From the NCBI GenBank assembly GCA_018669975.1, contig JABHSK010000002.1, positions 73,293-137,292 of the forward strand: a stretch of 64,000 nt of DNA, given 5' to 3'. Position 1 is the first letter of the stretch. Every line of letters starts with the position of its first letter. This document shows, piece after piece, positions 1 through 64,000 of the stretch. A program made the translations under genes and the position numbers. The notes under the pieces were generated by a model. It ran no database searches and had not been told where the DNA came from. It saw only the letters and a list, made by a program, of their open reading frames with translations. This stretch comes from Candidatus Parcubacteria bacterium. GTDB taxonomy: Bacteria > Patescibacteriota > Patescibacteriia > UBA1558 > GWA2-36-10.

Positions 1-212
1 CCAGAAACGGAAGGAAATATTAAGCCTCCTTGTTAATTGTTAAAAGCTGGGGTAAAAGAACATAATTATCTTTATATCAAATAAACGTGTCTTTTTAACA
101 TATAATCACATTTTTGTCAAGTATTTAAACGCTTAGATACTAAAAACATTGCTTTTTTAGCAAAAAACGACTAAAATTAATATATTAAAATTATTAATAA
201 AAATACAAAAAA

Positions 213-923
213 ATGGACGTAAGAATAAAAACCCCCTTTGTTAACGTTAGATTAGAAACTCCGTACGCTAAAACTCTTCCCGTCATAAACGGTCCCTATA
301 CTAGAATTTATTTAATTAGGCATTGCCACCCTGATTATGGTGTTAAACATGTAGTTGGTGATGAAAAAATGCCCCTATCAAAATTAGGTCTTAAACAAAG
401 AAAACTATTAAATAAAAAACTTAAACAAATACAGCTGGAAAAGATATATGCTAGTGAATTACTACGCGCTAAAGAAACAGCTGCTGACTTTGCCAAAAAA
501 AATAAAAAAAGAATCCATACCGATAAACGCCTAAATGAAATTGACTGGACTGAATGGTATAAAATAAAATATTTTAATATGTCTGAAAAAACTCGTATTA
601 GACGGGTGCAAAAATATAAAAAGATAGATAAGGAATTACACCAGCTACATAGTAAATCTAGAAAATTATTAGCTGATATATACAAAAAGAATAAAGGCAA
701 ACGAGTTGGAGTCTTCTGTCATGGTAATCTAATTAGAGCCATGGTGACTAGCATCCTACATACCGACGTAATAGTTTTCCTATCCATGGAAATATATCAG
801 TCATCAGTCACTAAGTTAGTAATAGATCGTGATGGTTATATTAAAATAAATTACATAAATAATATCTGCCATTTACCACACAAACCTGATGAAGATCTAT
901 TTATGGCTGCTCTCAATCAATAA
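213..923 (+). CDS. histidine phosphatase (phosphoglycerate-mutase-like) family protein
   Basis: N-terminal LIRHCHP (RHG-like catalytic His motif) and a later VFCHGNLIRAM motif, as in branch-1 histidine phosphatases. Assignment from motifs only. Confidence 0.45.
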   Translation: MDVRIKTPFVNVRLETPYAKTLPVINGPYTRIYLIRHCHPDYGVKHVVGDEKMPLSKLGLKQRKLLNKKLKQIQLEKIYASELLRAKETAADFAKKNKKRIHTDKRLNEIDWTEWYKIKYFNMSEKTRIRRVQKYKKIDKELHQLHSKSRKLLADIYKKNKGKRVGVFCHGNLIRAMVTSILHTDVIVFLSMEIYQSSVTKLVIDRDGYIKINYINNICHLPHKPDEDLFMAALNQ

Positions 924-976
924 AATATCAAACATAAAAAAGACTCCTACTCAGGAGTCTTTTTTGTATACCTTAT

Positions 977-1369
977 TTATTCTTCACGAAGACAATCGCC
1001 TGCTCTCATACCCCTATGAAAACCTTTGCGAAAGCCTTTCTTTTTATCTGGAAAATCCATCTCAGCCCAAAGAGCTTTTGCTTCTTCGTAATTACCGTCT
1101 TGCTTCAACTGATGTAGAGTAGCAAATTGACTGAAGTTATCTTCCGTAATAAACTCCAACATTTTGCCATTATCTTGATGAAGATCTGCCCAAGTTTGAT
1201 AGTCACCACTCTCTATGGCCTCTACCATTGCCTCGTGCTTGATAGGATCACGTTTCTGACCCTCAAAGTTTGGCTTGCCCTGATAAGCAGAGGCCAATGA
1301 AGAAACTGCTAAAGTGGTCACAAATAGACCTAGAACTCCGGCTAATAGATAAAATCTGTTCTTTTTCAT
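977..1369 (-). CDS. small secreted hypothetical protein
   Basis: N-terminal signal peptide (MKKNRFYLLAGVLGLFVTTLAVSSLASA) and a charged, helical-looking remainder. Lies downstream of the sigma/anti-sigma pair on the same strand. Confidence 0.4.
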   Translation of the reverse strand: MKKNRFYLLAGVLGLFVTTLAVSSLASAYQGKPNFEGQKRDPIKHEAMVEAIESGDYQTWADLHQDNGKMLEFITEDNFSQFATLHQLKQDGNYEEAKALWAEMDFPDKKKGFRKGFHRGMRAGDCLREE

Positions 1370-1452
1370 ATCTATTTTTATTATTAATTTTTAAATAAAG
1401 CTTGATCGACCCTTGCTTCTATCTAATACTACGCATTTAAATATTTTTTCTT

Positions 1453-2214
1453 TCAACGCTCTAAAGGACGTTTTATATCTAGCATACTGTGAGGGCCTCC
1501 TTTATCTTTCATAAACCTCATTCCTTTCATTGGAAATATAGCTTTAGCCTTAAAAATATTATCCCCTTGTACCTCTCCTATAATTTTCAAGGGCATACTA
1601 ATTTCTACTGGTAATAATGGTAACTCAGCCTCGGTTACATCTACTTGCCAAAGTTCACCATCCAAACCCTTTACAGTAACATGCTCCTCATCTTCTACGT
1701 ATATTAACACTCCTGCTAATAAACCTTTATCTGGCTGACTCCAAGCCCCTGCCCGTCTATTGATAACTTTCTTATAGAAATACTCATTTCCAATTACCAA
1801 ACCGTCCATGGTTTGAGCCACACCAATTTTATATAAAAATGATCCAAACAATATACTAAAAATTATACTGCCGGCTATTAATTTATGTACAGCAATTTTA
1901 TATCCACCCTTGGTGTGCCTAAAATTGTAATAAGCTACCCCTATAAAAATCAATAAAAACAGCAGCCAGAAATATGGCAGGGTTGTTAAAATGAACTGCC
2001 ATAGACTATTACTAATCTGACTATAAATATCCCAATCATTATTTACCAACATGTATAATACTACAGAAAAAGATAAGCTGCCTACCAATAAAGATATAAA
2101 GCCAAATATCCAAACTACATAATCTTTTAACAGAAAATGCCACCTTGGTTTAGGTTTAATATCTTTGTTCTTAATTTTTTTCAGTGTATCCTGACTAACG
2201 TTATTATCACTCAT
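1453..2214 (-). CDS. putative membrane anti-sigma factor / membrane protein
   Basis: Starts 4 nt after the ECF sigma gene on the same strand. N-terminal cytoplasmic segment, several TM helices and a C-terminal soluble domain. Role inferred from position only. Confidence 0.35.
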   Translation of the reverse strand: MSDNNVSQDTLKKIKNKDIKPKPRWHFLLKDYVVWIFGFISLLVGSLSFSVVLYMLVNNDWDIYSQISNSLWQFILTTLPYFWLLFLLIFIGVAYYNFRHTKGGYKIAVHKLIAGSIIFSILFGSFLYKIGVAQTMDGLVIGNEYFYKKVINRRAGAWSQPDKGLLAGVLIYVEDEEHVTVKGLDGELWQVDVTEAELPLLPVEISMPLKIIGEVQGDNIFKAKAIFPMKGMRFMKDKGGPHSMLDIKRPLER

Positions 2215-2218
2215 ATGT

Positions 2219-2803
2219 TTATAAATTAAATTTTTTGTCTTTTACCACTTTCTTAAACTGCTGTTTAGCCCGACTCAATAAAGTAGCTATCGTACCCATG
2301 GGCTTCTTTAAAATATCAGATATCTCCTGATAATTTTTATCTTCTAAGTATTTTAAAATTAACACTTCTTGATATTTATCATCTAACTCTTCTAAAACCT
2401 GTGCTACCTTTTGACTCAAATATTCTCTGTCTATTTCCCTACTAATATTAAAATCTGCTATCAAATTATTTAAAATATTTTCAGAGTCCCAATCAATCTG
2501 CTGTGGTCTAGCCTTTAATTTTCTAAAGTTACTAATAACCTGATTGTGCACGATGCGATAAATCCAAGAAGAAAATTTTAGTTTATCATCAAAATTATTC
2601 AAATTTTCATAGACCTTAATAAAGGAATCCTGCAGCACATCCTCTGCATCTTCCTGCCTTATATTAGCTATTCTATTAATATAACGTAATAACTTGGCTT
2701 CGTATCTTTTCATTAAACATAAAAAATAATCTGCCTCGCCTAAAGCAAGACTGACTAACTCTTCATCTGTTTTTCCCTTACAGTTAAACATAACGTTTAC
2801 CAT
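2219..2803 (-). CDS. RNA polymerase ECF-type sigma-70 factor
   Basis: Sigma-70 region-2 signature (DVLQDSFIKVYENL...SWIYRIVHNQVISNFRK) and a region-4 helix-turn-helix (YQEVLILKYLEDKNYQEISDILKKPMGTIATLLSRAKQQF). Confidence 0.8.
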   Translation of the reverse strand: MVNVMFNCKGKTDEELVSLALGEADYFLCLMKRYEAKLLRYINRIANIRQEDAEDVLQDSFIKVYENLNNFDDKLKFSSWIYRIVHNQVISNFRKLKARPQQIDWDSENILNNLIADFNISREIDREYLSQKVAQVLEELDDKYQEVLILKYLEDKNYQEISDILKKPMGTIATLLSRAKQQFKKVVKDKKFNL

Positions 2804-2898
2804 TATCTATATAATACGCATTCTAGTGCATTTTCTTTCATTGAGCAAACAAAAAACTACCTAAAAAACCAGGTAGTTCAGTTTATAATATAAAATTA

Positions 2899-3291
2899 TT
2901 AAAAATTTCTATAGGCATCATCTATCTCATCGTCTGACCAGCCACCTTGAGATCTTAGTGTATCTTTAATGCTACTATCTATCATTCCGGCTTCTCTCGC
3001 TTTATTAATATAATCATGCAAAGCTTTTTGATTATTATCAACATCAACAAATTTAATCCCATATTCTTGCTTCACATATCTATCCCATAGCTTAAAAAAC
3101 AAATGGCCCAAGACATAAGCTGTCGGCACATAAACAACCAAACTAATACCAGCTGTACATATAATAGAGGCTGCCAAGAAAGCAAGACCACCTGATGGTG
3201 ACATGATTAGAAAAAATAAAACAATTATCATTGCTCCCGCTCCTAATTCTTTGGGCTTGTTTCTTTTTCTTGATTTTTGAATCTGTGGCAT
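2899..3291 (-). CDS. small membrane protein with conserved C-terminal GGWSD-EI domain (paralog 1)
   Basis: TM helices followed by a ~40-aa tail HDYINKAREAGMIDSSIKDTLRSQGGWSDDEIDDAYRNF. Paralogous to the adjacent gene. Confidence 0.5.
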   Translation of the reverse strand: MPQIQKSRKRNKPKELGAGAMIIVLFFLIMSPSGGLAFLAASIICTAGISLVVYVPTAYVLGHLFFKLWDRYVKQEYGIKFVDVDNNQKALHDYINKAREAGMIDSSIKDTLRSQGGWSDDEIDDAYRNF

Positions 3292-3297
3292 AGTAAA

Positions 3298-3675
3298 TTA
3301 TTTTAATACATCAAAAGCTTTAGCGATTTCGTTATCTGACCAACCACCTTGGTTTTTTAAATTTACTCCAATTTCTTGATCAGTTAAATTGTTATGTTTT
3401 GCAGATCTTATGTAATCTACCAAGGCTTCTGTATTTTTATCAAGCTTCATTTTACCTTTTCGGCCCGTTCTAATTATTTTTCTTATCAACTTATAAGCAC
3501 CTACTAGTATTATAATTCCCAACGGTCCAAATACTAAAACAATACCTCCATCAAGACCACCGCAAACTATAGCAAAAAATAATAAAAACGCACCCATACC
3601 TAACACAGCTAGAATGCATAATATAGCAATTATTTTTAAAAGTATGCTAAGCGTTGTTTTTGATGCTGCTGTCAT
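3298..3675 (-). CDS. small membrane protein with conserved C-terminal GGWSD-EI domain (paralog 2)
   Basis: Tail VDYIRSAKHNNLTDQEIGVNLKNQGGWSDNEIAKAFDVL aligns with the neighbour. The 5' end overlaps the upstream ORF by 29 nt, so the true start may be an internal Met. Confidence 0.5.
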   Translation of the reverse strand: MTAASKTTLSILLKIIAILCILAVLGMGAFLLFFAIVCGGLDGGIVLVFGPLGIIILVGAYKLIRKIIRTGRKGKMKLDKNTEALVDYIRSAKHNNLTDQEIGVNLKNQGGWSDNEIAKAFDVLK

Positions 3676-4702
3676 TTTTACGACGATTCTCTAATATATA
3701 TATCCAATATTTGCTAGAAGCAATAATTAAGGCTAAATAAAATGGTACAGCAAAAATAACTTCTATCGGCACAGAAGTAAAGGGAAGAGTATAGCCAGAA
3801 AAATTAGCCACTGTACTAGGACCATACACTCGATATTGACTGGCTATCAACCAAGCTTCTATCGGTGTAGTGATTATACCTGCTACCAATAAATAGGCTA
3901 TAAACTTTTCTATTAGGTTAAAATGCACTAAAAATTTATCCACGAAACCAATTGCCAACCATATGATTATAATCCAAATACCAGACATCAAAATGCTAAC
4001 GTCTCTATAAAAATATGACCATGCAGGCAAATTAGCATTGAGAACCATAGGTTCAATCATAATTTCAAAAAATATTACTGCTAGCAAAACAATCAACAAT
4101 TCCCTACCCCACTTAATCTTTTTCATTGGGATAAGCAATTTCTTGTCGATTACTAGACTCCAATATTTATAAAATCCAATAACTAAAGTCATAAATACTG
4201 GGATATAGTAAAAAGAACTCCATGGAATATTAAACCACGGCACAAAATGATCTTTGATAACCTCTAAAGACTCCGGCGCGTAAGCTCTAATCCCTAAACC
4301 CACCACTGCTTTTTCTGCCCATAAAGCTATAATAAATACGAACAATAAATAAAGCAGAAACTTATGCCATTCTTTAAAATGGACTAAATATTTATCTATC
4401 AAAACTACTGGCACTAAAATAATTGTTGACCAACCAATGGTTAGCACCCAAGATACATCACGATAGACATAGGCCAATTCTCCCAATCTAAAATTATGCC
4501 ACATCGGTGCTGTAAAGAATTCAAAAATAAAAACGCCTAATGCAATAATGGCGAATCTTAAAAAAATCTTGTCTGTAATTTTTGATAAAAAGAATAAAGA
4601 TGCTGCAGCCATGACAAAGATAAATACCTCAAAATAAATTATCGGCATAGTGGCAACCTTGTCAAAGTGACAAGCAGCTGAGCTACAAGGTTGAAAAATC
4701 AT
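3647..4702 (-). CDS. polytopic membrane protein with internal tandem duplication
   Basis: Two homologous halves (YRDVSWVLTIGWSTIILVPVVLIDKYLVHF and YRDVSILMSGIWIIIIWLAIGFVDKFLVHF). At least 8 predicted TM helices. Confidence 0.5.
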   Translation of the reverse strand: MIFQPCSSAACHFDKVATMPIIYFEVFIFVMAAASLFFLSKITDKIFLRFAIIALGVFIFEFFTAPMWHNFRLGELAYVYRDVSWVLTIGWSTIILVPVVLIDKYLVHFKEWHKFLLYLLFVFIIALWAEKAVVGLGIRAYAPESLEVIKDHFVPWFNIPWSSFYYIPVFMTLVIGFYKYWSLVIDKKLLIPMKKIKWGRELLIVLLAVIFFEIMIEPMVLNANLPAWSYFYRDVSILMSGIWIIIIWLAIGFVDKFLVHFNLIEKFIAYLLVAGIITTPIEAWLIASQYRVYGPSTVANFSGYTLPFTSVPIEVIFAVPFYLALIIASSKYWIYILENRRKNDSSIKNNA

Positions 4703-4752
4703 AGTTCTTTAATAAGTTATTTAACTATATGTAATATTATAGCACTAAAATA

Positions 4753-5916
4753 TTAGTGTTCACAAGAACAACCTGAACAACCACTCTGTTTTTTATCTGA
4801 AGCATTTAAAAATTCTGAATCCTTCATTTTACAACCCTGCCAGGTAGCCTGGGAAAAATGTGGATGCGTAGACAATTCATCCCAAATTTTATATAGCGGT
4901 TTCTGTAAAATATTTCCAAAACCAGCATGGTTAAAATCACAAGGAGAAATATCACCATATGGTGATGCATAAAAATAACTAGTACCCCCTGAACAACCAG
5001 TGCTACGATAGCTGGTAGCATAGGCATAGATTAAAACTCCCGGATAACTTTTATCTTTATTATATTTTTTACTAAATGTTATCATCTCCTCTATCCAGGC
5101 TCGATTATCTATCAAATCATCACGACTTTTGGCGCGACCGACTGGTACCATGTCAAAAACAAGCACTTCATGCACGCCCAGCTCCTGGCCCAACTCAATT
5201 ATTGCTTTAAGTCGACCGCTACGGAAATCATCTTCACTAATAGTGCACGATAAACCAACCGTTAAGCCAGCTTTTTTAGCTGCTTGTATACCAGCTAGTG
5301 CTTTATCAAAGAGCCCATCCTTGCGTCGCCTTTTATCATGTTCCTCACGATTAGCTGAATCCATAGAGATATAAACTCCATCTAAGCCAGACTGCTTCAA
5401 CTGCTCAGCTTTTTCTTCCAAAAACCATCCGTTAGTAAATAAAATAGCAATTGATAAATCTTTATCAATGCTAGAAACTATTTCTGGTAAATCATCCCTA
5501 AGCAAAGGCTCGCCACCAACTATATTGATAACTGACACACCTAATTCTTGAGCATCCTCTATTAGCTTCTTACTTTGATCTAGGGTCAAAATTTGCCTAC
5601 TCCTATCATCTGCTGATTCAAAGAAACTACAGTGCTCACAATTAACATTACAAGTGTCATTAACTGCAAAGCTCATTAAATTGGGGAAATTACGATTTTG
5701 AATAGTAGAAAAAACTGACCTAGAAAATAAATTAACAGCTGGTTTACTATAAACTGCTGGCGTAGAAAGAGAATACACTGGGTAACCATCACGCCAATGA
5801 ACAACCTTATTATGATTGAGGTAAATTTTATAAACTCGCTCAAAAAAATCTATTGAATATTGAATTGATCTAGTAGAAATAAACCATTTGAATCTAAACT
5901 TGGAAAAAATACTCAT
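4753..5916 (-). CDS. radical SAM enzyme with C-terminal SPASM/twitch-like Cys-rich domain
   Basis: CNVNCEHC (CxxxCxxC) radical-SAM cluster motif, a NIVGGEPLL glycine-rich motif, and a C-terminal C-x12-G-x4-C segment (CSGGTSYFYASPYGDISPC) followed by a CSGCSCEH Cys cluster. Confidence 0.8.
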   Translation of the reverse strand: MSIFSKFRFKWFISTRSIQYSIDFFERVYKIYLNHNKVVHWRDGYPVYSLSTPAVYSKPAVNLFSRSVFSTIQNRNFPNLMSFAVNDTCNVNCEHCSFFESADDRSRQILTLDQSKKLIEDAQELGVSVINIVGGEPLLRDDLPEIVSSIDKDLSIAILFTNGWFLEEKAEQLKQSGLDGVYISMDSANREEHDKRRRKDGLFDKALAGIQAAKKAGLTVGLSCTISEDDFRSGRLKAIIELGQELGVHEVLVFDMVPVGRAKSRDDLIDNRAWIEEMITFSKKYNKDKSYPGVLIYAYATSYRSTGCSGGTSYFYASPYGDISPCDFNHAGFGNILQKPLYKIWDELSTHPHFSQATWQGCKMKDSEFLNASDKKQSGCSGCSCEH

Positions 5917-5935
5917 ATTGAATTATAATTAATAT

Positions 5936-6484
5936 ATGTTAATTAAAGAAATAATATTTTTTATTACACCGCTATTATTAGCTGGTCTAATCCATCACTT
6001 ATTTGTTATTAAATTTGATCTGGTCAAACAACTTGCAAGACCTATTGATAATAACCTATTTTTAGGTGGGCAGCAATTATTCGGTCAGTCAAAGACTTGG
6101 CGTGGCATTATTGTTATGACTGCCTTATCCGGTCTTTTTTACTACTACTTGTCATACTGGATTAATATTGAGACAAATTACCCAGCCCTTATATCTGGGA
6201 TGCTCATAGGCCTCGGCTATGCTCTGGGTGAATTGCCAAACAGCTTTATAAAACGCCGTCTCCATATAGGTGCTAGTCAATCAAATTATAAGGGTTTTAA
6301 AAAAATATTTTATCTTATCGATCAGGTTGATTCTGTAGTCGGTGCTTTAATATTATTATATGTTGTCTACCAGCCATCAATAAACCTGGTGCTATCAATA
6401 TTAATAATTAGTTCTTTACTGCATTTATTAATAGACAGTTATCTGCATAAATTCAGCTACAAAAAATCAAACAATATACAATAA
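5936..6484 (+). CDS. small integral membrane CTP-transferase-superfamily protein (CarS/CdsA-like)
   Basis: About 180 aa with 5 TM helices and a GQSKTWRG motif resembling the KTW(E/R)G motif of CdsA/CarS-type cytidylyltransferases. Only plus-strand gene in this cluster. Weak assignment. Confidence 0.4.
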   Translation: MLIKEIIFFITPLLLAGLIHHLFVIKFDLVKQLARPIDNNLFLGGQQLFGQSKTWRGIIVMTALSGLFYYYLSYWINIETNYPALISGMLIGLGYALGELPNSFIKRRLHIGASQSNYKGFKKIFYLIDQVDSVVGALILLYVVYQPSINLVLSILIISSLLHLLIDSYLHKFSYKKSNNIQ

Positions 6485-7117
6485 ATAATAAATAGCCGCG
6501 CCAGCAGACACTGGTACCACCAAATTATCCAAACCTTTACCAAATAAACCTTCTAAGAAGCTAACCAATAAAGCAGCTATTATTGCGAAAACGAAATCTA
6601 ATGCAGATAATTGACCCTTAACAAACCAGACTACTCCCAATAATACCAACAATGTCACTATAAAAAACAAAACACTGCCCAGCCATGTTTTTTCTCCAGT
6701 GAGATTGTATTTTTTTTGTCCAAATTTATAACCAATCACGCCAGCCAAACCATCGGCTAACGCTAAAATCAAAACCGCGCCCTGAAAAATGATAGCCTTA
6801 ATTGGCACAAAAGTAACAAAAGTAACTGTCAGTCCAAGTGGAAACAAAACCGCGCCCGAACTATGCCCGTTTATTTTATGAACACTGTCTAATAATTTCT
6901 GCCTTTTTATAATTAATAAAAATAAAGCGAAAAAAATACCAATAACCACTGCCATTGGTACTCCAAACCAAACTGGTAACAACAAAGAGACAAAACCACC
7001 GCCAATATGAGCAATCTTTCTAGAATACTCTGTCCGCATACCCCGACGATAAAAAAACTCACCTGTCAAAAATACAGCTACATACAAAATTAAAATTATA
7101 ATTAAATGCCAAATCAT
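6467..7117 (-). CDS. polyprenol (dolichol/phytol) kinase-like CTP-dependent membrane kinase (CdsA/DolK superfamily)
   Basis: YRRGMRTEYSRKIAHIGGG, GEKTWLGS, ALADGLAGVIGYKFG and C-terminal LEGLFGKGLDNLVVPV motifs, as in the DolK/VTE5 family. Polytopic. Confidence 0.55.
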   Translation of the reverse strand: MIWHLIIILILYVAVFLTGEFFYRRGMRTEYSRKIAHIGGGFVSLLLPVWFGVPMAVVIGIFFALFLLIIKRQKLLDSVHKINGHSSGAVLFPLGLTVTFVTFVPIKAIIFQGAVLILALADGLAGVIGYKFGQKKYNLTGEKTWLGSVLFFIVTLLVLLGVVWFVKGQLSALDFVFAIIAALLVSFLEGLFGKGLDNLVVPVSAGAAIYYLLYIV

Positions 7118-8130
7118 ATTTGTTTTTGATAAGCCCGATAATACCTATAAATATCTGCACCCTTAGTCAAATTCAAGATGCCTTGATTATCTTCACGCAT
7201 AGTAGAAAATATAAATTCCTTAACGTTCTGCTTTTTAGCTTGCTGATATACCCAATAAAACATAGCTTTGCCAATAGCCTGCCCCTGAAATTTACTGCCG
7301 ACTGCAAAGGTTTTAATTATAACTCTATCTGAATCACTTACATCTGCAACAGCAAAACAAAAAGCAGCAGCACATTTTTTCTTATCTAACACCAAACAAC
7401 TAAAAGGCAGGGTTGATGTTCTATCTAAATCTTTATAATAATGGGCAAACTCTTCTAAGCTAATTTTAGCAAATGACCAGGAATCTACAAATACCTCGCT
7501 AATCATCTGAAATATAGCTTGCAAACTAGCCTGATAATTTTTCTCATTAATGTGCTCAAAAACAAATCCATTGGCCACTACCTCCGAAAAATCTTGAGCA
7601 AAATTAGTAAAACCGCAATCTTTCAATGAAGATATAGTAGAAACATTTTGCTGAGCTATTTCAAAATTTGCGTTTTCAAATAAATCTTTATAATAGGCCC
7701 TACAAAATGGCTCTAGAGAAAAAGGCTGTCTGTCTTCAGGAAATGACACTCGCCAATTTTGCCAAGTAGTTAAATTAATCGGCCCACGTAAAATTTTTCT
7801 ACCCAGTTGTCGTGCGTGCTCCGATATAGCGTCAAAAATTTTATCTGCGTAGACTTGATTATTTTTAGACTCAAAACAACCTAGTAAGGCCAATTCTGCT
7901 GGCAAACGAGAGTCTGTAATAACCGCTGCGTGAGCCACTGGCTTGCCCTGATCCAACAACAAAAAATTATCTACAGAACCAAAATTAAAAAAGGGATTAC
8001 TAATATTATTAATCTTTCTAGCCTCCTCTACCTTTGTCCTTGCGACATCTGGATAGTCCCGATAAATATCTACAATCAGATCACTATAATCGCTAAGCAA
8101 GCCGTCAATTTTGTAATTAATGACTTCCAT
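7114..8130 (-). CDS. GNAT-family N-acetyltransferase domain protein (C-terminal) with unknown N-terminal domain
   Basis: C-terminal VIIKTFAVGSKFQGQAIGKAMFYWVYQQA (Q/RxxGxG/A acetyl-CoA motif). The N-terminal ~190 aa are unassigned. Confidence 0.5.
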   Translation of the reverse strand: MEVINYKIDGLLSDYSDLIVDIYRDYPDVARTKVEEARKINNISNPFFNFGSVDNFLLLDQGKPVAHAAVITDSRLPAELALLGCFESKNNQVYADKIFDAISEHARQLGRKILRGPINLTTWQNWRVSFPEDRQPFSLEPFCRAYYKDLFENANFEIAQQNVSTISSLKDCGFTNFAQDFSEVVANGFVFEHINEKNYQASLQAIFQMISEVFVDSWSFAKISLEEFAHYYKDLDRTSTLPFSCLVLDKKKCAAAFCFAVADVSDSDRVIIKTFAVGSKFQGQAIGKAMFYWVYQQAKKQNVKEFIFSTMREDNQGILNLTKGADIYRYYRAYQKQI

Positions 8131-8743
8131 AAAAATGTAAATACAACATTACTGCAATTAAAGCTGCCAAAAAGATAACAAAGCCACTAATTTTTTTTGG
8201 TTTTGGGAAAGGGAAAGTAGACAACATTAAAATACTAGTCAACATAATTAAAACATCTGATATATAGACAAAATATTGCACGGCATTAAGCTTAAATATC
8301 AAAAACAACAGAACCAATAAATGACTAAAGACTACTGGCAGACCTGGATAATTAAAACCAGACACATAGCCCAACACATTGAAACGTGCTAAACGAAAAA
8401 CTCCACTGGCTAAAAAAATAAAAATTACTATAATAGACCCGATGTCTTGCAAACCGAAAAATAAATAAAAAGCCAAAGCTGGATAAACTAAGTAAATAAA
8501 AACATCAACTTGCCCGTCTAGTAAACGACCAAAATCTGAGCTTATACCTAATTTTCTAGCTAACCAACCATCTGCAAAATCAACAATAAAAGCTAACAGC
8601 ACCAAGGCAAAAGATAAATAGAATTGACCCTGCAATAGAAAAACTATTGCTAACCAAACTGTTAATAGAGCCAATAAAGTAATGGCGTTTGGTCCATTAA
8701 AAAATTGATTATTTTTTTCATTGTCCATAGATGATTTCTCCAT
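8117..8743 (-). CDS. CDP-alcohol phosphatidyltransferase
   Basis: Exact match to the D-G-x2-A-R-x8-G-x3-D-x3-D signature (DGWLARKLGISSDFGRLLDGQVD). Polytopic membrane protein. Confidence 0.85.
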   Translation of the reverse strand: MEKSSMDNEKNNQFFNGPNAITLLALLTVWLAIVFLLQGQFYLSFALVLLAFIVDFADGWLARKLGISSDFGRLLDGQVDVFIYLVYPALAFYLFFGLQDIGSIIVIFIFLASGVFRLARFNVLGYVSGFNYPGLPVVFSHLLVLLFLIFKLNAVQYFVYISDVLIMLTSILMLSTFPFPKPKKISGFVIFLAALIAVMLYLHFYGSH

Positions 8744-10430
8744 TAGAAAAATTTAAGCTAATATTAGTATCATTTTTGATCATTTTGGTGGCCTTGTCCA
8801 CTCCTACCAAACAAGGAATTTGTAATTCTCTAGCAACAATGGCCGCGTGAGACAACATCCCACCTCTTTCCACCACAATTCCCTTAACCAGGGGGAAAAC
8901 TATTGACCAACCAGGATCAGTCTGCCTAGTGACTAAAATTTTATTCACATAGTCAGCCTTAGGATCAAAGTCGGTCAGCACCAAAGCAGTGCCGCTAACT
9001 ATATCTTGATCTATTCTAGAGGCGACTGATCCGGATAGTGATGTTTTGTCAACTGAATGACTGATTTTATGTAAAAATTCTTTTTCTTTTTCACAAATAG
9101 CTTTTCTAGTTTCTATTCTACGTGGTAAATCAATTTCTCGCCAGGCATCCCCTGCTATTTGTCGCTGATTTATTAATTTTTCAACCTGTTCTCTGTTCAT
9201 TTTTTTATCAATCAAAGAAAATATCTCTCCAATTTTTAAATAAAATATATCTCGCTGTGATTTTAATAAGTTCTGCTGAGACAATCTATCCCCCATCTCT
9301 AAAAACACCCTCCTGGCAAAACCAAAAATTAAAGTGCGCTTAAATCTAGTCTCTTCCCGACGACGAATTGAATTAACAGACCACTTAACAATAAATTTCA
9401 ACAATGCTTTTTTAAACACTGAGCAATTTTTATAATCTAAAGTTTGAATATTGCCAGCAGATCCCACATGATTACTATTATTCCTATCACTAACCACTAT
9501 CTTTTGTAAGAAACTAACAAATACCTGTGGAGATTCTTGCAATGTAATTGCCTCCAATTTTAATTCATTAGGTGATCGACTACCAAACTTTTTTAAATAC
9601 TGAAAAATTATCTGACTAACTTTATTGTCTTGAAATTGACTATTCAATTTATCCCAAACAAAATTTTCATCACTATTTTTAAACAACTCACGTAGATCAC
9701 TATCTGCTTTTATTTTTTGACTAATCTTAATGACCTCTAAGCCTGGATCCAACGAAATTAATGAACTGTGTGATTGCATCCTTAGATGATTATAAACGTT
9801 ATCTTCTTGAAGCCATTTTTTAAAAAGCTTATCAGCTATCCCTGTACTAATCATGACTGCTAAATCATTAGCGATTGGGACCTTCCACCTAGTTGTTAAA
9901 TCTTTAACCAAAGATAAATAAATCCTCCTGAGCCGTTTTAAATCAAAAGATTTTAAGTCTAACTTATCTGATTGCTCAAATATCTGATCAAACTTTTTGT
10001 TAAAATTATTAACTAAGACTCCCATGAAAATAAAGGTAAAAATCATTTTAACAAACTGCCAAATCATAACCGACAAATCGATAAAATACCTTTGCCAAAA
10101 ACCATACCGCTGACCATTATCATGGTCATGCTCCTTTTGCACACCAAGCATTTTTTCCAAAAAACGACGATTAAATTTATAGCCTGGCAAAAAAGAGATT
10201 AATCTATACCAATTAATCAAATCATAATACATACGATGCCCAATAAAAACTACCATCTGCCTAAACATATCATCGTTAGCCTTTATGGTACCTTGGCTAA
10301 CACCCATCATCTGACAAAAACTTTTATAAACCTCTTGATAGACATATCGAGCAAAAGAAAAAGTTAGTGGAGTTGTAATTCCTGAATAACTCTCTGCCAA
10401 ATTAGAATTGTCATAAATATTTTTAGACAT
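8718..10430 (-). CDS. PEP-synthase / rifampin-phosphotransferase-like dikinase, substrate-binding plus phosphohistidine swivel domains (no ATP-grasp, no PEP TIM barrel)
   Basis: C-terminal PEP-utilizing-enzyme mobile domain GIVVERGGMLSHAAIVARELQIPCLVGV (catalytic His). N-terminal ESYSGITTPLTFSF. The ~430-aa central region is unassigned. Confidence 0.75.
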   Translation of the reverse strand: MSKNIYDNSNLAESYSGITTPLTFSFARYVYQEVYKSFCQMMGVSQGTIKANDDMFRQMVVFIGHRMYYDLINWYRLISFLPGYKFNRRFLEKMLGVQKEHDHDNGQRYGFWQRYFIDLSVMIWQFVKMIFTFIFMGVLVNNFNKKFDQIFEQSDKLDLKSFDLKRLRRIYLSLVKDLTTRWKVPIANDLAVMISTGIADKLFKKWLQEDNVYNHLRMQSHSSLISLDPGLEVIKISQKIKADSDLRELFKNSDENFVWDKLNSQFQDNKVSQIIFQYLKKFGSRSPNELKLEAITLQESPQVFVSFLQKIVVSDRNNSNHVGSAGNIQTLDYKNCSVFKKALLKFIVKWSVNSIRRREETRFKRTLIFGFARRVFLEMGDRLSQQNLLKSQRDIFYLKIGEIFSLIDKKMNREQVEKLINQRQIAGDAWREIDLPRRIETRKAICEKEKEFLHKISHSVDKTSLSGSVASRIDQDIVSGTALVLTDFDPKADYVNKILVTRQTDPGWSIVFPLVKGIVVERGGMLSHAAIVARELQIPCLVGVDKATKMIKNDTNISLNFSNGEIIYGQ

Positions 10431-10435
10431 CCGTT

Positions 10436-11323
10436 CTAGATAAACAAACTAATGATAAAAACTATATCTGCTACCATCGCAAATAAAATTGACGTATTAA
10501 ATACTTGTTTAGCCCCTTTATTGCTAGGATGTTTGATAAATTTATAAACAAACAACATCAAGACTATACAAATACAAAAATTTATATAAAATAAACTTGT
10601 TGAAAAAAATAAATCTATCTTAATATATGACCAAAGCACTGCAAATGATAAAGCAGTCACTAAAATTGACGCACCCTTGATACCATATTGAGCAGTATAT
10701 GTATCTCTAGAGGCAATTTCCATATCTTTTGGTCTAAATTTTCTAGTCACCTCCAGTAAAAACAACTGGCTACCCAAAAATACAAATAAATACCAAAAAA
10801 ATGGGCTGTTTATTTCTGGCCAAGTAGCCCCACTCAGTGCAAAGATATAAAAAAATAAGGGTAATAATAAAATTTCATGAGAGGCAATGTACACCGTGAA
10901 GTGCTTCTTAAGCCATTTAGCAACAAAGAATTCCTTAAACATCAACAAAGAATAAAACATTGCTACTACAAACATTAATAAAGAAAATAACCCCGCAGAC
11001 AAAGAAATTAAAACTTCTAAAATTAAAATTAGCCAAACAATCTTTTTTAATTCTACCAATTTAATCAACCCCCTAACTACTGGCCTATCTGGATAATGCT
11101 CTTTATCATGATCATAATCTTTAAACTCATCAAATAACCTTAGACGAAATAAAAAAAGCCATAGGGCTAGGCTAGGCCAAACGAATGCCCATAAATTTTC
11201 CGTGCCTAAATAAAATTGAATACCCCAGGCAGCTACCAAAGAAAAAATTAAAGACAAAGGTATGAATTGCTGCAATGGAAAACGCTCTTTTAAATACTGG
11301 GCAAAGTTTTTGTAAGTCAACAT
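10436..11323 (-). CDS. UbiA-family aromatic/isoprenoid prenyltransferase
   Basis: Asp-rich motif FDEFKDYDHDKEHYPDRPVVRG (NDxxDxxxD...RPL-like). About 8 TM helices. Confidence 0.7.
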   Translation of the reverse strand: MLTYKNFAQYLKERFPLQQFIPLSLIFSLVAAWGIQFYLGTENLWAFVWPSLALWLFLFRLRLFDEFKDYDHDKEHYPDRPVVRGLIKLVELKKIVWLILILEVLISLSAGLFSLLMFVVAMFYSLLMFKEFFVAKWLKKHFTVYIASHEILLLPLFFYIFALSGATWPEINSPFFWYLFVFLGSQLFLLEVTRKFRPKDMEIASRDTYTAQYGIKGASILVTALSFAVLWSYIKIDLFFSTSLFYINFCICIVLMLFVYKFIKHPSNKGAKQVFNTSILFAMVADIVFIISLFI

Positions 11324-11329
11324 ACAAAA

Positions 11330-12091
11330 TTATAAGGTAGTTATTGGTCTGGCTTGTAAAATAAATGTTTTATCATCCTTGATGCACCATTCAATATCAC
11401 AGGGATATCCAAAATGTTTTTCTATCTTCAAACAATCATCTGATAATTGCCTTAACTGTTCATCTGTTATATTGATTTTAGATTTGGTCTGCACATCAAT
11501 CACTTTACTGGTTTTTTTATCAACTACATAACAATTCGGCGTCACCTCACCGTTAACAAGTTTATCGCCAGAGCCAGCACAAGCCTCTATTATCATTTCG
11601 TTTTTTTGTTTGGAGATAGGATTAACTGTAAAACATACTCCTGCCATATCTGCATCTATCATCTCCTGCACCACTACAGCCATGTGAATATTTTTAATTT
11701 TTATTCCCTGCTGTTTTGCATAGGCCTTCACTTTTTCAGAAGATACTGCTCGCCAACAATCCTCTACTGCAGCTAATACCTTAGACTTCTTAACATCGAG
11801 GTAACTCTCAAAAATTCCCGCCCAAGATGCTTGAGCTGAATCCTCAACCAAAGCTGAAGACCTTACTGCCGCCTTCTTCAATTTTAAAGCATCAAATCTT
11901 TCTAGAATCTCCTCACTCGTCTTTGAATCAATCTGCTTTGATCTTTTATAACGATTAAAGCTCGGTGTCAATATTACAAAACCAGGCGGAACTAAAAAAT
12001 CAGCTGATATCATGTCACCTAAAGATGCTGCTTTGCCGCCAGCTCTATTTTTATCCTTTCTATTTATTTGATATAAGTTTTTTGTATTCAT
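11330..12091 (-). CDS. stand-alone PPDK_N/ATP-grasp nucleotide-binding domain of a PEP-synthase-like dikinase
   Basis: GGKAASLGDM, VPPGFVIL, AVRSSALVEDSAQASWAGIFESY, MAVVVQEM, GVCFTVNP, IEWCIKDDKTFILQARPIT. This is a complete ATP-grasp domain that ends at the ORF stop. Confidence 0.8.
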   Translation of the reverse strand: MNTKNLYQINRKDKNRAGGKAASLGDMISADFLVPPGFVILTPSFNRYKRSKQIDSKTSEEILERFDALKLKKAAVRSSALVEDSAQASWAGIFESYLDVKKSKVLAAVEDCWRAVSSEKVKAYAKQQGIKIKNIHMAVVVQEMIDADMAGVCFTVNPISKQKNEMIIEACAGSGDKLVNGEVTPNCYVVDKKTSKVIDVQTKSKINITDEQLRQLSDDCLKIEKHFGYPCDIEWCIKDDKTFILQARPITTL

Positions 12092-12162
12092 TACTATAAT
12101 TATAACATTCTTATAAACAAAAAACTATCAACCATATCTTGACAAAATGCTTATTTTATAGT

Positions 12163-12191
12163 ATACTGCAATGTTTTCGACCATTCAAAAT
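12163..12191 (+). promoter_or_regulatory. near-consensus sigma-70 promoter (TTGACA-17nt-TATACT)
   Basis: ttgacaaaatgcttattttatagtatact immediately upstream of the zinc-ribbon gene. Confidence 0.5.
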
Positions 12192-12222
12192 CAATCACAA
12201 AACCTTAAAAAGGGAGAAGATC

Positions 12223-12591
12223 ATGGAATGCAAAAATTGTGGCCATAGCCACGACCCCTCAACCGCTAAGTTTTGTAGTGAATGTGCTACCGAATACACC
12301 CCGGAAGACAAGCTGCCTTGGATTGGCGACTGCAAAGACCGCGGGGTATTCCGCATTACCTTTGCTGCAGTTGAAGGCGAATTCGATCATGATGATGCGG
12401 CTACTGATGCTGCCAGACATTCCAATTGGAATGAAGATGATGAATTTCCCAATTTTACCCTGAAAAAGATTAGCAGTACCGTCACTGCCGCTACACACCC
12501 CTATATCTGCGGTGGCTGCGGTGACTACGTCTCCGAACACACCGATGGCAAATGCCAAGGTTGCGATGCCCAAGACTGGCAACTTCGCTAG
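12223..12591 (+). CDS. small Cys-rich zinc-ribbon protein
   Basis: MECKNCGH...CSEC ... CGGCGDY...CQGCD. Start chosen at the Met behind an AGGGAGA Shine-Dalgarno. The ORF track extends to 12139 but that stretch overlaps the promoter. Visibly GC-richer than the flanks. Confidence 0.5.
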   Translation: MECKNCGHSHDPSTAKFCSECATEYTPEDKLPWIGDCKDRGVFRITFAAVEGEFDHDDAATDAARHSNWNEDDEFPNFTLKKISSTVTAATHPYICGGCGDYVSEHTDGKCQGCDAQDWQLR

Positions 12592-12607
12592 TGACAATGT
12601 CGGTATC

Positions 12608-12634
12608 GGCGAGGTCTACGGACCTCGCCTTTTT
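12608..12634 (+). terminator. rho-independent terminator
   Basis: ggcgaggtc-tacg-gacctcgcc followed by a T-run. Confidence 0.6.
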
Positions 12635-12640
12635 ATTTTA

Positions 12641-12675
12641 AAATAAAAAGGCTCGACCTATGCCGAGCCCTACAA
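12641..12675 (-). terminator. rho-independent terminator for the peroxiredoxin operon end
   Basis: On the minus strand: gggctcgg-catag-gtcgagcc followed by tttttatttt. Confidence 0.55.
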
Positions 12676-12683
12676 AAAATATA

Positions 12684-13319
12684 TTATATTTTACCAACTA
12701 AATCTAATCCTGGTTTAAGCGTATCTTCACCTGGCTCCCAATTAGCTGGGCAAACCTGATCACCATATTTATGAACAAATTGAGCGGCCTGTAGCTTACG
12801 AAGTAACTCTTTGCTACTACGGCCAATGCCATTGTCATGTACTTCCATAGTCTTAAGATGTCCTTCTGGATCGATAATAAAAGTACCACGCAAAGCAATA
12901 CCTTCTTCCTCAATCAAAACTCCATACTTATTGCTAATCTCATGAGTAGGATCAGCTACCATAGGAAATTTAATTTTCTTAATAGTTTCACTATCATCAT
13001 GCCAAGCTTTGTGCACAAAAGCTGTATCAGTAGAAACTGACAAAACTTCAGCATTTAATTTTTTGAGTTCTTCATAGCGATCAGCCATGTCACCCAACTC
13101 AGTTGGACAAACAAAGGTGAAGTCTGCTGGGTAAAAAAATAGTATCACCCACTTACCTTTATAATCTTCCAATTTTATCTTCTTAACTTGATCCTCATAA
13201 TAGGCCTCAGCTTCAAACTCTGGTGCTAATTGCCCTATCTCTGGCGTGCAGTTTAAAAACATATCGTCATCACAACAAGAGTCTCCACCACAACACATAT
13301 TATCTTTTTTTTCTTCCAT
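12684..13319 (-). CDS. typical 2-Cys peroxiredoxin (AhpC/TSA family) with possible N-terminal Cys-rich extension
   Basis: FFYPADFTFVCPTE peroxidatic-Cys motif and C-terminal GDQVCPANW resolving-Cys motif. The first 20 residues (MEEKKDNMCCGGDSCCDDD) may be an artefact if the true start is the internal Met (MFLNCT...). Confidence 0.85.
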   Translation of the reverse strand: MEEKKDNMCCGGDSCCDDDMFLNCTPEIGQLAPEFEAEAYYEDQVKKIKLEDYKGKWVILFFYPADFTFVCPTELGDMADRYEELKKLNAEVLSVSTDTAFVHKAWHDDSETIKKIKFPMVADPTHEISNKYGVLIEEEGIALRGTFIIDPEGHLKTMEVHDNGIGRSSKELLRKLQAAQFVHKYGDQVCPANWEPGEDTLKPGLDLVGKI

Positions 13320-13350
13320 AATTTTATGTATTATTTTTTATTAAAATTAA

Positions 13351-13965
13351 TTATTTTGCTGCTTGATAAAATTCAGCTACTCTTGACCAATTGATCACCT
13401 GCCAAAAATTATCTACAAATTCAGCTCGTTTATTCTGATATTTTAAATAATAGGAATGTTCCCAAACATCGATGCCTAAAATAGGCTTTTGTCCCAATGA
13501 ATATGGACTATCTTGATTACCAGTCTTACTGATTTGCAATTTACCATCAGCTACCACTAGCCAGGCCCAGCCTGAACCAAAAACTGTCATAGCAGCTTGA
13601 GTAAACTCTTCCTTGAATTTATCCCAATTGCCAAACGTTTTTTCAATATCAGCCAGTAAATCCCCTTCTGGTTTTACATTTTTATTATCTGGTCCCATAA
13701 TCTGCCAAAAAAATCCATGATGGACATGTCCACCGCCATGGTTTCTAACAGCTAGCCTAATTTCCTCTGGCACACTGTCCAAATCTGCTAAAATTTCTTC
13801 GGCTGATTTCTTGTATAAATCTGGATACGCTTCCAGGGCTTTATTAAAGTTAGTTGTATAAGCAACATGATGCTTATCATGATGAATTATCATTGTCTCT
13901 TCATCAATATATGGCTCCAATGCATTATAATCATAAGGCAATGAAGGTGTTTCAAATTTTTTCAT
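13351..13965 (-). CDS. Fe/Mn superoxide dismutase
   Basis: HHDKHH and DVWEHSYY motifs. Length 204 aa. Confidence 0.9.
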   Translation of the reverse strand: MKKFETPSLPYDYNALEPYIDEETMIIHHDKHHVAYTTNFNKALEAYPDLYKKSAEEILADLDSVPEEIRLAVRNHGGGHVHHGFFWQIMGPDNKNVKPEGDLLADIEKTFGNWDKFKEEFTQAAMTVFGSGWAWLVVADGKLQISKTGNQDSPYSLGQKPILGIDVWEHSYYLKYQNKRAEFVDNFWQVINWSRVAEFYQAAK

Positions 13966-13976
13966 GAATTTATTGA

Positions 13977-14561
13977 TTAATATTCTTCAGATTTAACCTG
14001 ATAATAGGCTTGCGGATGATCACAAGACGGACATTCATCTGGCGGAGTCTCACCAACATGAATATAGCCACACTCGCGACACACCCAAACTGTTTGTTTT
14101 CCCTTTTTAAATAATGTTTTCTTTTTTAATTGCTCCAATAATTTTTTATAACGCTCTTCATGGTGTTCCTCAGCAATAGCTATTGATTCGAATCTCTTGG
14201 CAATGTCATCCAAGTCTTCCTCCTTGGCTACCTTAGCAAATCCTGGATACATGTCTGTATATTCATAATTTTCACCATCAATAGCAGACTGTAAGTTCTC
14301 TTCTGTGTTACCGTAAATAGTCCCCGCCTTGGCCTCAACATACATCTCTGAAAAATCCTCGCCTAATTTTTCCTTGAGCTCTTGAATGTGCTCAAACAAT
14401 CGTTTAGCATGAACCTTTTCTTGCTCAGCTGTTTCTGCAAAAACAGCAGCAATCTGCTCATATCCTTCCTTTTTAGCAACCTTTGAATAATAGGCATACT
14501 TATTTCTAGCCTGTGACTCACCAATAAAAGCCTTTACTAAATTGTCTAATGTTTTTTTCAT
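13977..14561 (-). CDS. rubrerythrin
   Basis: N-terminal ferritin-like di-iron helices (E...H pairs) and a C-terminal rubredoxin-like CRECGYIH...CPSCDHP. Confidence 0.85.
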
Positions 14562-14567
14562 AATAAT

Positions 14568-15587
14568 TTATTTTACCTTATTTATATGTTTATTCTTTAT
14601 AAAAGCTTTAATATTGTCAATTGTAGTATCAAGAATCCTCTGCAGTGCTTCATCAGAATTAAAAGCATTATGAGGCGTCACCAGCACACGAGGATCTTGG
14701 ATCAACAGATGACCCTGCAAAATGGTTTTCAAATCACAGCTTTTTTGAAAAGGTTTAGTTAGAAGCTCTTTTTCTTCTTTAATAAAACATTCCTCCTCTA
14801 AAACATCTAGACCTGCACAGGAAATAATTTTTTTATCTAACGCGGTAATTAAAGCTTGAGTTTCAACTAGGCCGCCACGTGCTGTATTAATTAAACAGGC
14901 TCCTTTTTTAATCAATTTAATATTACCTTTATTTATTAGGTGGTGAGTCTTTTTATTATATGGTGCATGTAGACTAATAACATCGGAGTTAGCTAGAAGT
15001 TTTTCCAAACTTACATACTTAATACCCAACTGCTTAGCTAACTTAGCATCTTTTCGAGTATCGGCTACAATTACTTTCATTTCAAACCCTTTGGCCATTC
15101 TGGCTACATGTTGACCGATGTGCCCCAAACCAACAATGCCTAAAGTTTTTCCCTTTAAATCAAAGCCCCGGACATCAGATAAATCAAAATCATAATTTTT
15201 CATCTTCTCTATTGACCTTGGTACATGTCGAGATAAGGACAGCATTAAAGCCATAGTATGCTCAGCTACGGTATTTTCTCCATAAAAAGGTACATTGCTA
15301 ATTGGAATTTTTTTAGATCGACAAGTTTCTAAATCAATATGATCAAAACCAGTAGACATGGTGGTAATAAACTTTAAATTTGATAACTGATCTATAATCT
15401 GTTTATCCACTTGAGAATATATAAATACTGCCAATACATCTGAATTCTTTATCTTCGGCAGCATAGCTTTGGTCAGTGGCTTTGAAAAAAAGTTGAGGGA
15501 TAAATTTTTAATATCACTTAATTTTTCTTCTAGATATTTTTGTTCCCACTTTTCTGTTTCCAAAAAACTTATATTTAACTTTGGCAT
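14568..15587 (-). CDS. D-isomer-specific 2-hydroxyacid dehydrogenase (NAD-binding)
   Basis: GIVGLGHIGQHVARMAKGFEMKV Rossmann motif. Catalytic-domain layout of D-LDH/PGDH/GDH-like enzymes. Confidence 0.8.
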   Translation of the reverse strand: MPKLNISFLETEKWEQKYLEEKLSDIKNLSLNFFSKPLTKAMLPKIKNSDVLAVFIYSQVDKQIIDQLSNLKFITTMSTGFDHIDLETCRSKKIPISNVPFYGENTVAEHTMALMLSLSRHVPRSIEKMKNYDFDLSDVRGFDLKGKTLGIVGLGHIGQHVARMAKGFEMKVIVADTRKDAKLAKQLGIKYVSLEKLLANSDVISLHAPYNKKTHHLINKGNIKLIKKGACLINTARGGLVETQALITALDKKIISCAGLDVLEEECFIKEEKELLTKPFQKSCDLKTILQGHLLIQDPRVLVTPHNAFNSDEALQRILDTTIDNIKAFIKNKHINKVK

Positions 15588-15600
15588 GGTTTTATATTAT

Positions 15601-15972
15601 TTAATATTTATTTTTACACTTGTTACAATCCCCAAAAAAATTAACCTGATAATTATTAATCTTACCTGCTTTAACATTTTTTGGGAAATTTATACTTTTA
15701 TCAAAATTAGGCATATCAAAAACCTGTTTACAATCCTGGCAAATAAAATGTGTATGATGATCTAAATCTGCATCATAGTGACTGACGTCTGAAACAATCT
15801 CTTTAACTAGATTTTCCTGCGAAAAGTTCTTGAGAATTCTATAAACAGTAGCCTTACTAATAGTAGGCAATTTTTTTCTTATTGCTAAATAGACTTGATC
15901 AACAGACGGGTGTGTTTTAACACCTTGCAAATGATCTAAAATCACTTGTTTTTGTATAGTATTTCTTTGCAT
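15601..15972 (-). CDS. Fur-family transcriptional regulator, likely PerR
   Basis: Winged-helix N-terminus, HHTHFICQDCKQVFD and a C-terminal CNKC metal site. Heads an operon of peroxide/superoxide defence genes. Confidence 0.8.
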   Translation of the reverse strand: MQRNTIQKQVILDHLQGVKTHPSVDQVYLAIRKKLPTISKATVYRILKNFSQENLVKEIVSDVSHYDADLDHHTHFICQDCKQVFDMPNFDKSINFPKNVKAGKINNYQVNFFGDCNKCKNKY

Positions 15973-16018
15973 TATCCTTATTGATAATAATTCCTAATTA
16001 CATTCTATTATCAATAAG
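15967..16018. promoter_or_regulatory. perfect 13-bp inverted repeat (CTTATTGATAATA / TATTATCAATAAG): candidate PerR/Fur operator in the operon promoter
   Basis: Read directly just upstream of the Fur-family gene start. Contains a Fur/PerR-box-like TGATAATAAT. Confidence 0.45.
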
Positions 16019-16077
16019 ATATTTTGTCAATACAAAAAGCCGCTCCCCTCTAGAACGGCTAATTGATGATAAATATT

Positions 16078-16638
16078 TTATTCAAAAATTATTGGCACAG
16101 TTAACTCATCAGCATTAGCTGGTAATCCAGATGGGTTGTCTTTTTTTAATACCAAAGTACCCTTACCCTCTGTTGGACCCTGATATTCTAGTTCTGCTTT
16201 AAATTCAACAAAATCTTCTGTCATCCAATCTGATTGAGCGGTAGCTATGCCCTCGGCTATTACTTGCCCCTTATACAAAACAACTACTGGGAAATCTCCT
16301 TCAAAAAACCAATACCCTCTAGCCTGCCCCTCTAATACCAATGGATTGCTAATACCTTGATTTGGTCGTGGTAAATCCAATCTAATTAAATCTTCCTTAG
16401 CCAAAGCATTACCAATGTCCTCTGTAAACATACTACCATCCTCGGCCTGACATTTTCTAGGATAAGATTCCATCACAGCCAGCCCAGCAGATAAACAATC
16501 ATCAAAGTCACTTATCACTGGCTTGTCTTTTTCATTCTCAATATACCTCTGTCCAAAAATAACACCATAAACTACAGCCGCTATTACTAAGATAATAACA
16601 AAAAATATTTTTAAAAATCCTCTATTGTTCACTTTCAT
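16078..16638 (-). CDS. membrane-anchored / secreted hypothetical protein
   Basis: N-terminal TM or signal-anchor (FLKIFFVIILVIAAVVYGVIF) and a soluble C-terminal domain. Confidence 0.4.
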   Translation of the reverse strand: MKVNNRGFLKIFFVIILVIAAVVYGVIFGQRYIENEKDKPVISDFDDCLSAGLAVMESYPRKCQAEDGSMFTEDIGNALAKEDLIRLDLPRPNQGISNPLVLEGQARGYWFFEGDFPVVVLYKGQVIAEGIATAQSDWMTEDFVEFKAELEYQGPTEGKGTLVLKKDNPSGLPANADELTVPIIFE

Positions 16639-16779
16639 AATATCTAATTAATTATTATTTACTATAAGTACATTAAGGTTAACATCTTTAGACTATATGG
16701 CAAACCCTTGACACAATTTTTTATGCATGCTAACGTCAAATGTTTACAATTGAATATCTTTCAATGAAGCAATGAACGA

Positions 16780-16833
16780 CTATCTATATTTGGACGCTTG
16801 GATAGTCGGGAGCTAGTAGCGTAACCGGCATTG
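16780..16833 (+). ncRNA. copy 1 of a tandemly duplicated ~55-nt element (candidate small RNA / cis-regulatory leader)
   Basis: ctatctatatttggacgcttggatagtcgggagctagtagcgtaaccggcattg, followed at 16850-16880 by a terminator-like hairpin (cacca...tggtg plus T-run). Confidence 0.35.
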
Positions 16834-16930
16834 AGTATTTTTATACTCTCACCAAAAACGCCTAGCCAAATGGTGTTTTTTGTAAATAAAAGCCCTTTTT
16901 ACAACACAAAATATTCGATGAGACAAAGAA

Positions 16931-16987
16931 CTATAGTCTATATTTGGACGCTTGGATTATAGGGAGTCAGTAGCGTAACCGGCATTG
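16931..16987 (+). ncRNA. copy 2 of the tandemly duplicated ~55-nt element
   Basis: ctatagtctatatttggacgcttggattatagggagtcagtagcgtaaccggcattg (about 90% identical to copy 1), followed at 17008-17042 by the hairpin acgtctca-gattaa-tgaggcgt plus T-run. Confidence 0.35.
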
Positions 16988-17139
16988 TTTTTTGCTGTGT
17001 TTAAAATTGGCCAAAAACGTCTCAGATTAATGAGGCGTTTTTGTTTCTCATAAAATGCTTTAGTCAGTAAAGACCCAATAATATTCATGCTCTACCTGGA
17101 TAACCTAGGTAGAAAACCATACCCTCAGGAGGTAAAATC

Positions 17140-17862
17140 ATGAAGCGTTTCTTTATCCTCACCCTAGTCCTCGTCACCAGCATCGTCTTTGTTGGTTGCG
17201 ATCAGAGTGATCCGATCAGTGTGACTGTCCCTGACCTTGACGAAACTGGCCCGTCTATCACTGCTGACGAAGTTCATACTGAATTCCTGACTGAGCTTTA
17301 TGCTAATCAGGATTTTGCCAAGATGAACAAGTCGGCTCAGTCCCATGATGCTACCAGGGCTGCCAATGATATTTTGGCTCGCTATGGCGAGGCTCCGATG
17401 ACCGAAAAGCAGGTCGCTGATGCTATTGAAGAAGGTCGTCGTATGGCCAAGATGGATCCCGAAGCACTGATCGCTAGCATCCTTGATGCTGACGACCTTG
17501 TCTGGTGGCACCGCTTTGCTGATGAAGCTACCGCTCAGAATTGCCGCCAGATCTACACGGCTCACTGCCGTAGCTATGGTGCTCCCGTTGCTGGTAGCAC
17601 TCTCGATACCATGATTGGCGTGGCTATGTCTTCAGGTGAATTCTGGGGCGAATATCGCAAGAATGACATGCCTCGCTATCACAATCCCTATGTGCCCCAG
17701 CAGGGCGAAAAGGGTTGGAGAGGATTCTTCCGCTTTGTCGTGGCTGTGGCTGTTGACGGTGGCGCCGGTGCTGCTTCGGCTGCCGGTGGACCGATTGTTT
17801 CGGGTGTTGTTGGTGGTCTGGCCAGCACTGGTGCTGATCATATCATCTTTGGTGGTGACTGA
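17140..17862 (+). CDS. lipoprotein with Gly-rich C-terminal tail (GC-richer, likely horizontally acquired)
   Basis: Lipobox LVTSIVFVGC. C-terminal GGAGAASAAGGPIVSGVVGGLASTGADHIIFGGD. Strong GGAGG Shine-Dalgarno. Codon composition visibly GC-richer than the flanks. Confidence 0.5.
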   Translation: MKRFFILTLVLVTSIVFVGCDQSDPISVTVPDLDETGPSITADEVHTEFLTELYANQDFAKMNKSAQSHDATRAANDILARYGEAPMTEKQVADAIEEGRRMAKMDPEALIASILDADDLVWWHRFADEATAQNCRQIYTAHCRSYGAPVAGSTLDTMIGVAMSSGEFWGEYRKNDMPRYHNPYVPQQGEKGWRGFFRFVVAVAVDGGAGAASAAGGPIVSGVVGGLASTGADHIIFGGD

Positions 17863-17923
17863 AATTAGTATCACCAAAAAAACAACCCCCAAAACTACTA
17901 GTCACTTTCATTGGAGGTAAAAA

Positions 17924-18133
17924 ATGCCAAACCCTGTTCTTTACATCGTCTTTAGTGTTTTGGGTGCCACCATTGGGCACCTGATACTAAAGAAAGATAA
18001 AATTTCTACTGGCCTGGGCATTGGCATAGGCCTATCGATTGGCTTTGCCATCACCCAAGCAAGTCTTTGGTATCTCTTAGGTGTTCCGACCTTCGGCTTC
18101 TTCCTGCTTCAACGCAGGAATAAAGCCAAGTAA
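17924..18133 (+). CDS. small two-TM membrane protein
   Basis: 69 aa with two hydrophobic helices and a GGAGG Shine-Dalgarno. Same GC-richer module as the lipoprotein. Confidence 0.4.
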   Translation: MPNPVLYIVFSVLGATIGHLILKKDKISTGLGIGIGLSIGFAITQASLWYLLGVPTFGFFLLQRRNKAK

Positions 18134-18140
18134 CGAACAA

Positions 18141-18176
18141 CCCCATCCCGACAAAGGGATGGGGCTTTTTATTTTT
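18141..18176 (+). terminator. rho-independent terminator
   Basis: ccccatccc-gacaaa-gggatgggg followed by cttttttatttttt. Confidence 0.65.
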
Positions 18177-18192
18177 TATAATTTAAAAATAT

Positions 18193-18957
18193 TTAGTGAC
18201 CATGCGGCACAACCTGCACCACTAGATACATCAACGCCGCTCCTATTATCAGCCAAATAGAGTGTATTAGAATCTTCTTGGGATTTTCCTCATGGTGCAA
18301 CTCTGGAATCAAATCAGCTGTAGCTAGATAAATAAAATTTCCAGCCGCAAAAGCAACTACCAGTGGAATAATATGCGCAAAGTTATTACCAAAACCATAA
18401 AATAACAAAGCGCCCATTACAGCTACCAATGCTGTCAACAAATTATAAACAATAGCTTTAGCCTTTGATAGTCCAGCATAAAGTAAAACTCCAAAATCAG
18501 ATATCTCCTGTGGTATTTCATGAAGCAACACAGCTACGGTTACTGTTAGGCCGGCATGAAAATCCAACATAAAAGCTGAAGCAATTAATGCACCGTCTAC
18601 AAAATTATGAATACCGTCACCAATCAAATTAATAACTGCTAATTTTTTCTTATTTTCAACAGATGGCTTCCCATGCTCCTCACAATGACAATGATGCCAG
18701 TGCACAATCCTTTCCAAAAGAAAGAAAAATATTATACTAACTAATACCACCGTCAAAGTAATTCGTACGTCAAATTGACTTTCCTCTATAGCTTCTGGTA
18801 ATAAATCTAGGAAAGCTACTGCCAATAGAGAGCCTGCCGCTAAGCTAATTAATGCCCTAAGAAAGCTACGTTTATTTTCTTTTTTAAATATTAACAACAC
18901 GCCAATAAGGGATATTAGACTGACCAATAGTGTTGCTAAAATTATATTTATTAACAT
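18193..18957 (-). CDS. ZIP-family zinc/metal transporter (ZupT-like)
   Basis: HNFVDGALIA and HEIPQEISDFGVLL motifs. 8 TM helices and a His-rich loop HWHHCHCEEHG. Confidence 0.85.
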   Translation of the reverse strand: MLINIILATLLVSLISLIGVLLIFKKENKRSFLRALISLAAGSLLAVAFLDLLPEAIEESQFDVRITLTVVLVSIIFFFLLERIVHWHHCHCEEHGKPSVENKKKLAVINLIGDGIHNFVDGALIASAFMLDFHAGLTVTVAVLLHEIPQEISDFGVLLYAGLSKAKAIVYNLLTALVAVMGALLFYGFGNNFAHIIPLVVAFAAGNFIYLATADLIPELHHEENPKKILIHSIWLIIGAALMYLVVQVVPHGH

Positions 18958-19274
18958 AAATGGTTCTTTTTAATTATTCTGAAAAATAAAAACATTTCTA
19001 TTATAACAGAGAACTACCAGACAAGGCTAGTTTTTTCAATTGACCAATATACAAAATATCATTATAATAAACATATATAATAATCAGCACTAAATTAAAA
19101 AACTATGACCGTTCATAAAAAGTTGATGAAGTCTTACAAGTGGTATCGTGCTTGGCATCAAAAACCTTGTTCAGGATATGTACATATTTCAATCCTGATG
19201 TTAGTTTTCTCCTACAATTTATATCTATTAGTAGAGATTTTTAAATACGCTCAAGAACTCTAAAATAAAAACAT

Positions 19275-20456
19275 ATGAAAAATAATACTAAATTAGGTTT
19301 TACACTCGTCGAGCTCCTAGTAGTTATAGCCATCATGGGCGTTCTAGCATCCATATCTTTTGTTGCTTTAAATACAGTTAGAGACAAAGCAAATGATGCC
19401 CATAGAATTTCTGAACTAACTCAAATGAGAAAAGCACTAGAAATATACTATCAAGCGCATGGTTACTATCCACAATTTTCAACTCCTAGTTGGGGCACCT
19501 CCAAACCCTTTGACGATTGGGAGATTGCACGAAACTGGGGTGATATTATTGACACACTGCATGGCGAAGGTATTTTTCTAGAAACTGCTGAGTTAGATAA
19601 TTCTGGATACAATATGGCTGTTCAAGACCCTCTTTATGATCCAACTAGTCATGCAAATTCCTACCAATATATGCCTTCGGGTGACCATGCAGATCCAACT
19701 CCAGATTCTAAACCACAAAATTTTCGTATCAGAGTTAAGCTAGAAAATTTAAATAACCCAATATTAGACAATAGTTATGATGGTCCATTTTTCTACTATG
19801 ATGAAGATCATGAGGGCTCATATAATAACCAACTTAATTCCTGCACATCAGACTTAGGATACTGGTGCATAGGTCCTCCGGAAAACTTTGAAACTTTTGT
19901 TTCAGGAAAACCCGTCATCTATCTTTATCCAACTGAAAAAACAGCCGTGTCTGTTGAAGTTAATACTAAGAAAATAACTGAATCAATACCAGATTATAAT
20001 GGTGGTTGGAATGTCACAGCTTACCCAGATGGCACTATTGAAAATTCAGTTGACGGACAAACTTACCCTTATTTATTCTGGGAAGGCCCATCCTACAAGC
20101 CGCGGGTAGATAGAACCAAGGGTTTTGTCATAGCCACAAATCAAGTAGAATCATTCTTGGCTGAAAAACTAGGTGCTCAAGGTTTAAAGGCAAAAGAATA
20201 CGATGAGTTTATAGAGTTTTGGGCTCCTCGCATGAAGAACAAGGATTATGTCTATGTTTATTTCATGCCGCAAGTAGATTATGATAAATTAATCCCAATG
20301 GACATTTCCCCTCAGCCAGACACTGTAATTAGAACTTATATGTTATTCAAATCTTTAGATGAGCCTATTGATGTCGCTCCGCAAAAACTATCTGCGCCAG
20401 AGAGAATTGGCTTTACTGTAGTAGAATGGGGTGGAGATCTCAAAGAATTAAAATAA
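19275..20456 (+). CDS. type IV pilin-like / pseudopilin protein with prepilin N-terminal methylation motif
   Basis: KLGFTLVELLVVIAIMGVLASI (G/FTLxE class-III signal) plus a large C-terminal globular domain. Confidence 0.7.
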   Translation: MKNNTKLGFTLVELLVVIAIMGVLASISFVALNTVRDKANDAHRISELTQMRKALEIYYQAHGYYPQFSTPSWGTSKPFDDWEIARNWGDIIDTLHGEGIFLETAELDNSGYNMAVQDPLYDPTSHANSYQYMPSGDHADPTPDSKPQNFRIRVKLENLNNPILDNSYDGPFFYYDEDHEGSYNNQLNSCTSDLGYWCIGPPENFETFVSGKPVIYLYPTEKTAVSVEVNTKKITESIPDYNGGWNVTAYPDGTIENSVDGQTYPYLFWEGPSYKPRVDRTKGFVIATNQVESFLAEKLGAQGLKAKEYDEFIEFWAPRMKNKDYVYVYFMPQVDYDKLIPMDISPQPDTVIRTYMLFKSLDEPIDVAPQKLSAPERIGFTVVEWGGDLKELK

Positions 20457-20469
20457 ATAATACTCTAAC

Positions 20470-20506
20470 TAAAAAAGACGGCTGCTCAGCTGTCTTTTTT
20501 TATATC
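20470..20506 (+). terminator. terminator-like hairpin with T-run
   Basis: aagacggctgctcagctgtcttttttt after the pilin-like gene stop. Confidence 0.45.
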
Positions 20507-20520
20507 TATAAAACTTCTAA

Positions 20521-20787
20521 TTATTTATGAGAAACCACCAACCAACCAGATAAAAGAAAAAAGAAAAAAATAAACATAACTATAATCATCGCTACTTTAA
20601 CTCCCGGATTTTTACTATGAGGAATAACTAATTCTGTAACACCAATAGACATAAGACCGATGCCTAATACAGCCGTAAAAAATGTCACAATACCTCCCAA
20701 GCCATACTGTGTTAATAATATCATAATCAAAAACAGGTTGGCTCCAAATAATAATATTCCTATAGAGGCTATCTTTTGATTACTCAT
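20521..20787 (-). CDS. small membrane protein
   Basis: 88 aa with three hydrophobic helices. Confidence 0.35.
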   Translation of the reverse strand: MSNQKIASIGILLFGANLFLIMILLTQYGLGGIVTFFTAVLGIGLMSIGVTELVIPHSKNPGVKVAMIIVMFIFFFFLLSGWLVVSHK

Positions 20788-20807
20788 AAACGTATTTTAA
20801 TGATTAC

Positions 20808-21524
20808 CTATTTCTTTACCTGGGCTTTAACAATCATGGAACCTCCTAGGGATGGAAATAATTTTGCCAACACCCGACTCTTTAAAAATAATTTTCCTAT
20901 ATCCGCTACCACATAGTTTGCTTTAAAGGCTTTTATTTTATAACCTGTCTGATGCAATGAATCTTTTAGAGAACTAAAAGTAAACGGTCTAATGTGTAGA
21001 TATAAAATTTCATGCATAGGATTTGTATGTCGTGGTGCCTTACCAAATAAAAATTTTACCCTATCATCAATCCTAGCTAAATTTGGAGTAGTAAGTATTA
21101 AAAATCCACCTGGCTTTAAAACTCTTTTAATCTCCAATAGAAAAGCCCTGGCATCTATGACGTGTTCTATCACCTCACCTGCAAACACAAAATCAAAACT
21201 ATTCTTAGTATAAGGCAATTTCTTGGTCACATCCCCTACTTTCATATTTATTCCTCTAGCTGTAGCTTTTTTTGCGCAAGCACTAGAAGCTTCTAAACCA
21301 TGGACTGATACTCCTGTTTGTTTTTTTATGTCTTTCTCAATAATACCCGTAGAACAACCCAGGCTTAATAAGTTTAAATCTTTTTTATTAACACTTTTAC
21401 TTACTTCTTCTTTTATTAAATCAATAGCAATAGCAATACGCTTAACATGATAATCCTTCTTCAAATATTCCATGCCGGAATCATCACTATACTCTGATTT
21501 ATTTAATTTAAAAATATCACTCAT
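20808..21524 (-). CDS. class I SAM-dependent methyltransferase
   Basis: LLSLGCSTGI (motif I) and LKPGGFLILTTPN (motif post-II). Confidence 0.75.
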   Translation of the reverse strand: MSDIFKLNKSEYSDDSGMEYLKKDYHVKRIAIAIDLIKEEVSKSVNKKDLNLLSLGCSTGIIEKDIKKQTGVSVHGLEASSACAKKATARGINMKVGDVTKKLPYTKNSFDFVFAGEVIEHVIDARAFLLEIKRVLKPGGFLILTTPNLARIDDRVKFLFGKAPRHTNPMHEILYLHIRPFTFSSLKDSLHQTGYKIKAFKANYVVADIGKLFLKSRVLAKLFPSLGGSMIVKAQVKK

Positions 21525-21566
21525 TTATAAATTACTATTTTTTTAAATAATATATTTTCATTATAA

Positions 21567-21597
21567 CAAAAAACCATTCCTTTTGGAATGGTTTTTT
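21567..21597. repeat. array element copy 1 (hairpin-only form)
   Basis: aaaaaaccattccttttggaatggtttttt (stem ccattcc/ggaatgg). Acts as a bidirectional terminator. Confidence 0.55.
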
Positions 21598-21619
21598 GTT
21601 ACTTATACATATTTATTGA

Positions 21620-23554
21620 TTATTGAGGTACAAAATCCTCAGTTGGTCGGATGTCTATATACTTGCTTGGTGGGCAAGTAGCCCTATTTAAAAGTAAACT
21701 ATCGTGATATGGCTTACCATTTCGATCGTAGAAATAAGCTTTACTATTATTCCCCTCTCCCCATCCTGGCACCAAAGTAGGCGGCACGCAAAGGTTATAA
21801 TATCTACTCCCATCAGCTGTAATAGAAATATTTCTATAAGGAAGATTAAATATCTCTATTGGACCTGCGTTTAAAAGCATAGCTAAAGGAGACTTTATAT
21901 TGTCTCCACTTATTGGATTTAAATCTGAATAAACATTGTCTGTTAAATTTAATACTCCTATATGTTCCATATGTTGAAAATCAGCCTCGAAGACAGCATC
22001 AACAGAATAATTCAGAATACCTGGCTCTACATCTAAATCTCGATCTAACTCTGCGGCACTTATATTTTGTACGTCCAGTGCCCTAGCTAATATATCATCA
22101 CAATCCTGTGGTATAGCTCTACGCATCAACAAACTATCATAATATGGTGTACCATTGTTATCATAAAAATATAACTTGCGCTCATAGGGAGGTAGGTCTC
22201 TAACAGGAATGACTGTTTTTGGCACACAAATGGTATGACTATTGCCATCAATATCAGAAATGTTAACTATACGTGCTGGTACAGTTTTTTGTTCCTGTTG
22301 AGCATCCACATGATCCACTTCTATAACTAAAGGGGCTTTCTTACCAATATCACCATATCCTGAGCCAAGATTAAAATAATTTCCTCCTAAATCCAGGGTT
22401 CCATAATAGGTCCAATAGGTATTAAAGTCCACCAAGAACTTGATCTCTGGTGCATAATGAGGAAAGTCTCGCACTGTCAAATTAGCGTTAGCATCACCAA
22501 TATCCTCAATATCTAGAGCCCTATCTAAAACAGTATTACAATCCACTGCCAATGCTCTTTGTGTCAATAAAGTATCGTGATAAGGTGTGCCGTTTTTATC
22601 ATAAAAATAGATCACTGGCTCAGGATAGAGCAGAGAATGCCCCATTAATTCGGTGGCTGGTAAACAAATATTATATTCTTGGCCTTCAAAATCAGAAATA
22701 TTAATTATCCTAGCTGGCACAGTTGTACTCTCATTCATTGACCCACCTGAAATACTCACTGCTAAAGGAGAGGTTATATTATTAGGCATGCCATTGCCAC
22801 CACCAAAATTATTTATACTCATATCTAAAAAACCAAAATCATGTGTATAATCCTGAAAGTCTGTATGAAACTTTGCATGAATTTGATGGTTGGTCTCCAC
22901 CATAGTAACTAAATTAACTACGGCTGAACTAATCTCCTCTATGTCTAGAGAATTTGCTAAAATTTCATCACAATTTTTAGATAGTACTCTTTGACCAAGC
23001 AACGCATCATAATAAGGATTTCCCTCAACATCATAATAATAAGAAAAGCTATCATTTGGCCAATCATTTGGCCCTGCAGTTTCAGTAGTTGGCATACACA
23101 AATTATATTCCTGGCCCTCTAGACTAGAAATATGAATAATACGTGATGGAATAGTCTGAAGCCCAGAAGCAGAATGGCTCAATTTTACTTGTAATGGGCT
23201 AGTACTAGAAGTGTATACTGGGCTACCTTGATGATAATAATTTGTTTCTATATCTAACCTTCCTAAATTAGTATCATCTATTATAAATTCTGCGCTAGGC
23301 CTAATCTGACCCTCCCAGTAAGCCATGCTAACCTTGGCATCACCAATATCTTCAACCATTAAAGGTGTAGGAACAACCCTAGGTAAAGGTACAAAGTTTC
23401 TACTTTTAGTAATCCTCATGGGCTTTTTTACCATACCCATAGCCAGGCCGGCAAAATTAAGCCCTAACATAAAAGCAGATATCATCATTATACCGATGAC
23501 TACTTTTTGCGCAGTGGCCACTTGTCCTTTGACCTTTGTTTTTGCTTTTTTCAT
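21620..23554 (-). CDS. membrane-anchored secreted protein with four tandem ~130-aa Cys-pair repeats
   Basis: N-terminal TM anchor, then four repeats of (I/V)P(A/S)RI(I/V)NIS-EGQEYN(L/I)C-P-TE ... YFYD-NG-PY(Y/H)D(S/T)LL-(Q/R)RA...CD-(I/V)L-RALD(I/V)(E/Q)(D/N)I. Confidence 0.55.
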   Translation of the reverse strand: MKKAKTKVKGQVATAQKVVIGIMMISAFMLGLNFAGLAMGMVKKPMRITKSRNFVPLPRVVPTPLMVEDIGDAKVSMAYWEGQIRPSAEFIIDDTNLGRLDIETNYYHQGSPVYTSSTSPLQVKLSHSASGLQTIPSRIIHISSLEGQEYNLCMPTTETAGPNDWPNDSFSYYYDVEGNPYYDALLGQRVLSKNCDEILANSLDIEEISSAVVNLVTMVETNHQIHAKFHTDFQDYTHDFGFLDMSINNFGGGNGMPNNITSPLAVSISGGSMNESTTVPARIINISDFEGQEYNICLPATELMGHSLLYPEPVIYFYDKNGTPYHDTLLTQRALAVDCNTVLDRALDIEDIGDANANLTVRDFPHYAPEIKFLVDFNTYWTYYGTLDLGGNYFNLGSGYGDIGKKAPLVIEVDHVDAQQEQKTVPARIVNISDIDGNSHTICVPKTVIPVRDLPPYERKLYFYDNNGTPYYDSLLMRRAIPQDCDDILARALDVQNISAAELDRDLDVEPGILNYSVDAVFEADFQHMEHIGVLNLTDNVYSDLNPISGDNIKSPLAMLLNAGPIEIFNLPYRNISITADGSRYYNLCVPPTLVPGWGEGNNSKAYFYDRNGKPYHDSLLLNRATCPPSKYIDIRPTEDFVPQ

Positions 23555-23644
23555 AGTTATTAAATTTTTAAGAATTTATTTTATATAAAAATATTATACC
23601 ACAAATAAATATATTTTGAAAATATAAATTTTTTTTAATCAAAA

Positions 23645-23668
23645 AACCTACCTTTTCGGTAGGTGGTA
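23645..23668. repeat. array element copy 2 (variant hairpin cctacc/ggtagg)
   Basis: aaaaaacctaccttttcggtaggtgg. Terminator for the GH3 gene. Confidence 0.45.
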
Positions 23669-23689
23669 AATTTATTATAATGGTTTGTC

Positions 23690-24820
23690 TCAAATTTCTT
23701 TCTTTAATTTCAATATTTTTAATACACTGGCATCAATCTGCTCCATACTTATCTCTCCATCATTTACAGCTTGGATAATCGCATTATATGCCTCAGCTTG
23801 TTTTTCTGGTGTACTAGTATACAGCAAAATGTCATTGCCAGCCTGTATAGCTTTTACCGCTGCCTCAACATTTGAATAATTATTAATCAAAGCGCCCATT
23901 TCCATATCATCAGTAATAACAACGCCATTATAACCAAGTTGATCTTTTAAAATATCTTGAATAAAAACTTTTGACAGGCTACTTGGATTACCCTTGTCTA
24001 TATTTTCATATACTATATGACCAACCATAATCATCTTTGGCTCACTCTCTCTTATTACATCCTTAAATGGTTGTAAGCTATTACCTAACTCTGTTTTAGT
24101 AATGTAGACCGTAGGTAAATCTTGATGGGAATCAATAGAGCCATTGTCATGCCCAGGAAAATGTTTTGGTACAGCAATAATATCATTATCTTGATAACCA
24201 GTTACCATTGACTGAGCTAACACAGAAATATGCTCTAAACTACCCCTGAAAACCCTGTTATATAAAAATGAATTAAAATTATCTATAATATCAAGCACGG
24301 GAGAATAATTTACATTTATACCCAAAGCCTTGAGCTCTTTGGCTCTAGCTACCGCTGTTGCATATGCCTGTTCTTCGCTATCAATCTCTGCCTGAGGGGT
24401 AAATTCTTCTACTCCCTTTATCTTTAGTCTAGAAACTACTCCACCCTCTTGGTCAACTGAAACAAATAAAGGAATACCTGGGTTAGTCTCCAGTGACATT
24501 TCTTGCAAGGTATCTATTAGTTCTTTTGTCTGCCCTTGATTAACAAAATTATACTTCATCAATATCACACCACCAATATTTCTTTGATTAATCATCTTAG
24601 AAATATAATAATCAGGTTTGGGGCCCCAAAAACCAACCATCAACATCTGACCAACTTTATCCTCTAGTGTCATGTTTTCCAACATCTGCCCTGGATCTAA
24701 GGTAGCCAATGTATTCACATCTTCAGTGGCTTGATCATTAACCTGTCTATCTCCAGTTACTAAAAAATAAACCAACCCCAAAGCAACTAAAATGATAAGT
24801 ATTAAAATTAACTTTTTCAT
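23690..24820 (-). CDS. glycoside hydrolase family 3 beta-N-acetylhexosaminidase-like (NagZ-like)
   Basis: KHFPGHDNGSIDSHQDLP signature plus an N-terminal signal anchor. Confidence 0.75.
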   Translation of the reverse strand: MKKLILILIILVALGLVYFLVTGDRQVNDQATEDVNTLATLDPGQMLENMTLEDKVGQMLMVGFWGPKPDYYISKMINQRNIGGVILMKYNFVNQGQTKELIDTLQEMSLETNPGIPLFVSVDQEGGVVSRLKIKGVEEFTPQAEIDSEEQAYATAVARAKELKALGINVNYSPVLDIIDNFNSFLYNRVFRGSLEHISVLAQSMVTGYQDNDIIAVPKHFPGHDNGSIDSHQDLPTVYITKTELGNSLQPFKDVIRESEPKMIMVGHIVYENIDKGNPSSLSKVFIQDILKDQLGYNGVVITDDMEMGALINNYSNVEAAVKAIQAGNDILLYTSTPEKQAEAYNAIIQAVNDGEISMEQIDASVLKILKLKKEI

Positions 24821-24829
24821 ACTTTTATA

Positions 24830-25393
24830 TTAAGAAATGTTATGACTAATAAACCTAAATATTATCCAAAATGAATATATACCAAAAATTCCAAAAACTA
24901 CAAATTTACTAAAAAAGTTTTTATTAGCTTTATTGGCAAAAAGAAAAGGCAACCAAGAAGTCAGTATAAATAAAAGAGCAGTGCCAATATAACTATTTTT
25001 TGCAGCTAATGAATGCCCAATGTCTATAAATATTCCCGATGCCCTATTCAAGGTATCCATTGAGTTAAAAAAGATCATTGCACCAAAACCTAAAGCAGTA
25101 GACACTAAGCCAAAATTTGCCAAATACGGTGCCCACTTTTGTTTTTGCGTTAAATCCCTCTTTAGATAAAATGTATATAGGAAAAAATAAAATAAAATAA
25201 GTATAGAAAATAATACTACAAATAATATTTGAATAGCATCTGTCTGGTCATATGATTCATCTACAAGCCTCAAAATCAAAAAATTCGGTATCAAATACGC
25301 TGTAACTATAACCATTATGACTACGAAAGAAAATAATACTCGCCGCCATAGTTTGGGCTGCTTCATTGGCATGATAGGCAACTCACTTTTCAT
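24830..25393 (-). CDS. polytopic membrane protein, hypothetical
   Basis: Five hydrophobic helices. Confidence 0.4.
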   Translation of the reverse strand: MKSELPIMPMKQPKLWRRVLFSFVVIMVIVTAYLIPNFLILRLVDESYDQTDAIQILFVVLFSILILFYFFLYTFYLKRDLTQKQKWAPYLANFGLVSTALGFGAMIFFNSMDTLNRASGIFIDIGHSLAAKNSYIGTALLFILTSWLPFLFANKANKNFFSKFVVFGIFGIYSFWIIFRFISHNIS

Positions 25394-25418
25394 AACTTTA
25401 TCTTTATTTTAAAAAAAT

Positions 25419-25763
25419 TTATATTTTTTGTTTACTTTTTTTAATTTTTTTTATAACCAAATAAGTAATACTATACAGCATTGTATAAACTACTGCGAAC
25501 ACAGCTGCAAACATACTAGCAATCAGTGGTGGTGTAGAACACCCCCCTCCCTGCATGGACATATACTTTTGCCCTTCTGGACAACTTGCAGAGCCCGCTA
25601 ATAAATACTCCTTCAAATCCATACCACAAGCCTCCATTAATTTCACCTCATCAGCTACAGGGTACCCACTAACACAAAGCATAGGCTGACTAAGCATAAT
25701 CATAAATGACAAAAACACAACTATTGCCAATAATATAAAATAGGTTTTACTAAAAAATTTCAT
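25419..25763 (-). CDS. small Cys-containing membrane protein
   Basis: Two TM helices flank a Cys-rich loop (CVSGY...CGMD...CPEGQ...GGCSTPP). Confidence 0.35.
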   Translation of the reverse strand: MKFFSKTYFILLAIVVFLSFMIMLSQPMLCVSGYPVADEVKLMEACGMDLKEYLLAGSASCPEGQKYMSMQGGGCSTPPLIASMFAAVFAVVYTMLYSITYLVIKKIKKSKQKI

Positions 25764-25772
25764 CGTTTTATA

Positions 25773-26876
25773 CTAAAAATCGTAATTATTATCTAAACTT
25801 TTTAAACATTTATTCCAACAAGATTCTGCATCTTCTTCATCATCACATTGATCACAACTAGCCTTAGGATACCAATATTCTCTTTCTGGAGAATAGTCTG
25901 GAGTCACCTCTTTTATCCTATTTACAATATCAGCAAGCTCCTGTGGGCAATCCACATAACAAATAACTCCTTTTAATTTTAAATTTTCTATGCTTTTTTC
26001 AACACCTTCTGGATAATAGCTATAAGTCATTGTATATACATTGTCTGCCATATCTTCTTCACCGATATCTTTATATTCATCAAATAATTCATCGTAATCT
26101 TCCAGGGCGATAAACAGGTCGTCATTATTCAAAATCATACCATACACCTCTTTATACTCCTCTTCTGAAATAATACTTCTGTTATAACGATCATTGTCTC
26201 CTAGCTTATACTGCAAAATTCCTGTATTCAAAAAATCAATTTCACCACCATCTAAAGACATTATATCTGATGTATTATAAAAACGGGTCATCACATGCTG
26301 TATGTCAGCTCCATCAACTAAATATGGCAATCTTTTACATACACCACTCTTACATCCATTTTCACAATCATATTCAATAAAACTATCTACGAAATAACCA
26401 CTGCCATCCCCCTCTTCAACACAAGTCATTTCTTTGACCTTTGACTTTCCTTCTACACTCATACACCTATCAGCAATCCGATGTGAAACGGCATTCTTGC
26501 TTATAAATTGAATATAACCATCTATATATTTATCGTCCTCGCCTTCAAAAGAATCACTATCAAAGCATGTCCCTGTTTTACATTCTCCGTCTCGCCACAT
26601 ACCGTCTGCTTCTACACAATTTTCTTGCATCCTTACTAGTCTGTCTTTTTCAAAATCACTTAATTCCACCCCCTGCTCTATACTGACAGCACCCCGATCT
26701 TTGTCTCCTGGTTTTGACAATTTATATTTTTTATATAAAGAAAACCCTGGACCTATTACTACTAAAACAAGAATAATAATACTAATTATTAATGCCCAAT
26801 TTTTTTTATCTTCGGCCAGCTCCTCATGTGACACTGGATTATACTCATGCTCCAAATTTTGATTTTTGTCTGCCAT
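25773..26876 (-). CDS. membrane-anchored Cys-rich extracellular protein
   Basis: TM anchor at residues 25-45 and more than 16 Cys in the ectodomain. Confidence 0.4.
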   Translation of the reverse strand: MADKNQNLEHEYNPVSHEELAEDKKNWALIISIIILVLVVIGPGFSLYKKYKLSKPGDKDRGAVSIEQGVELSDFEKDRLVRMQENCVEADGMWRDGECKTGTCFDSDSFEGEDDKYIDGYIQFISKNAVSHRIADRCMSVEGKSKVKEMTCVEEGDGSGYFVDSFIEYDCENGCKSGVCKRLPYLVDGADIQHVMTRFYNTSDIMSLDGGEIDFLNTGILQYKLGDNDRYNRSIISEEEYKEVYGMILNNDDLFIALEDYDELFDEYKDIGEEDMADNVYTMTYSYYPEGVEKSIENLKLKGVICYVDCPQELADIVNRIKEVTPDYSPEREYWYPKASCDQCDDEEDAESCWNKCLKSLDNNYDF

Positions 26877-26883
26877 ATTTTTA

Positions 26884-26938
26884 TTTTAATAACATGTTTA
26901 GTATACCAAAAAATCACTCCTAATGGAATGATCTTTTT
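26884..26938. repeat. array element copy 3
   Basis: ttttaataacatgtttagtataccaaaaaatcactcctaatggaatgatcttttt. Confidence 0.5.
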
Positions 26939-26951
26939 ATAATGAAATAAA

Positions 26952-27860
26952 TTATTTTACCTCTCCGTATGCGTCATCTTCAAATTTTTCCTTGAAGTAA
27001 GTAGCAAACTTTGAAGCAATATATACTCTAAATTTCTCAATGTCCACTTCAGAGGCCTTATTTTTTATTCTCTCCAAAACATTAGCTGGAAATATAGCTA
27101 CTAAAAATTCTGGATACTCATAGCTATCATCACCAGCTCGTTCATGCAACTCAACTAATTGGTCTTTAAGCTCTCCATATTTTGCCCATTTCTTTTCTAT
27201 CAAATACTCCCAATCATCTCCCGTTAAATCACTCTTATCAATTATATCTAAACCATCGAATTTAGTTTGTTTTGCAAACTCAGAAGCATCTAAACCTAAC
27301 TGGCTCATCTCTGCTTCAAGTACCTGATAGTCTAAAATATGCTTACCGCCGGAATCTTCAGCTGCTTTTTTCTTCATGGTAGCTAACATTTCCAATGATA
27401 TTGGCCTAACATTTATTCCACCTATCTCTTTTTCGTCTTCTGGAAAACCACTAGCTGGGAAACTCCAATCTGCCACTTCATAATTACCTGTTTCAGAATT
27501 TATATCAAGCATGGCAACGTCTGCCCTGATACCTGTCTCTGGATTAGTGGCTCTAAATTTGTTACCCCAACCTTCTTCAACTATAAAACCTCTGTCCTCT
27601 AAATCTAAAATCACCTCATCTATATCATCAGTAGTAGTAAAATAATCTATGTCATTTGTTATGTCTCTGTGTGGCTCACCTAAGTGTGCTGCTATTGATA
27701 AACTACCCATCAACCAAACCTTCTTACCATGCTCATTAAAAACCTTCTGAAAATCACTGGCAGATTTCAAAATTTCTGGACTTATACTGGCTTCTTTCTC
27801 TGTTTTTTCTACGACTCCTGCTACGGGAAGACTCTCTTTATTTCTATCTTCAAAACCCAT
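26952..27860 (-). CDS. hypothetical protein, possible minimal nucleotidyltransferase-fold N-domain
   Basis: MGSLSIAAHLGEPHRDITNDIDYF loosely fits G[GS]-x(n)-DxD. Weak. Confidence 0.3.
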   Translation of the reverse strand: MGFEDRNKESLPVAGVVEKTEKEASISPEILKSASDFQKVFNEHGKKVWLMGSLSIAAHLGEPHRDITNDIDYFTTTDDIDEVILDLEDRGFIVEEGWGNKFRATNPETGIRADVAMLDINSETGNYEVADWSFPASGFPEDEKEIGGINVRPISLEMLATMKKKAAEDSGGKHILDYQVLEAEMSQLGLDASEFAKQTKFDGLDIIDKSDLTGDDWEYLIEKKWAKYGELKDQLVELHERAGDDSYEYPEFLVAIFPANVLERIKNKASEVDIEKFRVYIASKFATYFKEKFEDDAYGEVK

Positions 27861-27894
27861 AATTCTAACTTAATTATTATACGCTTATATCAAT

Positions 27895-28191
27895 TTAGTA
27901 CTCTTTATTAGGATCAAAACAAGCACATTGTGAATATTCATGCTCTATACCAGCTGGCCAAAGAGTTCCCTTCTCTAGACATGCTGGCTTATCAACCTCA
28001 CCTGGACAAATAAATCCTAAATCTCTACAAGAAATACTAATATTGCACTCTAATTCACCTTTCCTTAATTGTTCATTGATTTCAAAATTTGAAAATGGTG
28101 CAAATGGTTCTGTGGTATCGGTATTTTTATCTGTAGTACAACCAGCTCCCATCAATAGTGGAATGACTAAAATTAATAAAAGTTTTTTCAT
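27895..28191 (-). CDS. small lipoprotein with 8 Cys
   Basis: Lipobox LLMGAGC plus a Cys-rich mature part. Confidence 0.4.
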   Translation of the reverse strand: MKKLLLILVIPLLMGAGCTTDKNTDTTEPFAPFSNFEINEQLRKGELECNISISCRDLGFICPGEVDKPACLEKGTLWPAGIEHEYSQCACFDPNKEY

Positions 28192-28213
28192 GTCCTTAAG
28201 TTTAAATGATTAT

Positions 28214-28546
28214 TTATAATTCTCCTTGTCCATAATCTTGTCCATAATCCAACTCCTCATTAGATTGGAGTTTATCTAAAAATCTCTGCAATATATCTGC
28301 ATTAGGTGATTCGCCAACATTTACAATCGCCTCCTGTAGAGCTTCCTCATCTTTATCCAAATAGGCCTGTGTGCCTTTCATGTACCAGACAAAATCTTTT
28401 TCCTTATTTTCTAAAACAGCCAGATCAATGGCTTCCTGTAAAAATTTTTTACCCTCTTCTATGTCACCAGCTGCCAATTTAGACTGTGCAGTATGAAAAA
28501 CCTCTATGTAGGCTGGCGATGGTGTTGATTCAAATATTTTCTCCAT
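28214..28546 (-). CDS. small acidic helical (TPR-like) protein
   Basis: 110 aa of helical repeats with no TM segment. Confidence 0.35.
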   Translation of the reverse strand: MEKIFESTPSPAYIEVFHTAQSKLAAGDIEEGKKFLQEAIDLAVLENKEKDFVWYMKGTQAYLDKDEEALQEAIVNVGESPNADILQRFLDKLQSNEELDYGQDYGQGEL

Positions 28547-28550
28547 GGCT

Positions 28551-28592
28551 TTAGTATATCAAAAAACCACTCCTTTTGGAATGATTCTTTAT
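28551..28592. repeat. array element copy 4
   Basis: ttagtatatcaaaaaaccactccttttggaatgattcttta. Confidence 0.55.
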
Positions 28593-28655
28593 GTAAAGAT
28601 TAGTAATTAGGATAAATTTAAAATTAGGTTTCCAGACCTCAGCAATCTCATATTT

Positions 28656-29435
28656 TTATTTTAATAGTTTTAATATCTCACTCTTTTTCCTCTTAGCCTC
28701 CAATTCACCAAACTTTATAATTTCTTTAAATTTTTTTTCTGTTTCTAATAGACCATAGGGGCTAGTGTTTGGTGTTAATAAAACATAACTATCTTTTGGA
28801 ACGCTTTTTATTTTTTCGGTTGTTATCTCTTGCTGCATTATCTTAATACTAGCACCTAAAACATCCAGCAAGTTTATCCTTTGTTTTTTACCTAAACTCT
28901 TATAAGGAGAAACATTTACCATGACATAATGTTTTATGTTTTTTGGAATAATTGAAAAGGGTACTTGGTTCAAAACGCCCCCGTCAATATAATATTGATT
29001 ATTAATCTTAGCTGGACTAAAAATACCTGGCACAGCTATACTAGCACGAATCGCTTTCATTAAATTACCCCTATCAAACACTACTTCAGAGCCACTAGAA
29101 ATATTAGTAGCATTTATGTACAGTGGTATTTTCAAATCAGCGAAATTATCTTTGCCAATAAACTCAAGAAATAATTTTTCCAATTTATTTAAATTTTTTA
29201 TACCCAAAGTGTTTAAAGAAAAATCAAAATTCTTATAAATTTTATTACTCAATATAAAGTCTTCTATCTCTTCTCCTGTTTTTCCAGAAGCATAAAAAGC
29301 TCCAATAACACCTCCCACGCTACAGCCAGCAATTACGCTCACATTTACATTAAGTTTATCCAAAACCTTTAGGACTCCAATATGTGCCATGCCTCTGGCA
29401 CCTCCTCCTGATAAAACTAAAGCTGTTTTTTTCAT
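28656..29435 (-). CDS. patatin-like phospholipase
   Basis: GGGARGMAHIGVL oxyanion motif, GCSVGG (GxSxG nucleophile) and a DGG catalytic Asp motif (YIDGGVLN). Confidence 0.8.
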   Translation of the reverse strand: MKKTALVLSGGGARGMAHIGVLKVLDKLNVNVSVIAGCSVGGVIGAFYASGKTGEEIEDFILSNKIYKNFDFSLNTLGIKNLNKLEKLFLEFIGKDNFADLKIPLYINATNISSGSEVVFDRGNLMKAIRASIAVPGIFSPAKINNQYYIDGGVLNQVPFSIIPKNIKHYVMVNVSPYKSLGKKQRINLLDVLGASIKIMQQEITTEKIKSVPKDSYVLLTPNTSPYGLLETEKKFKEIIKFGELEAKRKKSEILKLLK

Positions 29436-29473
29436 GTTCTTATTATAAAACTTTTATTCTAATTAAAATTATC

Positions 29474-30457
29474 TTAATCGGTTAGCTCCTCTTTTTTACT
29501 ATCAGAATAATACTGTTCTCCAATTCTGAACTTATTTGGATTCTCCCTAATAATCGTCGCTACTTTTTCTAGATCTTCCTTAGGTATAGTCACGCCCAAA
29601 ATTTCTGCAGTCCCCTCATGATAAGCAGAATCATATGCCTGAAAAGTTTTTCCTCCAACAGCTTCCGCAAGTGCTTGTGCTCTTTTTTGACGCTCAGAAA
29701 AATCATCAGGGCGCTTATTATCATAACCATCATTATCTACAGGCACTATTGCAAATACAATCATTACCTCGTCATATTTAATTGCTTCTTCAGATTCCTT
29801 AATAATGGGATTGTTCATAGCCTCTTCTTGCCTAAACCTATCCCAACGATAATCAGCCGTAGTTCCTTTGGTGCTACTCGTTTTACTTGGACGCCTTTTC
29901 TTTGCATCCACATTAAAATAATATGGATTATGCCAATCTTTAGTTGTGATAATATCCTCGTCTGTTAATATAGAAAACTCAGGTAGGCCAAAATCTTCAA
30001 GTGTACAATCTTGCCTAATAATATCTATTAGCACCGTCTCTTTATCTTTACCTAATCGCTCCCCGAAATCAATCAATTCTAAATGAATATTGTGCCTTTC
30101 CTCATCTATAAGACGTATCGCCGAGGCAATCTCCTTGTTTTGCAATCCTCCCGGTGAACGTTTTTCTATTTTTCTAATTTCTTTCACCTTAGCTTTATAT
30201 CGCTCCATAATTTCCCTATATTCTTTCAACACCTTTAATTCGTGCTCTTCTATGGCTTCAACTCTTCTATTTACTTCTTCTGGGCTATCAAAAGAATACC
30301 TTTCGGGCTCTCTTTCCGCTTCATTCTCCGTATCAGTCACCTCTGCACCCCTTTTTTTATCATTTCTTTCATCCTGATATTCTTGAGTGCCCTCGTCTAC
30401 GTCCTTTTTGGTAAATTTTGGCTCATGGGCAGTCATGCCCGGCTCTCTAATTGGCAT
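29474..30457 (-). CDS. acidic hypothetical protein (coiled-coil-rich)
   Basis: Highly charged N-terminal half. No motif recognised. Confidence 0.4.
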   Translation of the reverse strand: MPIREPGMTAHEPKFTKKDVDEGTQEYQDERNDKKRGAEVTDTENEAEREPERYSFDSPEEVNRRVEAIEEHELKVLKEYREIMERYKAKVKEIRKIEKRSPGGLQNKEIASAIRLIDEERHNIHLELIDFGERLGKDKETVLIDIIRQDCTLEDFGLPEFSILTDEDIITTKDWHNPYYFNVDAKKRRPSKTSSTKGTTADYRWDRFRQEEAMNNPIIKESEEAIKYDEVMIVFAIVPVDNDGYDNKRPDDFSERQKRAQALAEAVGGKTFQAYDSAYHEGTAEILGVTIPKEDLEKVATIIRENPNKFRIGEQYYSDSKKEELTD

Positions 30458-30480
30458 AAATATGTTATTTAATAATATAT

Positions 30481-30525
30481 TCAGTATATCAGAAAACCAC
30501 CTTGTTATAAAGTGGTTCTTTGATA
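30481..30525. repeat. array element copy 5 (stem variant ccacctt/aagtgg)
   Basis: tcagtatatcagaaaaccaccttgttataaagtggttctttgata. Confidence 0.55.
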
Positions 30526-30544
30526 CCTTGTTTAACTTTAGATA

Positions 30545-31672
30545 TTAATCTTTTTTAAATTTAAGGGTATTAGCAAAAGTACCCCAAGCAAAAATATAAA
30601 TTAACATAGAAATCATGAATCCAATAAATGGAATCTTACCTAGTAAAATATAAATTAATATACCCAATGCCAAAACTAAAACCTTGCGCCATTTAGCATT
30701 GGAAAATAGTTTGTCTTTAATAAATTTACCTATCAACCAGGCAGCCATAACTTTAGCTAAATAAAATGCTATAGCCCACAGAACCATCACTATTATAGAA
30801 AGCGGCAAACCAACTATAGTAGCAGCTATTAAAATACTAGCCAATGGAGTCACTATTAACAATAATAGACCCTTGAAAAAAGTTTTAACTGGTTTTTTAT
30901 AAACTGAACTATATGAGTCTGCCACAAATTTTGGCCACAGATACAAAGCAATTATACCCACTATAAACATTCCAAAAAATTTAACAATCCAACCGAGTAA
31001 ATTTCCTTTGTCAAAACTTGGCTCAGTCTTTTTAACTATCTCATTAAAAGAAACATCACCAATCGTTGCATCAGAATTTATCTCGGATTCTTTTAGTGCT
31101 TTATAATACAAAGTACCATTGACAACTGCTTCATCTGAGATATTAATTGCCTCTTCTGTTGGTTCAGACAAATAAATATCTACATCATTATTTACAGTTC
31201 CACTTAACCGCATATTGCTAAAAGCACCCTCTAGACGACCAATCTCACCAGCCACATTAACCATCTGTCCCCAGAAAGTTAAATGCCCAGCCAGTTTAGA
31301 ATCTGAGTCTACTCTAAAACTCTTACCAGCTACCATTGCATTCCTAGTCACTTCTCCCATCAAATCAATATTTTCACCAACTAACCTCAGAGAACCATTC
31401 ACCTTTCCTTTGACAGTGATATTGCTACCAGCTGCAAAGATATCTCCATTAATATTCTCCGAATCAATTACTATCGTATCACCCGCTACAAAAATGTCCC
31501 CATTGACCGTACCGTTGATTTCTATTGTGTTTCCAGCTGCATAATAATTACCATTAATCACTTGATCCTTCTCCAAAATAACAATGTCTGAGCTATACCC
31601 AGTCAAAGCCAAAGCGGATGTCGGTAAAACTATACAAATAGCCAAAACAAACCATTTAATTTTTTTAAACAT
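30545..31672 (-). CDS. bactofilin-like beta-helical repeat protein with C-terminal multi-TM anchor
   Basis: Repeated INGDIFVAGDTIVID / INGDIFAAGSNITVKG / VNGSLRLVGENIDLMG beta-helix repeats, then about 4 TM helices. Confidence 0.5.
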   Translation of the reverse strand: MFKKIKWFVLAICIVLPTSALALTGYSSDIVILEKDQVINGNYYAAGNTIEINGTVNGDIFVAGDTIVIDSENINGDIFAAGSNITVKGKVNGSLRLVGENIDLMGEVTRNAMVAGKSFRVDSDSKLAGHLTFWGQMVNVAGEIGRLEGAFSNMRLSGTVNNDVDIYLSEPTEEAINISDEAVVNGTLYYKALKESEINSDATIGDVSFNEIVKKTEPSFDKGNLLGWIVKFFGMFIVGIIALYLWPKFVADSYSSVYKKPVKTFFKGLLLLIVTPLASILIAATIVGLPLSIIVMVLWAIAFYLAKVMAAWLIGKFIKDKLFSNAKWRKVLVLALGILIYILLGKIPFIGFMISMLIYIFAWGTFANTLKFKKD

Positions 31673-31731
31673 AAGCTTAATCTTACTAATTATATTTATA
31701 TTTTAAAACACTATATGGGAAAATTAGATTA

Positions 31732-32055
31732 TTAACTAATCTTAACCGCTGTTCCATAAGCTAACATTTCAGATGCGCCTGTCATTATCATTGAAGTAGT
31801 AAATTTAGCACCAATAACGGCGTCAGCTCCCAAGTCTATGGCTTGATTTATCATTCTATTATATGCCTCATCTCTCGCACTCATTGTCATTTCTGTGTAA
31901 GTTTTGATTTCTCCACCTACCATACCTTTTAGACTTGCTCCAATATCTCTACCAATATTTCTCGTTCTCACTGTACTACCCTTAACAACTCCTAAAATTT
32001 TAATGATTTTTTTTGCAGGAATTTCATTTCCTGTTGTAACAATTACATTCGACAT
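31732..32055 (-). CDS. YbjQ/UPF0145 family protein
   Basis: 107 aa with IVTTGNEIPAKKI...GVVKGSTVRTRNIGRDIGASLKGMVGGE...DADAVIG motifs typical of UPF0145. Confidence 0.7.
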   Translation of the reverse strand: MSNVIVTTGNEIPAKKIIKILGVVKGSTVRTRNIGRDIGASLKGMVGGEIKTYTEMTMSARDEAYNRMINQAIDLGADAVIGAKFTTSMIMTGASEMLAYGTAVKIS

Positions 32056-32056
32056 A

Positions 32057-32257
32057 TTATTTTTTATTATTTTTTATTTCTTCTATATTGTCTTCTTTTT
32101 TATTAAAAAAGATAAAAAATCCTATTACAACAAAAAAGGTCCCCCAAATCGCAAGCCAAAACCAATCTTCAGGTTTATCTGAAACTACATTAAATATTAC
32201 ATATAAACCCAATGCTATTAAGATTGTTCCTGCTATTGTTCGACTCGTGGTATTCAT
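32057..32257 (-). CDS. small two-TM membrane protein
   Basis: 66 aa, hydrophobic. Confidence 0.35.
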   Translation of the reverse strand: MNTTSRTIAGTILIALGLYVIFNVVSDKPEDWFWLAIWGTFFVVIGFFIFFNKKEDNIEEIKNNKK

Positions 32258-32269
32258 AATAATTTTATT

Positions 32270-32440
32270 TTAATAGCATGGCCCAGGCCACCTTCTCTAG
32301 ACTCGCCATTCACCTTGCCTTCAGTATATCAAAAAACCACTTGTTTATAAAGTGATTCTTTGCTAAATGGCCCATCGTAGACCCCTAATGTAGCGATAAG
32401 GGGCTGAGACATGTTCAGAACTTTTTGTTATGAAAATATA
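32270..32440. repeat. array element copy 6 (full, with GC-rich 5' block atggcccaggccacc...)
   Basis: Carries the tcagtatatcaaaaaaccacttgtttataaagtgattctttg core and a divergent distal part ending ttcagaactttttgtt. Confidence 0.55.
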
Positions 32441-32441
32441 T

Positions 32442-32981
32442 TTAATGAGATTTAAAAAGATTAAATGTTTCTTCAATCTGTGACCAGGGGTCGAAAAGTA
32501 CCCAATGCAGCATCCATTCCTGAAACATTTTCGGTATAAATAATCCTATTAAAGCTAGTATTAAGTTCTTTTTTGTTGGTTTTAAATGTTTAAACCATTT
32601 ATTTCTAGCTTCCCAAAACAAGAAGAAATTTTCAAACATGTTAGGGAAAATGAATAATAGTATTCTAATGCCTGTTGCCTCCATCAAAACAACCCCTACA
32701 ATTCTGTATATGAATAGTCCTATATTAATTTTTCTTGGTAATTGATCGGTCCATCGAAGGCTTACTATAAAGCTAAAAATTAAATAATAAGTATCCAATG
32801 CTTTATCTGCAGGACTATACCATCCTTCAGGTATTGTTCCAACACCTATTATTGAAACCATAACCACATCTAATGCGTCAGCTAATAATGAGGCGATTGT
32901 TCCCCAAAATGGATATTTAAATATTGAAAGAGGTACTAAAAGCCTGATAATTAACACAATAATTGGTCCAGTCATTTCCAT
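32442..32981 (-). CDS. membrane protein, paralog A (paired with 63132..63653)
   Basis: MEMTGPIIVLIIRLLVPL...PFWGT...ILLFIFPNMFENFFLFWEARN. About 50% identical to the 173-aa protein at the window end. Confidence 0.5.
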   Translation of the reverse strand: MEMTGPIIVLIIRLLVPLSIFKYPFWGTIASLLADALDVVMVSIIGVGTIPEGWYSPADKALDTYYLIFSFIVSLRWTDQLPRKINIGLFIYRIVGVVLMEATGIRILLFIFPNMFENFFLFWEARNKWFKHLKPTKKNLILALIGLFIPKMFQEWMLHWVLFDPWSQIEETFNLFKSH

Positions 32982-33004
32982 TTTTTCTTATTTTAATAAT
33001 AATA

Positions 33005-33095
33005 TAATTATACCACAAAACAAAAAACTAGCTAAGACTAGCTAATTTTTTGACTGGAATCTCCTATGAGGAGTGTTCAAAACTTTTTGTTATAA
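33005..33095. repeat. array element copy 7 (stem variant ctagcta/tagctag)
   Basis: ataccacaaaacaaaaaactagctaagactagctaattttttgactggaatctcctatgaggagtgttcaaaacttttt. Confidence 0.5.
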
Positions 33096-33122
33096 AACCA
33101 AAATAGAGGATATTTCTATACT

Positions 33123-33151
33123 ATTGACAAAATAGCTAAAATATGCTATAC
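33123..33151 (+). promoter_or_regulatory. near-consensus sigma-70 promoter (TTGACA-17nt-TATACT)
   Basis: ttgacaaaatagctaaaatatgctatact. Same architecture as the promoter at 12163. Confidence 0.5.
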
Positions 33152-33225
33152 TACTATATTAATCCGAGCAAAGATGGGCTTAAACCCCCTCCTTTGCAAG
33201 TCCGTTCCTTGTCAGGAGAAGAATA

Positions 33226-33525
33226 ATGCAGGAATTCAATTTAAACAATCGCGTCTTTGTTAAATTAACTCAACGTGGTGAGGAAGTGCTTAGTGCACAC
33301 ATCTCAAAACAAGCTAAGATTATCTCACACGTAAAAAGGCTTCATAACCTTCCCCAAGATGCGGCGTCCGCTGCAAAAATCACAACACTCTACGAGCCCA
33401 ACGAAGAGGGCTACATAGAAATAGAACTGTGGCATCTCATGGAAATCTTCGGTGCATACGCGCAAACAACAATTGACGAACCCTCGTTCGTCGGAAACTG
33501 CATTTACTTTACCCCTCCCAAATAA
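33226..33525 (+). CDS. hypothetical cytoplasmic protein (GC-richer insert, only plus-strand gene in the array)
   Basis: AGGAGA Shine-Dalgarno, no TM helix, composition visibly GC-richer than the flanks. Confidence 0.45.
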   Translation: MQEFNLNNRVFVKLTQRGEEVLSAHISKQAKIISHVKRLHNLPQDAASAAKITTLYEPNEEGYIEIELWHLMEIFGAYAQTTIDEPSFVGNCIYFTPPK

Positions 33526-33545
33526 TCTAATGGGAGACTGTTCAT

Positions 33546-33583
33546 GGGACCTAGCGATAATATCAAAGGGTCCTTTTCTTTTT
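33546..33583 (+). terminator. rho-independent terminator
   Basis: gggacctagcgataatatcaaagggtcc followed by ttttcttttt. Confidence 0.6.
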
Positions 33584-33587
33584 GTCT

Positions 33588-33655
33588 AAAAATCAAAAAA
33601 CCATTCCTTTTGAAATGGTTCTTTGATGGGTACTTTCAAAACTTTTTTAGTTGAG
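33588..33655. repeat. array element copy 8
   Basis: aaaaatcaaaaaaccattccttttgaaatggttctttgatgggtactttcaaaacttttttagttgag. Confidence 0.55.
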
Positions 33656-33656
33656 A

Positions 33657-34076
33657 TTAGTGATGAGGAGCCATAGTTTCTTTCTTCTTTCTAGAAAATG
33701 GTAATGCTACGAGCAATGCCAAACCATGCCAAATTATTATATTTTGTATAAAATTTATTATATTAAAGCCTGGACTATAATTAAACCCCTTATCTTCAGA
33801 TAAATATGGGAAAAAACCGAAACTTAGATGCTTCTGACAATATGATTCGCAATTAGCGCTCCTTATACCCCAGGGATCATCAAATTCTTCTAGCTCCTCA
33901 TTATTAATACTATTATCAGTATTACTACAAGAAACTCTACATCTTTCTACATAAAAGGGCTTCCAAGTAGATTCTTCGGTCATTTTATATGAAAAAAGTA
34001 ATGACGCTAAAATTTGAAAAAATAAACCTAAAAAGATTGTAATAACAAATATTTTTTTACCATTAAATTTTTTCAT
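33657..34076 (-). CDS. small secreted/membrane Cys-containing protein (paralog 1)
   Basis: Signal anchor. C-terminal IIIWHGLALLVALPFSRKKKETMAPHH aligns with the neighbour. Confidence 0.5.
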   Translation of the reverse strand: MKKFNGKKIFVITIFLGLFFQILASLLFSYKMTEESTWKPFYVERCRVSCSNTDNSINNEELEEFDDPWGIRSANCESYCQKHLSFGFFPYLSEDKGFNYSPGFNIINFIQNIIIWHGLALLVALPFSRKKKETMAPHH

Positions 34077-34089
34077 AATTATAATTTAA

Positions 34090-34190
34090 ATAATAACTAT
34101 TTCATTATACCATAAATCAAAAAACCAACTAACATTAACCAATTCTTTGATGGAGTCCATTATGAGGCATGTTCGGAACCCAAATTATAG
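34090..34190. repeat. array element copy 9 (degenerate hairpin)
   Basis: aaatcaaaaaaccaactaacattaaccaattctttgatggagtccattatgaggcatgttcggaacc. Confidence 0.45.
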
Positions 34191-34193
34191 AGA

Positions 34194-34553
34194 TTAATGA
34201 TGATGACCTACTATTTTTTTCTTCTTTCTAGAAAAAGGCAAAACTATTAGTAATGCTAATCCATGCCAAGCTATTATATTTATTAAAAAAAATTGTGCGT
34301 TGAATCCTGGTGACGGAATCATCCCTCTATCTTCCTTAAAATATGAAGGAAGGCCAAGACTCAAATAATCAACACATCCAATTGTTGGCATACAGGGGCT
34401 ATTGGAATCACTAACGGAACAACCATCAATAATACAGTGAGTTAATAAAAATGTTAAAGATTCACTCTTCATAGAAGTATATGAAAGCGAGGCTATACCT
34501 TGTAATAAAAAACCTAGAACGAGTGTGATAAATAAAACTTTCTTCCAACTCAT
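34194..34553 (-). CDS. small secreted/membrane Cys-containing protein (paralog 2)
   Basis: C-terminal IIAWHGLALLIVLPFSRKKKKIVGHHH. Confidence 0.5.
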   Translation of the reverse strand: MSWKKVLFITLVLGFLLQGIASLSYTSMKSESLTFLLTHCIIDGCSVSDSNSPCMPTIGCVDYLSLGLPSYFKEDRGMIPSPGFNAQFFLINIIAWHGLALLIVLPFSRKKKKIVGHHH

Positions 34554-34556
34554 AAT

Positions 34557-34660
34557 TTTAATTTAATAACATTCTCAGTATATCAAAAAACCACTTGTTT
34601 ATAAAGTGATTCTTTGATGGGGTCCTCTATGGGGTACTTTCGGAACTTTTTTGGTTGAGA
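34557..34660. repeat. array element copy 10 (full-length)
   Basis: tttaataacattctcagtatatcaaaaaaccacttgtttataaagtgattctttgatggggtcctctatggggtactttcggaacttttttggttgag. Confidence 0.6.
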
Positions 34661-34672
34661 ATCCTAATGTAC

Positions 34673-35176
34673 CTATGATTTCTTAAATTTCCCAACTATC
34701 CATCCAATAACAGAACCAATGAGAACACCCGAAACTACATATATTAAAAAGAGCACAACCTCTTCTACTCCCCTAATTCCCTCTCCCCATAAATACTTTG
34801 CTGCCTTATCAGATAATTTACTGATTATAAAAGTTAAAAGTAATAATAAAACAACACCAAGGCCCCCAATAAGTTGACCTCTCAATATTTCTTTTTTACT
34901 TAAAGACCAACCAATATATAAACCCAGAAGAGTTAGAATAATAAATCCTGGTATACCGAATGCAATCAAAGCTTGTAACACATAAAATATCATTTCATCC
35001 CATTGACAAGTGACCTGATCTACTACAGCTGGACAAGAATAATCACCTATATGAGTTGCTACATAGATAAACATCCAAATTCCAGATATAACAAAAGCTG
35101 ACAGGCCTGCTATCCAACCTACCGTAAAGCCCTTTTTAGTCTTGCTCATTTTACTCCATCTATTTTTAAAACTCAT
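34673..35176 (-). CDS. four-TM membrane protein
   Basis: Hydrophobic helices with a CPAVVDQVTCQ loop. Confidence 0.45.
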   Translation of the reverse strand: MSFKNRWSKMSKTKKGFTVGWIAGLSAFVISGIWMFIYVATHIGDYSCPAVVDQVTCQWDEMIFYVLQALIAFGIPGFIILTLLGLYIGWSLSKKEILRGQLIGGLGVVLLLLLTFIISKLSDKAAKYLWGEGIRGVEEVVLFLIYVVSGVLIGSVIGWIVGKFKKS

Positions 35177-35179
35177 AAT

Positions 35180-35282
35180 GTTATTTTAATAACATTCTCA
35201 GTATAACAAAAAACCATTCCTTTTGGAATGATTCTTTGACTGGGATCCTCTATGGGGTACTTTCAGAACTTTTTTAGTGGAG
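35180..35282. repeat. array element copy 11 (full-length)
   Basis: aatgttattttaataacattctcagtataacaaaaaaccattccttttggaatgattctttgactgggatcctctatggggtactttcagaacttttttagtggag. Confidence 0.6.
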
Positions 35283-35311
35283 ATGAATGAAAATGATATG
35301 AAAAGATTAGA

Positions 35312-35803
35312 TTATTTACTATTAAGTTCAGGACAATTTTGAATTGTTGAGTCCGAAATATAATCTGCATCTTTATAATCTAAAGTTGAAAAATAACCAC
35401 ATAACACGGGATTATCTGGAGGAGTTATATTGTCTGGCATACCAAAACAATTTTCTATAAGATTCCCCTCTCTATCATAAAAGTTTGTTCCTGCATCTGT
35501 ACACCAATCACAGGGAAATATATTTTTAGGTGAAGAACACACAGTTGCATATACCCTGCCATACTTAGAAGTATTCCAAGAAAGAAAAGGCGTGGCTCCA
35601 AATGAATGTTCTTTTGGCACTATCTTTTTAACTATATCCATATCAACTATATCCTCTGCGGGATTAGCGAAAGGATCTTGTAATTTAGTTAAATTATTTT
35701 GTGAAGTGTTAGAAACTTCTTCAAGATTTAAATGACGAAAAAATAAAAAATATACAGCCCATACAAAGACTACAATAATAATAGAAATAACAATTTTTTT
35801 CAT
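35312..35803 (-). CDS. secreted Cys-containing protein
   Basis: Signal anchor plus 8 Cys. Confidence 0.45.
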   Translation of the reverse strand: MKKIVISIIIVVFVWAVYFLFFRHLNLEEVSNTSQNNLTKLQDPFANPAEDIVDMDIVKKIVPKEHSFGATPFLSWNTSKYGRVYATVCSSPKNIFPCDWCTDAGTNFYDREGNLIENCFGMPDNITPPDNPVLCGYFSTLDYKDADYISDSTIQNCPELNSK

Positions 35804-35807
35804 AATT

Positions 35808-35922
35808 TTAAATTAAATAATAACATTTTAATTATACCACAAATCAAAGAATCATTCCTTTTGGAATGATTCTTTGGCTGGGGTCCTCTATGGGGTACTT
35901 TCAGAACTTTTTTGGTGGAGAA
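35808..35922. repeat. array element copy 12 (full-length)
   Basis: ...caaatcaaagaatcattccttttggaatgattctttggctggggtcctctatggggtactttcagaacttttttggtggag. Confidence 0.6.
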
Positions 35923-35945
35923 TGGTGAAGAAATAAAAAAAATTA

Positions 35946-36299
35946 TTAGTAATAATGACTAAAAAATATTATTGAGAAAATAAATCCTAAAATAACAATC
36001 ATAAAATAAATTTGCTTATCCCATCTTTCCCATTTACTTTTTATTACCTTTTTATTAAAAATTTCTTGCCCATTTTTATCAAAATAATCTTCATAGTGTG
36101 TGGCCTTCATAATCTGATAGTGTCTAATAGCTAAAATCAGATATAATATAATTATAACTAATAAAACGTATTTATTATAATTAGCACCTATGTTTTCAAT
36201 ATATATTTTATATAATGGATACCCAAACATAAAAATATATATTGTTTCTACAAAAATAATAGATTTTCTAATATTATTATCAAATTTTACCTTGTTCAT
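35946..36299 (-). CDS. small membrane protein
   Basis: Three TM helices. Confidence 0.4.
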   Translation of the reverse strand: MNKVKFDNNIRKSIIFVETIYIFMFGYPLYKIYIENIGANYNKYVLLVIIILYLILAIRHYQIMKATHYEDYFDKNGQEIFNKKVIKSKWERWDKQIYFMIVILGFIFSIIFFSHYY

Positions 36300-36302
36300 A
36301 AA

Positions 36303-36405
36303 TTAAAATTTATGTATTAAGTATATCAAAAAACCACTTGTTTATAAAGTGATTCTTTGACTGGGGTCCCCTATGGAACACTTTCAGAACTTTTTTGGTT
36401 GAAAC
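36303..36405. repeat. array element copy 13 (full-length)
   Basis: ttaagtatatcaaaaaaccacttgtttataaagtgattctttgactggggtcccctatggaacactttcagaacttttttggttgaaac. Confidence 0.6.
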
Positions 36406-36440
36406 TAGTAAGGAAGAGATGGAAAAATTAAACTATTTAA

Positions 36441-38378
36441 TTAAAAATCACCTACAGGAATTTTACGAATATCAATATTAGATATTCCTAAACTCAGAAA
36501 TCTCATTATTTGATAGGCAGACGAACCATCTGCCATATAATATCTTTTTCCATCATTGGGGTTTACATACCAAGCCTCACCATGTTCTTCTACTTGTAAA
36601 AGAATTTTACCCTTTAGCCTACTGGAAATATTAGAATCGTATAATAATTTCCCTTCCCCTAAAGGATTATAACCATTTTTTACCTCCATACCATCATCAA
36701 ATACATCACCATCTGAATCTGCTTTATTTATATCAGTACCTAAACTTTCCTCTAATTTATCACATAGAGTATCTCCGTCCGAGTCAGTGCACTCAAACCT
36801 ATCTTCAAATCCAATTGGTATTTTGGCCAAATCTAAATTACTAATCCCTAATCCAAATTTCCTAAGAGCTTCATACGCCGTTGCACCATCTTTAAGATAA
36901 TATTTTTGACTAGTGCTTTCATCAACATACCATGCCTCACCATGTTCTTCTACTTGTAACAATATACGCCCCTCAAGCTTATCTATCAATGTTGAATCTA
37001 TATCTGAAATGAGCTCTTTTTCTTTTTCAACCCACAAAGATTCAATGACAAAAGGCTCATCTGGTAATATCTCAGGATCGGGTATAATCACTGGTAATTT
37101 TTTATTTAATTCCATAACCATCTCATAATCCCTATTATTAAAAAAGACCTCATATTGAACATCAAATCTACTTAAATAATCACCGACAACTTCTCCGTTG
37201 TAATCTACTTTAATTATATAGTTCACATAATAATCACGATCTATAACCCTCTCCCATAAACCACTAAGATCTACTATACCGTCCTGATTAGTATAATAAG
37301 TGGCTAGTAATGGACTTGGTAAATCATTCAATGAAGGATCGTCACCACAAAAAATACAACCTGTACGAGAGCCATAAACTCTTACCCTTGCATTATAAAA
37401 TGGCCACCCACTTTTATTAACTACCTTTACAGTAATTGTAGGTTCAAATTCTTCTAGCGCCAACCAGTCTCTTTGGTGTTTTTTATTAGACTTAATCATA
37501 CTAGCATTAAATTCATTAAAAATTTCATTTGTAAGCCAGCCCCCCATACTATCTAGTCCATATTTTTCAGAAAAATTATACTCAGGTAATATTGGTGCTA
37601 CTCCACTATTATCAATATTGTCATTATATAAATAATTTTCTGGAACACCAATACCAAAACTATGTCCAAGCTCGTGAATTATAACGCTCTGCCCATTCCC
37701 ATACCCATCATAGCCATAACTGTTTCTCCAGTCATCAGGAAAATGACTATTCACCTCATCTCTACCCAGAATAGTTGCGCCGTAGGCCAAGCCTTCATTT
37801 ATATCCTGAGAAACATGTACTTGATTGGCAATAAATTCTGTTCCATCGCTAGTATATTTTATATATGAACCATGATTACCTCCTGGTAGATCGTTAATAT
37901 TGGGATATATACTTGAATCTACAACAGTAAATAATACTGTTGTAGAAAATGGTTTTTCATCTCCATCAATAATTTCTACATCATTTAAAAAATGCAGTTC
38001 GTCTATGCTAAATAGATTCCACAACTGCTGACCAATTGTTTGTTGATAATCTAGAGAATAAGTTTTAAATTGAGCAATCTGATACTGAATACCTGTGTCT
38101 TCTTCAAATGCGGTATTTACAAAATCCATAATCTCTTGAGCTCTCTGTTCCCAGTCTGGATGCGATTGTGCATAGTCTTCGTTGATGGCAAATGTAATGT
38201 ACTCATATTGAACTCCAGTCTCAATATCATTTATGGGTAAAATAGATAATTGTTTTTCTAAATTTTCATCATTACCATACTCAAAATTTTCAGCAGCTTC
38301 CACGCTATTTATAAATACTTTGGGAAGTGGTAATAAATTAAAAATAAAACCAACTAGTACAAATATTATTATTTTCAT
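36441..38378 (-). CDS. secreted zinc metalloprotease-like protein with C-terminal Ca-binding module flanked by repeat domains
   Basis: Signal peptide, HELGHSFGIG zincin motif, and a C-terminal DSDGDTLCDKLEESLGTDINKADSDGDVFDDGMEVKNGYNPLGEG module between two LLQVEEHGEAWYV repeats. Confidence 0.6.
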   Translation of the reverse strand: MKIIIFVLVGFIFNLLPLPKVFINSVEAAENFEYGNDENLEKQLSILPINDIETGVQYEYITFAINEDYAQSHPDWEQRAQEIMDFVNTAFEEDTGIQYQIAQFKTYSLDYQQTIGQQLWNLFSIDELHFLNDVEIIDGDEKPFSTTVLFTVVDSSIYPNINDLPGGNHGSYIKYTSDGTEFIANQVHVSQDINEGLAYGATILGRDEVNSHFPDDWRNSYGYDGYGNGQSVIIHELGHSFGIGVPENYLYNDNIDNSGVAPILPEYNFSEKYGLDSMGGWLTNEIFNEFNASMIKSNKKHQRDWLALEEFEPTITVKVVNKSGWPFYNARVRVYGSRTGCIFCGDDPSLNDLPSPLLATYYTNQDGIVDLSGLWERVIDRDYYVNYIIKVDYNGEVVGDYLSRFDVQYEVFFNNRDYEMVMELNKKLPVIIPDPEILPDEPFVIESLWVEKEKELISDIDSTLIDKLEGRILLQVEEHGEAWYVDESTSQKYYLKDGATAYEALRKFGLGISNLDLAKIPIGFEDRFECTDSDGDTLCDKLEESLGTDINKADSDGDVFDDGMEVKNGYNPLGEGKLLYDSNISSRLKGKILLQVEEHGEAWYVNPNDGKRYYMADGSSAYQIMRFLSLGISNIDIRKIPVGDF

Positions 38379-38382
38379 ATTA

Positions 38383-38470
38383 TTATTTTTAATAACATTT
38401 TCAGTATATCAAAAAACCACTCCTTTTGGAATGATTCTTTGACTGGGGTCCCTTACGGACCTTGGTTATA
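38383..38470. repeat. array element copy 14 (distal part truncated)
   Basis: tttttaataacattttcagtatatcaaaaaaccactccttttggaatgattctttgactggggtcccttacggacc. Confidence 0.55.
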
Positions 38471-38495
38471 ACTACATCTTGATAATTACATATTA

Positions 38496-40178
38496 CTAAT
38501 AGTCTACGCTTGGACGCTCCTCAGTGTCGCAAAATCCTCGATCATTACAGCTCAGACCACTAGGGCAACCACATCTCTGGCAATTATCTACTACGTTACT
38601 ATTCTCACAATATTTTGGCTGCTCATGAGGAGAACAATAATCATTCAAATCTATGGTATTAATACAAAAATTATTAAACACATTAGAAATATCAATTAAA
38701 CTTGGACCATCCAAACCAAATTCCTTTGTTGTGGCTATATACTGCCAAAAATCACTATCTTCTTTATATTTATTTTCATCCGACCATTTGACTATATCTT
38801 GAACATCTTGATTTCTTAATACATATGGATACAAAACATTAAATAACTCTTTTGTCCCTTCCAAAAGCCCCGCCCTGTAACCCGGTATATAAGATTCTGC
38901 CACAGAAGGCATAGTCATTAGCTGATGAATATCTCCAAAAATTTCATTATCAATATATAGACTGGCTATTTCATCTTTATCACTATATTCTGCTAAATTT
39001 GCCAATAGTTTAATCAAGTTCTTTATCCCATTAGAATAAAAAACTCCTAGACGGGATTGAACATTGGGATAAAGTGCCATAGATTCATAAACCATATGAT
39101 TATCTTGATTTACACCCATTAAATATCCTCCACTACCGTCAGCTCTCCAAAAATGATATGGCTGTTTATAATTTATTTTATCCAGTTCATAAGAAAATTC
39201 TAATTGATAATCAAATATGTGTGCCATCTTCTCTATTACTTCATTATTTAGCAACTCATTACTCACTAAGGTAGGATTAGCCTCAAGCAACATATTAATA
39301 GTTTCTGGAACACTTATTAAATCAGAAAAAATAAAATTACTAAAGATAGGATCATAATGTTGCAGGTTGTCATTATAATCTTCTGGCATATCCATCAACA
39401 ACTCCTTTTCTCCAATAATAGCTTCCAATCCTGTTTCTTTACGATAATTACATAACATTTTATCAAATAAAGCGGAGGCATAATTTTCATTCACGTACAC
39501 TGGATCAGCTATATTATTATTTATATATGTTAGCTCTGAAGCAATGCTATTACTCTCTCCATACTTAAAAGCAACCATGTCATCCCATTCAGATGCACTC
39601 AAGCTTCCCTCAATTAAAAATTTATCAATTAATTCAAAATATCTATCTATATAAGTAAATAATGGTGCATCAATTGTTGTAATTTCAAATTCGCTACTAC
39701 AGTCCCATTCTGATTCCACGTCATAAGGCGTATACAATAACAAATCGATATTATAAATAAATGGAAAACTATTCATTTGCAAGCCCCATGCATGGTAATC
39801 ATAATATACATTACTCTCATCATCTATAAAAACTTTGTAATCGCCCGTGCTCCCCAAAATTAATGAATAATTACCACTTACATCTGTGACACCAGTATAT
39901 ATTTCACTTTGATTATTAATATTGGTAAAAGTAACTACAATACCAGACAAAGGATCACTACTTATTACATCTTTTACATGCCCCAAAACCTGATTATTAC
40001 TCTGTTTAACAATCGCTGCTGGAACGTTTTTTTTCAATACCAACTTCTCAAAACTAACAGACATCATAGCAAAGGACATAACTCCAAACGAGAGAGCTGC
40101 TCCTGCCAAAACTAATAAAGCTAACTTAGTTTTTGTGTTTAAAGTGCTCTTTGTTTTTGTAGTCATTTCTATTGACAT
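38496..40178 (-). CDS. large secreted protein with C-terminal Cys-rich knot
   Basis: N-terminal TM/signal anchor. C-terminal CENSNVVDNCQRCGCPSGLSCNDRGFCD. Confidence 0.45.
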   Translation of the reverse strand: MSIEMTTKTKSTLNTKTKLALLVLAGAALSFGVMSFAMMSVSFEKLVLKKNVPAAIVKQSNNQVLGHVKDVISSDPLSGIVVTFTNINNQSEIYTGVTDVSGNYSLILGSTGDYKVFIDDESNVYYDYHAWGLQMNSFPFIYNIDLLLYTPYDVESEWDCSSEFEITTIDAPLFTYIDRYFELIDKFLIEGSLSASEWDDMVAFKYGESNSIASELTYINNNIADPVYVNENYASALFDKMLCNYRKETGLEAIIGEKELLMDMPEDYNDNLQHYDPIFSNFIFSDLISVPETINMLLEANPTLVSNELLNNEVIEKMAHIFDYQLEFSYELDKINYKQPYHFWRADGSGGYLMGVNQDNHMVYESMALYPNVQSRLGVFYSNGIKNLIKLLANLAEYSDKDEIASLYIDNEIFGDIHQLMTMPSVAESYIPGYRAGLLEGTKELFNVLYPYVLRNQDVQDIVKWSDENKYKEDSDFWQYIATTKEFGLDGPSLIDISNVFNNFCINTIDLNDYCSPHEQPKYCENSNVVDNCQRCGCPSGLSCNDRGFCDTEERPSVDY

Positions 40179-40182
40179 AATT

Positions 40183-40303
40183 TTATTTTAATAACACTTT
40201 AAGTATATCAAAAAATCACTCCTTTTGGAATGATTCTGTCGTGTTATAAACCTATTGGTCTGGGGGTCCCCTATAGGGGACTTTCGGAACCTTTTTAGTG
40301 GAG
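40183..40303. repeat. array element copy 15 (with ~25-nt internal insertion)
   Basis: ttttaataacactttaagtatatcaaaaaatcactccttttggaatgattctgtcgtgttataaacctattggtctgggggtcccctataggggactttcggaacctttttagtggag. Confidence 0.55.
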
Positions 40304-40321
40304 AATCCTGATTATTTATAC

Positions 40322-40930
40322 CTAAACGCCAATTTCTACTATATCTCCACCCCATAAATCCTCTATACTCTTAAGTATATTATTAAATTCAACAGGACAA
40401 AAGCCATAACACATAACTGCTTTTATGCTTGGCTTCTCTGTCATTCCACAAATATGGTTACCGCAAGTCGTTACAGATATTGTATAGTAAGTTCCATCCA
40501 TTAAATTATTATCTATGTAATTATCTTTTAAATCCCAAAAATGATTGCTATTTATTACATTTATTAAAATTTCATAGTCTGTAGAATCTACATCTCTTCC
40601 AATCTCTTTTCTAATACCATCGTCTAATATATTAGACTCAGCACTGTAAATAACTTGATTACCTTGAATCAATAAGTTAGCCTCTGAAAATGGTGCTTTA
40701 ACTCGTAAGCTTATATTACCTATAATTGGCTTGTGTTCAAATTTAACATCTCTGGACAAATTACTATATAAATCATTTAAAGTATTTTGTTTATCTATCT
40801 CTTTCCAAACAAAAACTCCCGTGATAAACAAAGCTCCCACTATCCCTCCAATAATGGTCATTACAACCACATCATTAAATCCTTCCTGTCTTGAGCGAAG
40901 TCGAAAGATTTGATTTTTAAATAATTTCAT
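40322..40930 (-). CDS. membrane-anchored extracellular protein (pilin-like N-terminus not canonical)
   Basis: Single N-terminal TM (VVVMTIIGGIVGALFITGVFVW) and 5 Cys. Confidence 0.4.
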   Translation of the reverse strand: MKLFKNQIFRLRSRQEGFNDVVVMTIIGGIVGALFITGVFVWKEIDKQNTLNDLYSNLSRDVKFEHKPIIGNISLRVKAPFSEANLLIQGNQVIYSAESNILDDGIRKEIGRDVDSTDYEILINVINSNHFWDLKDNYIDNNLMDGTYYTISVTTCGNHICGMTEKPSIKAVMCYGFCPVEFNNILKSIEDLWGGDIVEIGV

Positions 40931-41040
40931 AATTTATATTTTAATAACATGGCCCAGGCCACCCTCCCTGGCTTCGCCATTCACCTTGTCTTCATTATAT
41001 CACAAAACAAAAAACGAGCTAGGATTAGCTCATTCTTTGA
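40931..41040. repeat. array element copy 16 (GC-rich 5' block plus ctagcta-type hairpin), abutting tRNA-His
   Basis: ttttaataacatggcccaggccaccctccctggcttcgccattcaccttgtcttcattatatcacaaaacaaaaaacgagctaggattagctcattctttga, after which the tRNA-His gene follows directly. Confidence 0.55.
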
Positions 41041-41117
41041 TGGGGTGATAGATGGGATTTGAACCCACGACCGTCGGAACCACAATCCGATGCTCTACCA
41101 ACTGAGCTACTACCACC
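41041..41117 (-). tRNA. tRNA-His (anticodon GTG) with encoded G-1 and CCA
   Basis: The reverse complement folds as a cloverleaf: acceptor G-1 plus GTGGTAG, D-arm GCTCAGTTGGTAGAGC, anticodon loop TTGTGGT, T-arm GTGGGTTCAAATCCCAT, then C73 and CCA. Confidence 0.85.
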
Positions 41118-41132
41118 ATGAATATAATTGAA

Positions 41133-41207
41133 TGGTACCCCCAGCAGGAATCGAACCTACATCTACAGCTTAGAAGGCTGCTGTTCTATCCGTTGAACTA
41201 TGGGGGC
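41133..41207 (-). tRNA. tRNA-Arg (anticodon TCT)
   Basis: Reverse complement GCCCCCATAGTTCAACGGATAGAACAGCAGCCTTCTAAGCTGTAGATGTAGGTTCGATTCCTGCTGGGGGTACCA. Anticodon loop CTTCTAA, T-loop TTCGATT, encoded CCA. Confidence 0.85.
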
Positions 41208-41280
41208 ATTAATTTTTAACACCGCCAAGTATAGCAAGAAATAGCTTTTAAGTCAAGACAATATATGCTAAAATATCCAT

Positions 41281-41664
41281 ATGAAAAAAAATAAGCGAGA
41301 ATTATTATTTTGGCGAGCCCTAACCAACTTCTGGGGTGTAATCACATCCATCGTCTTCCTGGTTACCTTTTTTAATGTTTGGGATTTATCCTACCTCCTG
41401 ACTGACCTAACTATTATTTATCTATCAATCCTGTCTATTTTTGCTGGCGTCAAGGAACTTAGTCGCTGGAAGAGTAAAAGTTTTTTATCCAAATACAACG
41501 GTGAAATATTTGTTCTTTCCTGGACAATGTTAATGGTGCTTTTTATAGTAGTGACCGCTTACAATAAAAATTATCATATGTACTCCCAATTTACTGCTAC
41601 TTATTTATCAGTGCTGGGCATTTTTGCTATTAGTTTAAAATCAAAAAATTTAAAACAAAAATAA
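41281..41664 (+). CDS. four-TM membrane protein
   Basis: 127 aa with hydrophobic helices. Confidence 0.4.
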   Translation: MKKNKRELLFWRALTNFWGVITSIVFLVTFFNVWDLSYLLTDLTIIYLSILSIFAGVKELSRWKSKSFLSKYNGEIFVLSWTMLMVLFIVVTAYNKNYHMYSQFTATYLSVLGIFAISLKSKNLKQK

Positions 41665-41673
41665 TATAAAATT

Positions 41674-42105
41674 ATGATTTATCTAGGAGCAGACCACAAT
41701 GGCTTCAAATTAAAAGAAGCGCTAAAAGAATATTTAAATAATAAAAAAATAGATCACAAAGATTTAGGTAATACTAAATTTGATCAACGTGATGATTATC
41801 CTGTCTATGCCAAACAAGTTGCTCGTCAAGTTGCCAAAGGAAAAACATCTTTGGGTATATTAATATGTGGCAGTGGCCAGGGCATGTCTATGGCTGCCAA
41901 TAAATTTAAAAATGTACGTGCAGCTCTGGGCTGGTCAGTAGCTGCCGCCAAAAGAGCTCGCCATGATGACGATGCCAATATCATTTGCATCCCTGCCTGG
42001 CGCCTGACCAATGATCAAGCTATGCGCGTCATTCAGACTTGGCTAAATACACCATTCTCAAAATTAGCCAGACATAAAAGAAGAATTAAAAAAATAAATG
42101 CCTAA
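41674..42105 (+). CDS. rpiB: ribose-5-phosphate isomerase B (RpiB/LacAB family)
   Basis: MIYLGADHNGFKLKE start, a catalytic ICGSGQGMSMAANK segment, 143 aa. Confidence 0.85.
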   Translation: MIYLGADHNGFKLKEALKEYLNNKKIDHKDLGNTKFDQRDDYPVYAKQVARQVAKGKTSLGILICGSGQGMSMAANKFKNVRAALGWSVAAAKRARHDDDANIICIPAWRLTNDQAMRVIQTWLNTPFSKLARHKRRIKKINA

Positions 42106-42745
42106 AACCACCAAAATTGTACCGGCTATTTTAGTTAATAATAAAGCTGGTTTCAAACGACAATTTGATAAAGTAAAACCATACTTCAAATATATCCAAA
42201 TTGATATTATGGATGGTATTTTAGTCAAAGAAAAAAACTCTATCAATCCACAAATTGTAAAAACTATGCTGCGTGGCTACAAAATAGAGGTACACCTAAT
42301 GGTTAAAGATGTAAGTAAATATATAGAGCAATGGCACAAGTTAAAAAATGTCAAAAAAATAATTTGGCACTATGAAGCTGAAAAAGATAAAGATGCTATT
42401 CTCTGCCTCAATAAATATCTACGCTCAAAAAAAATTCAAACTGGCTTGGCTGTTAACCCCAATACATCACTAGCCAAAATTAAAGATCTAATACCAAAAT
42501 TTAATACCATTCAAATAATGGGTATCAAGCCTGGTGCCCAGGGAAGAAAATTCCAACCAAAGGTACTCAAAAAAATAAAATCTCTACGGCAAAAGTATCC
42601 CAAACTCAACATTGCTGTAGACGGTGGAGTAAGTGAACAAAACTTTGCAGCCATCAAAAAAGCCGGGGCTAACATCATAGCCATCGGCTCATACCTACAA
42701 AAATCTAAAGACACTAAGCAAGCGCTAAAAAAACTGCCTCGCTAG
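42098..42745 (+). CDS. rpe: ribulose-phosphate 3-epimerase
   Basis: IQIDIMDG and HLMV motifs plus C-terminal IAVDGGV. Overlaps the rpiB stop. Confidence 0.85.
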   Translation: MPKTTKIVPAILVNNKAGFKRQFDKVKPYFKYIQIDIMDGILVKEKNSINPQIVKTMLRGYKIEVHLMVKDVSKYIEQWHKLKNVKKIIWHYEAEKDKDAILCLNKYLRSKKIQTGLAVNPNTSLAKIKDLIPKFNTIQIMGIKPGAQGRKFQPKVLKKIKSLRQKYPKLNIAVDGGVSEQNFAAIKKAGANIIAIGSYLQKSKDTKQALKKLPR

Positions 42746-44010
42746 GCAGTTTTTTGATTCCTCTTTTCTGTTTGAGGTTTTTCTTCTATCTTATGTGTTT
42801 CTTTATTATAAATCGGTATTGTGAAATAAAATTGACTACCAACGTGCTTGATACTATCAACTGATATCGTGCCACCCATTAACTCTACTAGTTGCTTGGT
42901 AATCCAAAGACCCAGACCAGTACCAATAATACCGCGAGTCTCCTCTCCCTGGACTCGATAAAATTTTTCAAATAATTTTTCTCTCTCACTGGCATCCATA
43001 CCAATGCCACTATCCTTAATGGTAATAGTAATAAGTTTTTCGTCTGTTTTTTTAGCAATCAACTCTATTTCACCTTGCTTAGTATATTTTATTGAATTGC
43101 CCAATAAATTAATTATTACTTGCTTAAGCTTATCTTCATCAGCCCAAACCTGTGGCAAATCTTTATCTGCGCTTAACTTCAAAGCCAAATTTTTTGCTTT
43201 GACCCTCAATTCAAACTCTAACATCAAAGAATCCAGGACTGCCTTCAAATCAACTGGTTCTTTTTTGACTATCAATCTATTTTGCTCAATTCTAGATACA
43301 TTTAATAAATCCTCTACTAAATGCCCCAACCTATTAACTGAGGCCTCCATAATCTTAAATCCTTTTTTACTACCCTCGGACAACTCACCATAGTCTCCTT
43401 CCAAAGACATCGATAGAAACCCCTTAATGGTTGTAATCGGTGTCCTAAGCTCATGAGAAGCAATAGAGATAAATTCATCTTTCATCTTATCCACCTCTTT
43501 TAGCCTCCTAAATAAAATAGCGTGCTCGAACAATCTAGTATTCAAAGCCAAGAGCAATATCACAATCAATACTGTAATGGATAAAATAATATATGACTTA
43601 GTTAAAGTATCCTTGGCTAAATCATCCATTACTGCTAAAGACATCCTGATACTCAATAGAGCTTCCTTCTCTCCTTGTACATTGGTCAGCGGCATGGCTA
43701 TCTCCCAAAACCGCTCACTATCACCACCGGATTCTCGACCTATATCTGAAACTAAGGTAGCCACTGCTTCTTCCCTGTGCCAGGCTATAACATAATTAAG
43801 ATCACCAGTTGTCCTATCTATGAACCCTGGCTCAAGACTAGCCACTACTTTAAAATCGTCTCCCTGGGGAACCAAAATATCAAAAGTGCGTAAATCAGTA
43901 TTGGCTTGAGCCACTGAATCCAATTTCTCCTGCAGATAGTCAACATCACTGATATCCTCAAAAACTGAAGCATTAAATAATTGCCCCAACAAAAGAGCTT
44001 GTCTCTGCAA
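42742..44010 (-). CDS. sensor histidine kinase (DHp plus HATPase_c), start uncertain (TTG or a later codon)
   Basis: H-box ISIASHELRTPITTIKGF, N-box LLGNSIKYT, G-boxes DSGIGM / GTGLGLWI. One TM (ILSITVLIVILLLAL) precedes the DHp domain. The first in-frame start codon is TTG, not ATG. Confidence 0.8.
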   Translation of the reverse strand: MQRQALLLGQLFNASVFEDISDVDYLQEKLDSVAQANTDLRTFDILVPQGDDFKVVASLEPGFIDRTTGDLNYVIAWHREEAVATLVSDIGRESGGDSERFWEIAMPLTNVQGEKEALLSIRMSLAVMDDLAKDTLTKSYIILSITVLIVILLLALNTRLFEHAILFRRLKEVDKMKDEFISIASHELRTPITTIKGFLSMSLEGDYGELSEGSKKGFKIMEASVNRLGHLVEDLLNVSRIEQNRLIVKKEPVDLKAVLDSLMLEFELRVKAKNLALKLSADKDLPQVWADEDKLKQVIINLLGNSIKYTKQGEIELIAKKTDEKLITITIKDSGIGMDASEREKLFEKFYRVQGEETRGIIGTGLGLWITKQLVELMGGTISVDSIKHVGSQFYFTIPIYNKETHKIEEKPQTEKRNQKTA

Positions 44011-44021
44011 TCCAACGTCTA

Positions 44022-44153
44022 TATTTTTTTAAAAGATTTAACAGACCAAATGGTATTAAAAATGATAGTCAATGGAATCAAAATAATCAGGATGATAGCG
44101 TAGATCACCTGATAATCTTGTTTTAAAAATAGACTGGTTTTTTTCTTAGCCAT
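44022..44153 (-). pseudogene. 44-aa ORF encoding a signal-anchor TM helix, out of frame with and directly upstream of the histidine kinase (probable frameshifted kinase N-terminus)
   Basis: My own translation gives MAKKKTSLFLKQDYQVIYAIILIILIPLTIIFNTIWSVKSFKKI-stop. It ends 9 nt before the kinase TTG inside a T7/A4 homopolymer region. Its ATG overlaps the stop of the 1430-aa gene (ATGGCTAAG). Confidence 0.35.
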
Positions 44154-47100
44154 CTTGCGGGTCTATAGTTTCTTCTACTCTTTTACTACGATGCAACAGC
44201 ATGATAATCGCTAGTGCCAAAACAACTAGCAGCGCTGCACCAATCATATAATAAACTAACATACTATCAACACTGTCTTGTGTGGTAGTAGCATCAAAAT
44301 AATTATTAGCTGTTACCGCTTGAGCTCTCTTTACCAAAAATGATACTGGACTAGACTGTTTGACCACCTTACCGGTGTCATCATTAATTGTCACATAAAC
44401 TCTATGATGACCGTCTGTTAAGGACTCCTTAATTCCGTATGACCAATTACCACTAGCGTCTGTCTGTGTAGTCATTACCAAAGGCAAGTCACTATATAGG
44501 AAAAGTGTAATCCAAGTATTTGGCTGTGCGACACCCTTGAGTTCAACCCCCTGCTCTGTATTAGCCACATCTTGAACCTCAAAATCTTTATCAATCTTAT
44601 CGGATTTGACCTTAGGTTGTTCAATGATACCGCCTGATAGCATTACTTCGTCTAAGGCTGTGCGCTCCTTTTCCAACACACCCTCTCCCAAAGGATTATA
44701 GCCATTATTGACCTCTGTCCCATCAGGATAACCATCGCCATCTGTGTCTGGATTATTTATATCAGTACCATAATACTCCTCTAAATCATCTGCCAAGCCA
44801 TCACCATCCGTATCAATGACCATGACTGCATTATTGATTATGGTCAAATTGTCTTCATCTTCTAAAATAGTCTCTTTTTGTGACTCTGCCAAAAACACCC
44901 TTGCATTTTCTGATGTCAACGGCAAAACGCCCAAATCAACACCCTTGTCAGTTAACTCTTGATTCAATTCAGCTATCGTCAGTGTCTGACCAATCAAAGG
45001 GTTGGCCATCTCTTCTATGGCTTCTTGCTGTTGTTGACCAATTACCAATCTATTAAGATAGATGTCACGCAATACTGATTGACACAAATCATCATCGTCT
45101 AACAGGCAGGCTACGCTGGCACCATATTTCTCCAGCAAGAAATTTGTACAGTCTTCACGATTAATTATTTCTTCAGATCGACACTCTAGGTCAACACGAG
45201 TCGTGTTGAGATAATCTTCACAACTAGCCTGATCATATATACCCTGCTCTATACAACTATCATCCAATAAATCAACCATGGCTCTAAATTCCTGACAAGT
45301 AGCCTGATTTGTAATGCCTACATCTAGACAACTAGTATATATACCAATTATTACCTCTGCATTTTCTGATATAGTCTCCCCGCTGTAATCAGACCCTCCT
45401 TGGCCACCATCACCACCTTGACCATCCTCACCACCTTGATTACCCACACCATTTAATATGGCAATCTCTAGCCTATTAGAATCAACTCGGAAACTATTCA
45501 CTCCTGGGTCTATATAACGAGCAAAAATAAAGTACTCGCCGTTTGGAATAGTCAATGATGAATCTGTTCTTATTCTATTGAGATTATAAGAAACAAAAAT
45601 ATGTGGTGTGTCTAGATTATTATTTTCTATTTCTCGAATTTGTGGAGTAAGTGCTTCTAACTCCTCTTCTGGAAAAACGTCAACAGCTTGAAAGGGAAAA
45701 CTATAAAGTTCCCCTGAACTCTGATCTTCCAATATAAGCTGTAAGCCTTGCTGTATATAAAAATTAGAACTCACGAAAATGGACGTTGTCTCATCTGACA
45801 ACATCTCTGGAACATTGTGCATCCTTATTATAATATTCCCTGCTGTTGGCTGAGGATCTACCAACGCACCATTTTGTAAAGAAAAATATACCTTGTTACT
45901 CTCTAAACCTTGATATGGTGAATCAGGAACAGTCCCTACATTAATAATATATAAATAATAATCACCATCTTCCAGTTGAACATTACCCTGTGTGTCTTCT
46001 AAGACAATAAAGTATATCTTGGGAACATACACATCAGAATAATCTGACTGCGATACCCCTAAACCTTCCATAGTTTGCCAATTTGAAGCTTTTATACTGG
46101 GGTCTATTGGATGATGTTCACCTTCGGAGTTAATAGCCCTACCTTGAATGCGAATGTTTGATAGGCTAGTTAAAAGTGGGAAATCTATAAAACGACCTTC
46201 AGATGATTCTGTGATATGGGCTTGTCCCAATTCAAAAGTAACATCTGGTACTATAATCTCATCATTATCTACTCTGACATTAGAAAAAATATTACTTAAA
46301 ATTACCTCTCCTCCATCTAATAAGATAATTTTAACTAGAATTTTATAATCGCCGTCCGATGCATTCTCCATATGCCAAGCAGCATTATAATAATTATCAC
46401 TCTCTGAATATATACCAGTCAAGGTTGCCACATCTACTCCATTATTTATATCTTCAATAATAACCATAAAATTAGCAATGTCTGAAGGTAAAAAATTTGG
46501 CGTGGCATTTAACACTAAAGCTCCATAACTGTCAATATACTGTTCAGTAGAATTTATCTGCCATTCACCATCGCCACCATTGAATATAGTAGTAGTGATT
46601 GTATCACTCACCACATCAACATCACCTATAATGGCCTTGGCGTATACCCTATAATTTCTATCCGTAAACTGCGTAGTGTCAATATTAACTGCGTATTGTT
46701 GACTAACCTCTGCTGCACTGTATGTATACACCTCTCCGCTAATAGTGTCCTCCAATACAAACACGACATTCAAACCTGAAAAATTAGCTTCGGCTACCAA
46801 ATTAACTGAGCCTGACAAAGAGCCAGCTGGAACAAATAGCTCTAAGACCACATCATCTGGGTCTACGACAATTCCATTAGCTTGCACAAGAAAAGCAAAG
46901 GGCCTCTGAATAAAATCACCCTCGATATCCTCTGGTAATCCAGCACTAGCCGTCAGTGAATATGAACCCCCCACAAATGTGTCATCAATATCAATAGTAG
47001 CTGTCCAACTGTAACCATCGACATAATCAATGTCTAAAACGCCTGTAGTGATGGCGTGATCTGAGGAATTAGTAAATTCATATGTAAAACTAGGTGCATC

Positions 47101-48438
47101 AAAATTAGTAGAAAAATCCAACACTAAACTTGTTGGCCCATAGATTGTACCTGGGCTTTCTGGACTATTCAAAGTTATAGTTGGATCCTCTGGCGCTTGA
47201 TTTGGATCTGCAGCTACCACAAAATTTGATGCTCCCAAAATCAAATCTGGAAAATCATGTACCTCAGAGGTAGCCCTAAATTGAACATGATATGTTTCCT
47301 CATAATTAAATAGCCTAACATCATTATTCTGATAATAGTCTAAATCTAGAGTCCCATAATACTGGTCACCATTACTACTTGACTCTAGGGGTATAACCAC
47401 AAGATGGTCACCATCATGATAAATATCTACGTTCACTTCAGAATACTGCACCAATAAATTAGTACGCAAATTCACGATAAGATCTATTATACCACTTGCC
47501 TCTTCTCCTCTTTCTGGTGATATTATGATGCCCAGTAGTAGCGGTGGTGGTGTCACACCTCGATGTATAGTAAAAGAAACCTGTACCGCTATTGGCATAC
47601 TCGTTGGCTCTCCAACCACACCAGCCCCAGAACCACTACCACTAGGATACTGTAATATAGCTGACTCAAATATCGCTGTATATTCTCCACCTGGTAATTC
47701 AGAAACATCTACATCACCATTACCATATGCAGACCCACCATTATACCCAGAAGCTATACGCAAAACCTCCTCAAAGGTGCCAGTGTCACGTATGGACAAA
47801 AAAGACTGTGAAGCATCTATATCTAATGTTTCCTGTGTTTCTAGTACAAAATCTATGGTTTGTGGATTATCGAACACCTCTCCTGGTGGAAAAACCTCAA
47901 AAGAATTTGGCGAAGTAAAATACAAGCCGCCAGCAATTGTTACCTCATCAGCCACCGCTATTTCTATGGCCTCATCCATCATGACAATCTCTTCAGCTGT
48001 GGCTACCAAATTTACCATTTGCGGCATAGAAATATAGGTTTCTGCCAACGCTCCGTCTGTATCATAAATATTAGCGGTTGCAGACAAAGTATAAACGCCT
48101 ACTGGCCAAGAAGTGGTATCCCAGGCTGCTTGAGCCAACCAAGTACCATCTAGTTGATCTTCTGAATCAAAATTTAAACTAATCGCACCATCATAACTTT
48201 GCACTGTAAAATAGACAGCTGAAAAATTATTGTTATCACTGGTCGATAACATAGCCTGAATATCAATTTGCTCTCCTGCCTGAATACTGTAGCCCACAAT
48301 CGGATCTACAAATACTGCTGACAACTCATAATCTGAACTATTATATGCTTTGGTGGCCACAAAAACCATGGCTTGGGTAATCACCAAACAAATAATAAAT
48401 ACTAACTTGAAATAGTGTTGAATTTTATCTAGTAACAT
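44146..48438 (-). CDS. giant (1430 aa) cell-surface protein with C-terminal TM anchor, Gly/Gln-rich linker and thrombospondin-type-3-like Ca-binding module
   Basis: N-terminal signal, GNQGGEDGQGGDGGQGGSD, DTDGDGLADDLEEYYGTDINNPDTDGDGYPDGTEVNNGYNPLGEG, C-terminal TM (YYMIGAALLVVLALAIIMLL) and a short basic tail. Confidence 0.6.
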   Translation of the reverse strand: MLLDKIQHYFKLVFIICLVITQAMVFVATKAYNSSDYELSAVFVDPIVGYSIQAGEQIDIQAMLSTSDNNNFSAVYFTVQSYDGAISLNFDSEDQLDGTWLAQAAWDTTSWPVGVYTLSATANIYDTDGALAETYISMPQMVNLVATAEEIVMMDEAIEIAVADEVTIAGGLYFTSPNSFEVFPPGEVFDNPQTIDFVLETQETLDIDASQSFLSIRDTGTFEEVLRIASGYNGGSAYGNGDVDVSELPGGEYTAIFESAILQYPSGSGSGAGVVGEPTSMPIAVQVSFTIHRGVTPPPLLLGIIISPERGEEASGIIDLIVNLRTNLLVQYSEVNVDIYHDGDHLVVIPLESSSNGDQYYGTLDLDYYQNNDVRLFNYEETYHVQFRATSEVHDFPDLILGASNFVVAADPNQAPEDPTITLNSPESPGTIYGPTSLVLDFSTNFDAPSFTYEFTNSSDHAITTGVLDIDYVDGYSWTATIDIDDTFVGGSYSLTASAGLPEDIEGDFIQRPFAFLVQANGIVVDPDDVVLELFVPAGSLSGSVNLVAEANFSGLNVVFVLEDTISGEVYTYSAAEVSQQYAVNIDTTQFTDRNYRVYAKAIIGDVDVVSDTITTTIFNGGDGEWQINSTEQYIDSYGALVLNATPNFLPSDIANFMVIIEDINNGVDVATLTGIYSESDNYYNAAWHMENASDGDYKILVKIILLDGGEVILSNIFSNVRVDNDEIIVPDVTFELGQAHITESSEGRFIDFPLLTSLSNIRIQGRAINSEGEHHPIDPSIKASNWQTMEGLGVSQSDYSDVYVPKIYFIVLEDTQGNVQLEDGDYYLYIINVGTVPDSPYQGLESNKVYFSLQNGALVDPQPTAGNIIIRMHNVPEMLSDETTSIFVSSNFYIQQGLQLILEDQSSGELYSFPFQAVDVFPEEELEALTPQIREIENNNLDTPHIFVSYNLNRIRTDSSLTIPNGEYFIFARYIDPGVNSFRVDSNRLEIAILNGVGNQGGEDGQGGDGGQGGSDYSGETISENAEVIIGIYTSCLDVGITNQATCQEFRAMVDLLDDSCIEQGIYDQASCEDYLNTTRVDLECRSEEIINREDCTNFLLEKYGASVACLLDDDDLCQSVLRDIYLNRLVIGQQQQEAIEEMANPLIGQTLTIAELNQELTDKGVDLGVLPLTSENARVFLAESQKETILEDEDNLTIINNAVMVIDTDGDGLADDLEEYYGTDINNPDTDGDGYPDGTEVNNGYNPLGEGVLEKERTALDEVMLSGGIIEQPKVKSDKIDKDFEVQDVANTEQGVELKGVAQPNTWITLFLYSDLPLVMTTQTDASGNWSYGIKESLTDGHHRVYVTINDDTGKVVKQSSPVSFLVKRAQAVTANNYFDATTTQDSVDSMLVYYMIGAALLVVLALAIIMLLHRSKRVEETIDPQDG

Positions 48439-48534
48439 AATGAAAAAAATAGTTCTTTAACTTATTTATTATACCACAAAATAAGGTAAATAAAAAAATA
48501 GCCCACCTAGACTATTCTTATTTTTTAAATTTTA

Positions 48535-49350
48535 TTATTCGCAGGGACAAATATTATTATATCCTGCTGAAGCGTTGGTACAATCAAAAAAAGTTGTACG
48601 CGTACCACATATAGATCCATCAGCAAGATTAGCTGGCGTAAAGCCTGGCGCACTAGCTTCAAAACATACAGTGCCACAAGCCGCACCAAACGCCATATTT
48701 AAATCACAATAAGCAGTACCACTAGAATCAACATCTGGACCATACTTTACTTTCTCTACACAAACTTTATCAGCGTCTGAACAAACAGCATCACAATCAT
48801 CAGTCGTTGCAGTGGCTATCTCCCAGCAATAACCACCAGCATAAGCAAGACAAGATACACTAACACTAGTGGTCTTGGTAATAGCGCTCGAACCATAAGT
48901 ACTACAAGCGCCTACTACTAACTGCCCATTACTATCCTTTTCTAAATAATACCCTGTGTCTGTATTAGCTGACTTGTCAGGATCTATGGGTAGTTGTTGT
49001 AAATAATCACTATAAAAATCTCTGTGTGCAATCCTCAAACAATCAGCACTATCGCCGGAACAACTAACATTACTACCGCCCTGTGATTCACATAAAACTT
49101 TTTTAGTACCATTTACTACTGAACCCAATACAGGCAAAGCCCCTTTGTGATCATGGGTGTATTCAGCTATGGCTTCTGCTAGCATTAGAACCGCCTCTCT
49201 ACGACGCTGATCTTTTGCTTCTCCAATTTTAGCTACTGGATCTACCCACATAAAAACAGCTGAACCTAAAATAACTATAATCATTGTAACCATAATCAAC
49301 CCGACCAATGTCAATCCTTGTCTTTCTTTGGGAAAATCCATACTAGGCAA
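48535..49350 (-). CDS. pilin-like N-terminus (non-canonical) Cys-rich secreted protein
   Basis: QGLTLVGLIMVTMIIVILGSAVF resembles a prepilin hydrophobic segment but lacks the Glu at position +5. Mature part carries more than 20 Cys. Confidence 0.4.
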   Translation of the reverse strand: MPSMDFPKERQGLTLVGLIMVTMIIVILGSAVFMWVDPVAKIGEAKDQRRREAVLMLAEAIAEYTHDHKGALPVLGSVVNGTKKVLCESQGGSNVSCSGDSADCLRIAHRDFYSDYLQQLPIDPDKSANTDTGYYLEKDSNGQLVVGACSTYGSSAITKTTSVSVSCLAYAGGYCWEIATATTDDCDAVCSDADKVCVEKVKYGPDVDSSGTAYCDLNMAFGAACGTVCFEASAPGFTPANLADGSICGTRTTFFDCTNASAGYNNICPCE

Positions 49351-50200
49351 ACTCTTTGGTCAATTGATCAATATTCCTAACCTGTACTTTTCTCTTGATT
49401 AGAGCCGTTCCTTTTAACTGCGGTAAATTACTACCATAGGTATCACGAGCTTTCTGATAAAAAATACCATAAGGGATTTTATTACCCCACACCAAACTAG
49501 CTTTGTAAGCTTGTTCAACATCCTGAGCATTATATCCTTCCTGTTCATTAATATTATAAAGACGATCAAAATACCATTTAAAAGTATTTAACTTATTAAA
49601 GGTCACACAAGGTTGGAAAGCATCTACCAAAGAAAAACCTTTATGAGTAATAGCTGCTTTAATAGTATCTTTAAGATGTACCGCATTACCAGAAAAGCTC
49701 CTAGCCACAAAAGTTCCTCCTGCCGCCAAAGCCAAAGACATTGGATTGGCAGCCTTCTCTATCAATCCATCTGGAGTAGACTTGGTTTTAAAACCCTTGT
49801 TTGATGTCGGTGATGCCTGACCAGTAGTCAGACTATACATCTTATTATCATGAGTAATATAAGTTATATTAGCATTACCACGGATAGCATGAATAAAATG
49901 ACTCATACCCTCACCATAGGCATCTCCGTCTCCAGATAAAGCTATCACTGTTAAATCTTTATTGGCTAATTTAGCACCAACTGCTGTCGGTACTGGTCGA
50001 CCATGAAGAGAATGCCAGGAATAAGCTCTAGTAAAGTTAGCTCCATTGCTAGAACAACCAATACCATGCACCATCAGCACCTGCTCTGGTTTGAGACCTA
50101 ATTCTACTAGTGCATTTTTAAGAGCAATCCAAATACCAAAATTGCCGCAGCCTGGGCACCAAGTAGGTTTATAACTTGTTTCAAAATCTTTTATTTTCAT
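49343..50200 (-). CDS. 2-oxoacid:ferredoxin oxidoreductase beta subunit (TPP-binding)
   Basis: TWCPGCGNFGI and GDGDAYGEG (TPP Mg-binding GDG) motifs. Confidence 0.85.
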   Translation of the reverse strand: MKIKDFETSYKPTWCPGCGNFGIWIALKNALVELGLKPEQVLMVHGIGCSSNGANFTRAYSWHSLHGRPVPTAVGAKLANKDLTVIALSGDGDAYGEGMSHFIHAIRGNANITYITHDNKMYSLTTGQASPTSNKGFKTKSTPDGLIEKAANPMSLALAAGGTFVARSFSGNAVHLKDTIKAAITHKGFSLVDAFQPCVTFNKLNTFKWYFDRLYNINEQEGYNAQDVEQAYKASLVWGNKIPYGIFYQKARDTYGSNLPQLKGTALIKRKVQVRNIDQLTKEFA

Positions 50201-50202
50201 AT

Positions 50203-51942
50203 TTAAAATTTCTTTAATGCACTTATTATTTCCTCCCTATAAAAAGGTCGGCCGTCATATTTTAATAATTTCTTTTTGATTTGAATACCGGTCTCCTGGG
50301 CAATTAAATTACCAAGTTGACTATTACTATTATTTTCAACCAATAAAACATCTTTAGAGCCTTGTAATATTCGGCTAACGAATTTTTTTGGAAATGGCCA
50401 CAGATACTGCAGTTGCATAACCCTTATTTTCTTTTTGATATTTTCTGGAAGTTGAACATAAGAATCTAAAATTGCACCCTTGTTTGATCCCCAAAAAACT
50501 ACCGTCTTTTTAGCCTTAGGGTTTCCATAAACCAAAGGATCTGGCATTACTTTAGCAAAGGTCTCTAATTTTCGATTGCGTTTATCAACTTGCTTGATTC
50601 TGTTTTCTGAACTCTCCCAAGAAAATCCATACTCGTTATGTTCATCACTATTAGCTATAAACAAACCTTTCTTCATGCCTGGCAAAGAACGCGGTGAAAC
50701 ACCATCTTCAGTCACCTTATAACGAAGATATTTCTTCATCTTGTTCAACTGTGCCTGAGTCAATAATTTTCCACGATTTATTTTTACCTTATTGGTCTTA
50801 AATCTTTTTACAGTCGTATTACCTTCGGCAATTAACTTGTCAGACAATATAATAACTGGCAGTTGATATGTCTCTGCTAGATTCAATGCCTCTGCACCCA
50901 AGTCAAAAGCTTCTTGAGCATCCCCAGGAGCTATTACCATTCTAGGAAAATCTCCTGGTGCTGCATGCAACATAAATTGCAAGTCACCTTGTTCTGTCCA
51001 AGTTGGGATTCCAGTAGCTGGTCCAGCTCGCTGTACATTTACCATCACCAAGGGTGTTTCTGTCAGACTAACCAACCCCAGTGCTTCACTCATCAATGCC
51101 AGACCTCCACCAGAAGTACCAACCATAGCTCGAGCTCCAGCATGAGCAGCACCTAGAGCCATATTAACCACTGCAATTTCATCTTCGGCATGCTTGACTA
51201 CTGTACCAGTCTTCTGTGCTACCTTAGCCAAATAATGCAAAATAGACGATGAAGGTGTCATTGGGTAGGCTACATAAAAGTTTAGACCTCCTGCCAAAGC
51301 ACCCAAAGCCAACGACTCATTGGCTGATATTAAAATATTATCTTTTTTATCAAGATTAGGTAGTTCGCAAATAAAATCCTCTTTATAGTTTTGCTTAACA
51401 TACTCAAAGCCAGCTTTAAGAGCTTTGATGTTATTATTTACCACTTTCACACCTTTATGCTTAAAGGTTTCTCTAATTACTTTATTGGCGACTGTTAAAC
51501 TTTGACCAACCAAAGCTAGCGTGGCGCCAATGGCTACTACGTTGCGCATCAATTCCCCGCCAGCATCTTTGGCTATAGTGCTTAGAGGAATACCAATGCC
51601 GTGCACATGATTTTGTTTTAGTTTTGGAGCTGATACTTTGATGACATCCGAATCATAGACCAACACACCGTCCTTACAGAGATCTGATAAATTTTCTGTA
51701 ATGGTGTTTTGATTAAGGGCCACCAAAACATCTACGTTTTTGGTAACACTATTTACTGGTCTAACATCTACCATCAATTGAAACACATTGTGTCCACCGC
51801 GTACCAATGATGGATATTCGGTATAGTCAAAAATTTCATAACCGGTTCGCATGAATATTTTTCCAAACATCATTCCAGCTGATTTAATACCAAAACCAGC
51901 TTCACCAGCTATTTTCCAGCTCAAATTATTTTTTGTTTTCAT
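50203..51942 (-). CDS. 2-oxoacid:ferredoxin oxidoreductase alpha subunit
   Basis: 579-aa KorA/OorA-type alpha subunit. Lies immediately upstream of the beta gene with a 2-nt spacer. Confidence 0.8.
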   Translation of the reverse strand: MKTKNNLSWKIAGEAGFGIKSAGMMFGKIFMRTGYEIFDYTEYPSLVRGGHNVFQLMVDVRPVNSVTKNVDVLVALNQNTITENLSDLCKDGVLVYDSDVIKVSAPKLKQNHVHGIGIPLSTIAKDAGGELMRNVVAIGATLALVGQSLTVANKVIRETFKHKGVKVVNNNIKALKAGFEYVKQNYKEDFICELPNLDKKDNILISANESLALGALAGGLNFYVAYPMTPSSSILHYLAKVAQKTGTVVKHAEDEIAVVNMALGAAHAGARAMVGTSGGGLALMSEALGLVSLTETPLVMVNVQRAGPATGIPTWTEQGDLQFMLHAAPGDFPRMVIAPGDAQEAFDLGAEALNLAETYQLPVIILSDKLIAEGNTTVKRFKTNKVKINRGKLLTQAQLNKMKKYLRYKVTEDGVSPRSLPGMKKGLFIANSDEHNEYGFSWESSENRIKQVDKRNRKLETFAKVMPDPLVYGNPKAKKTVVFWGSNKGAILDSYVQLPENIKKKIRVMQLQYLWPFPKKFVSRILQGSKDVLLVENNSNSQLGNLIAQETGIQIKKKLLKYDGRPFYREEIISALKKF

Positions 51943-52041
51943 AATCTGTTTAGATTTGTTAATTTTTTCATTATTATTATACCATTTTTATTAAATTAGA
52001 TAAAATAAAAAACCCTGCACTATACAATGCAGGGCAAAATG

Positions 52042-52662
52042 TCAGATACCGATAACAGCTTCGATATTGCCATCGTTGATGACCACTGACTTGAGTACTG
52101 CCTTAGCAGCTTTTTGCTTGATATCAGAAGTATTCAAAGTGTAGACAGGCAGGGTGTCCAAACCAAAGTAAATGATTTTTCCCAAAGCCCCGGCGACTTT
52201 GTCACACTTGGACTTACTTAGCCCACCGATGGTCAAACTCTCAATCTCAGAGTTTACCAGGTAGAAGCTACCCTTACTGGGAACGTACTCCAGTTCCGCC
52301 GACATCATTAAATCACCCGAATAGGTATCGCGTAAAAACTCGATCTCGGTATTGAGACCAAAAGTAATTCGCTCCGAACCGGCCGTCAACAGAACTGTAG
52401 GATTACTGAAGTCTGCCTTAATCAGGCGATTCTCCTTGTGCATGGGAAATTTTCCCACCATCTTGTCTTCGATTTGCTGCTGAGTGATAGTAATAGTCTT
52501 GGTCCACAGCGATTTACCGCCACAACCAACCAGGGATAGAGAGAAAACAATCAACAAACACAAACACACAACTTTCTTCATCTTTTTCACCTTTCTGACT
52601 TGAGTTTGAAAATGAACAGGAATAAATGGAACGACAAAGAAAATTATCATAAACACGTCCAC
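52042..52662 (-). CDS. lipoprotein (GC-richer island)
   Basis: Lipobox LSLVGCGG. The likely true start is the internal MKKVVCL (around 52590). Composition visibly GC-richer than the rest of the window. Confidence 0.5.
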   Translation of the reverse strand: MDVFMIIFFVVPFIPVHFQTQVRKVKKMKKVVCLCLLIVFSLSLVGCGGKSLWTKTITITQQQIEDKMVGKFPMHKENRLIKADFSNPTVLLTAGSERITFGLNTEIEFLRDTYSGDLMMSAELEYVPSKGSFYLVNSEIESLTIGGLSKSKCDKVAGALGKIIYFGLDTLPVYTLNTSDIKQKAAKAVLKSVVINDGNIEAVIGI

Positions 52663-53088
52663 ATGTCAAACCTGCTTAAATCAAAAAAGCTCAAGGTTGA
52701 TGAACCCGAGCTCCTTTGATTGTCTGTTAAAATATATTATGTTATGGAGAATCCTTGTTTTGATTATCTCCTAGTTCCTTTGTGTTTTGCTGTTCGTTTT
52801 TTATTACCATCAAATCATCTGGCGGAGCTGTTTGTATCTCATGCTCTGGTTGCTCCATTATTTGACGATCTTTTTTCGAAAATCCCAACAATTTTCCAAA
52901 AAATGACATATATAAAATTTTAATGATCTTGTATCCATCAGAGGATGGATGATTTTTTGACATATTGATCCCCCTAACAATATATCGTGTATGGTGCCCA
53001 ACTAAAGAGCACCAAAATGTAGATTGTTTTATTCATTTGTATTTTTATTTTTATTTTTTCACTAACGCAAACATCTTGACGCTTCTTA

Positions 53089-53208
53089 TTAGCTAACTAG
53101 AAAGACTAGTGCTAAAAGATAAAGAGCAAGTACCGACCAGTTTTCCGAGCTTTCCACTCTGGGATTGCAATGAAAACCGGATAATTTAAAAGATTTTACT
53201 TCATTCAT
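53089..53208 (-). CDS. unannotated 39-aa hydrophobic peptide (below ORF-track size cutoff)
   Basis: My translation gives MNEVKSFKLSGFHCNPRVESSENWSVLALYLLALVFLVS. Tandem paralog of the next peptide. Confidence 0.3.
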   Translation of the reverse strand: MNEVKSFKLSGFHCNPRVESSENWSVLALYLLALVFLVS

Positions 53209-53223
53209 AAATTTAATTAATAA

Positions 53224-53370
53224 TTAAAGACTAGTACCTACTAGCAATAGTAAGCCAAAGGAGCCAATAGCAACTAGGCCTATTATCGCCCAGTAGTCAC
53301 TGTTGCGCAATTTTTTGTCCCCTGGCTTGATAATTAATTTAAAAGATTCTACTTCGCTTGTTTTAAACAT
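53224..53370 (-). CDS. unannotated 48-aa hydrophobic peptide (below ORF-track size cutoff)
   Basis: My translation gives MFKTSEVESFKLIIKPGDKKLRNSDYWAIIGLVAIGSFGLLLLVGTSL. Shares the EV-SFKL N-terminal motif and a hydrophobic tail with the upstream peptide. Confidence 0.3.
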   Translation of the reverse strand: MFKTSEVESFKLIIKPGDKKLRNSDYWAIIGLVAIGSFGLLLLVGTSL

Positions 53371-53637
53371 ATTAAACTTCAGGCCTATTACTTATTAGCT
53401 TGGAAGGTTTTTTGCAAGTTTTATGTTTATTTTTATTTTTGGGGCTTAACTTAACCGCTTATTACAAAAAAACGGTTATAAACAAAAAAAATCGGTGTTT
53501 ACCTGGGATGGTTTCCCAAATAATTAACACCAATTTCAACTTACATATACATAATAGCATGAAAAAACACTTTTGTCAACCAAAAAGAAAAAGGAGCAAC
53601 CGTAGCTGCTCCTTTTTCACGCGAATGATTAATTGGT

Positions 53638-54753
53638 TCAGGACTTCTGAGCCTGGCTCATGTCGTACCGAATCCTGCGGCAACGATGCAACCCCATCTT
53701 ATACCACGGGCACTTCTTGTAAGTGCACTGAGCATTACTAGCACAGTGTTCCGGTAAGCATTTAGGGTTGACTGCAATGGTAATCGCCGCCTTGATCTGG
53801 TCCAGAGAGATCCGAGTCGGAGACACATCCGGAGCGGACAGACTACCGTTGAGAAGCATCTGCCCCTCATGGTGGAAATACCATTCCTCAGCACCTTCGA
53901 TTTTACCTTCGGCCCTCAACTGAGCCCAATCGGTAGTCACTACCTTATCGGCGAGAGCTTGCTCTTCCAGACGCAACATCTGTGCCAGATCGTACAACTG
54001 CAGCCCATGCCGCTTGTTGCTAAAAATCTGTACGTTCCCAGTGGAACGCTTCTGCACTACGATAGCCGCATCCAGGCCAGACTTGTTACGAGCAGCTTTG
54101 GAGACATGCTCACTATCCGATTCGATGATAACCATCTTGTGTTGCTGAGTACCAGCCATGATGGTCAGAACCTCGGCGTTTTCCAGTGCGATCTGGGCAT
54201 CGACAAAGCCTTTCTGCTCCAAATATTTGACATCGAGAGCAGCCATGGCCCACGTCATGACCTTCTCCGGATCATCCGGATAAAACTCATGCATGGCCTT
54301 GGAGATAGCCGAAATGTCGAAAGGATGGCTAGTGCCATGAAGATCGTTGGTCAAGGTAAACTTGAGAATCTTGACCAGAATAGGATCCTGGTCGATGCCT
54401 AAGTCCTTGGCTACCAAAGTGGCAGCACAATCTCCCTGTTTGCTTTTGTCGCCATTGCGACCGTGTTCGTCGAAACGACCACCGCCGGTACCGACCAGCA
54501 AATAACCTTCAGCCTCATAACCTTCAGCCGAACGACCATCAGGCGCATTACCGCCATTGGTCCAGTACTCGATCGCGGCTTCTGCCACACCCGGGTACTT
54601 GTCTGCACCAAACTTGATCAGTAGCCAGATGGCTACGATCTCGTCCAGATGCGGACGCACATGCGTAGCAATCGCTCTGATTTGCTGACTCATAACAGTC
54701 CTCCTTTTTTGAACCGTTTTTCCAAAACCTAAGTTTTGGAGGTTTTCTAACAA
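53638..54753 (-). CDS. MYG1/UPF0160-like metal-dependent hydrolase with Cys-rich C-terminus (GC-richer island)
   Basis: ATHVRPHLDEIVAIWLL resembles the MYG1 THxGxFHxDE...LL motif. GTGGGRFDEHG resembles the MYG1 GG-YD-HH segment. C-terminal CLPEHCASNAQCTYKKCPWYKMGLHRC. Tentative. Confidence 0.35.
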   Translation of the reverse strand: MLENLQNLGFGKTVQKRRTVMSQQIRAIATHVRPHLDEIVAIWLLIKFGADKYPGVAEAAIEYWTNGGNAPDGRSAEGYEAEGYLLVGTGGGRFDEHGRNGDKSKQGDCAATLVAKDLGIDQDPILVKILKFTLTNDLHGTSHPFDISAISKAMHEFYPDDPEKVMTWAMAALDVKYLEQKGFVDAQIALENAEVLTIMAGTQQHKMVIIESDSEHVSKAARNKSGLDAAIVVQKRSTGNVQIFSNKRHGLQLYDLAQMLRLEEQALADKVVTTDWAQLRAEGKIEGAEEWYFHHEGQMLLNGSLSAPDVSPTRISLDQIKAAITIAVNPKCLPEHCASNAQCTYKKCPWYKMGLHRCRRIRYDMSQAQKS

Positions 54754-54939
54754 ACGCGTGAAATTTTATGATTTTATAATGAACTGTTTAAAAACGTTGG
54801 AAAATAGGCAATAAATACCATATCTTATACATTTTAATAGCTAATTATATCATATAATCGCTAAAATGTCAAGAACTTACCAAAATTCCCGATTTAAGCT
54901 AAAATATATTATGTTTACTAATAATTAAACGAATAAAAT

Positions 54940-55155
54940 ATGAAAATCGAAGTTGCTAGAGAACTTTGCACCAGTGTCGCTACCTGTATAGCTGTAGCCC
55001 CTGGTACTTTTGAACTCGACGATGAAGGCATTGCCATCATCAAAGACATTAAAGGAGACGATGAAAAAACCATTCTCCAGGCTGCCCAAAGCTGCCCGGT
55101 AAATGCTATTATCCTCTATGATGATAATGGTAAGCAAATACATCCTCCTAAATAA
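54940..55155 (+). CDS. small ferredoxin
   Basis: CTSVATCIAVAP...SCPVNAI cluster-binding pattern. 71 aa. Confidence 0.7.
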   Translation: MKIEVARELCTSVATCIAVAPGTFELDDEGIAIIKDIKGDDEKTILQAAQSCPVNAIILYDDNGKQIHPPK

Positions 55156-55160
55156 TACCT

Positions 55161-56402
55161 ATGCCAAAAAATATATATTTGGACTATGCGTCCACCACAC
55201 CTGTTGATCCACAGGTGTTAAAATCTATGCAGCCATACTGGACGGAGAATTTTGGTAATCCATCCAGTCTTTATCGATTGGGTCGTATCAGTGCTCAAGC
55301 TATTCAGGACGCAAGACAAAAAGCAGCCAAAGCACTAAATTGCCAGCCAGAAGAAATAATCTTTACTGGCTCTGGTACTAGTAGTATAAACTTGGCTCTC
55401 AAGGGTCTAATTGCTAGCAAAGAAAAAATTCATTTAATAACTTCTGCAATTGAACATCACGCTGTACTTGATACTGCTGAATATTTGCATAAGCAAGGAC
55501 ATGAAGTATCCATTCTACCAGTAGACGCTGAAGGTTTGGTTCGTCTAGATGATTTACAAAAAACTATCACTGATAAAACTGAACTCGTCAGTATCATGAT
55601 GGCTAATAATGAAATCGGCACCCTACAGCCCATTCGTGCCATTGGTACTTGGTTGGAAAAAATAAATAAAGAGCGTGTTAAAAAAAATCTACCAAAAATA
55701 TATTTTCATACCGATGCCTGCCAAGCAGCTGGCGCACTTGATTTGGATGTTAAAAAACTTCACGTCGACATGTTAACTATCAATGGTAGTAAAATCTATG
55801 GTCCAAAAGGCACGGGACTACTTTATAGTAAACGCGGCACCCACCTATCTTCATTAATACACGGTGGCGGTCAAGAAAAAAACCTACTTTCAGGCACAGA
55901 AAATGTTCCTGGCATAGTTGGCTTAGCCGCTGCTCTAGAACTAGCTGCTAAAAATAGTGTTAAAGAATCCGCTCGTCTGAGTAAACTACGTGACTGGTTA
56001 ATTAAAGAAATTTTAGAAAAAATATCAAAGACTCGACTCAATGGTCATATTAGTCAACGACTACCAAATAACATTAATATAGCCTTTTTAGATATAGAAG
56101 GTGAGGCTATGTTACTTCATTTAGATGAAGTAGGTATTCAAGCTTCCACTGGCTCAGCTTGCACCTCTGCTACCCTAGAACCCTCTCATGTTATCCGAGC
56201 ACTAGGCTGTCCCTATGAAGTAGCACATGGATCAATGCGTTTTAGCTTGGGCAAACACACAACTAAGAAAGATTTAGAATATTTAGTCAGTAAATTACCA
56301 AATATAGTAGACAAATTACGCCATGCTTCTCCAGTTAAGATAGATATGAAAGAAGTAGAGAAATCAGTCAAAAACGCTCCCCGAGAAATCACTAATTTAT
56401 AA
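55161..56402 (+). CDS. cysteine desulfurase (NifS/IscS class V aminotransferase)
   Basis: PLP-Lys region INGSKIYGPKGTGLLY, catalytic-Cys loop STGSACTS, 413 aa. Confidence 0.85.
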   Translation: MPKNIYLDYASTTPVDPQVLKSMQPYWTENFGNPSSLYRLGRISAQAIQDARQKAAKALNCQPEEIIFTGSGTSSINLALKGLIASKEKIHLITSAIEHHAVLDTAEYLHKQGHEVSILPVDAEGLVRLDDLQKTITDKTELVSIMMANNEIGTLQPIRAIGTWLEKINKERVKKNLPKIYFHTDACQAAGALDLDVKKLHVDMLTINGSKIYGPKGTGLLYSKRGTHLSSLIHGGGQEKNLLSGTENVPGIVGLAAALELAAKNSVKESARLSKLRDWLIKEILEKISKTRLNGHISQRLPNNINIAFLDIEGEAMLLHLDEVGIQASTGSACTSATLEPSHVIRALGCPYEVAHGSMRFSLGKHTTKKDLEYLVSKLPNIVDKLRHASPVKIDMKEVEKSVKNAPREITNL

Positions 56403-56420
56403 TTAATATAATTTATATAT

Positions 56421-57104
56421 ATGCCTAATTCAAAACCAAAGAAAAAGAAAACAACGGTAGCTGCCGATGTTGATATTGTACCTAAAGGCACCAGTGATAA
56501 CTGGGCGTATACTGGCACTGTTAAAGATCACTTCTTTAATCCTAGAAATCTAGTTATAGATGTTTCTAAAATGAAAGGATATGATGGTCTAGGCATGGTC
56601 GGCTCACCAGCTTGTGGTGATATGATGAAAATATGGGTAAAAGTAGATAAAAAAACTGACAAAATCAAAGAAATGAAGTGGCAAACATTTGGTTGTGGTT
56701 CAGCTATTGCCGCTACTTCCATGCTGTCTGTTATGGTGACTGAAAAAGGTGGTATGAAAATAGACAAAGCTCTATCCGTCAAACCACAGGACATTACCAA
56801 GCGACTAGGTGATTTACCAACCAGAAAAATTCACTGCTCTGTTTTAGGAGACAAAGCCCTGCGCTCTGCTGTTAATAATTATTTTATAAAGTCAGGACAA
56901 AAAGACCGCGTAGTTAAAGAACAGGTCCGCATCATCGACAGAGAAGCCAAGGTAACTGATCATGATATCGAGGAAGCAGTTCTAGAGGGTGCTCATACTT
57001 TAGAAGCAGTTCAAAAAAAGACTAAAGTTGGCGTCGGTAATCCGGAGGTCATACCAGAAGTCGAGCAGTTAATTAGATTCTACACTGAAAAATATTTTGG
57101 TTAA
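56421..57104 (+). CDS. NifU/IscU-type Fe-S cluster scaffold with C-terminal extension
   Basis: GSPACGDMMKIWVKV ... WQTFGCGSAIAATS ... KIHCSVLGDKAL (three conserved Cys). Confidence 0.8.
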   Translation: MPNSKPKKKKTTVAADVDIVPKGTSDNWAYTGTVKDHFFNPRNLVIDVSKMKGYDGLGMVGSPACGDMMKIWVKVDKKTDKIKEMKWQTFGCGSAIAATSMLSVMVTEKGGMKIDKALSVKPQDITKRLGDLPTRKIHCSVLGDKALRSAVNNYFIKSGQKDRVVKEQVRIIDREAKVTDHDIEEAVLEGAHTLEAVQKKTKVGVGNPEVIPEVEQLIRFYTEKYFG

Positions 57105-57131
57105 GATATACACAGTTAAATATCAAAGATA

Positions 57132-58031
57132 ATGAACAGAGACGTCATCATAATCATGGAAGGCGGCACTATTCAGGGTGTTTTTAGCGCCGGAGTAGCC
57201 GCAATATTACAAAAAGAAAATTTATACCCCCGCATAGATTCTATTTATGCAGTTTCCTCAGGCGCACATAACGCTGCTTATTTTTTATCTCGTAAAATAG
57301 ATGTTGGGGCTAGTATATACCATGACTACCTACTCAAAAGACATTCTTTTCTTAAACATTTGTCATTTAAAGTTATACTTAAAAAAATCCTACAGTTATT
57401 TTTCCTGGGACGTAGCTTTGATGTTATTGATCTGGCTTATATCGAAGATCTAGAAAGGGACATCTTGCCCTTGGATCTAAAAAGGATTAATGAGACTCCA
57501 ATTAAATTTTTTGTCAGGGTATTTAATCCTAAAACTAGGAAAATAGAATACCTAGACGCTAAAACTAATACCATTGAAAAGATAATCCAGTCTGCCAAAG
57601 TCCCACCTTATGCCTTTTCACGAACCCATAAAGACTTATATTTTGATGGTGGCATCATGCCTACTAAAAGTTTTCTCAATGATATAGTCAAAAAAAATCC
57701 TGACAAAAAAATCATCTACATATTTTGTGACAAAAAAACTTTTCGCCGCGTCACAAGATATATTATGGCTGACTTACTAGATGTGCTTTTCAAAACTAGA
57801 TACCTGGGTATACGCTACGGACTCAAGCACCTCTTTAATATCTACAACTACACCTATGTAAGTAATCTCAAAAAATACCCCAACGTTATCACTGTTTATG
57901 ATAGCACTGGTAATTCCAAACGAGAGAAGAAAAAACAAAAGATTTTGGATGCCTACGAACATGGCGTTAGTCGAGGTAAATATGTTTTAGAAAAACTAAG
58001 AGAATTAGATCAAAAACAAAAAGAGAGCTAG
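57132..58031 (+). CDS. patatin-like phospholipase-related protein (divergent)
   Basis: MEGGTIQGVFSAGV oxyanion-like segment, AVSSGAHNA (imperfect GxSxG) and DGGIMPT (DGG). Confidence 0.45.
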   Translation: MNRDVIIIMEGGTIQGVFSAGVAAILQKENLYPRIDSIYAVSSGAHNAAYFLSRKIDVGASIYHDYLLKRHSFLKHLSFKVILKKILQLFFLGRSFDVIDLAYIEDLERDILPLDLKRINETPIKFFVRVFNPKTRKIEYLDAKTNTIEKIIQSAKVPPYAFSRTHKDLYFDGGIMPTKSFLNDIVKKNPDKKIIYIFCDKKTFRRVTRYIMADLLDVLFKTRYLGIRYGLKHLFNIYNYTYVSNLKKYPNVITVYDSTGNSKREKKKQKILDAYEHGVSRGKYVLEKLRELDQKQKES

Positions 58032-58061
58032 GCTCTCTTTTTTGATTATATAAAATATAGA

Positions 58062-59849
58062 TTACCAGCTACCGCCTCCGCCGCCTCCGCCGCCTCCGCC
58101 GGAAAAACCTCCACTACCACCAGAAGATGGTCTAGAAGATAAGGTTGAACTAGAATTAGCTTGAAAACCATGCAAGCTATCACCGAAAGCTGACACACTA
58201 AAATATACTCCCGCATTAGCATTGTGATACCATCCAGGCTCTTCGTTATAAATACCCTCAAATTGCTTGGCCCACTTTTTTTCTATCCCTAAAGCCATGG
58301 CATAGGGTAAGAGTTTTTCAAACAGTTGTGGATTTTTTTCTGGGGCATTATGAAAATCTATTCGATGTTTTTCAGCTACATCAATATATTCCTTAAGTCC
58401 TAAAATATGCTCTTTAGCTAACACACCTTCTTTAGTGCGATGGGACATCTGCATACCAAAAATTACTACTATAATGATGCTCAAAAAAAGTGCCAGGAAA
58501 GTAGCTGGTCCAAATGAACCAAAAAATAAAGAGGCTAGATTTTCACCTATGGCAAAAAGAATAATAACTGTGACAGTTAAAATAGCACCATAAACAGCCT
58601 TAACTTTTTTAGGGCTCTTGGGAAAATAACCTTTATCAACAGTTGATTGATACATGTCGTCCTCTACTCGCTTCATCCATTTATATGCCTTATCTTTAAA
58701 ATCAGACAAAAACACTCTAGTCATCGCATCAGGATGCAACTCTATATTTTCTAATTTAGCCAACTTGTCCTTTGAGGCAGCTGTACTAAACAAATTATCA
58801 ATCAACTCCTTTTGATATTCACGAGGCAAATCATTACTATCCTTTAGCTTTTCTAAAAGATAATCCGCTGAAGAAAAAGTTCCTTTTTTCTTAGTCCTAG
58901 TAATTTTAATATAACCCTGAATAGCCAAATAAATAATTTCTGCCGAAATATCTCGGTGATGAATTTTCTCATCTACCACTGCCCCAATCTCAGCTGGCAT
59001 CATATCCTTGGGTGCATCATATTGAGCAATGATAGTACCTCGTCCCTTGGGATCACGACCTCGCTTGTGCCAATAGATAAACATTATTATAAAAACCAAA
59101 ACTGGCAATAATAAAACTATATTTTGTTTAATAGTGTTCCCAACTTTTTCACTAGTGGTCGGCTCTACCACCAAACCTTTGGGCAATTTTGTCAAAATAG
59201 TAACCCCACTGCCAGCAGTCAGCTGACCAGTCACAAATGACACACCGGCTACCCGATCATCGATTTCAATATCGGTTCTCCATTGGCAATTATTATTACT
59301 ACCAAGCGCTCCAAAATAGCACTCTGTATCATGTTCTGCCTTGTCCAATGAAACTGGATAATAAACATTGATTTGAGAGGCGTGTATACCTACCTGCCAT
59401 TTATCACCAATAGCATTCCAATATAATTCATCATAATCCTCTTCAAAAGTCATAGCTCCAACAACCGTGTATCCAATCACATAAGTATGCAGCCCACTGA
59501 TAGTCCTGTCTGGATCACCAATCTTTATTTTCTTACCATTACCACCAGACATGCTAAATTGATAGTTTTTACCAAGCTCATCAACCACCGATACATCTTC
59601 AATGTACATCTTATAGCTCAATCCAAAATCAGTGTAAGACAAAGGGATATCACGATAAATTCCATGTTTTTGCTCATTAGCAAAATCATACTCAATTGTT
59701 TCCTTAACCACAATGCTAGCATCCTGCTGAATATAAACATCAACCCGCATTTCTTTAATATTTTCATGAGGGAAGGCCTGGGCCAAAATTGTTTGTGGCC
59801 AGATTAAAACTGCCAAAAATACAGCTAAAATAAATACTATTTTTTTCAT
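58062..59849 (-). CDS. DUF2207-like membrane protein with poly-Gly C-terminal tail
   Basis: Signal peptide, a ~230-aa ectodomain, TM helices mid-protein and a C-terminal SGGSGGFSGGGGGGGGGGSW. Confidence 0.5.
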   Translation of the reverse strand: MKKIVFILAVFLAVLIWPQTILAQAFPHENIKEMRVDVYIQQDASIVVKETIEYDFANEQKHGIYRDIPLSYTDFGLSYKMYIEDVSVVDELGKNYQFSMSGGNGKKIKIGDPDRTISGLHTYVIGYTVVGAMTFEEDYDELYWNAIGDKWQVGIHASQINVYYPVSLDKAEHDTECYFGALGSNNNCQWRTDIEIDDRVAGVSFVTGQLTAGSGVTILTKLPKGLVVEPTTSEKVGNTIKQNIVLLLPVLVFIIMFIYWHKRGRDPKGRGTIIAQYDAPKDMMPAEIGAVVDEKIHHRDISAEIIYLAIQGYIKITRTKKKGTFSSADYLLEKLKDSNDLPREYQKELIDNLFSTAASKDKLAKLENIELHPDAMTRVFLSDFKDKAYKWMKRVEDDMYQSTVDKGYFPKSPKKVKAVYGAILTVTVIILFAIGENLASLFFGSFGPATFLALFLSIIIVVIFGMQMSHRTKEGVLAKEHILGLKEYIDVAEKHRIDFHNAPEKNPQLFEKLLPYAMALGIEKKWAKQFEGIYNEEPGWYHNANAGVYFSVSAFGDSLHGFQANSSSTLSSRPSSGGSGGFSGGGGGGGGGGSW

Positions 59850-59913
59850 AACTTTAATTTAACTATTATTTATAAGCTTAGCACAAAATATCAAAAAATG
59901 TTATAATTTCCCT

Positions 59914-60495
59914 ATGAAAATAGAATACGAAGCTACATTTATTGACGTGAATAAAAATAATATCCGTTCTCGCCTAAAAAAAGCAGGGGCTAAGATGGTT
60001 TATCCAGAGTTTATGATGAAAAGATATGTTTGGCTTTTGCCGAAGGGTCATGAAATAGATGGTAGCTGGGCTAGAGTCAGACAGGAGGCCGACAAAATAA
60101 CCCTCAGTGTCAAAATAGTTGCTGACAACAAAAAAATAGAAGACCAAAAAGAGCTTTGCATCGAAGTAGATAGTTTTGATACTGCTCGAGACATCCTCAA
60201 TACCCTTGGCTGTCAAGAAAAAGCTTACCAAGAAAGCAAACGTGAGCTGTGGCATCTAGATGGCGCTGAAGTCACTATAGATGAATGGCCGTTCTTGGAT
60301 CCTTTTGTAGAAATAGAAGCTGAGTCTGAACAAATAGTAAAAGCTGTGTCTAAAAAACTAAATTTTGATTATAGCCAAGCACTATTTGGCTCTGTGGACT
60401 TCCAATATGCTGATAAATATAATATTACTCTAGAACAAATCAATAATAAAACACCAAACATTACTTTTGATATGAAAAATCCATTTATAAAATAA
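59914..60495 (+). CDS. CYTH-domain (triphosphate tunnel metalloenzyme / CyaB-like) protein
   Basis: Begins MKIEYEATF (ExE motif of CYTH). 193 aa. Moderate. Confidence 0.5.
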   Translation: MKIEYEATFIDVNKNNIRSRLKKAGAKMVYPEFMMKRYVWLLPKGHEIDGSWARVRQEADKITLSVKIVADNKKIEDQKELCIEVDSFDTARDILNTLGCQEKAYQESKRELWHLDGAEVTIDEWPFLDPFVEIEAESEQIVKAVSKKLNFDYSQALFGSVDFQYADKYNITLEQINNKTPNITFDMKNPFIK

Positions 60496-60502
60496 AAATA
60501 AA

Positions 60503-61861
60503 ATGCCAAACATAAAATTAACATCATTTGGTGCAACCCAGGAAGTAACTGGATCCTGCCATCTTTTAAACATCGGTGGCTTTCGTCTACTGGTTGACTG
60601 CGGTATGTTTCAAGGTGATCGCGACAACTACAAAAAAAATTGGGAGGAATTACCCTTTGATCCTAAAGATATCGACGCTGTAATTTTAACTCATGCTCAC
60701 CTAGATCATTGTGGTCGTCTACCTAAACTATATGCTAGAAAATATCTAGGTAAAGTCTATGCTACCCCACCAACCATAAAATTATCTCGCATAGTGCTAG
60801 AGGACAGCTTCTATATCATGAATGAAAAGGCCATGAAGCTGCATCTGCCCAAATTATATTCTTTGACTGATGTCCGTAAAGTCTTTGTTAGTTGGGAACC
60901 AGTTGATTATTATAAAAAGGTTGAACTTAGCCCTGATGTTAGCTTTAAACTACATAATGCCGGCCACATTCTCGGCTCTAGTATAGTAGAAATTAAAGCT
61001 GGCGATAAAACAATTGTATTTTCCGGAGATATCGGCGGTGAACATATGCCACTCGTCAAAGACATTGATTATATATCCAAGGCAGACTACGTAATCAGTG
61101 AAGGCACCTATGGTAATAGACTACACGAGCACTTCGATAACCGTAATGAAAAATTATTAGAAGCTGTCAAAAGAGTGACTAGCAACAACTCTACTCTATT
61201 AATTACAATCTTTGCCCTGGAAAGAACACAAGACATCCTCAAGGTACTTAATGACTACTATGAAAAACATTTGGATTTTTCTGTACCTGCATTTTTAGAC
61301 AGCCCAATGGCTTGGAATGCCACTAAAATATACAAAGAGTCACTAAACTATCTAAATGAAGAGGCTCAGGAGTCGCTAAAAACAGATCGTGATATTTTCA
61401 AATTTCCACACCTCAGTATCACCAACAATGTCCGCCAATCCAAAAACATAAATTCTGTATCCCCTCCTAAAATTATCCTAGCTGGCTCCGGCATGGCTGA
61501 AGGTGGCAGGATGCTTCATCATTTTTCACGATATCTAGGTGATGCCAAAAATCATGTACTATTCATGGGCTTTCAGGTGCCTGGTACTTTGGGGCATAAA
61601 ATTCTAAATGGCTCCTTTGATTTCAACTACTATGGTCGCTCTATCAAAATTGAAGCAGCTGTAGATCAAATCGATGGTTTTTCTGCTCACGCTGATAAAG
61701 CTGCTCTACTTAAATGGATTGGGCACTTCAAACAACCAAACAAGGTATTACTTAGTCATGGTGATAAAGATGTCTTGGAAGATTTAGCCACATCTGTCCG
61801 TGAAAAATTTAATTTTGATACTGAAATAATAAAATATAATACAAATATAACTTTAAATTAA
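60503..61861 (+). CDS. MBL-fold beta-CASP family RNA-metabolising hydrolase
   Basis: HAHLDHCGRLP (HxHxDH), later HILGSS, and SAHAD near the C-terminus. 452 aa. Confidence 0.8.
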   Translation: MPNIKLTSFGATQEVTGSCHLLNIGGFRLLVDCGMFQGDRDNYKKNWEELPFDPKDIDAVILTHAHLDHCGRLPKLYARKYLGKVYATPPTIKLSRIVLEDSFYIMNEKAMKLHLPKLYSLTDVRKVFVSWEPVDYYKKVELSPDVSFKLHNAGHILGSSIVEIKAGDKTIVFSGDIGGEHMPLVKDIDYISKADYVISEGTYGNRLHEHFDNRNEKLLEAVKRVTSNNSTLLITIFALERTQDILKVLNDYYEKHLDFSVPAFLDSPMAWNATKIYKESLNYLNEEAQESLKTDRDIFKFPHLSITNNVRQSKNINSVSPPKIILAGSGMAEGGRMLHHFSRYLGDAKNHVLFMGFQVPGTLGHKILNGSFDFNYYGRSIKIEAAVDQIDGFSAHADKAALLKWIGHFKQPNKVLLSHGDKDVLEDLATSVREKFNFDTEIIKYNTNITLN

Positions 61862-61865
61862 AATT

Positions 61866-63089
61866 ATGCTTAAATCTCATTCTGGCTCTTATGTCATTTT
61901 AGTACTATTGGCTATATTATTAGCTGGCGCAGTGTTCAGCATTTCTTTAATGAAGGCACCCACCAAACAACTTAACATAAAAAAAGTTGATAATATTTCT
62001 GCAACAAGCACCGGTGACTCTCAATTCAATCATCCTCTCTATTGTGAAAAAGACGACGACTGTACCCTACAAACCCCTGTTGATTGTAATATCTGCGGTT
62101 GTGGTACACCGGTTAATGTACAAAACTACGTTACACCACGCTGTGATATACAAAGCACAGACTGTGACAATGCTTGCCCACAGATTGATGTAAACTGTGT
62201 AAATAATAGATGTATAGCCCAGGGCAAAAACAACTGGCAAGTAGTCGATAATATCGACATCGTCAATCAACAATTTACTTTTGATGGTTGCGGACAATTG
62301 ACTGACTATACTGACTATAGTTGGTACCCTGAACTAGAACAGTCCATCAATGGCGAAGATATAGACTCAAATGACATCCTAGAACTTTGTTATTCAAAAA
62401 ATGCTCAGATGGTAGTCTTTATAGTCGAGGGCAGCTACTGCAAAAGTGGCGACATCTATCGCCTAGACATTGGTCGAGACAATATGCTACATGCCAATGT
62501 CATAGATCATGACAGAGGCTGTCTGGCTGGCTTCCGAGAATTTGGTAAAAGAGTTGGTAACAATATCAAAGTAACTGGCATTGATGGTGATGCAGGTTGT
62601 ACTGCCGAAATGTACTATGACTACAATTTCATGAGCAACTCTGTAGAGTTGATTAGTGAATATGACTGGTGTTTTGAAGATAAAGAAAATGGCGATTGGT
62701 CCTACCACGCTGGCTCACTCTGTGAAGATGAGCCTACTATCACTGCTATTGGTCGAGCTCGATATCCAGTTCATCCAAAATATAGTGACCAGCTACATTT
62801 CCTAGGAGAACTATTTACCGCTGATGAGTGTGGTGCCGACAGGCTAGCAGAAATACACGGTGTCTATGAAAATCAATATACACTCGGCTCATCCTTAAGC
62901 TTAGAGGCTAATCCTAGTGCCGAATTAATCGACACCCTAGATTCGATCGGTTATTTCTGTACCGTCAAAACAAACAAGTATAGATGCGATCAATGGGAAT
63001 TAATGCAGATAGTGCCCCTGGATGATATTCTACAGCTAAAACCATATTATAAAGAACTAAAATCAGATGATTGCCTAAATTGTGGTTAA
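61866..63089 (+). CDS. secreted Cys-rich hypothetical protein
   Basis: Signal anchor plus more than 25 Cys. Confidence 0.4.
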   Translation: MLKSHSGSYVILVLLAILLAGAVFSISLMKAPTKQLNIKKVDNISATSTGDSQFNHPLYCEKDDDCTLQTPVDCNICGCGTPVNVQNYVTPRCDIQSTDCDNACPQIDVNCVNNRCIAQGKNNWQVVDNIDIVNQQFTFDGCGQLTDYTDYSWYPELEQSINGEDIDSNDILELCYSKNAQMVVFIVEGSYCKSGDIYRLDIGRDNMLHANVIDHDRGCLAGFREFGKRVGNNIKVTGIDGDAGCTAEMYYDYNFMSNSVELISEYDWCFEDKENGDWSYHAGSLCEDEPTITAIGRARYPVHPKYSDQLHFLGELFTADECGADRLAEIHGVYENQYTLGSSLSLEANPSAELIDTLDSIGYFCTVKTNKYRCDQWELMQIVPLDDILQLKPYYKELKSDDCLNCG

Positions 63090-63131
63090 ACACAAAAACA
63101 GCCCCTTAGGGCTGTTTTTTTATTGAAAAAA

Positions 63132-63653
63132 TTATTTTAATAGACCAGTCTTCTCTTGAAACCAATTCCAAGGAGTAGCCTCTGTAAAGTGTAGTAGATA
63201 TTCCTGTGCCATCTTAGGAATTAAGAGTAAAAACAATATAAGGGCCAATTTTTTGACTGTCAGCTGAAATTTCTTGAAGTATCTATTCCTAGCAGCCCAG
63301 AATAAAAACCAATTTTCAAACATGTTAGGGAAAATGAACAACAATATCCTAGCATGCGTGATTTCAAACAGCACTACGCCCAGTAGACGGTAAAAAAATA
63401 AAAATACTGAGGTCTTTTTGGCTAAGCCGTGCCATTTAAGACTGATAATGAAAGCAAAGGTTAGATAATAGATATCTAGGGCTTTGTCTAAACGAGAATA
63501 ATCGGCAAAATCACCCATTTTGAATACATCTATCAAGATGACATCGCCGCCATCCAATAATAGAGCTACTACTGTGCCCCAAAATGGCCAACGAAAGATC
63601 ATCAAGGGTACTATCAGTCGTAAAATCACGACTATCAATGGTCCCATCTCCAT
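63132..63653 (-). CDS. membrane protein, paralog B (paired with 32442..32981)
   Basis: MEMGPLIVVILRLIVPLMIFRWPFWGT...ILLFIFPNMFENWFLFWAARN. Confidence 0.5.
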   Translation of the reverse strand: MEMGPLIVVILRLIVPLMIFRWPFWGTVVALLLDGGDVILIDVFKMGDFADYSRLDKALDIYYLTFAFIISLKWHGLAKKTSVFLFFYRLLGVVLFEITHARILLFIFPNMFENWFLFWAARNRYFKKFQLTVKKLALILFLLLIPKMAQEYLLHFTEATPWNWFQEKTGLLK

Positions 63654-63664
63654 AATTTTGTTTT

Positions 63665-63919
63665 TTATCTTTTATTAAGAGGGTTTTCAATCTCTTCCTC
63701 TGGTTTCTTTTCCTTTTTTTCTATAGGCAAGGTAGGATAGGTCTCTTTGTCCAGGCCACCAATATACAAAACTGGATCAACTAGATCCTTGGCAGTGGTT
63801 TTAGGGCGTGCCTTAGCTGCTGGAGACTGAAAATTTTGCTTTTTAGGTTTAAAACCTCTCTTTGGTCGGTTTTTCCTACGACCCGGATTTGTATTTTTGA
63901 ATATTTTTGCCATATGCAA
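63665..63919 (-). CDS. small basic protein, hypothetical
   Basis: 84 aa, Lys/Arg/Pro-rich. Confidence 0.3.
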   Translation of the reverse strand: MHMAKIFKNTNPGRRKNRPKRGFKPKKQNFQSPAAKARPKTTAKDLVDPVLYIGGLDKETYPTLPIEKKEKKPEEEIENPLNKR

Positions 63920-64000
63920 ATATCATAGCAGATACTGTTTTGGCTGACAATAGACCAAAATTTAATCACTGACGGCGCAAATTGGACTTTTTTTAAGGGG

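Follow-up and report, generated by a model that had tools for sequence, protein, structure and literature searches.

Short hairpin-containing intergenic repeats of the REP/BIME, Correia/CREE and RUP/BOX types may act as transcription terminators, as promoters or as stabilisers of 3′ ends. Promoter-coupled intrinsic terminators, in which a hairpin and T-tract are followed by a −10 element, have been mapped experimentally (Fletcher, Grainger et al., bioRxiv 10.64898/2026.08.19.745784), and intergenic repeats that carry promoters are reported from halovirus HF2 (PMC8707807). Here we analysed a 64-kb window, the whole stretch of Candidatus Parcubacteria DNA under study, for which a 19-kb array of accessory genes punctuated by a terminator-plus-leader element had been predicted. 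The locus resembles the promoter-coupled terminators (bioRxiv 10.64898/2026.08.19.745784) in that, between tandem genes, a −10 hexamer comes immediately after a hairpin and its T-tract, an upstream A-tract may confer bidirectionality and the stem DNA occupies the −35 position. It differs from them in that one sequence family supplies 15 copies in 20 kb, with activity predicted from sequence, and in that these copies have an additional conserved 3′-UTR block and a leader, are confined to an accessory island and are common to several species. As with the halovirus HF2 repeats (PMC8707807), a repeated intergenic sequence would give each downstream unit a promoter, although those repeats are reported from a viral genome, with archaeal promoters and no coupled terminator.

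The arrangement also recalls integron arrays, including sedentary chromosomal integrons (Vibrio VCRs) and CALINs, where conserved, co-oriented repeats of ∼100 nt delimit accessory ORFs, mostly one at a time, an ORF with its own promoter is occasionally reversed and content differs between relatives. In contrast to integrons, the Parcubacteria locus has no IntI, attI, Pc or attC architecture, its repeats carry a terminator and a promoter, and no cassette turnover was seen at strain level. With the tRNA-adjacent flexible (“additive”) or tycheposon-built islands of marine picocyanobacteria (10.1101/2020.12.28.424599) it shares a variable region beside a tRNA, conserved flanks, a streamlined marine host and copies that are better preserved near the tRNA, but it contains neither integrases nor partial-tRNA direct repeats, and single genes are split by a regulatory repeat. 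Finally, although it is a short hairpin-containing intergenic repeat with regulatory potential like REP/BIME, Correia/CREE and RUP/BOX, the element has no terminal inverted repeats, a single orientation and no cognate transposase that we could find, and its copies are clustered rather than dispersed within 83 kb of this genome.

Searches with nhmmer and with a covariance model (R1) each located 15 minus-strand copies, all within 21553-41082, and none in the 63 kb of the same contig outside the island; the DNA scanned amounted to 83 kb of this genome, that is, the window plus 19 kb of the same contig on both sides. Within these 83 kb the copies are confined to the array and do not show the generic, REP-like uniform scatter that the original prediction had named as the opposing outcome; one relative has an array at a second locus. 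A repeated intergenic element exists where it had been placed, far beyond chance, with 15 copies instead of the “at least 16” first counted: the spacer at 23555..23689 (minus strand) holds an unrelated hairpin with a T-run and a separate TGGTATAAT box, and gave no HMM or CM match. The motif AARGTTYYGAAM had eight matches compared to 0.29 expected, all on the minus strand inside the region, and TTTTTGNTATAMT had nine where 0.09 were expected, none of them outside the island or off the sense (minus) strand. Around 10 strong, unrelated terminators were present in the flanking DNA, where family copies are absent. The common minus orientation extends to the copies around the plus-strand ORF (covariance model R1). 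Ten of the 15 copies are full length, and five (at 21553, 26879, 28549, 30467 and, in the tRNA-His flank, 40991) consist of the right half only, with terminator and promoter alone. Occupancy of nearly every spacer was borne out in part, as 15 of the 24 spacers carry the element and the other nine, of 1-135 nt, do not.

The element, an intergenic repeat specific to its lineage, is composite and ∼95-130 nt long. Among curated RNA families (Rfam 15), the interval 21000-41300 gave, at E up to 5, just two tRNAs besides chance-level matches, and scans for the exact left-block pattern returned no match either in species-representative genomes or in viral contigs. A coding function on either strand was excluded by stops and by frame-shifting indels between copies. 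A role as DNA-uptake sequence was also discarded; the block-A motif is found only in the island and is absent from the other 44 kb of the window.

The right half has the form of an intrinsic terminator, in which a variable hairpin stands between an A-tract and a U-tract. Across the copies, 97% of the cells of a 13-pair helix were paired and changes on both sides occurred in 10 of the 13 pairs, a level of covariation attained by 0 of 500 shuffles, while slid controls dropped to 40-61% paired. RNAalifold independently recovered this helix as the sole one in the element, and fold energies of −10 to −20 kcal/mol (z between −3.3 and −7.9) were obtained for 14 of the 15 hairpins. Fourteen of the 15 copies also have an extended −10 box (TGnTATAmT), 0-8 nt from the U-tract (nine exact TTTTTGNTATAMT sites, the remaining boxes being 7-8 nt further), and in 12 of these 14 it lay 20-27 nt before the ATG; the other three spacings were of 35 nt, of 6 nt and, owing to a 45-nt leader insert, longer. 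The AU-rich leader of 20-27 nt has no Shine-Dalgarno sequence. Extended −10 boxes of this style also precede the tRNA operon and housekeeping genes. We infer terminator and promoter activity from these features: the A-tract, hairpin and U-tract may form a potentially bidirectional terminator closing the transcript of the upstream gene, and the U-tract would run into the extended −10 promoter, TGnTATA(A/C)T, from which the next transcript, headed by a short AU-rich leader, would begin. The terminator-plus-promoter reading of the original prediction is, in silico, well supported by covariation, fold energies and extended −10 boxes. Because the terminator is fused to a promoter, each gene in the tRNA-proximal 9 kb would be its own transcription unit, so that the insulation predicted for every gene holds there but not elsewhere; given the nine short spacers without element, the distal half (23.7-32.3 kb) rather appears as operon-like groups of 2-4 genes. 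A riboswitch in the 45-nt leader insert was considered and dropped: the insert had no Rfam match, and its copies are too invariant for a covariation test.

The left half (AGGATTCTCCACyAAAAAAGTTCyGAA...GGAyCCCA) is a 3′-UTR sequence tied to the ends of co-oriented genes and conserved in primary sequence, not in fold, across lineages with ∼70% core identity. A conserved block had been predicted for all copies; it occurs in 10 of the 15, with the GGGGTCCYCTATGGGGTAC core recognisable within three mismatches in five, and is missing from the other five. It starts 0-36 nt after the stop codon, and therefore abuts it, as predicted, in some copies but not always. A structured RNA in this block was rejected on the grounds that RNAalifold found no helix and single-sequence z values were near 0 in most copies; a small GC hairpin shifts its register from copy to copy.

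Numbered from the tRNA-distal end, copy 1 (21553..21619, minus strand, as are all copies; nhmmer E=6e-7, CM 44.1 bits) is a right half with a type-1 hairpin (−19.8 kcal/mol, z −7.3) and TGTTATAAT, its −10 box lying 35 nt before the start codon at 21524. Right halves recognised by HMM, CM and fold also constitute copy 2 (26879..26951; terminator, TGGTATACT and leader, −14.4 kcal/mol), copy 3 (28547..28618) and copy 4 (30458..30544; type-2-like hairpin with TTTTCTGATATACT). The transcript from copy 3 is probably leaderless, because its −10 box sits 6 nt from the ATG. Copy 5 (32258..32441; alignment, CM) is full length; its left block is interrupted by a GC-rich insertion, and its leader contains the 45-nt GC-rich insert (32275-32320). 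Other full-length copies are copy 6 (32982..33101; type-3 hairpin and TGGTATAAT, CM 72.6 bits, −14.4 kcal/mol), copy 8 (34077..34197; weak hairpin of −4.4 kcal/mol, z +0.4, CM 71.8 bits), copy 9 (34554..34668; type-2 hairpin, CM 97.2 bits), copy 10 (35177..35290; type-1 hairpin, CM 101.4 bits, −16 kcal/mol), copy 11 (35804..35930; perfect 14-bp palindromic stem and TGGTATAAT, CM 92.1 bits, −20 kcal/mol), copy 12 (36300..36412; type-2 hairpin, CM 96.4 bits) and copy 14 (40179..40312; 20-nt insertion ahead of the terminator, CM 74.3 bits, alignment). A 40-mer of copy 9 is identical in the related lineages L023, L015 and L017. Copy 7 (33580..33660; alignment, CM, fold), made of left block and terminator, is the sole copy without a −10 box and the sole one without a co-oriented downstream gene. 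In copy 13 (38379..38488; CM 81.5 bits) block A is missing and a GGTCC-GTAAG-GGACC hairpin is followed by CCA. Copy 15 (40931..41040; HMM, CM, fold), a right half with a type-3 terminator and TGATATAAT, directly abuts the CCA of tRNA-His and carries the 45-nt leader insert (40950-40993).

The array, from an uncultured marine Parcubacteria genome, occupies a hypervariable accessory island that in this clade of marine Parcubacteria is bounded by tRNA-His and a conserved ZIP gene. At its head, tRNA-His(GTG) and tRNA-Arg(TCT) (41041..41207, minus strand; ARAGORN, Rfam) form the conserved near border, and the same pair holds the same position in L023, L024, L025, L027, L055 and L058. The far border is a ZIP-family transporter gene (18193..18957, minus strand; Pfam Zip E=6e-43), whose orthologues (74% amino acid identity) likewise mark the distal border of the islands of L013 and L055. 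The last transcription unit (20521..21524, minus strand) comprises a 238-aa methyltransferase gene (20808-21524; Pfam Methyltransf_11) and an 88-aa membrane protein gene (20521-20787), both apparently driven by copy 1. Therefore, the repeats do lie in the predicted span, 21557-41040, but the array reaches slightly beyond its start to include these two genes. Pfam matches comprised GH3, patatin, bactofilin, a nucleotidyltransferase and, as a weak match, a reprolysin-like metalloprotease. Two proteins, of 139 and 119 aa, share 39% identity as paralogues, and N-terminal or multiple hydrophobic segments occur in 17 of the 22 proteins. The gene descriptions in the original prediction (GH3, patatin, bactofilin, paralogue pair and, weakly, metalloprotease) were borne out. 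The array is not entirely on the minus strand, as had been supposed: sequence and GC content set apart a reversed ORFan unit at 33226..33525 on the plus strand (99 aa, 43% GC), which has its own TTGACA-17-TGCTATACT promoter, AGGAG Shine-Dalgarno sequence and terminator and is flanked on both sides by minus-oriented copies. A homologue search with the 99-aa protein returned only identical proteins in the database.

Six related lineages share the tRNA-Arg/tRNA-His/127-aa/RpiB/Rpe/histidine kinase segment, with core DNA 66-81% identical, and their loci hold 1-5 co-oriented copies each. Almost none of the window genes downstream of tRNA-His recur there: a 179-aa gene is found full length, at a different position, in L055, and two others show short local similarity only. 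Identity between the window and L055 reaches 91% for this 179-aa protein, compared to 74-83% for core flank proteins. Exact module segments of 29-40 nt, hairpin loops included, are common to lineages with ∼70% core identity. The junction evidence is one clean comparison of close relatives (J1), in which L055 matches L015/L017 at 91-96% identity across the upstream gene and the left block as far as the A-tract, past which the hairpin type switches and the downstream genes differ. Single-gene segments encoding CorA and a 207-aa protein showed 90-92% identity between otherwise unrelated contexts, and a copy-bracketed unit of 417-aa and 117-aa genes is duplicated. In the L021/L070 relative, a diverged subfamily fills another, non-tRNA locus next to MacB/LolD, with 11 copies in L070, all of which share a strand although the genes around them point in both directions. 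Within the species, array order was identical in every contig examined (19 with the 163-aa gene, 10 places shown, from at least 8 samples), so the comparison of cassette content between strains suggested with the original prediction revealed no variation, and turnover must be slow and is not seen at strain level. The “cassette array” holds at the level of species and near relatives, with conserved flanks, differing genes, junctions at the element and one duplicated unit; against a mobile, integron-like sense speak the failure to find a recombinase or att-type site, the invariant same-species order and the subfamily at another locus.

On balance we favour, with moderate confidence, a flexible island beside a tRNA that houses a promoter-coupled terminator repeat, the copies of which have probably been spread and rearranged through homologous recombination. 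Such recombination, or gene conversion, between co-oriented copies would keep the copies alike while genes are gained, lost, duplicated and reordered, within genomes and probably also between related genomes after DNA uptake, with no dedicated integrase. The shared segments other than J1 could be vertically inherited genes with diverged flanks, and module conservation between species could come from functional selection, not exchange. A further proposal, which we consider rather doubtful, is that the co-oriented repeats act as portable homology arms for RecA-type excision, duplication and swapping of genes between related, naturally competent Patescibacteria; the left block would then mark the 3′ boundary or bind a factor.

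Selection for control, with no role for recombination, might also keep the sequences alike, the left block binding an RNA- or DNA-acting regulator of surface-gene read-through or expression. We find this unlikely. The retention of primary sequence without a conserved fold across lineages with ∼70% core identity, the position of the block always just upstream of a terminator, foreign ones included, and two GGA motifs within it are consistent with such a signal. However, the distance from block to −10 box varies and the block is absent from five of the 15 copies, which excludes a phased promoter-proximal operator; moreover, no candidate regulator is encoded in the island, and identical hairpin alleles in different lineages would be left unexplained. 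That the repeats are attC-analogous sites, the units mobile cassettes and the recombinase encoded elsewhere seems improbable to us, even though co-oriented repeats bound mostly single accessory ORFs, their orientation is constant despite reversed ORFs (33226-33525 in the window; L070), one unit is duplicated, gene content varies among relatives, and two recombinases, one a large serine recombinase and one Xer-like, are encoded at 3-9 kb from the array of the L021 lineage. Pfam scans of the array and neighbouring ORFs, with Pfam annotations over the rest of the 83 kb, revealed no recombinase or IntI in the 64-kb window, and the nearest trace was a weak Phage_integrase (tyrosine-recombinase) fragment (E=6e-4) ∼31 kb beyond the distal end. 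The repeats show no R″/L″-L′/R′ architecture and no GTTRRRY core (the GTT-containing GTTCTGA and GTTATTA do not fit it), and their only conserved helix is the terminator. In addition, cassettes are promoterless and Pc-driven, whereas every unit here would have its own promoter, 14 of the 15 copies carrying an extended −10 box; breakpoints do not share a single position but lie before or after the hairpin, and no variation of cassettes was seen at strain level.

The beginning of the array at the CCA end of tRNA-His raises another alternative, that each unit arrived through an integrase duplicating the tRNA 3′ end, as in the tycheposon-built islands of Prochlorococcus. The tRNA flank has the right half of the element, copies share ACCCCA and TCAAAGAAT with the tRNA end and flank, and well-preserved full copies lie near the tRNA and degenerate ones far from it, the same push-along pattern as in tycheposon islands (10.1101/2020.12.28.424599). 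Nevertheless, local alignment of 13 left blocks to tRNA-His gave p = 0.03-0.93, no better than shuffled sequence or tRNA-Arg. The shared ACCCCA and TCAAAGAAT, pursued as a lead to partial tRNA-His att repeats, thus stayed at chance level, and the Rfam tRNA model (E up to 5) found no partial tRNA in the island. Pfam scans revealed no integrase there, intact or fragmentary, the units are single genes of 0.4-2 kb, and the element is present in relatives with a different tRNA-His flank. The scar reading is largely refuted and, in our judgement, very improbable. There is also little to recommend a MITE- or REP-like element that transposes into spacers and has an incidental terminator and outward promoter, like the Neisseria Correia elements. 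In its favour, the repeat is short, intergenic and contains internal hairpins, several related species have it at an identity above that of core genes, one lineage has it at a second kind of locus, and small GC-rich inserts lie in either orientation inside copies. However, when left ends were compared with reverse-complemented right ends for 10 copies, no terminal inverted repeats reached significance (p = 0.05-0.94 versus shuffles), including those suggested by ATTCTCA...TGAGAAT in one copy. All copies at a locus share one orientation, the 63 kb of flanking DNA are free of copies, no transposase or RAYT gene was found in the window, and wherever the left block occurs, it goes with a co-oriented gene's 3′ end.

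A promoter-coupled terminator repeat amounts to a compact design, in which one reusable module of ∼100 nt would close one transcript and open the next, so that unrelated accessory genes become separate units, and the module is kept by related species while the genes are replaced. The locus is a naturally occurring case, in repeated form, of the promoter-terminator coupling described recently, and the module is a candidate promoter/terminator part for new genetic systems in the phylum. It also makes testable whether conserved regulatory repeats can drive a cassette-like turnover of genes with no integrase involved. Since Patescibacteria combine tiny genomes with dependence on host cells, the surface and secreted proteins that vary among them are likely central to their lifestyle; if the repeats did serve as portable homology arms, the array would be an integrase-free functional analogue of the integron for such proteins.

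All spacers of the AT-rich window (35% GC) were inspected in the direction of transcription, and a profile HMM was trained on nine copies of the repeated intergenic element. ORFs between 20.5 and 41.0 kb lie nearly all on the minus strand, with the tRNA-His and tRNA-Arg genes (41041-41207, -) at the head of the gene run. The HMM gave 15 minus-strand matches in the 64 kb, every one within 21553-41046, and its best match in the rest of the window, outside the island (the variable gene array between tRNA-His and the ZIP gene), had an E-value of 0.4. R1, a covariance model of the element, recovered the identical set of 15 copies and gave no further copy in 19 kb of sequence flanking the window on both sides in its 163-kb contig (83 kb seen in total). 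AARGTTYYGAAM matched 8 times against 0.29 expected and TTTTTGNTATAMT 9 times against 0.09 expected, all in the island and on the sense strand. Since HMM, R1 and motif counts agree, the repeat is real and local. The conserved repeated element of the original prediction was thus confirmed, with 15 copies by both HMM and R1 and not the 16 or more proposed. Its description of an all-minus-strand array, in which a ~100-nt element fills nearly every spacer and separates each gene from the next, had to be revised. The left block (block A plus a GC-rich segment) is present in 10 copies and the other 5 consist of the right half alone (terminator, -10 box and leader); only 15 of the 24 spacers carry a copy; genes of the distal half form groups of 2-4 with spacers of 1-59 nt; and the plus strand carries one ORF, 33226-33525. 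This ORF encodes a 99-aa ORFan and has 43% GC versus 33% for the island. With its signals it occupies 33100-33590 (+): a TTGACA-17-TGCTATACT promoter close to consensus, a long 5′-UTR, its own terminator and an AGGAG Shine-Dalgarno (SD) sequence, the array genes being SD-less. A search of 5.8 billion proteins returned only identical copies of it. The lowest GC content of the window, 20%, was found in a 117-aa membrane-protein gene (35946-36299, -).

In the sense of transcription, block A, (AGGA)TTCTCCACyAAAAAAGTTCyGAAAGT, starts 0-36 nt past the stop codon and is followed by a short GC-rich stretch that often forms a hairpin of 4-6 bp and has GGAyCCCA at its 3′ end. Then come, in this order, TCAAAGAAT, a variable hairpin and TTTTTT, after which TGATATACT follows immediately or TGGTATAAT at a distance of 7-8 nt. 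The final part up to the ATG is a leader, typically GAGAATGTTATTAAAAT..., without an SD sequence. Because TCAAAGAAT is complementary to the U-tract and pairs with it, A-tract, hairpin and U-tract together make up one stem of 13-15 pairs. Covariation was analyzed on an alignment of 52 distinct copies from the window and its relatives. Results showed that 97% of the cells of the terminator helix are paired and that both sides vary in 10 of its 13 pairs; this was never matched in 500 shuffles, and sliding the partner by 1-3 columns brought pairing to 40-61%. RNAalifold on the same alignment predicted the terminator helix as the sole helix. Hairpins of 14 of the 15 window copies have folding energies of -10 to -20 kcal/mol (z -3.3 to -7.9), and one copy (34118-34158) has a weak hairpin. 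At least four hairpin alleles occupy one and the same position of the element, indicating that structure is what is kept.

The left block is the least understood part of the element. RNAalifold detected no conserved fold in its alignment, single-sequence folds were mostly no better than shuffles, its small GC hairpin differs in register between copies, and no Rfam family matched it. It is always located 3′ of a co-oriented gene's stop codon and 5′ of a terminator hairpin; at two sites in the metagenomic relative L021 (4585-4752 and 5830-5942) it still precedes the hairpin, though this is the hairpin of a convergent gene. A role as phased operator of the next promoter was ruled out, because the distance to the downstream -10 box is variable and the block is absent from some copies. 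Some element copies also contain small inserts that are rich in GC and resemble GCGAAGCCGAGGG or GGGTCTACGA, in either orientation (window 32340-32400; L021 8986-9170; L022 1730-1850; L012 3985-4110), which resemble the mobile GC clusters of other AT-rich genomes.

An extended -10 box, TGnTATA(A/C)T, is found in 14 of the 15 copies, and in 12 of these 14 it is placed 20-27 nt 5′ of the ATG; among outlier distances, one is 35 nt, one is 6 nt and two are lengthened by an insert. The sole copy without the box (33580-33660) has no co-oriented gene after it, the plus-strand ORF ending there instead, and is an internal control for the promoter reading. The tRNA operon promoter (TTGACT-17-TGCTATACT) and, as a housekeeping example, the PFOR operon (a hairpin, then TGGTATAAT) have the same style as the copies; therefore, the promoter type is ordinary for the organism, and the special features of the array promoters are the tight U-tract fusion and the repeated sequence. 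Promoter-coupled terminators have recently been mapped in other bacteria with Term-seq and Cappable-seq (bioRxiv 10.64898/2026.08.19.745784). The U-tract/-10 fusion of the element matches them in all sequence criteria, and activity of the element is predicted from sequence. In copy 3 (28547-28560, -), only 6 nt separate the end of the box from the start codon (ATG) of gene 28214-28546, so that the mRNA would probably be leaderless; this spacing recurs at the 127-aa gene at 41281. A near-invariant GC-rich insert of ~45 nt, AAGGTGAATGGCGA...GGTGGCCTGGGCCATG, was observed 3′ of the -10 box and ahead of the AU-rich leader in the window (32275-32320 and 40950-40993, -) and in relatives (L055 ~3210-3260; L013 ~3730-3775 and ~5385-5430; L024 ~3170-3215). 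It precedes unrelated genes in four lineages (DUF6438-like, small membrane protein plus YbjQ, NYN-like and ZIP), has no Rfam match, and varies too little for a structure test. Because an SD-like AAGGTGA and GAGGGTGG occur in it close to the predicted 5′ end, this insert could serve to stabilise the mRNA, or it could be a small mobile sequence.

None of the species-representative genomes holds the left block, and relatives were gathered by a metagenome pattern scan, an RpiB-based locus search and RpiB homologue look-ups. ENA contig k141_11351 contains the window. Sample and bin names (SI..., LP_F_10...) suggest an origin in NE Pacific oxygen-minimum waters. In each of the six related lineages obtained, L023 (with L022 and L013), L024, L025, L027, L055 and L058, the tRNA-Arg/tRNA-His pair adjoins the 127-aa/RpiB/Rpe/histidine-kinase/giant-protein flank as in the window, at 66-81% DNA identity. 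Beyond tRNA-His, the window array genes have almost no counterpart in these loci, except that L055 has the 179-aa gene at another position and that three other window proteins show short local similarities. The variable regions of the relatives carry 1-5 co-oriented element copies, and the conserved side of their loci carries none. At the far border of the island lies the ZIP transporter gene (18193-18957), 74% identical in L013 and L055, and the island spans ~20 kb in the window, with smaller versions in L023/L013 (~9 kb) and L055 (7.3 kb). Several short contigs of the window genotype with identical RpiB (L003, L006, L008, L009 and L010) end at or within tRNA-Arg/tRNA-His, which fits assembly breaks due either to the repeats or to co-occurring lineages with different islands. 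A 47-aa segment is 68% identical between the array metalloprotease (36441-38378, -) and the 1430-aa giant flank protein (44146-48438, -), which has a faint TSP3_bac Pfam match. Island proteins of relatives contain this segment as well, which points to a shared module of the cell surface. Upstream of an ORF (17140-17862, 240-aa protein with no Pfam match), the window has a tandem pair of c-di-GMP-II riboswitch aptamers (16756-16839 and 16910-16993, +; 73 and 72 bits) and then a terminator-like hairpin with a T-run (17012-17043); the arrangement has the look of a tandem riboswitch-attenuator, here in a genome of the Parcubacteria.

Several comparisons gave signs of turnover of single units, with a clean junction in a single close comparison. 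L055 and L015/L017 are 91-96% identical across the genes for a 407-aa protein and YibE_F as well as left block and A-tract; beyond the A-tract, a type-1 hairpin is switched to a type-2 hairpin and the downstream genes differ (a 177-aa membrane protein in one; a lipoprotein, an MFS transporter and CorA in the other). A CorA gene (90% identity, L013 and L017) and a 207-aa gene (92%, L012 and L025) occur in otherwise unrelated contexts, their similarity beginning at the U-tract or promoter and stopping just past the stop codon. The 179-aa protein of the window is 91% identical to that of L055, compared to 74-83% for core flank proteins, and its gene differs in distance from the tRNA; the window protein is encoded at 32442-32981 (-), and a paralogue with 54% identity to it lies beyond the island, at 63132-63653 (-). 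A {417-aa + 117-aa} unit flanked by copies is present twice in the L021/L070 lineage. An exact 40-mer including the hairpin loop is common to the window (3 copies), L015/L017 and L023, and an exact 29-mer to L023 and L027, all at a core DNA identity of only ~70%. Copy orientation is constant despite mixed gene orientation, as with the plus-strand ORFan of the window and the 11 copies of L070. Within the species, the same gene order was found at the 10 places listed, from at least 8 samples, among 19 contigs encoding an identical 163-aa protein, with no strain-level variation of the array. The L021/L070 array has no tRNA beside it, its neighbours being MacB/LolD, a DNA methylase and two recombinases (large serine and Xer-like); therefore, the element family is not strictly tied to tRNA-His. 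On L071 (1-4327, L021 lineage), the array is preceded by a DNA methylase gene, two small ORFs and two recombinase genes, one for a large serine recombinase of 530 aa and one for a Xer-like enzyme beside rpsO; this stretch may be an integrated element abutting the array.

We then compared the array with known systems. With integrons it has only the co-oriented repeat layout in common: scans of the array and neighbouring ORFs found no IntI, the element lacks attC architecture, and the units here have their own promoters. Tycheposon islands (10.1101/2020.12.28.424599) share just the tRNA-adjacent position and the near-to-far decay of copies, and no tycheposon-like scars, that is, no integrase and no partial-tRNA repeats, were found in the island. 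Unlike MITE, REP or Correia repeats, the element has no significant terminal inverted repeats in the 10 copies compared and is clustered in a single orientation in the 83 kb seen, and no transposase was found in the window. A more specific cassette mechanism appears unlikely, with some room left for it because the left block is unexplained, polarity is fixed and exact segments are common between species. All in all, the element is a genuine repeated regulatory module and the island a true tRNA-adjacent variable island. The mechanism would most likely be an ordinary one, in which transcription terminates and re-initiates at each copy, and homologous recombination between the direct repeats would most likely homogenise the copies and shuffle the genes.

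Follow-up and report, generated by a model that had tools for sequence, protein, structure and literature searches.

What is the repeated element that runs up against a tRNA-His gene in the genome of a Candidatus Parcubacteria bacterium, and does it record how the genes between its copies came to be there? CPR (candidate phyla radiation) bacteria, or Patescibacteria, have tiny genomes, and the acquisition and variation of their surface and accessory genes are poorly understood; our search of the literature on CPR islands and cassettes found nothing specific. The original prediction, made for positions 40931-41117 of the 64,000-nucleotide stretch analysed here (the window), was that the elements are degenerate copies of the tRNA-His 3' end, left as att-like relics when islets integrated one after another beside the tRNA. 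Here, we tentatively propose that 40931-41117 holds, besides tRNA-His, the head of a flexible genomic island. As we read it, the repeat marks a gene-shuffling hotspot at tRNA-His and does not clearly record serial integration.

The tRNA-His gene and the head of the array

The features at the two ends of the variable interval are as follows.

41133-41207, minus strand: tRNA-Arg (TCT), the upstream partner of tRNA-His (ARAGORN; synteny)
41041-41116, minus strand: tRNA-His (GTG) with encoded CCA (ARAGORN; Rfam tRNA model, 68.8 bits)
41008-41040, minus strand: predicted intrinsic terminator of tRNA-His (terminator scan)
40994-41002, minus strand: predicted extended -10 promoter, TGaTATAAT, for the first cassette gene (sequence; conserved in the alignment)
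40931-40993, minus strand: conserved GC-rich 5' leader (sequence alignment across species)
40322-40930, minus strand: first cassette ORF, 202 aa, whose N-terminal anchor of ~50 aa is common to array proteins of five other species, with divergent C-termini
18193-18957, minus strand: conserved ZIP transporter gene, which anchors the variable interval on the left (74% amino acid identity to L051)

The 3' tip of tRNA-His (...ATCACCCCA) directly adjoins the first junction module. As had been foreseen, the array stops at the two tRNAs, after which rpiB and rpe follow, and the tRNA-His/tRNA-Arg pair with its rpiB/rpe flank is syntenic across every relative examined. The predicted terminator of tRNA-His comprises an A-tract (TCAAAGAAT, 41040-41032), a hairpin (GAGCTAATCCTAGCTC, 41031-41016) and a T-tract (GTTTTTTG, 41015-41008), and the terminator scan gives it a 14-pair stem, CAAAGAATGAGCTAATCCTAGCTCGTTTTTTG. 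That scan matched at 41039-41008, 35876-35845 and 33052-33021, in agreement with a second scan; RNA folds of the terminators have z-scores of -2.9 to -4.4, and in folds of sister copies the A-tract pairs with the U-tract. The predicted elements combine the stable hairpin, the T-run and the optional upstream A-tract of an intrinsic terminator.

The extended -10 occupies a position that holds GATATACT or TGGTATAAT in other copies and probably acts as a promoter; a generic promoter scan found 66 candidates against 51 +/- 7 in shuffled sequence, which is barely above expectation. The leader contains a predicted hairpin (40989-40947) followed by GTTATTAAAAT and the start codon. Six distinct leader sequences from five species were compared, together with L002, a strain variant that differs by one base; in the hairpin that RNAalifold predicts from them, a single pair covaries (A-U/G-C/G-U). 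Rfam 15 returned nothing for element or leader at E<=10, and only tRNAs and two c-di-GMP-II riboswitches passed its gathering thresholds. We considered and rejected an upstream ORF within the leader (MAKPERVAWAMLLK), whose start is lost in L008 and whose changes are non-synonymous. The locus also adds predicted terminators, a predicted extended -10 promoter and a structured, conserved leader for organisms whose transcription signals are scarcely described.

Architecture and distribution of the repeat

The repeat is a module of ~70-140 nt in five parts: left arm, ...CCCCA, terminator, extended -10 promoter and leader. Read along the gene (minus) strand, a left arm, (A)GGATTCTCCACYAAAAAAGTTCYGAAAGT, leads through a short and often degenerate palindrome to ...(C)ACCCCA(G) and then to the terminator, made up of the A-tract TCAAAGAAT, a hairpin in one of a few allelic forms and a T-tract, after which come the extended -10, the leader GTTATTAAAAT and ATG. 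Its copies separate ~25 unrelated, co-oriented single-gene units between 21.5 and 41 kb, each with its own predicted promoter and terminator signals, like phage 'moron' units. Repeat families D1-D11 cover 21544-41046, an array of ~20 kb, and a profile of the element has 15 matches in the window, all on the minus strand at 21.5-41.05 kb. Moving away from tRNA-His, the array contains the following.

40179-40321, minus strand: junction element, full form (profile, 93.6 bits), with left arm AGGATTCTCCACTAAAAAGGTTCCGAAAGT, palindrome GTCCCCTATAGGGGAC, CCCCCA, a 22-nt insert, terminator CATTCC../GGAGTG and a -10 box
38379-38495, minus strand: junction element with a GGTCC-GTAAG-GGACC hairpin, then CCCAGTCAAAGAAT, terminator and promoter (profile)
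36300-36440, minus strand: junction element with terminator allele CACTTTATAAACAAGTG (profile)
35804-35945, minus strand: junction element (profile)
35177-35311, minus strand: junction element, the reference copy of family D1 (profile, 101.7 bits)
34554-34672, minus strand: junction element that has the exact block ACCCCATCAAAGAAT in common with the tRNA-His junction (profile)
34077-34193, minus strand: junction element, variant GGGTTCCGAACATG...GGACTCCA joined to TCAAAGAAT (families D6 and D9; profile)
32982-33656, minus strand: long spacer with two junction elements (~33571-33656 and 32987-33088; profile), between which lies a plus-strand 99-aa ORF of higher G+C (33226-33525)
32258-32441, minus strand: junction element with a GC-rich insert, then a promoter and a second GC-rich leader copy at ~32318-32276 (family D11; profile)
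21525-30544, minus strand: distal part of the array (families D1 and D4; profile), with terminator-promoter modules that lack the left arm at 21525-21619, 26877-26951, 28547-28655 and 30458-30544

Terminator alleles recur only inside the array, the window's other terminators having unique stems and plain AAAAAA tracts, and left-arm types occur with terminator alleles in many combinations. The small palindrome is contiguous in about half of the copies, with a mean stem of 3.4 against 2.45 +/- 0.48 in shuffles. Three further candidates were set aside: a conserved RNA hairpin in the left part (only ~2 sd above shuffles, with strand-inconsistent wobble changes), a plus-strand micro-ORF through the palindrome (MGYFQNFFG..., without a start codon in some copies and with non-synonymous changes), and a dif/Xer-like 11-6-11 site in the module, for which no match convincing to the eye was seen.

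The original prediction was right to tie the array to tRNA-His. In a 397-kb search set (E<0.01) the profile has 31 matches. Every one is on the strand of tRNA-His, and at loci that include the tRNA they lie at a downstream distance of 0-19.4 kb from it; three of them overlap the tRNA tip, and none lies in the conserved flanks or in the unrelated CPR loci of that set. Confinement to this locus was checked on 84 kb of the source genome and on ~20-kb pieces of relatives, most of which were picked for their flanking rpiB/rpe and so form a biased sample. A complete relative genome, reached through a homologue of a cassette protein and not through the tRNA neighbourhood, has ten more matches in the same place, between tRNA-His (2.6-20.7 kb downstream of it) and the ZIP gene. 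The contig extended by 20 kb on each side of the window holds no further copy, a pattern scan of JGI metagenomes yielded one new true locus only (L035), and BLAST found no match to the elements in phage or plasmid collections. The array has no phage-gene content apart from a single weak PHROG match, and a pattern scan of viral contigs gave one match, attributed to chance.

Between the conserved ZIP gene and tRNA-His, gene content is completely different from species to species and both flanks are syntenic, making this one chromosomal site with complete turnover between related species. The interval measures 21.8 kb in the window and 7.4 kb in the closest relative, L051, and the two have in common only a 179-aa gene and one leader plus N-terminus, at differing relative positions; no cassette is common to the window and more distant species. 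The non-coding modules are far better conserved there than core genes, being 80-98% identical between species at non-orthologous positions (97.7% over 43 nt in one case, and 93% over 116 nt between the leader module and an internal module of L055) as against 66-72% for core genes. At the strain level we found no cassette variation: 19 same-strain contigs from different samples, carrying identical proteins, have one gene order.

Homology breakpoints, expected at a single core if the elements were integration relics, fall between relatives at several module boundaries. Between the window and L051 they lie after the T-tract (41007/41008), ~10 nt upstream of ATG, at a stop codon and inside an ORF, and the tRNA-His terminator looks orthologous in the two up to the T-tract.

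What the repeat shares with tRNA-His

The strings on which the original prediction relied are genuine (41031-41065 and 34609-34646), and the block that it called identical, TTCTTTGATGGGGT, is found exactly twice, at 34610 and 41033; with up to two mismatches there are 4 matches against 0.81 expected, a number that none of 100 shuffles reaches. Nine of the 14 bases (TCAAAGAAT on the gene strand) belong to the terminator A-tract, however, and only ACCCCA comes from tRNA-His. The 'ttctttga' block is this A-tract and not tRNA sequence.

Beyond this block, the proposed likeness to the tRNA body (the pattern GGGGT-6nt-TGGG-TTTgaAC) was not confirmed beyond chance by alignment, nhmmer or shuffles, and copies of a degenerate 45-nt tRNA-His 3' end could not be demonstrated by nhmmer or by shuffle and control-tRNA tests. 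An nhmmer search with either the whole tRNA or its 3' 45 nt returned only genuine tRNA-His genes and no element copy at E<=100. Alignment of each window copy against shuffled controls gave p=0.03-0.65, the single copy at p=0.001 being that of L035 on another contig; an anchored test on the whole family gave p ~0.02-0.05, which became 0.07-0.09 with the last 7 nt removed. Ungapped matches in the last 20 nt number 11-13 for tRNA-His, and also 10 for tRNA-Arg and tRNA-Val. Beyond the last 5-9 nt the sequence likeness is marginal and no better for tRNA-His than for tRNA-Arg or tRNA-Val. Neither the window nor L007, L008, L009 or L011 has the tRNA-His 3' end directly repeated over >=16 nt (<=3 mismatches) or 24 nt (<=6). 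We therefore rejected the elements as partial tRNAs: with the Rfam tRNA model, nhmmer, a fuzzy repeat search, shuffles and control tRNAs, the tip alone is shared.

The significantly shared part is the junction at which ...(C)ACCCCA(G) meets TCAAAGA.... A regular expression gave 43 matches to terminator modules with a CAAAGA-type A-tract, some of them inside coding sequence; CCA lies 0-2 nt upstream in 21 of the 43, CCCCA in 15 and CACCCCA in nine, six of which are genuine tRNA-His genes. Both variants of the junction, with TCAAAG following either CCCCA or CCCCAG, are found at tRNA-His genes and at elements alike. In the core, 5-9 nt of the tRNA tip persist, among them GGCACCCCA and GCCACCCCA in L060, L055 and L035, and exactly after CCCCA lie inserts of 0, 1, 2, 22, 34 and ~110 nt, plus an island of at least 7 kb; the 34-nt insert, a GC-rich hairpin, is common to L055 and L060. 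Because the tRNA tip is the functionally constrained copy, the repeat family most probably descends from the 3' tip of tRNA-His and its terminator. We searched the window's array for the ancestral sequence downstream of tRNA-His (GATACCCCCAAAGTAGAGTTCGAACTA), which might have been displaced there, and did not find it.

Competing explanations for the array

Our leading, still provisional, reading is of a cassette island anchored at tRNA-His whose modular terminator-promoter junctions are used as joints. The modules would serve for gene gain, loss and re-assortment between the ZIP gene and tRNA-His, with incoming DNA entering directly 3' of ...CCCCA. DNA that the cell takes up from related Parcubacteria may recombine at the joints through homologous or short-homology exchange, for which the modules, and tRNA-His with its terminator, would act as portable homology; we consider this slightly more likely than use of the joints by a dedicated site-specific recombinase. 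The scatter of breakpoints over module boundaries favours such homology-driven mosaicism. Correia repeat enclosed elements and minimal mobile elements of Neisseria are short intergenic repeats that supply promoters and processing signals, and the swapping of cassettes between conserved flanks in that naturally transformable host is a model for homologous recombination here (PMC2649163). By itself, homologous recombination leaves two things unaccounted for: the landing of inserts exactly 3' of CCCCA, and the conservation of only ~15 nt between divergent arms, a short stretch for RecA-dependent exchange. Should the modules be recombination joints, whether site-specific or homology-based, the group would have a dedicated gene-shuffling locus, and the element profile would be a sequence handle for such loci in metagenomes.

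It is possible, though we regard it as doubtful, that the elements are att-like scars of serial site-specific integration after all. The junctions would be attL/attR-type hybrids with a core, (C)ACCCCA(G)TCAAAGA, spanning the tRNA-His 3' tip and the first bases downstream; the cassettes would be promoter-ORF-left arm units with no integrase of their own, mobilised by a recombinase encoded elsewhere, as are integron cassettes or XerCD-dependent elements, and newer insertions would displace older ones away from the tRNA. Several parts of the original prediction stand. Insertions begin at the tRNA 3' end and are strictly co-oriented in the window and in all relatives with the tRNA on the locus, the interval is hypervariable, a ~15-nt core that keeps 5-9 nt of the tRNA tip lies between independently assorting left arms and terminator alleles, and the point 3' of CCCCA takes inserts from 1 nt to the island of at least 7 kb. 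This island, in L058, lies exactly after ...CACCCCA of tRNA-His and carries a large serine recombinase (541 aa; Resolvase, Recombinase and Zn_ribbon_recom domains) with restriction-modification genes alongside, from which it follows that recombinase-borne elements target exactly this site in the clade. Tycheposons, which integrate serially at one tRNA and leave scattered partial tRNAs, are a precedent (10.1101/2020.12.28.424599).

Copies of 45 nt, an integrase in the arrays and breakpoints at a single core are not supported. Pfam scans of all called genes agree with the earlier observation that no integrase is visible in the window, and extend it to eight array-bearing relatives; L058, the sole locus with a recombinase, has no junction elements. 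A recombinase elsewhere on the contig had been named as something to look for, and an Xer-like tyrosine recombinase gene does lie ~10 kb left of the window, the only recombinase found in 20 kb beyond each window end; no tyrosine recombinase lies within 50 kb of the array head. Elements that integrate into tRNA genes usually have at least 15-45 nt of the target's 3' segment repeated at their far end. Neither a substantial direct repeat of this kind (>=16 nt) nor an integrase in or beside the insert is present in the arrays searched (the window and four relatives for the repeat, the window and eight for the integrase), and the tRNA body fails to detect the elements. Breakpoints outside one core, the apparent orthology of the tRNA-His terminator between the window and L051 as far as the T-tract, and the lack of insertion or deletion variants among the 19 contigs of the population also count against serial integration, as does the absence of integron R''/R' cores. 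Like two kinds of tRNA-anchored island that grow by serial integration, the tycheposon islands of Prochlorococcus and P4-type islands with direct repeats of the tRNA 3' end, the locus has a hypervariable, co-oriented interval starting from a tRNA 3' end, with the tip sequence repeated inside and, in one relative (L058), an integrase-bearing element at the same tip. Unlike them, it repeats 5-9 nt of the tRNA where ~40 nt is typical, its arrays are free of integrases and their fragments, its units are single genes of 0.4-2 kb, and its repeat runs ~100 nt past the tRNA into a terminator-promoter-leader module.

Unlikely, in our judgement, is a form of cassette capture peculiar to Parcubacteria, integron-like but unrelated to integrons, in which a recombinase acting in trans would recognise the ~15-nt core over the CCA tip of tRNA-His, the modules would be its sites, and self-expressing promoter-leader-ORF-left arm units would be inserted one by one. 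As in integron arrays and CALINs, a long co-oriented array of unrelated ORFs, mostly of unknown function, has a ~100-nt repeat after each ORF, the repeats are better conserved than the ORFs, and, as in a CALIN, the array has no integrase beside it. In contrast to these, the R''/R' cores of attC (RYYYAAC/GTTRRRY) were found in 0 of 32 strand-scans of 16 intergenic elements (0.22 expected from shuffles), the bulged palindrome of attC is absent, every cassette has its own predicted promoter and terminator, and the head of the array is tRNA-His where that of an integron is attI/intI. Phage morons are autonomous promoter-gene-terminator insertions and likewise flank a gene with its own -10 promoter and factor-independent terminator (both predicted here); unlike them, the array lies outside a phage genome and its flanking signals form a homologous repeat family.

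Still less likely is a purely regulatory repeat with no role in gene flux, in which the modules would be strong terminator-promoter-leader units of a locally expanded, highly expressed surface-protein gene cluster, spread by tandem duplication and kept alike by gene conversion and selection, and CCCCA would match only because tRNA-His uses the same terminator. The clear terminator and -10 features, the stable gene order in the population and the one covarying pair of the leader, which is consistent with selection at the RNA level, are in keeping with this, as is one adjacent pair of paralogous genes (33657-34076 and 34194-34553; 39% identity). The ORFs between modules are otherwise unrelated, however, species differ completely in the genes of the interval, and no role in terminator or promoter is evident for the CCCCA that precedes the A-tract, at ~-50 relative to the start site. 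Hairpin alleles are moreover identical, loops included, at non-orthologous sites in species with 66-72% core identity, which structural selection on a terminator does not predict.

Correia elements are dispersed genome-wide in both orientations and have clear terminal inverted repeats, whereas in the searched set the present repeats keep to a single locus and a single strand, and the inverted similarity of their ends is weak. That they are miniature selfish repeats (MITE/Correia- or REP-like) inserted between genes, with incidental terminator and promoter signals, is highly improbable: the size of ~100-140 nt, the weakly inverted ends (ATTCTC...CAAAAAA and TTTTTTG...GAGAAT), the GC-rich hairpin inserts (including the 34-nt one of L055 and L060) and the high conservation across species would fit, but target-site duplications, a transposase and matches in phage or plasmid collections were not seen, all 31 main-set copies lie in one orientation at one locus, and their left and right parts assort independently and not as a unit.

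The repeat family downstream of tRNA-His

Here, we show that the junction modules between the array genes belong to one homologous repeat family which, judged by profile searches, is confined to a hypervariable, co-oriented interval anchored at tRNA-His. The region 40931-41117 consists of this tRNA gene and 110 nt up to the next minus-strand gene.

tRNA genes of the window
41041-41116, minus strand: tRNA-His, inside 40931-41117
41133-41207, minus strand: tRNA-Arg

The host is an uncultured Parcubacteria (Patescibacteria/CPR) whose nearest species representatives are Parcubacteria MAGs (RpiB identity 59-65%), and the window sequence is also present on a 163.5-kb ENA contig and many shorter contigs, marine oxygen-minimum-zone samples among them.

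We searched 397 kb (the whole window, a further 20 kb of its contig and 18 other loci) with a profile made from seven copies in the window, at E<0.01. All 31 hits lie on the tRNA-His strand and, wherever the locus includes the tRNA, their distance downstream from the tRNA 3' end is 0-19.4 kb; three extend into the tRNA tip itself. Conserved flanks and unrelated CPR loci within the 397 kb gave no hit. Because most loci had been obtained via rpiB/rpe, loci were also fetched through homologues of a cassette protein. The complete genome GCA_018819405.1, reached in this way, has an array with nine element hits (E<0.005) and one more in L064, a further locus of this genome; the adjacent locus shows that the array, likewise co-oriented, lies 2.6-20.7 kb downstream of tRNA-His and stops before the ZIP gene. 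The link between array and tRNA-His made in the original prediction is thus borne out, and elements in regions without a tRNA were not encountered in the loci searched.

Parts of the element, in order, all on the minus strand
Part 1, left arm: (A)GGATTCTCCACYAAAAAAGTTCYGAAAGT, with sub-types including TTTTCATAACAAAAAGTTCTGAA and CCAATCTAGGGTTCTGAAAGTGTCCC
Part 2, short palindrome: for example GTCCCCTATAGGGGAC or GGTCC-GTAA-GGACC, contiguous in about half of the copies
Part 3: (C)ACCCCA(G)
Part 4, predicted terminator: A-tract, hairpin and T-tract, with a few discrete hairpin alleles (CATTCCAAAAGGAATG, CACTTTATAAACAAGTG, GAGCTAATCCTAGCTC, TCGCCCTAAAGGCGG, CCCAATTTCATTGGGG)
Part 5, predicted extended -10 box: TGnTATAAT or GATATACT
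Part 6, leader: GAGAATGTTATTAAAAT..ATG

Some copies, including the one within 40931-41117, have in addition a GC-rich 43-nt leader hairpin. The element provides predicted terminator, promoter and leader signals, and with them every one of the ~25 genes at 21.6-40.9 kb has the look of an autonomous unit of promoter, gene and terminator. Window terminators beyond the array have unique stems and plain A-tracts, so convergence alone does not account for the array modules, which are homologous. For the elements, no counterpart was found in Rfam or among phages and plasmids. Various copies hold extra DNA of 1, 2, 22, 34 or ~110 nt, positioned exactly at the CCCCA/A-tract border. The 34-nt insert is a GC-rich nested hairpin, TCCCGTA(A/T)AGCTACTTCGTAGCCACGGGAC(A/G)CGG, found in two relatives (L055 2181-2374 and L060 7683-7998) exactly between CCCCA and TCAAA, with flanking arms that differ in the two species; longer GC-rich inserts with a GGGTCTACGA motif occur at the CCCCA/TCAAA point in L007 (5673-5859) and the window (32340-32400).

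The tip shared with tRNA-His

The original prediction likened the element to a degenerate tRNA-His 3' end, and the strings that it quoted are correct in the window sequence. The 14-mer TTCTTTGATGGGGT occurs there exactly twice (34610 and 41033). As read on the gene strand, the block common to both sites is ACCCCA followed by TCAAAGAAT. The first part is the tRNA-His end (acceptor-strand end, C73 and CCA), and the second is the A-tract of an intrinsic terminator, which in RNA folds pairs with the U-tract and lengthens the hairpin; a terminator scan places the tRNA-His terminator at 41039-41008, with a 14-pair stem CAAAGAATGAGCTAATCCTAGCTCGTTTTTTG. Therefore 9 of the 14 identical bases, and with them the most conspicuous shared block, are terminator and not tRNA.

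Beyond the tip, resemblance to the tRNA could not be demonstrated. Searches of ~220 kb by nhmmer with the 3' 45 nt of tRNA-His or the whole tRNA recovered true tRNA-His genes only and no element even at E<=100, the Rfam tRNA model did not match the elements, and a fuzzy search for repeats of the tRNA's last 16-24 nt found none in the window or four relatives. Aligned locally against shuffles, the window copies gave p=0.03-0.65 one by one. At the level of the family, shuffling the tRNA segment and scoring it against 16 copies gave p of about 0.02-0.05, or 0.07-0.09 after removal of the last 7 nt. Over the last 20 nt, ungapped matches number 11-13 for tRNA-His and also 10 for tRNA-Arg and tRNA-Val. 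A few more tRNA-like copies exist outside the window, in L035 (GGGTTCTGAAAGTGTCCCATAAGCCACCCCA, p=0.001), L055 (...CTATGCCACCCCA) and L060 (...GTGGCACCCCA).

The shared tip, unlike the rest of the tRNA 3' end, is robust. A regular expression for terminator modules whose A-tract is of the CAAAGA type matched 43 times, in some cases inside coding sequence; CCA lies 0-2 nt upstream in 21 of these matches, CCCCA in 15 and CACCCCA in nine, six of these nine being real tRNA-His genes. The junction variants CCCCA/TCAAAG and CCCCAG/TCAAAG each occur both in internal elements and at the tRNA-His genes of different species. With a genome of 33% G+C, chance is an unlikely account of a C-rich pentamer at a fixed position by a homologous terminator. 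The tRNA tip is under functional constraint, and the family therefore most probably derives from the tRNA-His tip and its terminator, which would be its starting point. Thus, the original prediction stands as to the tRNA-His link and the carried 3'-end piece, but the copies could not be shown to be degenerate 45-nt tRNA ends.

Proposed exchange of genes at the junctions

Right of the tRNAs, all relatives are syntenic (127-aa protein, RpiB, Rpe, histidine kinase, giant surface protein, PFOR); left of them, gene content differs completely. L051, which is the closest relative (86% aa identity in Rpe, 81% nt in the flank), keeps the ZIP gene and tRNA-His as anchors around an interval of 7.4 kb, versus 21.8 kb in the window, and the two intervals have in common only a 179-aa gene and one leader with an N-terminal anchor, in different relative positions. 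Homology breaks directly after the tRNA-His T-tract (41007/41008), ~10 nt before an ATG, at the 179-aa gene's stop codon and within a 202/305-aa ORF.

The modules are far more conserved than the genes. They are 80-98% identical between the window and species with 66-72% core-gene DNA identity, always in non-orthologous positions: 40925-41040 matches a module inside the L055 array (93% along 116 nt), 32320-32362 the tRNA-His flank of L007 (97.7%) and 40263-40313 L055 (90%). Left-arm types occur with terminator alleles in many combinations, the GAGCTAA.. allele following tRNA-His in the window and four different left arms elsewhere.

How might such an array change? We suggest that the modules are joints where genes would be gained, lost and re-assorted. 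Two mechanisms fit the data. Our leading but tentative explanation is homologous or short-homology recombination with DNA of related Parcubacteria, which is supported by multiple breakpoints, by 40-116-nt near-identical tracts and by the lack of any integrase in the arrays. Less likely is a trans-acting site-specific recombinase using a ~15-nt core that overlaps the tRNA tip; the fixed insertion point and the short conserved core with freely assorting arms agree with it, and L058 offers a precedent. There, an integrated island of at least 7 kb begins right after tRNA-His, exactly after ...CACCCCA; its genes include those for a large serine recombinase of 541 aa and for restriction-modification, and it has no junction elements. 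The recombinase ORF (5600-7225, plus strand) runs into the antisense of tRNA-His (7139-7214, minus strand), and beyond it are N6/N4 methyltransferase and ResIII/SWI2-SNF2 genes. Across 84 kb of source contig, the sole recombinase is a 260-aa tyrosine recombinase (L053 1-412, the piece left of the window; Phage_integrase and a faint Phage_int_SAM_1 match) at about 63.4 kb, ~10 kb left of window position 1 and ~51 kb from tRNA-His, probably a Xer-type housekeeping enzyme. A purely regulatory repeat inherited vertically is improbable and a MITE-like selfish element very improbable, both fitting the data more poorly than the two recombination mechanisms.

The locus behaves as an additive tRNA-anchored island, as do tycheposons, in which newer arrivals push older ones inward and leave partial tRNAs (10.1101/2020.12.28.424599), but it lacks the long tRNA repeat and integrase that define them. 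Its layout resembles an integron or CALIN, although the elements are without attC cores and the cassettes have their own predicted promoters. In unit design it is like phage morons.

Leaders and genes of the array

Between the -10 box and GTTATTAAAAT..ATG lies a conserved GC-rich 5' leader, RCAAGGTGAATGGCGAAGCCAGAGAGGGTGGCCTGGGCCATGY.

Copies of the GC-rich leader
40989-40947, minus strand: window
about 32318-32276, minus strand: window
~2810: L051
~2212: L055
~3179: L008
~349: L007

Across five species, the genes downstream of this leader differ. In an RNAalifold prediction it forms a hairpin in which one pair covaries (A-U/G-C/G-U), and since Rfam holds no match, the leader may be a new cis-regulatory RNA.

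The array genes are mutually unrelated (GH3, patatin, bactofilin, YbjQ, a reprolysin-like protein), and many are small ORFs, membrane or secreted, with no family assigned. In one family of array proteins, a conserved N-terminal membrane anchor of ~50 aa is joined to C-terminal domains that are unrelated to one another.

Members of the N-terminal-anchor family
40322-40930, minus strand: window
1861-2778: L051
2375-3295: L055
737-1927: L008
2323-3048 and 3491-4393: L009
2684-3742 and 10001-10918: L060

The GC-rich leader precedes members in three species, which points to a swapping of domains behind a conserved 5' module.

The sole plus-strand ORF within the array (33226-33525, 99 aa; G+C 0.43 versus 0.35 for the window) has a weak phrog_5792 match (E=4.8e-5), no homologue in the relatives' loci and the best predicted sigma-70-like promoter of the region (TTGACA-17-TATACT with TG, 33124-33152). 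Two tandem c-di-GMP-II riboswitch aptamers (RF01786; 16756-16839 and 16910-16993, plus strand; 73 and 72 bits) precede an ORF of 240 aa (17140-17862) with no Pfam family. The 179-aa membrane protein (32442-32981, minus strand) has a paralogue outside the array (63132-63653, minus strand), and its L051 orthologue is 91% identical (87% nt), above the flanks, where core proteins reach 74-86%.

Follow-up and report, generated by a model that had tools for sequence, protein, structure and literature searches.

Do two very short reading frames on the minus strand of a Parcubacteria genome encode proteins, and to what kind of cellular system might their products belong? The question arose from a first-pass annotation of a 64,000-nucleotide stretch of DNA, which is called the window in the following. 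ORF A (53224..53370, minus strand) specifies 48 aa (MFKTSEVESFKLIIKPGDKKLRNSDYWAIIGLVAIGSFGLLLLVGTSL) and ORF B (53089..53208, minus strand) specifies 39 aa (MNEVKSFKLSGFHCNPRVESSENWSVLALYLLALVFLVS); the start of ORF B lies 15 nt past the stop codon of ORF A. In both cases, the translation computed in the mechanical ORF list is identical to the one that had been made by hand. The two frames had been reported as missed by the ORF track. This is correct for ORF B, for whose exact sequence no public record was found, but not for ORF A, which has been annotated by NCBI (HOB10_01845 / MBT6691057.1, hypothetical protein) and also by JGI. The next NCBI locus tag, HOB10_01840, corresponds to a further frame, ORF D; ORF B and the intervening ORF C are unannotated in the NCBI record.

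The lengths of ORF A and ORF B do not exceed what arises by chance in an AT-rich gap. When the 975-nt gap was shuffled, 76% of the shuffles contained at least one ATG-ORF of at least 39 aa, and 38% contained at least two. The case for coding therefore rests on conservation. The reading frames are kept in 17 sequence variants of the locus, and three variants of approximately 80% identity (the window, L004 and L005) have kept all four frames. For ORF A, the comparison of the window with L004 and L005 yielded dN/dS values of 0.05–0.11, and seven other variant pairs with finite dS gave values of 0.02–0.17. The substitutions between the window and L005 are distributed as 8/4/21 over the codon positions of ORF A and are concentrated at the third. 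The corresponding dN/dS values of ORF B are 0.25–0.29 for the window versus L004 and L005, and 0.07–0.25 in other variant pairs; L004 and L005 differ in ORF B by three synonymous and no nonsynonymous changes. ORF C accumulated five synonymous and no nonsynonymous changes between the window and L005. In further variant pairs, dN/dS is in the range of 0.04–0.73 for ORF C and of 0.23–0.56 for ORF D. The first-pass annotation had proposed to look for conservation of the frames in relatives, and the frames are indeed kept there, with dN/dS well below 1 in orthologous pairs. A Ka/Ks value for A versus B themselves is meaningless at 33% identity; orthologous comparisons were used instead. Furthermore, the family alignments indicate that the amino-acid motifs of A and B were retained even where synonymous sites are saturated, and that purifying selection on both proteins also covers the non-membrane N-terminal motif. 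Both ORF A and ORF B are genuine, conserved genes that encode proteins. For example, a variant that is 74% identical to B (P0003) was called on nine contigs. Note that B is absent from one lineage, L035, which contains A-C-D only; B is therefore not indispensable.

The best reading of A and B is that of paralogous, C-tail-anchored membrane micro-proteins, which belong to a family so far undescribed. Their paralogy, which had been suggested on first inspection, was supported by a profile-profile comparison with hhalign (probability 95.4%, E=1.8e-8), and the best non-self tblastn match of B within the whole window is A (E=0.03). As had been noticed by eye, both proteins contain an E-V-x-SFKL motif and a Trp. 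The motif is reflected in a 21-nt DNA repeat of 95% identity (family D2), and in both proteins the Trp marks where the apolar segment begins. Judged from the alignments of 21 A-type and 16 B-type sequences, the family signature opens with an N-terminal x-[KEQ]-S-F-[KRHQ]-[LM], continues with a variable stretch of about 12 residues and an acidic-x-Trp junction, and closes with a single hydrophobic C-terminal helix. In ORF A, SFKL is followed by LRNSDYWAI, the transmembrane helix, which contains a cysteine, and a G-x-S-[IL] end; in ORF B, SFKL is followed by CNP-x-VE-[ST]-x-ENW and a short transmembrane helix. The junction thus reads SDYW in A-type and E-[ST]-H-E-N-W in B-type proteins. In some lineages the SF[KR]L motif occurs twice within one chain. 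In the alignment, B-type proteins have N-terminal extensions that are rich in Lys, and in some lineages they have an N-terminal CxxC...CxC extension.

When 1.84 billion representatives were searched exhaustively with an HMM, seven mini-proteins of 39–63 aa were retrieved, including the A protein of the window itself, all of which have the signature. No significant match for A, B, C or D was found in Pfam, NCBIfam and PADLOC; the Pfam search extended to all sequences in the alignments of A, B and D. When the profiles of these three proteins were compared with PDB sequences, hydrophobic-helix noise was the only result; the best match was a reaction-centre L chain (E=0.077), and the weak matches to reaction-centre L chains, with E values from about 0.08 upwards, are of this kind. 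Within the 64-kb window, tblastn detected no further paralogs of A to D, and the locus is single-copy there. In the full-text literature on small proteins of CPR/Patescibacteria, no description of an A-B-C-D operon was found.

With respect to structure, a single C-terminal helix had been postulated for each protein, and this was reproduced by AlphaFold2, which predicts one long helix comprising residues 21–46 in A and 16–38 in B. The pLDDT values are 71–86 in the helices and about 66 overall, and the SFKL region is modelled with low confidence. Uncharged C-terminal runs of 23 residues in A and 16 residues in B reach the last residue, and the N-terminal 23–25 residues are polar or charged. The apolar run of B is, with its 16 residues, short for a bilayer span. 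A and C have net charges of +2 and +1, respectively, B is neutral overall (0), and the apolar segments are contiguous and not amphipathic. Both A and B are devoid of an N-terminal signal sequence and possess one hydrophobic helix at the extreme C-terminus, a pattern that holds across 37 family members; the term C-tail-anchored denotes here a structural class and not a homology family. Because there is no signal peptide, the N-terminal parts are positive or Lys/Cys-rich, and the C-terminal ends are uncharged, A and B would be expected to adopt a membrane topology in which the N-terminus is cytoplasmic and the C-terminus external.

The two genes do not stand alone. A and B occupy the first two places in a conserved micro-protein operon of four cistrons, A-B-C-D, so that the first-pass annotation had seen half of the unit. 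The order A-B-C-D is found across the 17 variants, apart from the missing B in L035, and the cistrons follow each other closely, as in the 15-nt gap that separates A from B. ORF C (52974..53036, minus strand) encodes a hydrophobic micro-peptide of 20 aa, MNKTIYILVLFSWAPYTIYC (…LFSWAPYT…), and is better conserved than any other part of the unit. A search with a degenerate DNA pattern that covers I-L-x-L-F-S-W-A-P-Y retrieved the A-B-C(-D) arrangement in five of five loci from a genome collection and in eight of nine loci from a metagenome collection, that is, in 13 of 14 loci over both. ORF D (52742..52909, minus strand) encodes 55 aa (MSFFGKLLGF...EQPEHEIQ..PPDDLMVIK...NKDSP) with a C-terminal NKDSP. 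According to its charge and hydrophobic moment, the product is acidic and soluble-looking and has an amphipathic N-terminus. A profile search with ORF D led to 55 clusters, all of which are hypothetical and without Pfam domains. A longer reading of 73 aa, which would start at 52963 behind a GGGGGA 'SD', was rejected, as its ATG is replaced by ATA in L005 and falls outside the frame in L004; the start chosen by NCBI also gives the 55-aa form.

The operon has one near-consensus sigma-70-type promoter, a 5' hairpin with a U-run, and a closing intrinsic terminator. The promoter TTGACAAAAGTGTTTTTTCATGCTATTAT (53551..53579, minus strand) consists of a perfect -35 element, a 17-nt spacer and a TG-extended -10 element. 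With a score of 11/12 plus TG it is unique in the window, where none is expected by chance. The motif TTGACAAA..TTTTTT..TGCTAnnAT, including the conserved spacer ACAAAAGCGTTTTTTTGT, precedes the operon in each of the 15 loci that were examined. Elsewhere in the window, the promoter/leader motif, which would be a sign of a regulon, was not found. The 5' leader (53484..53545, minus strand) is 62 nt long and terminator-like or attenuator-like; it comprises the conserved single-stranded TGTAAGTT, the hairpin GAAATTGG...CCGATTT and a run of 8 T, with a folding energy of -22.9 kcal/mol. An equivalent hairpin plus U-run exists in 11 variants with differing apical stems, and RNAalifold found compensatory double changes in five of 12 pairs. 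In L015 the hairpin must belong to the mRNA, because the U-run ends about 15 nt ahead of the ATG of ORF A. A second, small hairpin in the 5' UTR, AACCG-N15-CGGTT followed by the motif GCCCCAAAA (53453..53477, minus strand; -8.9 kcal/mol), is retained in L004 and L005, and L019 has an analogous hairpin with GCCCCAAAA. Rfam searches at the gathering threshold for the whole window and at E values up to 10 for positions 52600–53700 gave nothing credible for the leader or the hairpins.

The first-pass annotation had also stated that A and B are each preceded by a similar upstream sequence. This statement was not borne out: the 25 nt in front of the two frames share AT-richness only, and the A-rich tract that is repeated (direct repeat family D1) precedes A and C, not B. 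The 22-nt tract AAAAATAAAAATAAACATAAAA (53419..53440, minus strand), about 50 nt upstream of ORF A, is 91% identical to the tract AAAAATAAAAATAAAAATACAA (53037..53058, minus strand) directly upstream of ORF C, and the latter is conserved in L004, L005, L013 and L015. The cistrons of the operon have no Shine-Dalgarno sequences, as is the case for almost every gene of the genome; an SD-like motif was found for only three of 54 long ORFs in the window. The tract in front of ORF C probably supports Shine-Dalgarno-independent initiation of translation. Between ORF C and ORF D, a hairpin ATCCATC-CTCT-GATGGAT (52933..52950, minus strand) shows a compensatory double change in L005 (TCTATC/GATAGA), and in L013 another stem encloses a similar loop (CGACC-cact-GGTCG). 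The micro-protein transcript ends at the intrinsic terminator AGCTCGGGTT-CATC-AACCTTGAGC plus T6 (52683..52712, minus strand; -21.4 kcal/mol). In L004 and L013 a terminator is located at the corresponding position, and the nucleotide changes that affect the stem in L004 and L005 leave its pairing intact. After the terminator, a new promoter (52643..52669) serves a DUF1439 gene.

The labelled matches all originate from Patescibacteria/Parcubacteria, with the exception of one probably mis-binned contig. In 16 of the 17 variants, the micro-operon adjoins a divergent operon for ferredoxin, NifS, NifU, superoxide dismutase (SOD) and peroxiredoxin; L032 has a different upstream neighbour. The intergenic region shared by the two operons contains a Fur-family or TrpR-like regulator gene in some lineages, and in L015, L034 and L035 a neighbouring gene is of the Fur family. 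A perfect Fur box was found in L015 only; in the window there is none near the operon, and three weak matches elsewhere are at chance level. Downstream of the operon, a 2-oxoacid:ferredoxin oxidoreductase (OFOR) is usually encoded. Lineage-specific insertions, namely a 371-aa gene and genes for DUF1439, GrpB and DUF5667, occur around and even inside the operon. The flanking 371-aa gene has a foreign composition. It was considered together with the DUF1439 gene as a member of the system and rejected, as both are missing at the same position in L013, L019, L021 and L033.

Taken as a whole, we consider it reasonably probable that A and B are C-tail-anchored micro-proteins of a Parcubacteria-type four-cistron operon whose products form a small membrane-associated complex with a role in redox, oxidative-stress or metal handling. 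The SF[KR]L motif would be displayed in the cytoplasm as a short docking motif; such a role fits the fact that the motif occurs twice in one chain in some lineages. A and B, together with the hydrophobic 20-aa peptide C and the acidic protein D, might form or regulate the complex, and the amphipathic N-terminus of D could lie on the membrane. Judged by synteny, membrane-level redox, oxidative-stress or metal homeostasis would be the most likely role of the operon, given its adjacency to the ferredoxin-NifS-NifU-SOD-peroxiredoxin genes, the regulator genes, the downstream OFOR, and the CxxC...CxC extensions of B. Note that the adjacency to the ferredoxin cluster could be plain inherited gene order, and that the carriers may be fairly close relatives.

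The closest structural parallel is the E. coli protein ElaB with its relatives YqjD and YgaM: these have no signal peptide, a cytoplasmic N-terminal part and one C-terminal membrane helix. ElaB-family proteins have about 100 residues, whereas several products of 20–55 aa are encoded here in one dedicated operon. No homology to DUF883 (ElaB/YqjD/YgaM) was detected by Pfam or NCBIfam for A, B or the alignment members. ElaB is a C-tail-anchored inner-membrane protein which is induced by oxidative stress via OxyR and RpoS and maintains membrane integrity (PMC6389858). This stress role is paralleled by the ferredoxin/SOD/peroxiredoxin/Fur neighbourhood of A-B-C-D, and by analogy with ElaB a redox or oxidative-stress role would be the most likely one.

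Among the functions that the first-pass annotation had offered, small regulatory membrane peptides remain, and type I toxins and bacteriocin-like peptides fit poorly. An alternative explanation, which we regard as possible but rather unlikely, is that the peptides are accessory subunits or regulators of another membrane machine, such as a transporter, a pilus or competence system, or the division and envelope machinery, with the vicinity of redox genes reflecting inherited order. The evidence for coding, topology and operon structure applies equally to this explanation. Small membrane proteins commonly bind larger membrane complexes, and most of those characterised act on a larger, separately encoded membrane protein (PMC12648545). 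A, B and C resemble AcrZ, MgrB, MgtS and KdpF, which have fewer than 50 residues, one transmembrane helix and no catalytic domain and are often missed by annotation (PMC12648545). However, the genes of these proteins mostly stand alone or accompany those of the target complex, whereas the cistrons studied here constitute their own unit of four with no target alongside, and no homology to AcrZ, MgrB, MgtS or KdpF was found. Moreover, the neighbours are not fixed, given the lineage-specific insertions, and in the clade of L018, L020 and L022 the downstream genes code for a pilin-like protein (280 aa) and a Big_13 surface protein, not for OFOR. On the other hand, the divergent ferredoxin operon has stayed adjacent in nearly all variants despite these insertions, and regulator genes of the Fur-family or TrpR-like type are located in the shared intergenic region of several lineages; both observations argue against a machine unrelated to redox functions.

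An operon solely of small single-helix subunits is psbEFLJ of photosystem II. The likeness to A-B-C-D consists in several co-transcribed single-helix peptides of 20–60 aa in a fixed, lineage-conserved order; sequence similarity was not detected, and photosystem or oxidase genes were not found in the window or the fetched loci. Likewise, genes of a parent complex for small subunits of the CydX, KdpF or Psb/Pet kind were not found in the operon or its flanks, and Pfam and PDB gave no significant match. The small subunits of respiratory oxidases and photosystems have been reviewed (PMC12648545).

It is very improbable that the locus is a type I toxin-antitoxin system, in which A and/or B would be membrane-depolarising toxins and the structured 5' leader, together with an antisense or trans-acting sRNA, would restrain their translation. 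Such toxins usually have fewer than 60 residues, and A and B, both below 50 aa, resemble Hok, TisB, Fst and BsrG in size, in having one hydrophobic helix and in their long, structured 5' UTR, from which the 62-nt leader with its own terminator-like hairpin could be released as a small RNA; toxin mRNAs are typically inactive through 5' structure and processing (PMC12648545). The antitoxin of these systems is a small RNA, antisense or encoded divergently nearby, which pairs with the toxin mRNA (PMC12648545). However, no candidate for the RNA antitoxin was found, even if a trans-encoded sRNA is conceivable: an antisense sigma-70-like promoter at a common position was not detected in the window, L004, L013 and L021, where the only 11/12 promoter is in each case the sense one, and Rfam offered nothing. 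The locus also differs from type I toxins, whose distribution is patchy and which often occur in several copies or in association with mobile elements, in its single copy in the window and its fixed chromosomal position in 16 of 17 variants without mobile elements. Four co-transcribed cistrons that include a soluble acidic partner are not a toxin-antitoxin architecture, the strong purifying selection reaches the putatively cytoplasmic N-terminal motif outside the membrane segment, and PADLOC gave no match.

The four-peptide aureocin A70 (aurABCD) and the two-peptide enterocin L50 (L50A/B) are leaderless bacteriocins. Tandem, paralogous, Trp-containing hydrophobic peptides of 30–50 aa without signal or double-glycine leaders are reminiscent of them, and a leaderless or class II multi-peptide bacteriocin or another set of secreted peptides was therefore weighed; it is slightly more improbable still than a toxin. 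No ABC exporter and no transporter, immunity, modification or processing gene is present in or beside the operon in any locus examined. Furthermore, A and B are, with their weak net charge, not strongly cationic, their uninterrupted apolar segments are of the anchor type, and their distribution is conserved and syntenic in a core-like manner, not strain-specific. Least probable of all is that the frames specify leader peptides with a regulatory function, or occur incidentally in a structured ncRNA controlling the downstream oxidoreductase genes: a promoter-proximal terminator-like hairpin, further conserved hairpins in the transcript and the chance occurrence of such ORFs in AT-rich sequence would be compatible with this, but third-position substitutions with dN/dS far below 1 in many independent pairs, the persistence of amino-acid motifs at saturated synonymous sites, a terminator and fresh promoter that part the operon from downstream genes varying by clade, and the missing Rfam family argue against it.

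What remains is the preferred reading of A-B-C-D as an operon for a small membrane-associated complex with a redox, stress or metal role. In a more specific and clearly more tentative form, which we consider doubtful, the four products would be a Parcubacteria-specific membrane micro-complex of the ferredoxin/Fe-S assembly/oxygen-defence regulon, which tethers or gates ferredoxin-dependent electron flow at the membrane or senses redox state or metal there. It would be built from the acidic NKxSP protein, the LFSWAPY peptide and tail-anchored peptides with SF[KR]L, of which there would be two or three; candidate functional residues are the conserved E-x-H-E-x-W junction, the cysteine in the transmembrane helix of A and, in B, the CxxC...CxC extensions.

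CPR genomes are small and rich in unknown genes, and annotation routinely drops micro-proteins; of the four cistrons described here, B and C are missing from what NCBI has annotated for the source genome. The results include four family signatures and a DNA pattern by which ORF C can be located. Even if the function should prove mundane, the annotation is corrected and a clean case of a multi-micro-protein operon is at hand. The combination of products of only 20–55 aa, a near-perfect promoter, purifying selection in every variant examined and adjacency to ferredoxin, Fe-S and oxygen-defence genes suggests that the operon specifies an abundant, lineage-defining cellular component. If the micro-complex were real, it would be a membrane redox module made of micro-proteins only, in organisms thought to have no respiratory chains. 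The locus thus offers a testable idea of how redox and stress may be handled at the membrane level in bacteria with minimal membranes and without a respiratory chain.

The mechanical ORF list contained two adjacent reading frames on the minus strand, ORF A (53224..53370, 48 aa, MFKTSEVESFKLIIKPGDKKLRNSDYWAIIGLVAIGSFGLLLLVGTSL) and ORF B (53089..53208, 39 aa, MNEVKSFKLSGFHCNPRVESSENWSVLALYLLALVFLVS), whose translations are identical to those read by hand in the first-pass annotation. Both lie in a 975-nt stretch that is free of long ORFs and has a G+C content of 33%. ORF length by itself means little here; after shuffling of this stretch, at least one ATG-ORF of at least 39 aa was found in 76% of the cases, and at least two in 38%. 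ORF A is already annotated as NCBI hypothetical protein HOB10_01845 (from a 'Candidatus Parcubacteria bacterium' MAG) and occurs in two JGI metagenomes. The exact sequence of ORF B was absent from the protein records searched; a 39-aa variant with 74% identity has been called on nine contigs. These contigs yielded two more versions of the entire locus (L004 and L005), each with a DNA identity of approximately 80%, in which every frame is unbroken. Nei-Gojobori analysis yielded dN/dS values of 0.05–0.11 for ORF A (window, L004 and L005) and of 0.25–0.29 for ORF B (window versus L004 and L005). Between the window and L005, substitutions in ORF A fall on codon positions 1, 2 and 3 in a ratio of 8/4/21; between L004 and L005, ORF B shows three synonymous and no nonsynonymous changes. 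For variant pairs found later, the values were 0.02–0.17 for A (pairs with finite dS) and 0.07–0.25 for B. Because the frames are intact and dN/dS is low in relatives, the objection that they might not be conserved fails. At the level of sequence comparison, A and B are thereby shown to be conserved coding genes under purifying selection.

The proposed relatedness of A and B was likewise substantiated. Their profiles align over 33 columns with a probability of 95.4% (E=1.8e-8), and the two are therefore true paralogs. The common N-terminal motif is real and is underlain by a 21-nt DNA repeat with 95% identity, while the supposed similarity of the sequences upstream of each ORF disappeared on comparison of the repeat and the upstream sequences. 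The consensus of 21 A-type sequences is x-SF[KR]L-x3-PGD-[KR]-KLR-[NS]-SDYWAI-x2-LCA-x-G-[AS]-...-G-x-S-I, with F10, Y26 and W27 invariant and at least 90% conservation at S9, L21, I29 and C33, the latter a Cys within the helix. The 16 B-type sequences follow x-[KEQ]-SF[KRHQ]L-x-G-F-[YH]-C-[ND]-P-x-[VI]-E-[ST]-[HC]-E-N-W-x-[VIL]-L-x-L-[FY]-L..., succeeded by a short apolar tail. Six variants have a B with an N-terminal Lys/Cys-rich extension (CxxC...CxC), and the related locus L035 has no B. One clade contains two A genes, with the SFxL motif doubled within the chain of the first; the A of locus L015 likewise carries it twice. In the window, the uncharged C-terminal run comprises 23 residues in A, whose N-terminal part has a net charge of +2, and 16 residues in B. 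AlphaFold2 predicted a single long C-terminal helix (residues 21-46 of A and 16-38 of B, pLDDT 71-86 there) and gave low confidence for the N-terminal motif region of both. Alignments and predictions uphold the description of a polar N-terminal part with a short conserved motif plus one apolar C-terminal helix.

Alignment of the loci showed that the 'intergenic' DNA past B is conserved at least as well as A and B themselves and holds two further minus-strand ORFs. ORF C (52974..53036, 20 aa, MNKTIYILVLFSWAPYTIYC) amounts to little more than a single short hydrophobic segment and differs between the window and L005 by five synonymous and no nonsynonymous changes. ORF D (52742..52909, 55 aa, MSFFGKLLGFSKKDRQIMEQPEHEIQTAPPDDLMVIKNEQQNTKELGDNQNKDSP) is acidic with a net charge of -3, and its N-terminal 13-mer is amphipathic. 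A 73-aa reading of D from 52963 was rejected as unconserved; L005 has ATA in place of its ATG, and in L004 this ATG lies in another frame. The 55-aa form corresponds to NCBI HOB10_01840, whose locus tag adjoins that of A, so that B and C are unannotated in that record. The four cistrons A-B-C-D point in the same direction with little space between them, and a single conserved promoter with its leader and a single terminator bound the group. In L015, a large gene for a putative secreted coiled-coil protein (5421..7418, 665 aa) is inserted between C and D; the micro-operon can therefore be interrupted and still keep all its cistrons.

The operon promoter (53551..53579, minus) follows the terminator of the upstream 371-aa gene (53587..53618, minus). 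It consists of TTGACA, a 17-nt spacer and TG-n-TATTAT, scores 11/12, and has no other strong promoter beside it in the region. It occurs once in the window and, spacer included, is conserved in 15/15 loci examined. Conservation of the spacer extends beyond the hexamers (window and equivalent sites in 14 loci), and it is partly palindromic, reading ACAAAAGCGTTTTTTTGT in most lineages; a dimeric regulator might use it as its operator. The 5' leader (53484..53545, minus) begins at the transcript start TGTAAGTT and forms a hairpin followed by a run of eight T (-22.9 kcal/mol). Every lineage has a counterpart of this hairpin whose apical stem differs (11 variants), with compensatory double changes in 5/12 consensus pairs; nothing resembling it was found in Rfam. 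In L015 the U-run stops approximately 15 nt ahead of the first ATG, and the hairpin therefore belongs to the mRNA. A role in attenuation or in stabilisation is possible, and release of an RNA of approximately 60 nt is also conceivable. Between C and D, a further hairpin (52933..52950, minus) covaries across loci, and an intrinsic terminator (52683..52712, minus, -21.4 kcal/mol) closes the operon.

Shine-Dalgarno (SD) sequences are absent from all four cistrons, and A-rich tracts precede A and C. In the whole window an SD-like motif precedes only 3/54 long ORFs. A motif similar to an extended -10 element, TGTTATTAAAAT, has 14 copies there with at most one mismatch versus 2.6 expected (for example, on the minus strand, at 26883..26894, 35183..35194, 40185..40196 and 40938..40949), several of them ending just a few nucleotides ahead of a start codon. 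Taken together, the two observations suggest that very short-leader or leaderless mRNAs may be the norm in the source genome. One of the three SD-like ORFs (17140..17862, plus, no Pfam match) lies downstream of two tandem c-di-GMP-II riboswitch aptamers (16756..16839 and 16910..16993, plus; 73 and 72 bits), in 2 kb of higher G+C content (0.42).

Searched exhaustively with an HMM of the A+B profile, 1.84 billion representative proteins yielded seven mini-proteins of 39-63 aa, the window's A included, all bearing the A/B signature and encoded on contigs with the same A-B-C-D order; three long repetitive proteins were false positives. A degenerate DNA pattern for the ORF-C core I-L-x-L-F-S-W-A-P-Y was run on GTDB (one genome per species) and on JGI metagenomes. 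All five loci matched in GTDB contigs have the arrangement, which is complete in 7/9 JGI matches; in the eighth (L025) the contig edge falls inside ORF C, and the ninth is a chance match. The ORF D profile recruited 55 clusters (90% identity), none with a Pfam domain and every one labelled 'hypothetical'; the three looked up carry the micro-operon. The cluster of the window's D also includes Phytophthora fragariae proteins of 398-676 aa, one as representative, which almost certainly reflects how the protein collection was clustered and not homology. In total, 17 distinct locus variants were obtained. Their labels are Parcubacteria, Nomurabacteria or 'Patescibacteria group', with one exception, L019 (CAZEWH010000004.1, a 115.5-kb contig of a MAG labelled 'uncultured Gammaproteobacteria bacterium'). 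Its order is patatin-SOD-NifU-NifS-ferredoxin, A-B-C-D, OFOR (2-oxoacid:ferredoxin oxidoreductase), and its proteins are nearly identical to those of L029; because this synteny is of the Parcubacteria type, L019 is probably mis-binned or mislabelled. Among labelled sequences, the micro-operon is thus confined to Patescibacteria-type organisms. It had no match in Pfam, NCBIfam, PADLOC, PDB or Rfam, and no description was found in the literature on small proteins of the candidate phyla radiation (CPR)/Patescibacteria.

In the window, the minus-strand order is 371-aa gene (53638..54753), A-B-C-D, DUF1439 lipoprotein gene (52042..52662), OFOR alpha and beta, a 271-aa gene and a 1430-aa Big_13 protein. 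The two genes flanking the 975-nt stretch were rejected as operon parts, being lineage-specific insertions: the former is absent at this position in L013, L014, L019, L021, L029 and L033, the latter in L013, L019, L021 and L033. DUF1439 is served by its own new promoter after the operon terminator. The 371-aa gene (G+C 51% versus 35.5% for the window; Cys-rich C-terminus; no match in Pfam, NCBIfam, PADLOC or PDB) looks like a recent foreign insertion that separates the micro-operon from the ferredoxin operon. The divergent operon, here patatin, NifU, NifS and ferredoxin (54940..58031, plus), is kept in 16/17 variants as ferredoxin (± peroxiredoxin), NifS, NifU, SOD, and patatin or peroxiredoxin. 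This divergent operon opens with a Fur-family regulator gene, adjoining the micro-operon, in L015, L034 and L035, a position taken by a TrpR-like gene in the L018/L022 clade. Between the Fur-family gene (4433..4852, minus) and the operon promoter (4905, plus), L015 contains a perfect Fur-type box of the 7-1-7 form (TGATAATTATTATCA, ~4860..4900); none was found near the micro-operon in the window. Downstream, (GrpB and) OFOR alpha and beta are usual, replaced by a pilin-like and a Big_13 protein in the L018/L020/L022 clade. In L034, D is followed by a gene (5246..7765) for an 839-aa secreted coiled-coil protein with a DUF5667 domain.

That these are real, conserved membrane micro-protein genes within a four-cistron operon is held with high confidence. 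A and B would be tail-anchored with the N-terminus inside and the C-terminus outside, and SF[KR]L may be a cytoplasmic docking motif; its doubling in single chains favours a modular binding motif. Together with C and D they may assemble into a small complex at the membrane, or they may target a larger membrane protein; binding to larger membrane complexes is how small membrane proteins generally work (PMC12648545). A possible role in redox, oxidative-stress or metal homeostasis is suggested by the neighbouring ferredoxin, Fe-S, SOD, peroxiredoxin and Fur genes and by the Cys/His/Glu features; E. coli ElaB, a tail-anchored protein of the oxidative-stress regulon (PMC6389858), is a functional precedent. 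A specific redox or stress role is tentative; genes, operon and role taken as one reading are rather probable.

The serious rival, itself unlikely, is that the peptides serve another membrane machine and that they lie beside the ferredoxin genes simply because gene order was inherited. The type I toxin option of the first-pass annotation, judged by the defining features in PMC12648545, matches in peptide shape and structured leader, but is very improbable: no recurrent antisense promoter was found (window, L004, L013, L021), the 64-kb window holds no additional copies, mobility is lacking, and a conserved four-cistron operon with a soluble partner is a different architecture. Its bacteriocin-like option is hardly credible, given loci without export and immunity genes, weak net charge and true anchor segments. 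The weakest reading, a leader peptide or non-coding RNA, is excluded by the codon-position bias of substitutions, by amino-acid motifs conserved at saturated synonymous divergence, and by a terminator and promoter lying between the operon and the genes downstream of it, which vary.

Small single-helix tail-anchored membrane proteins are a well-known structural class, and the finding overturns no existing ideas. Unusual is the setting, a lineage-restricted operon of micro-proteins only, with its own conserved promoter and leader. The micro-operon offers CPR biology and small-protein annotation a solid lead that can be tested.
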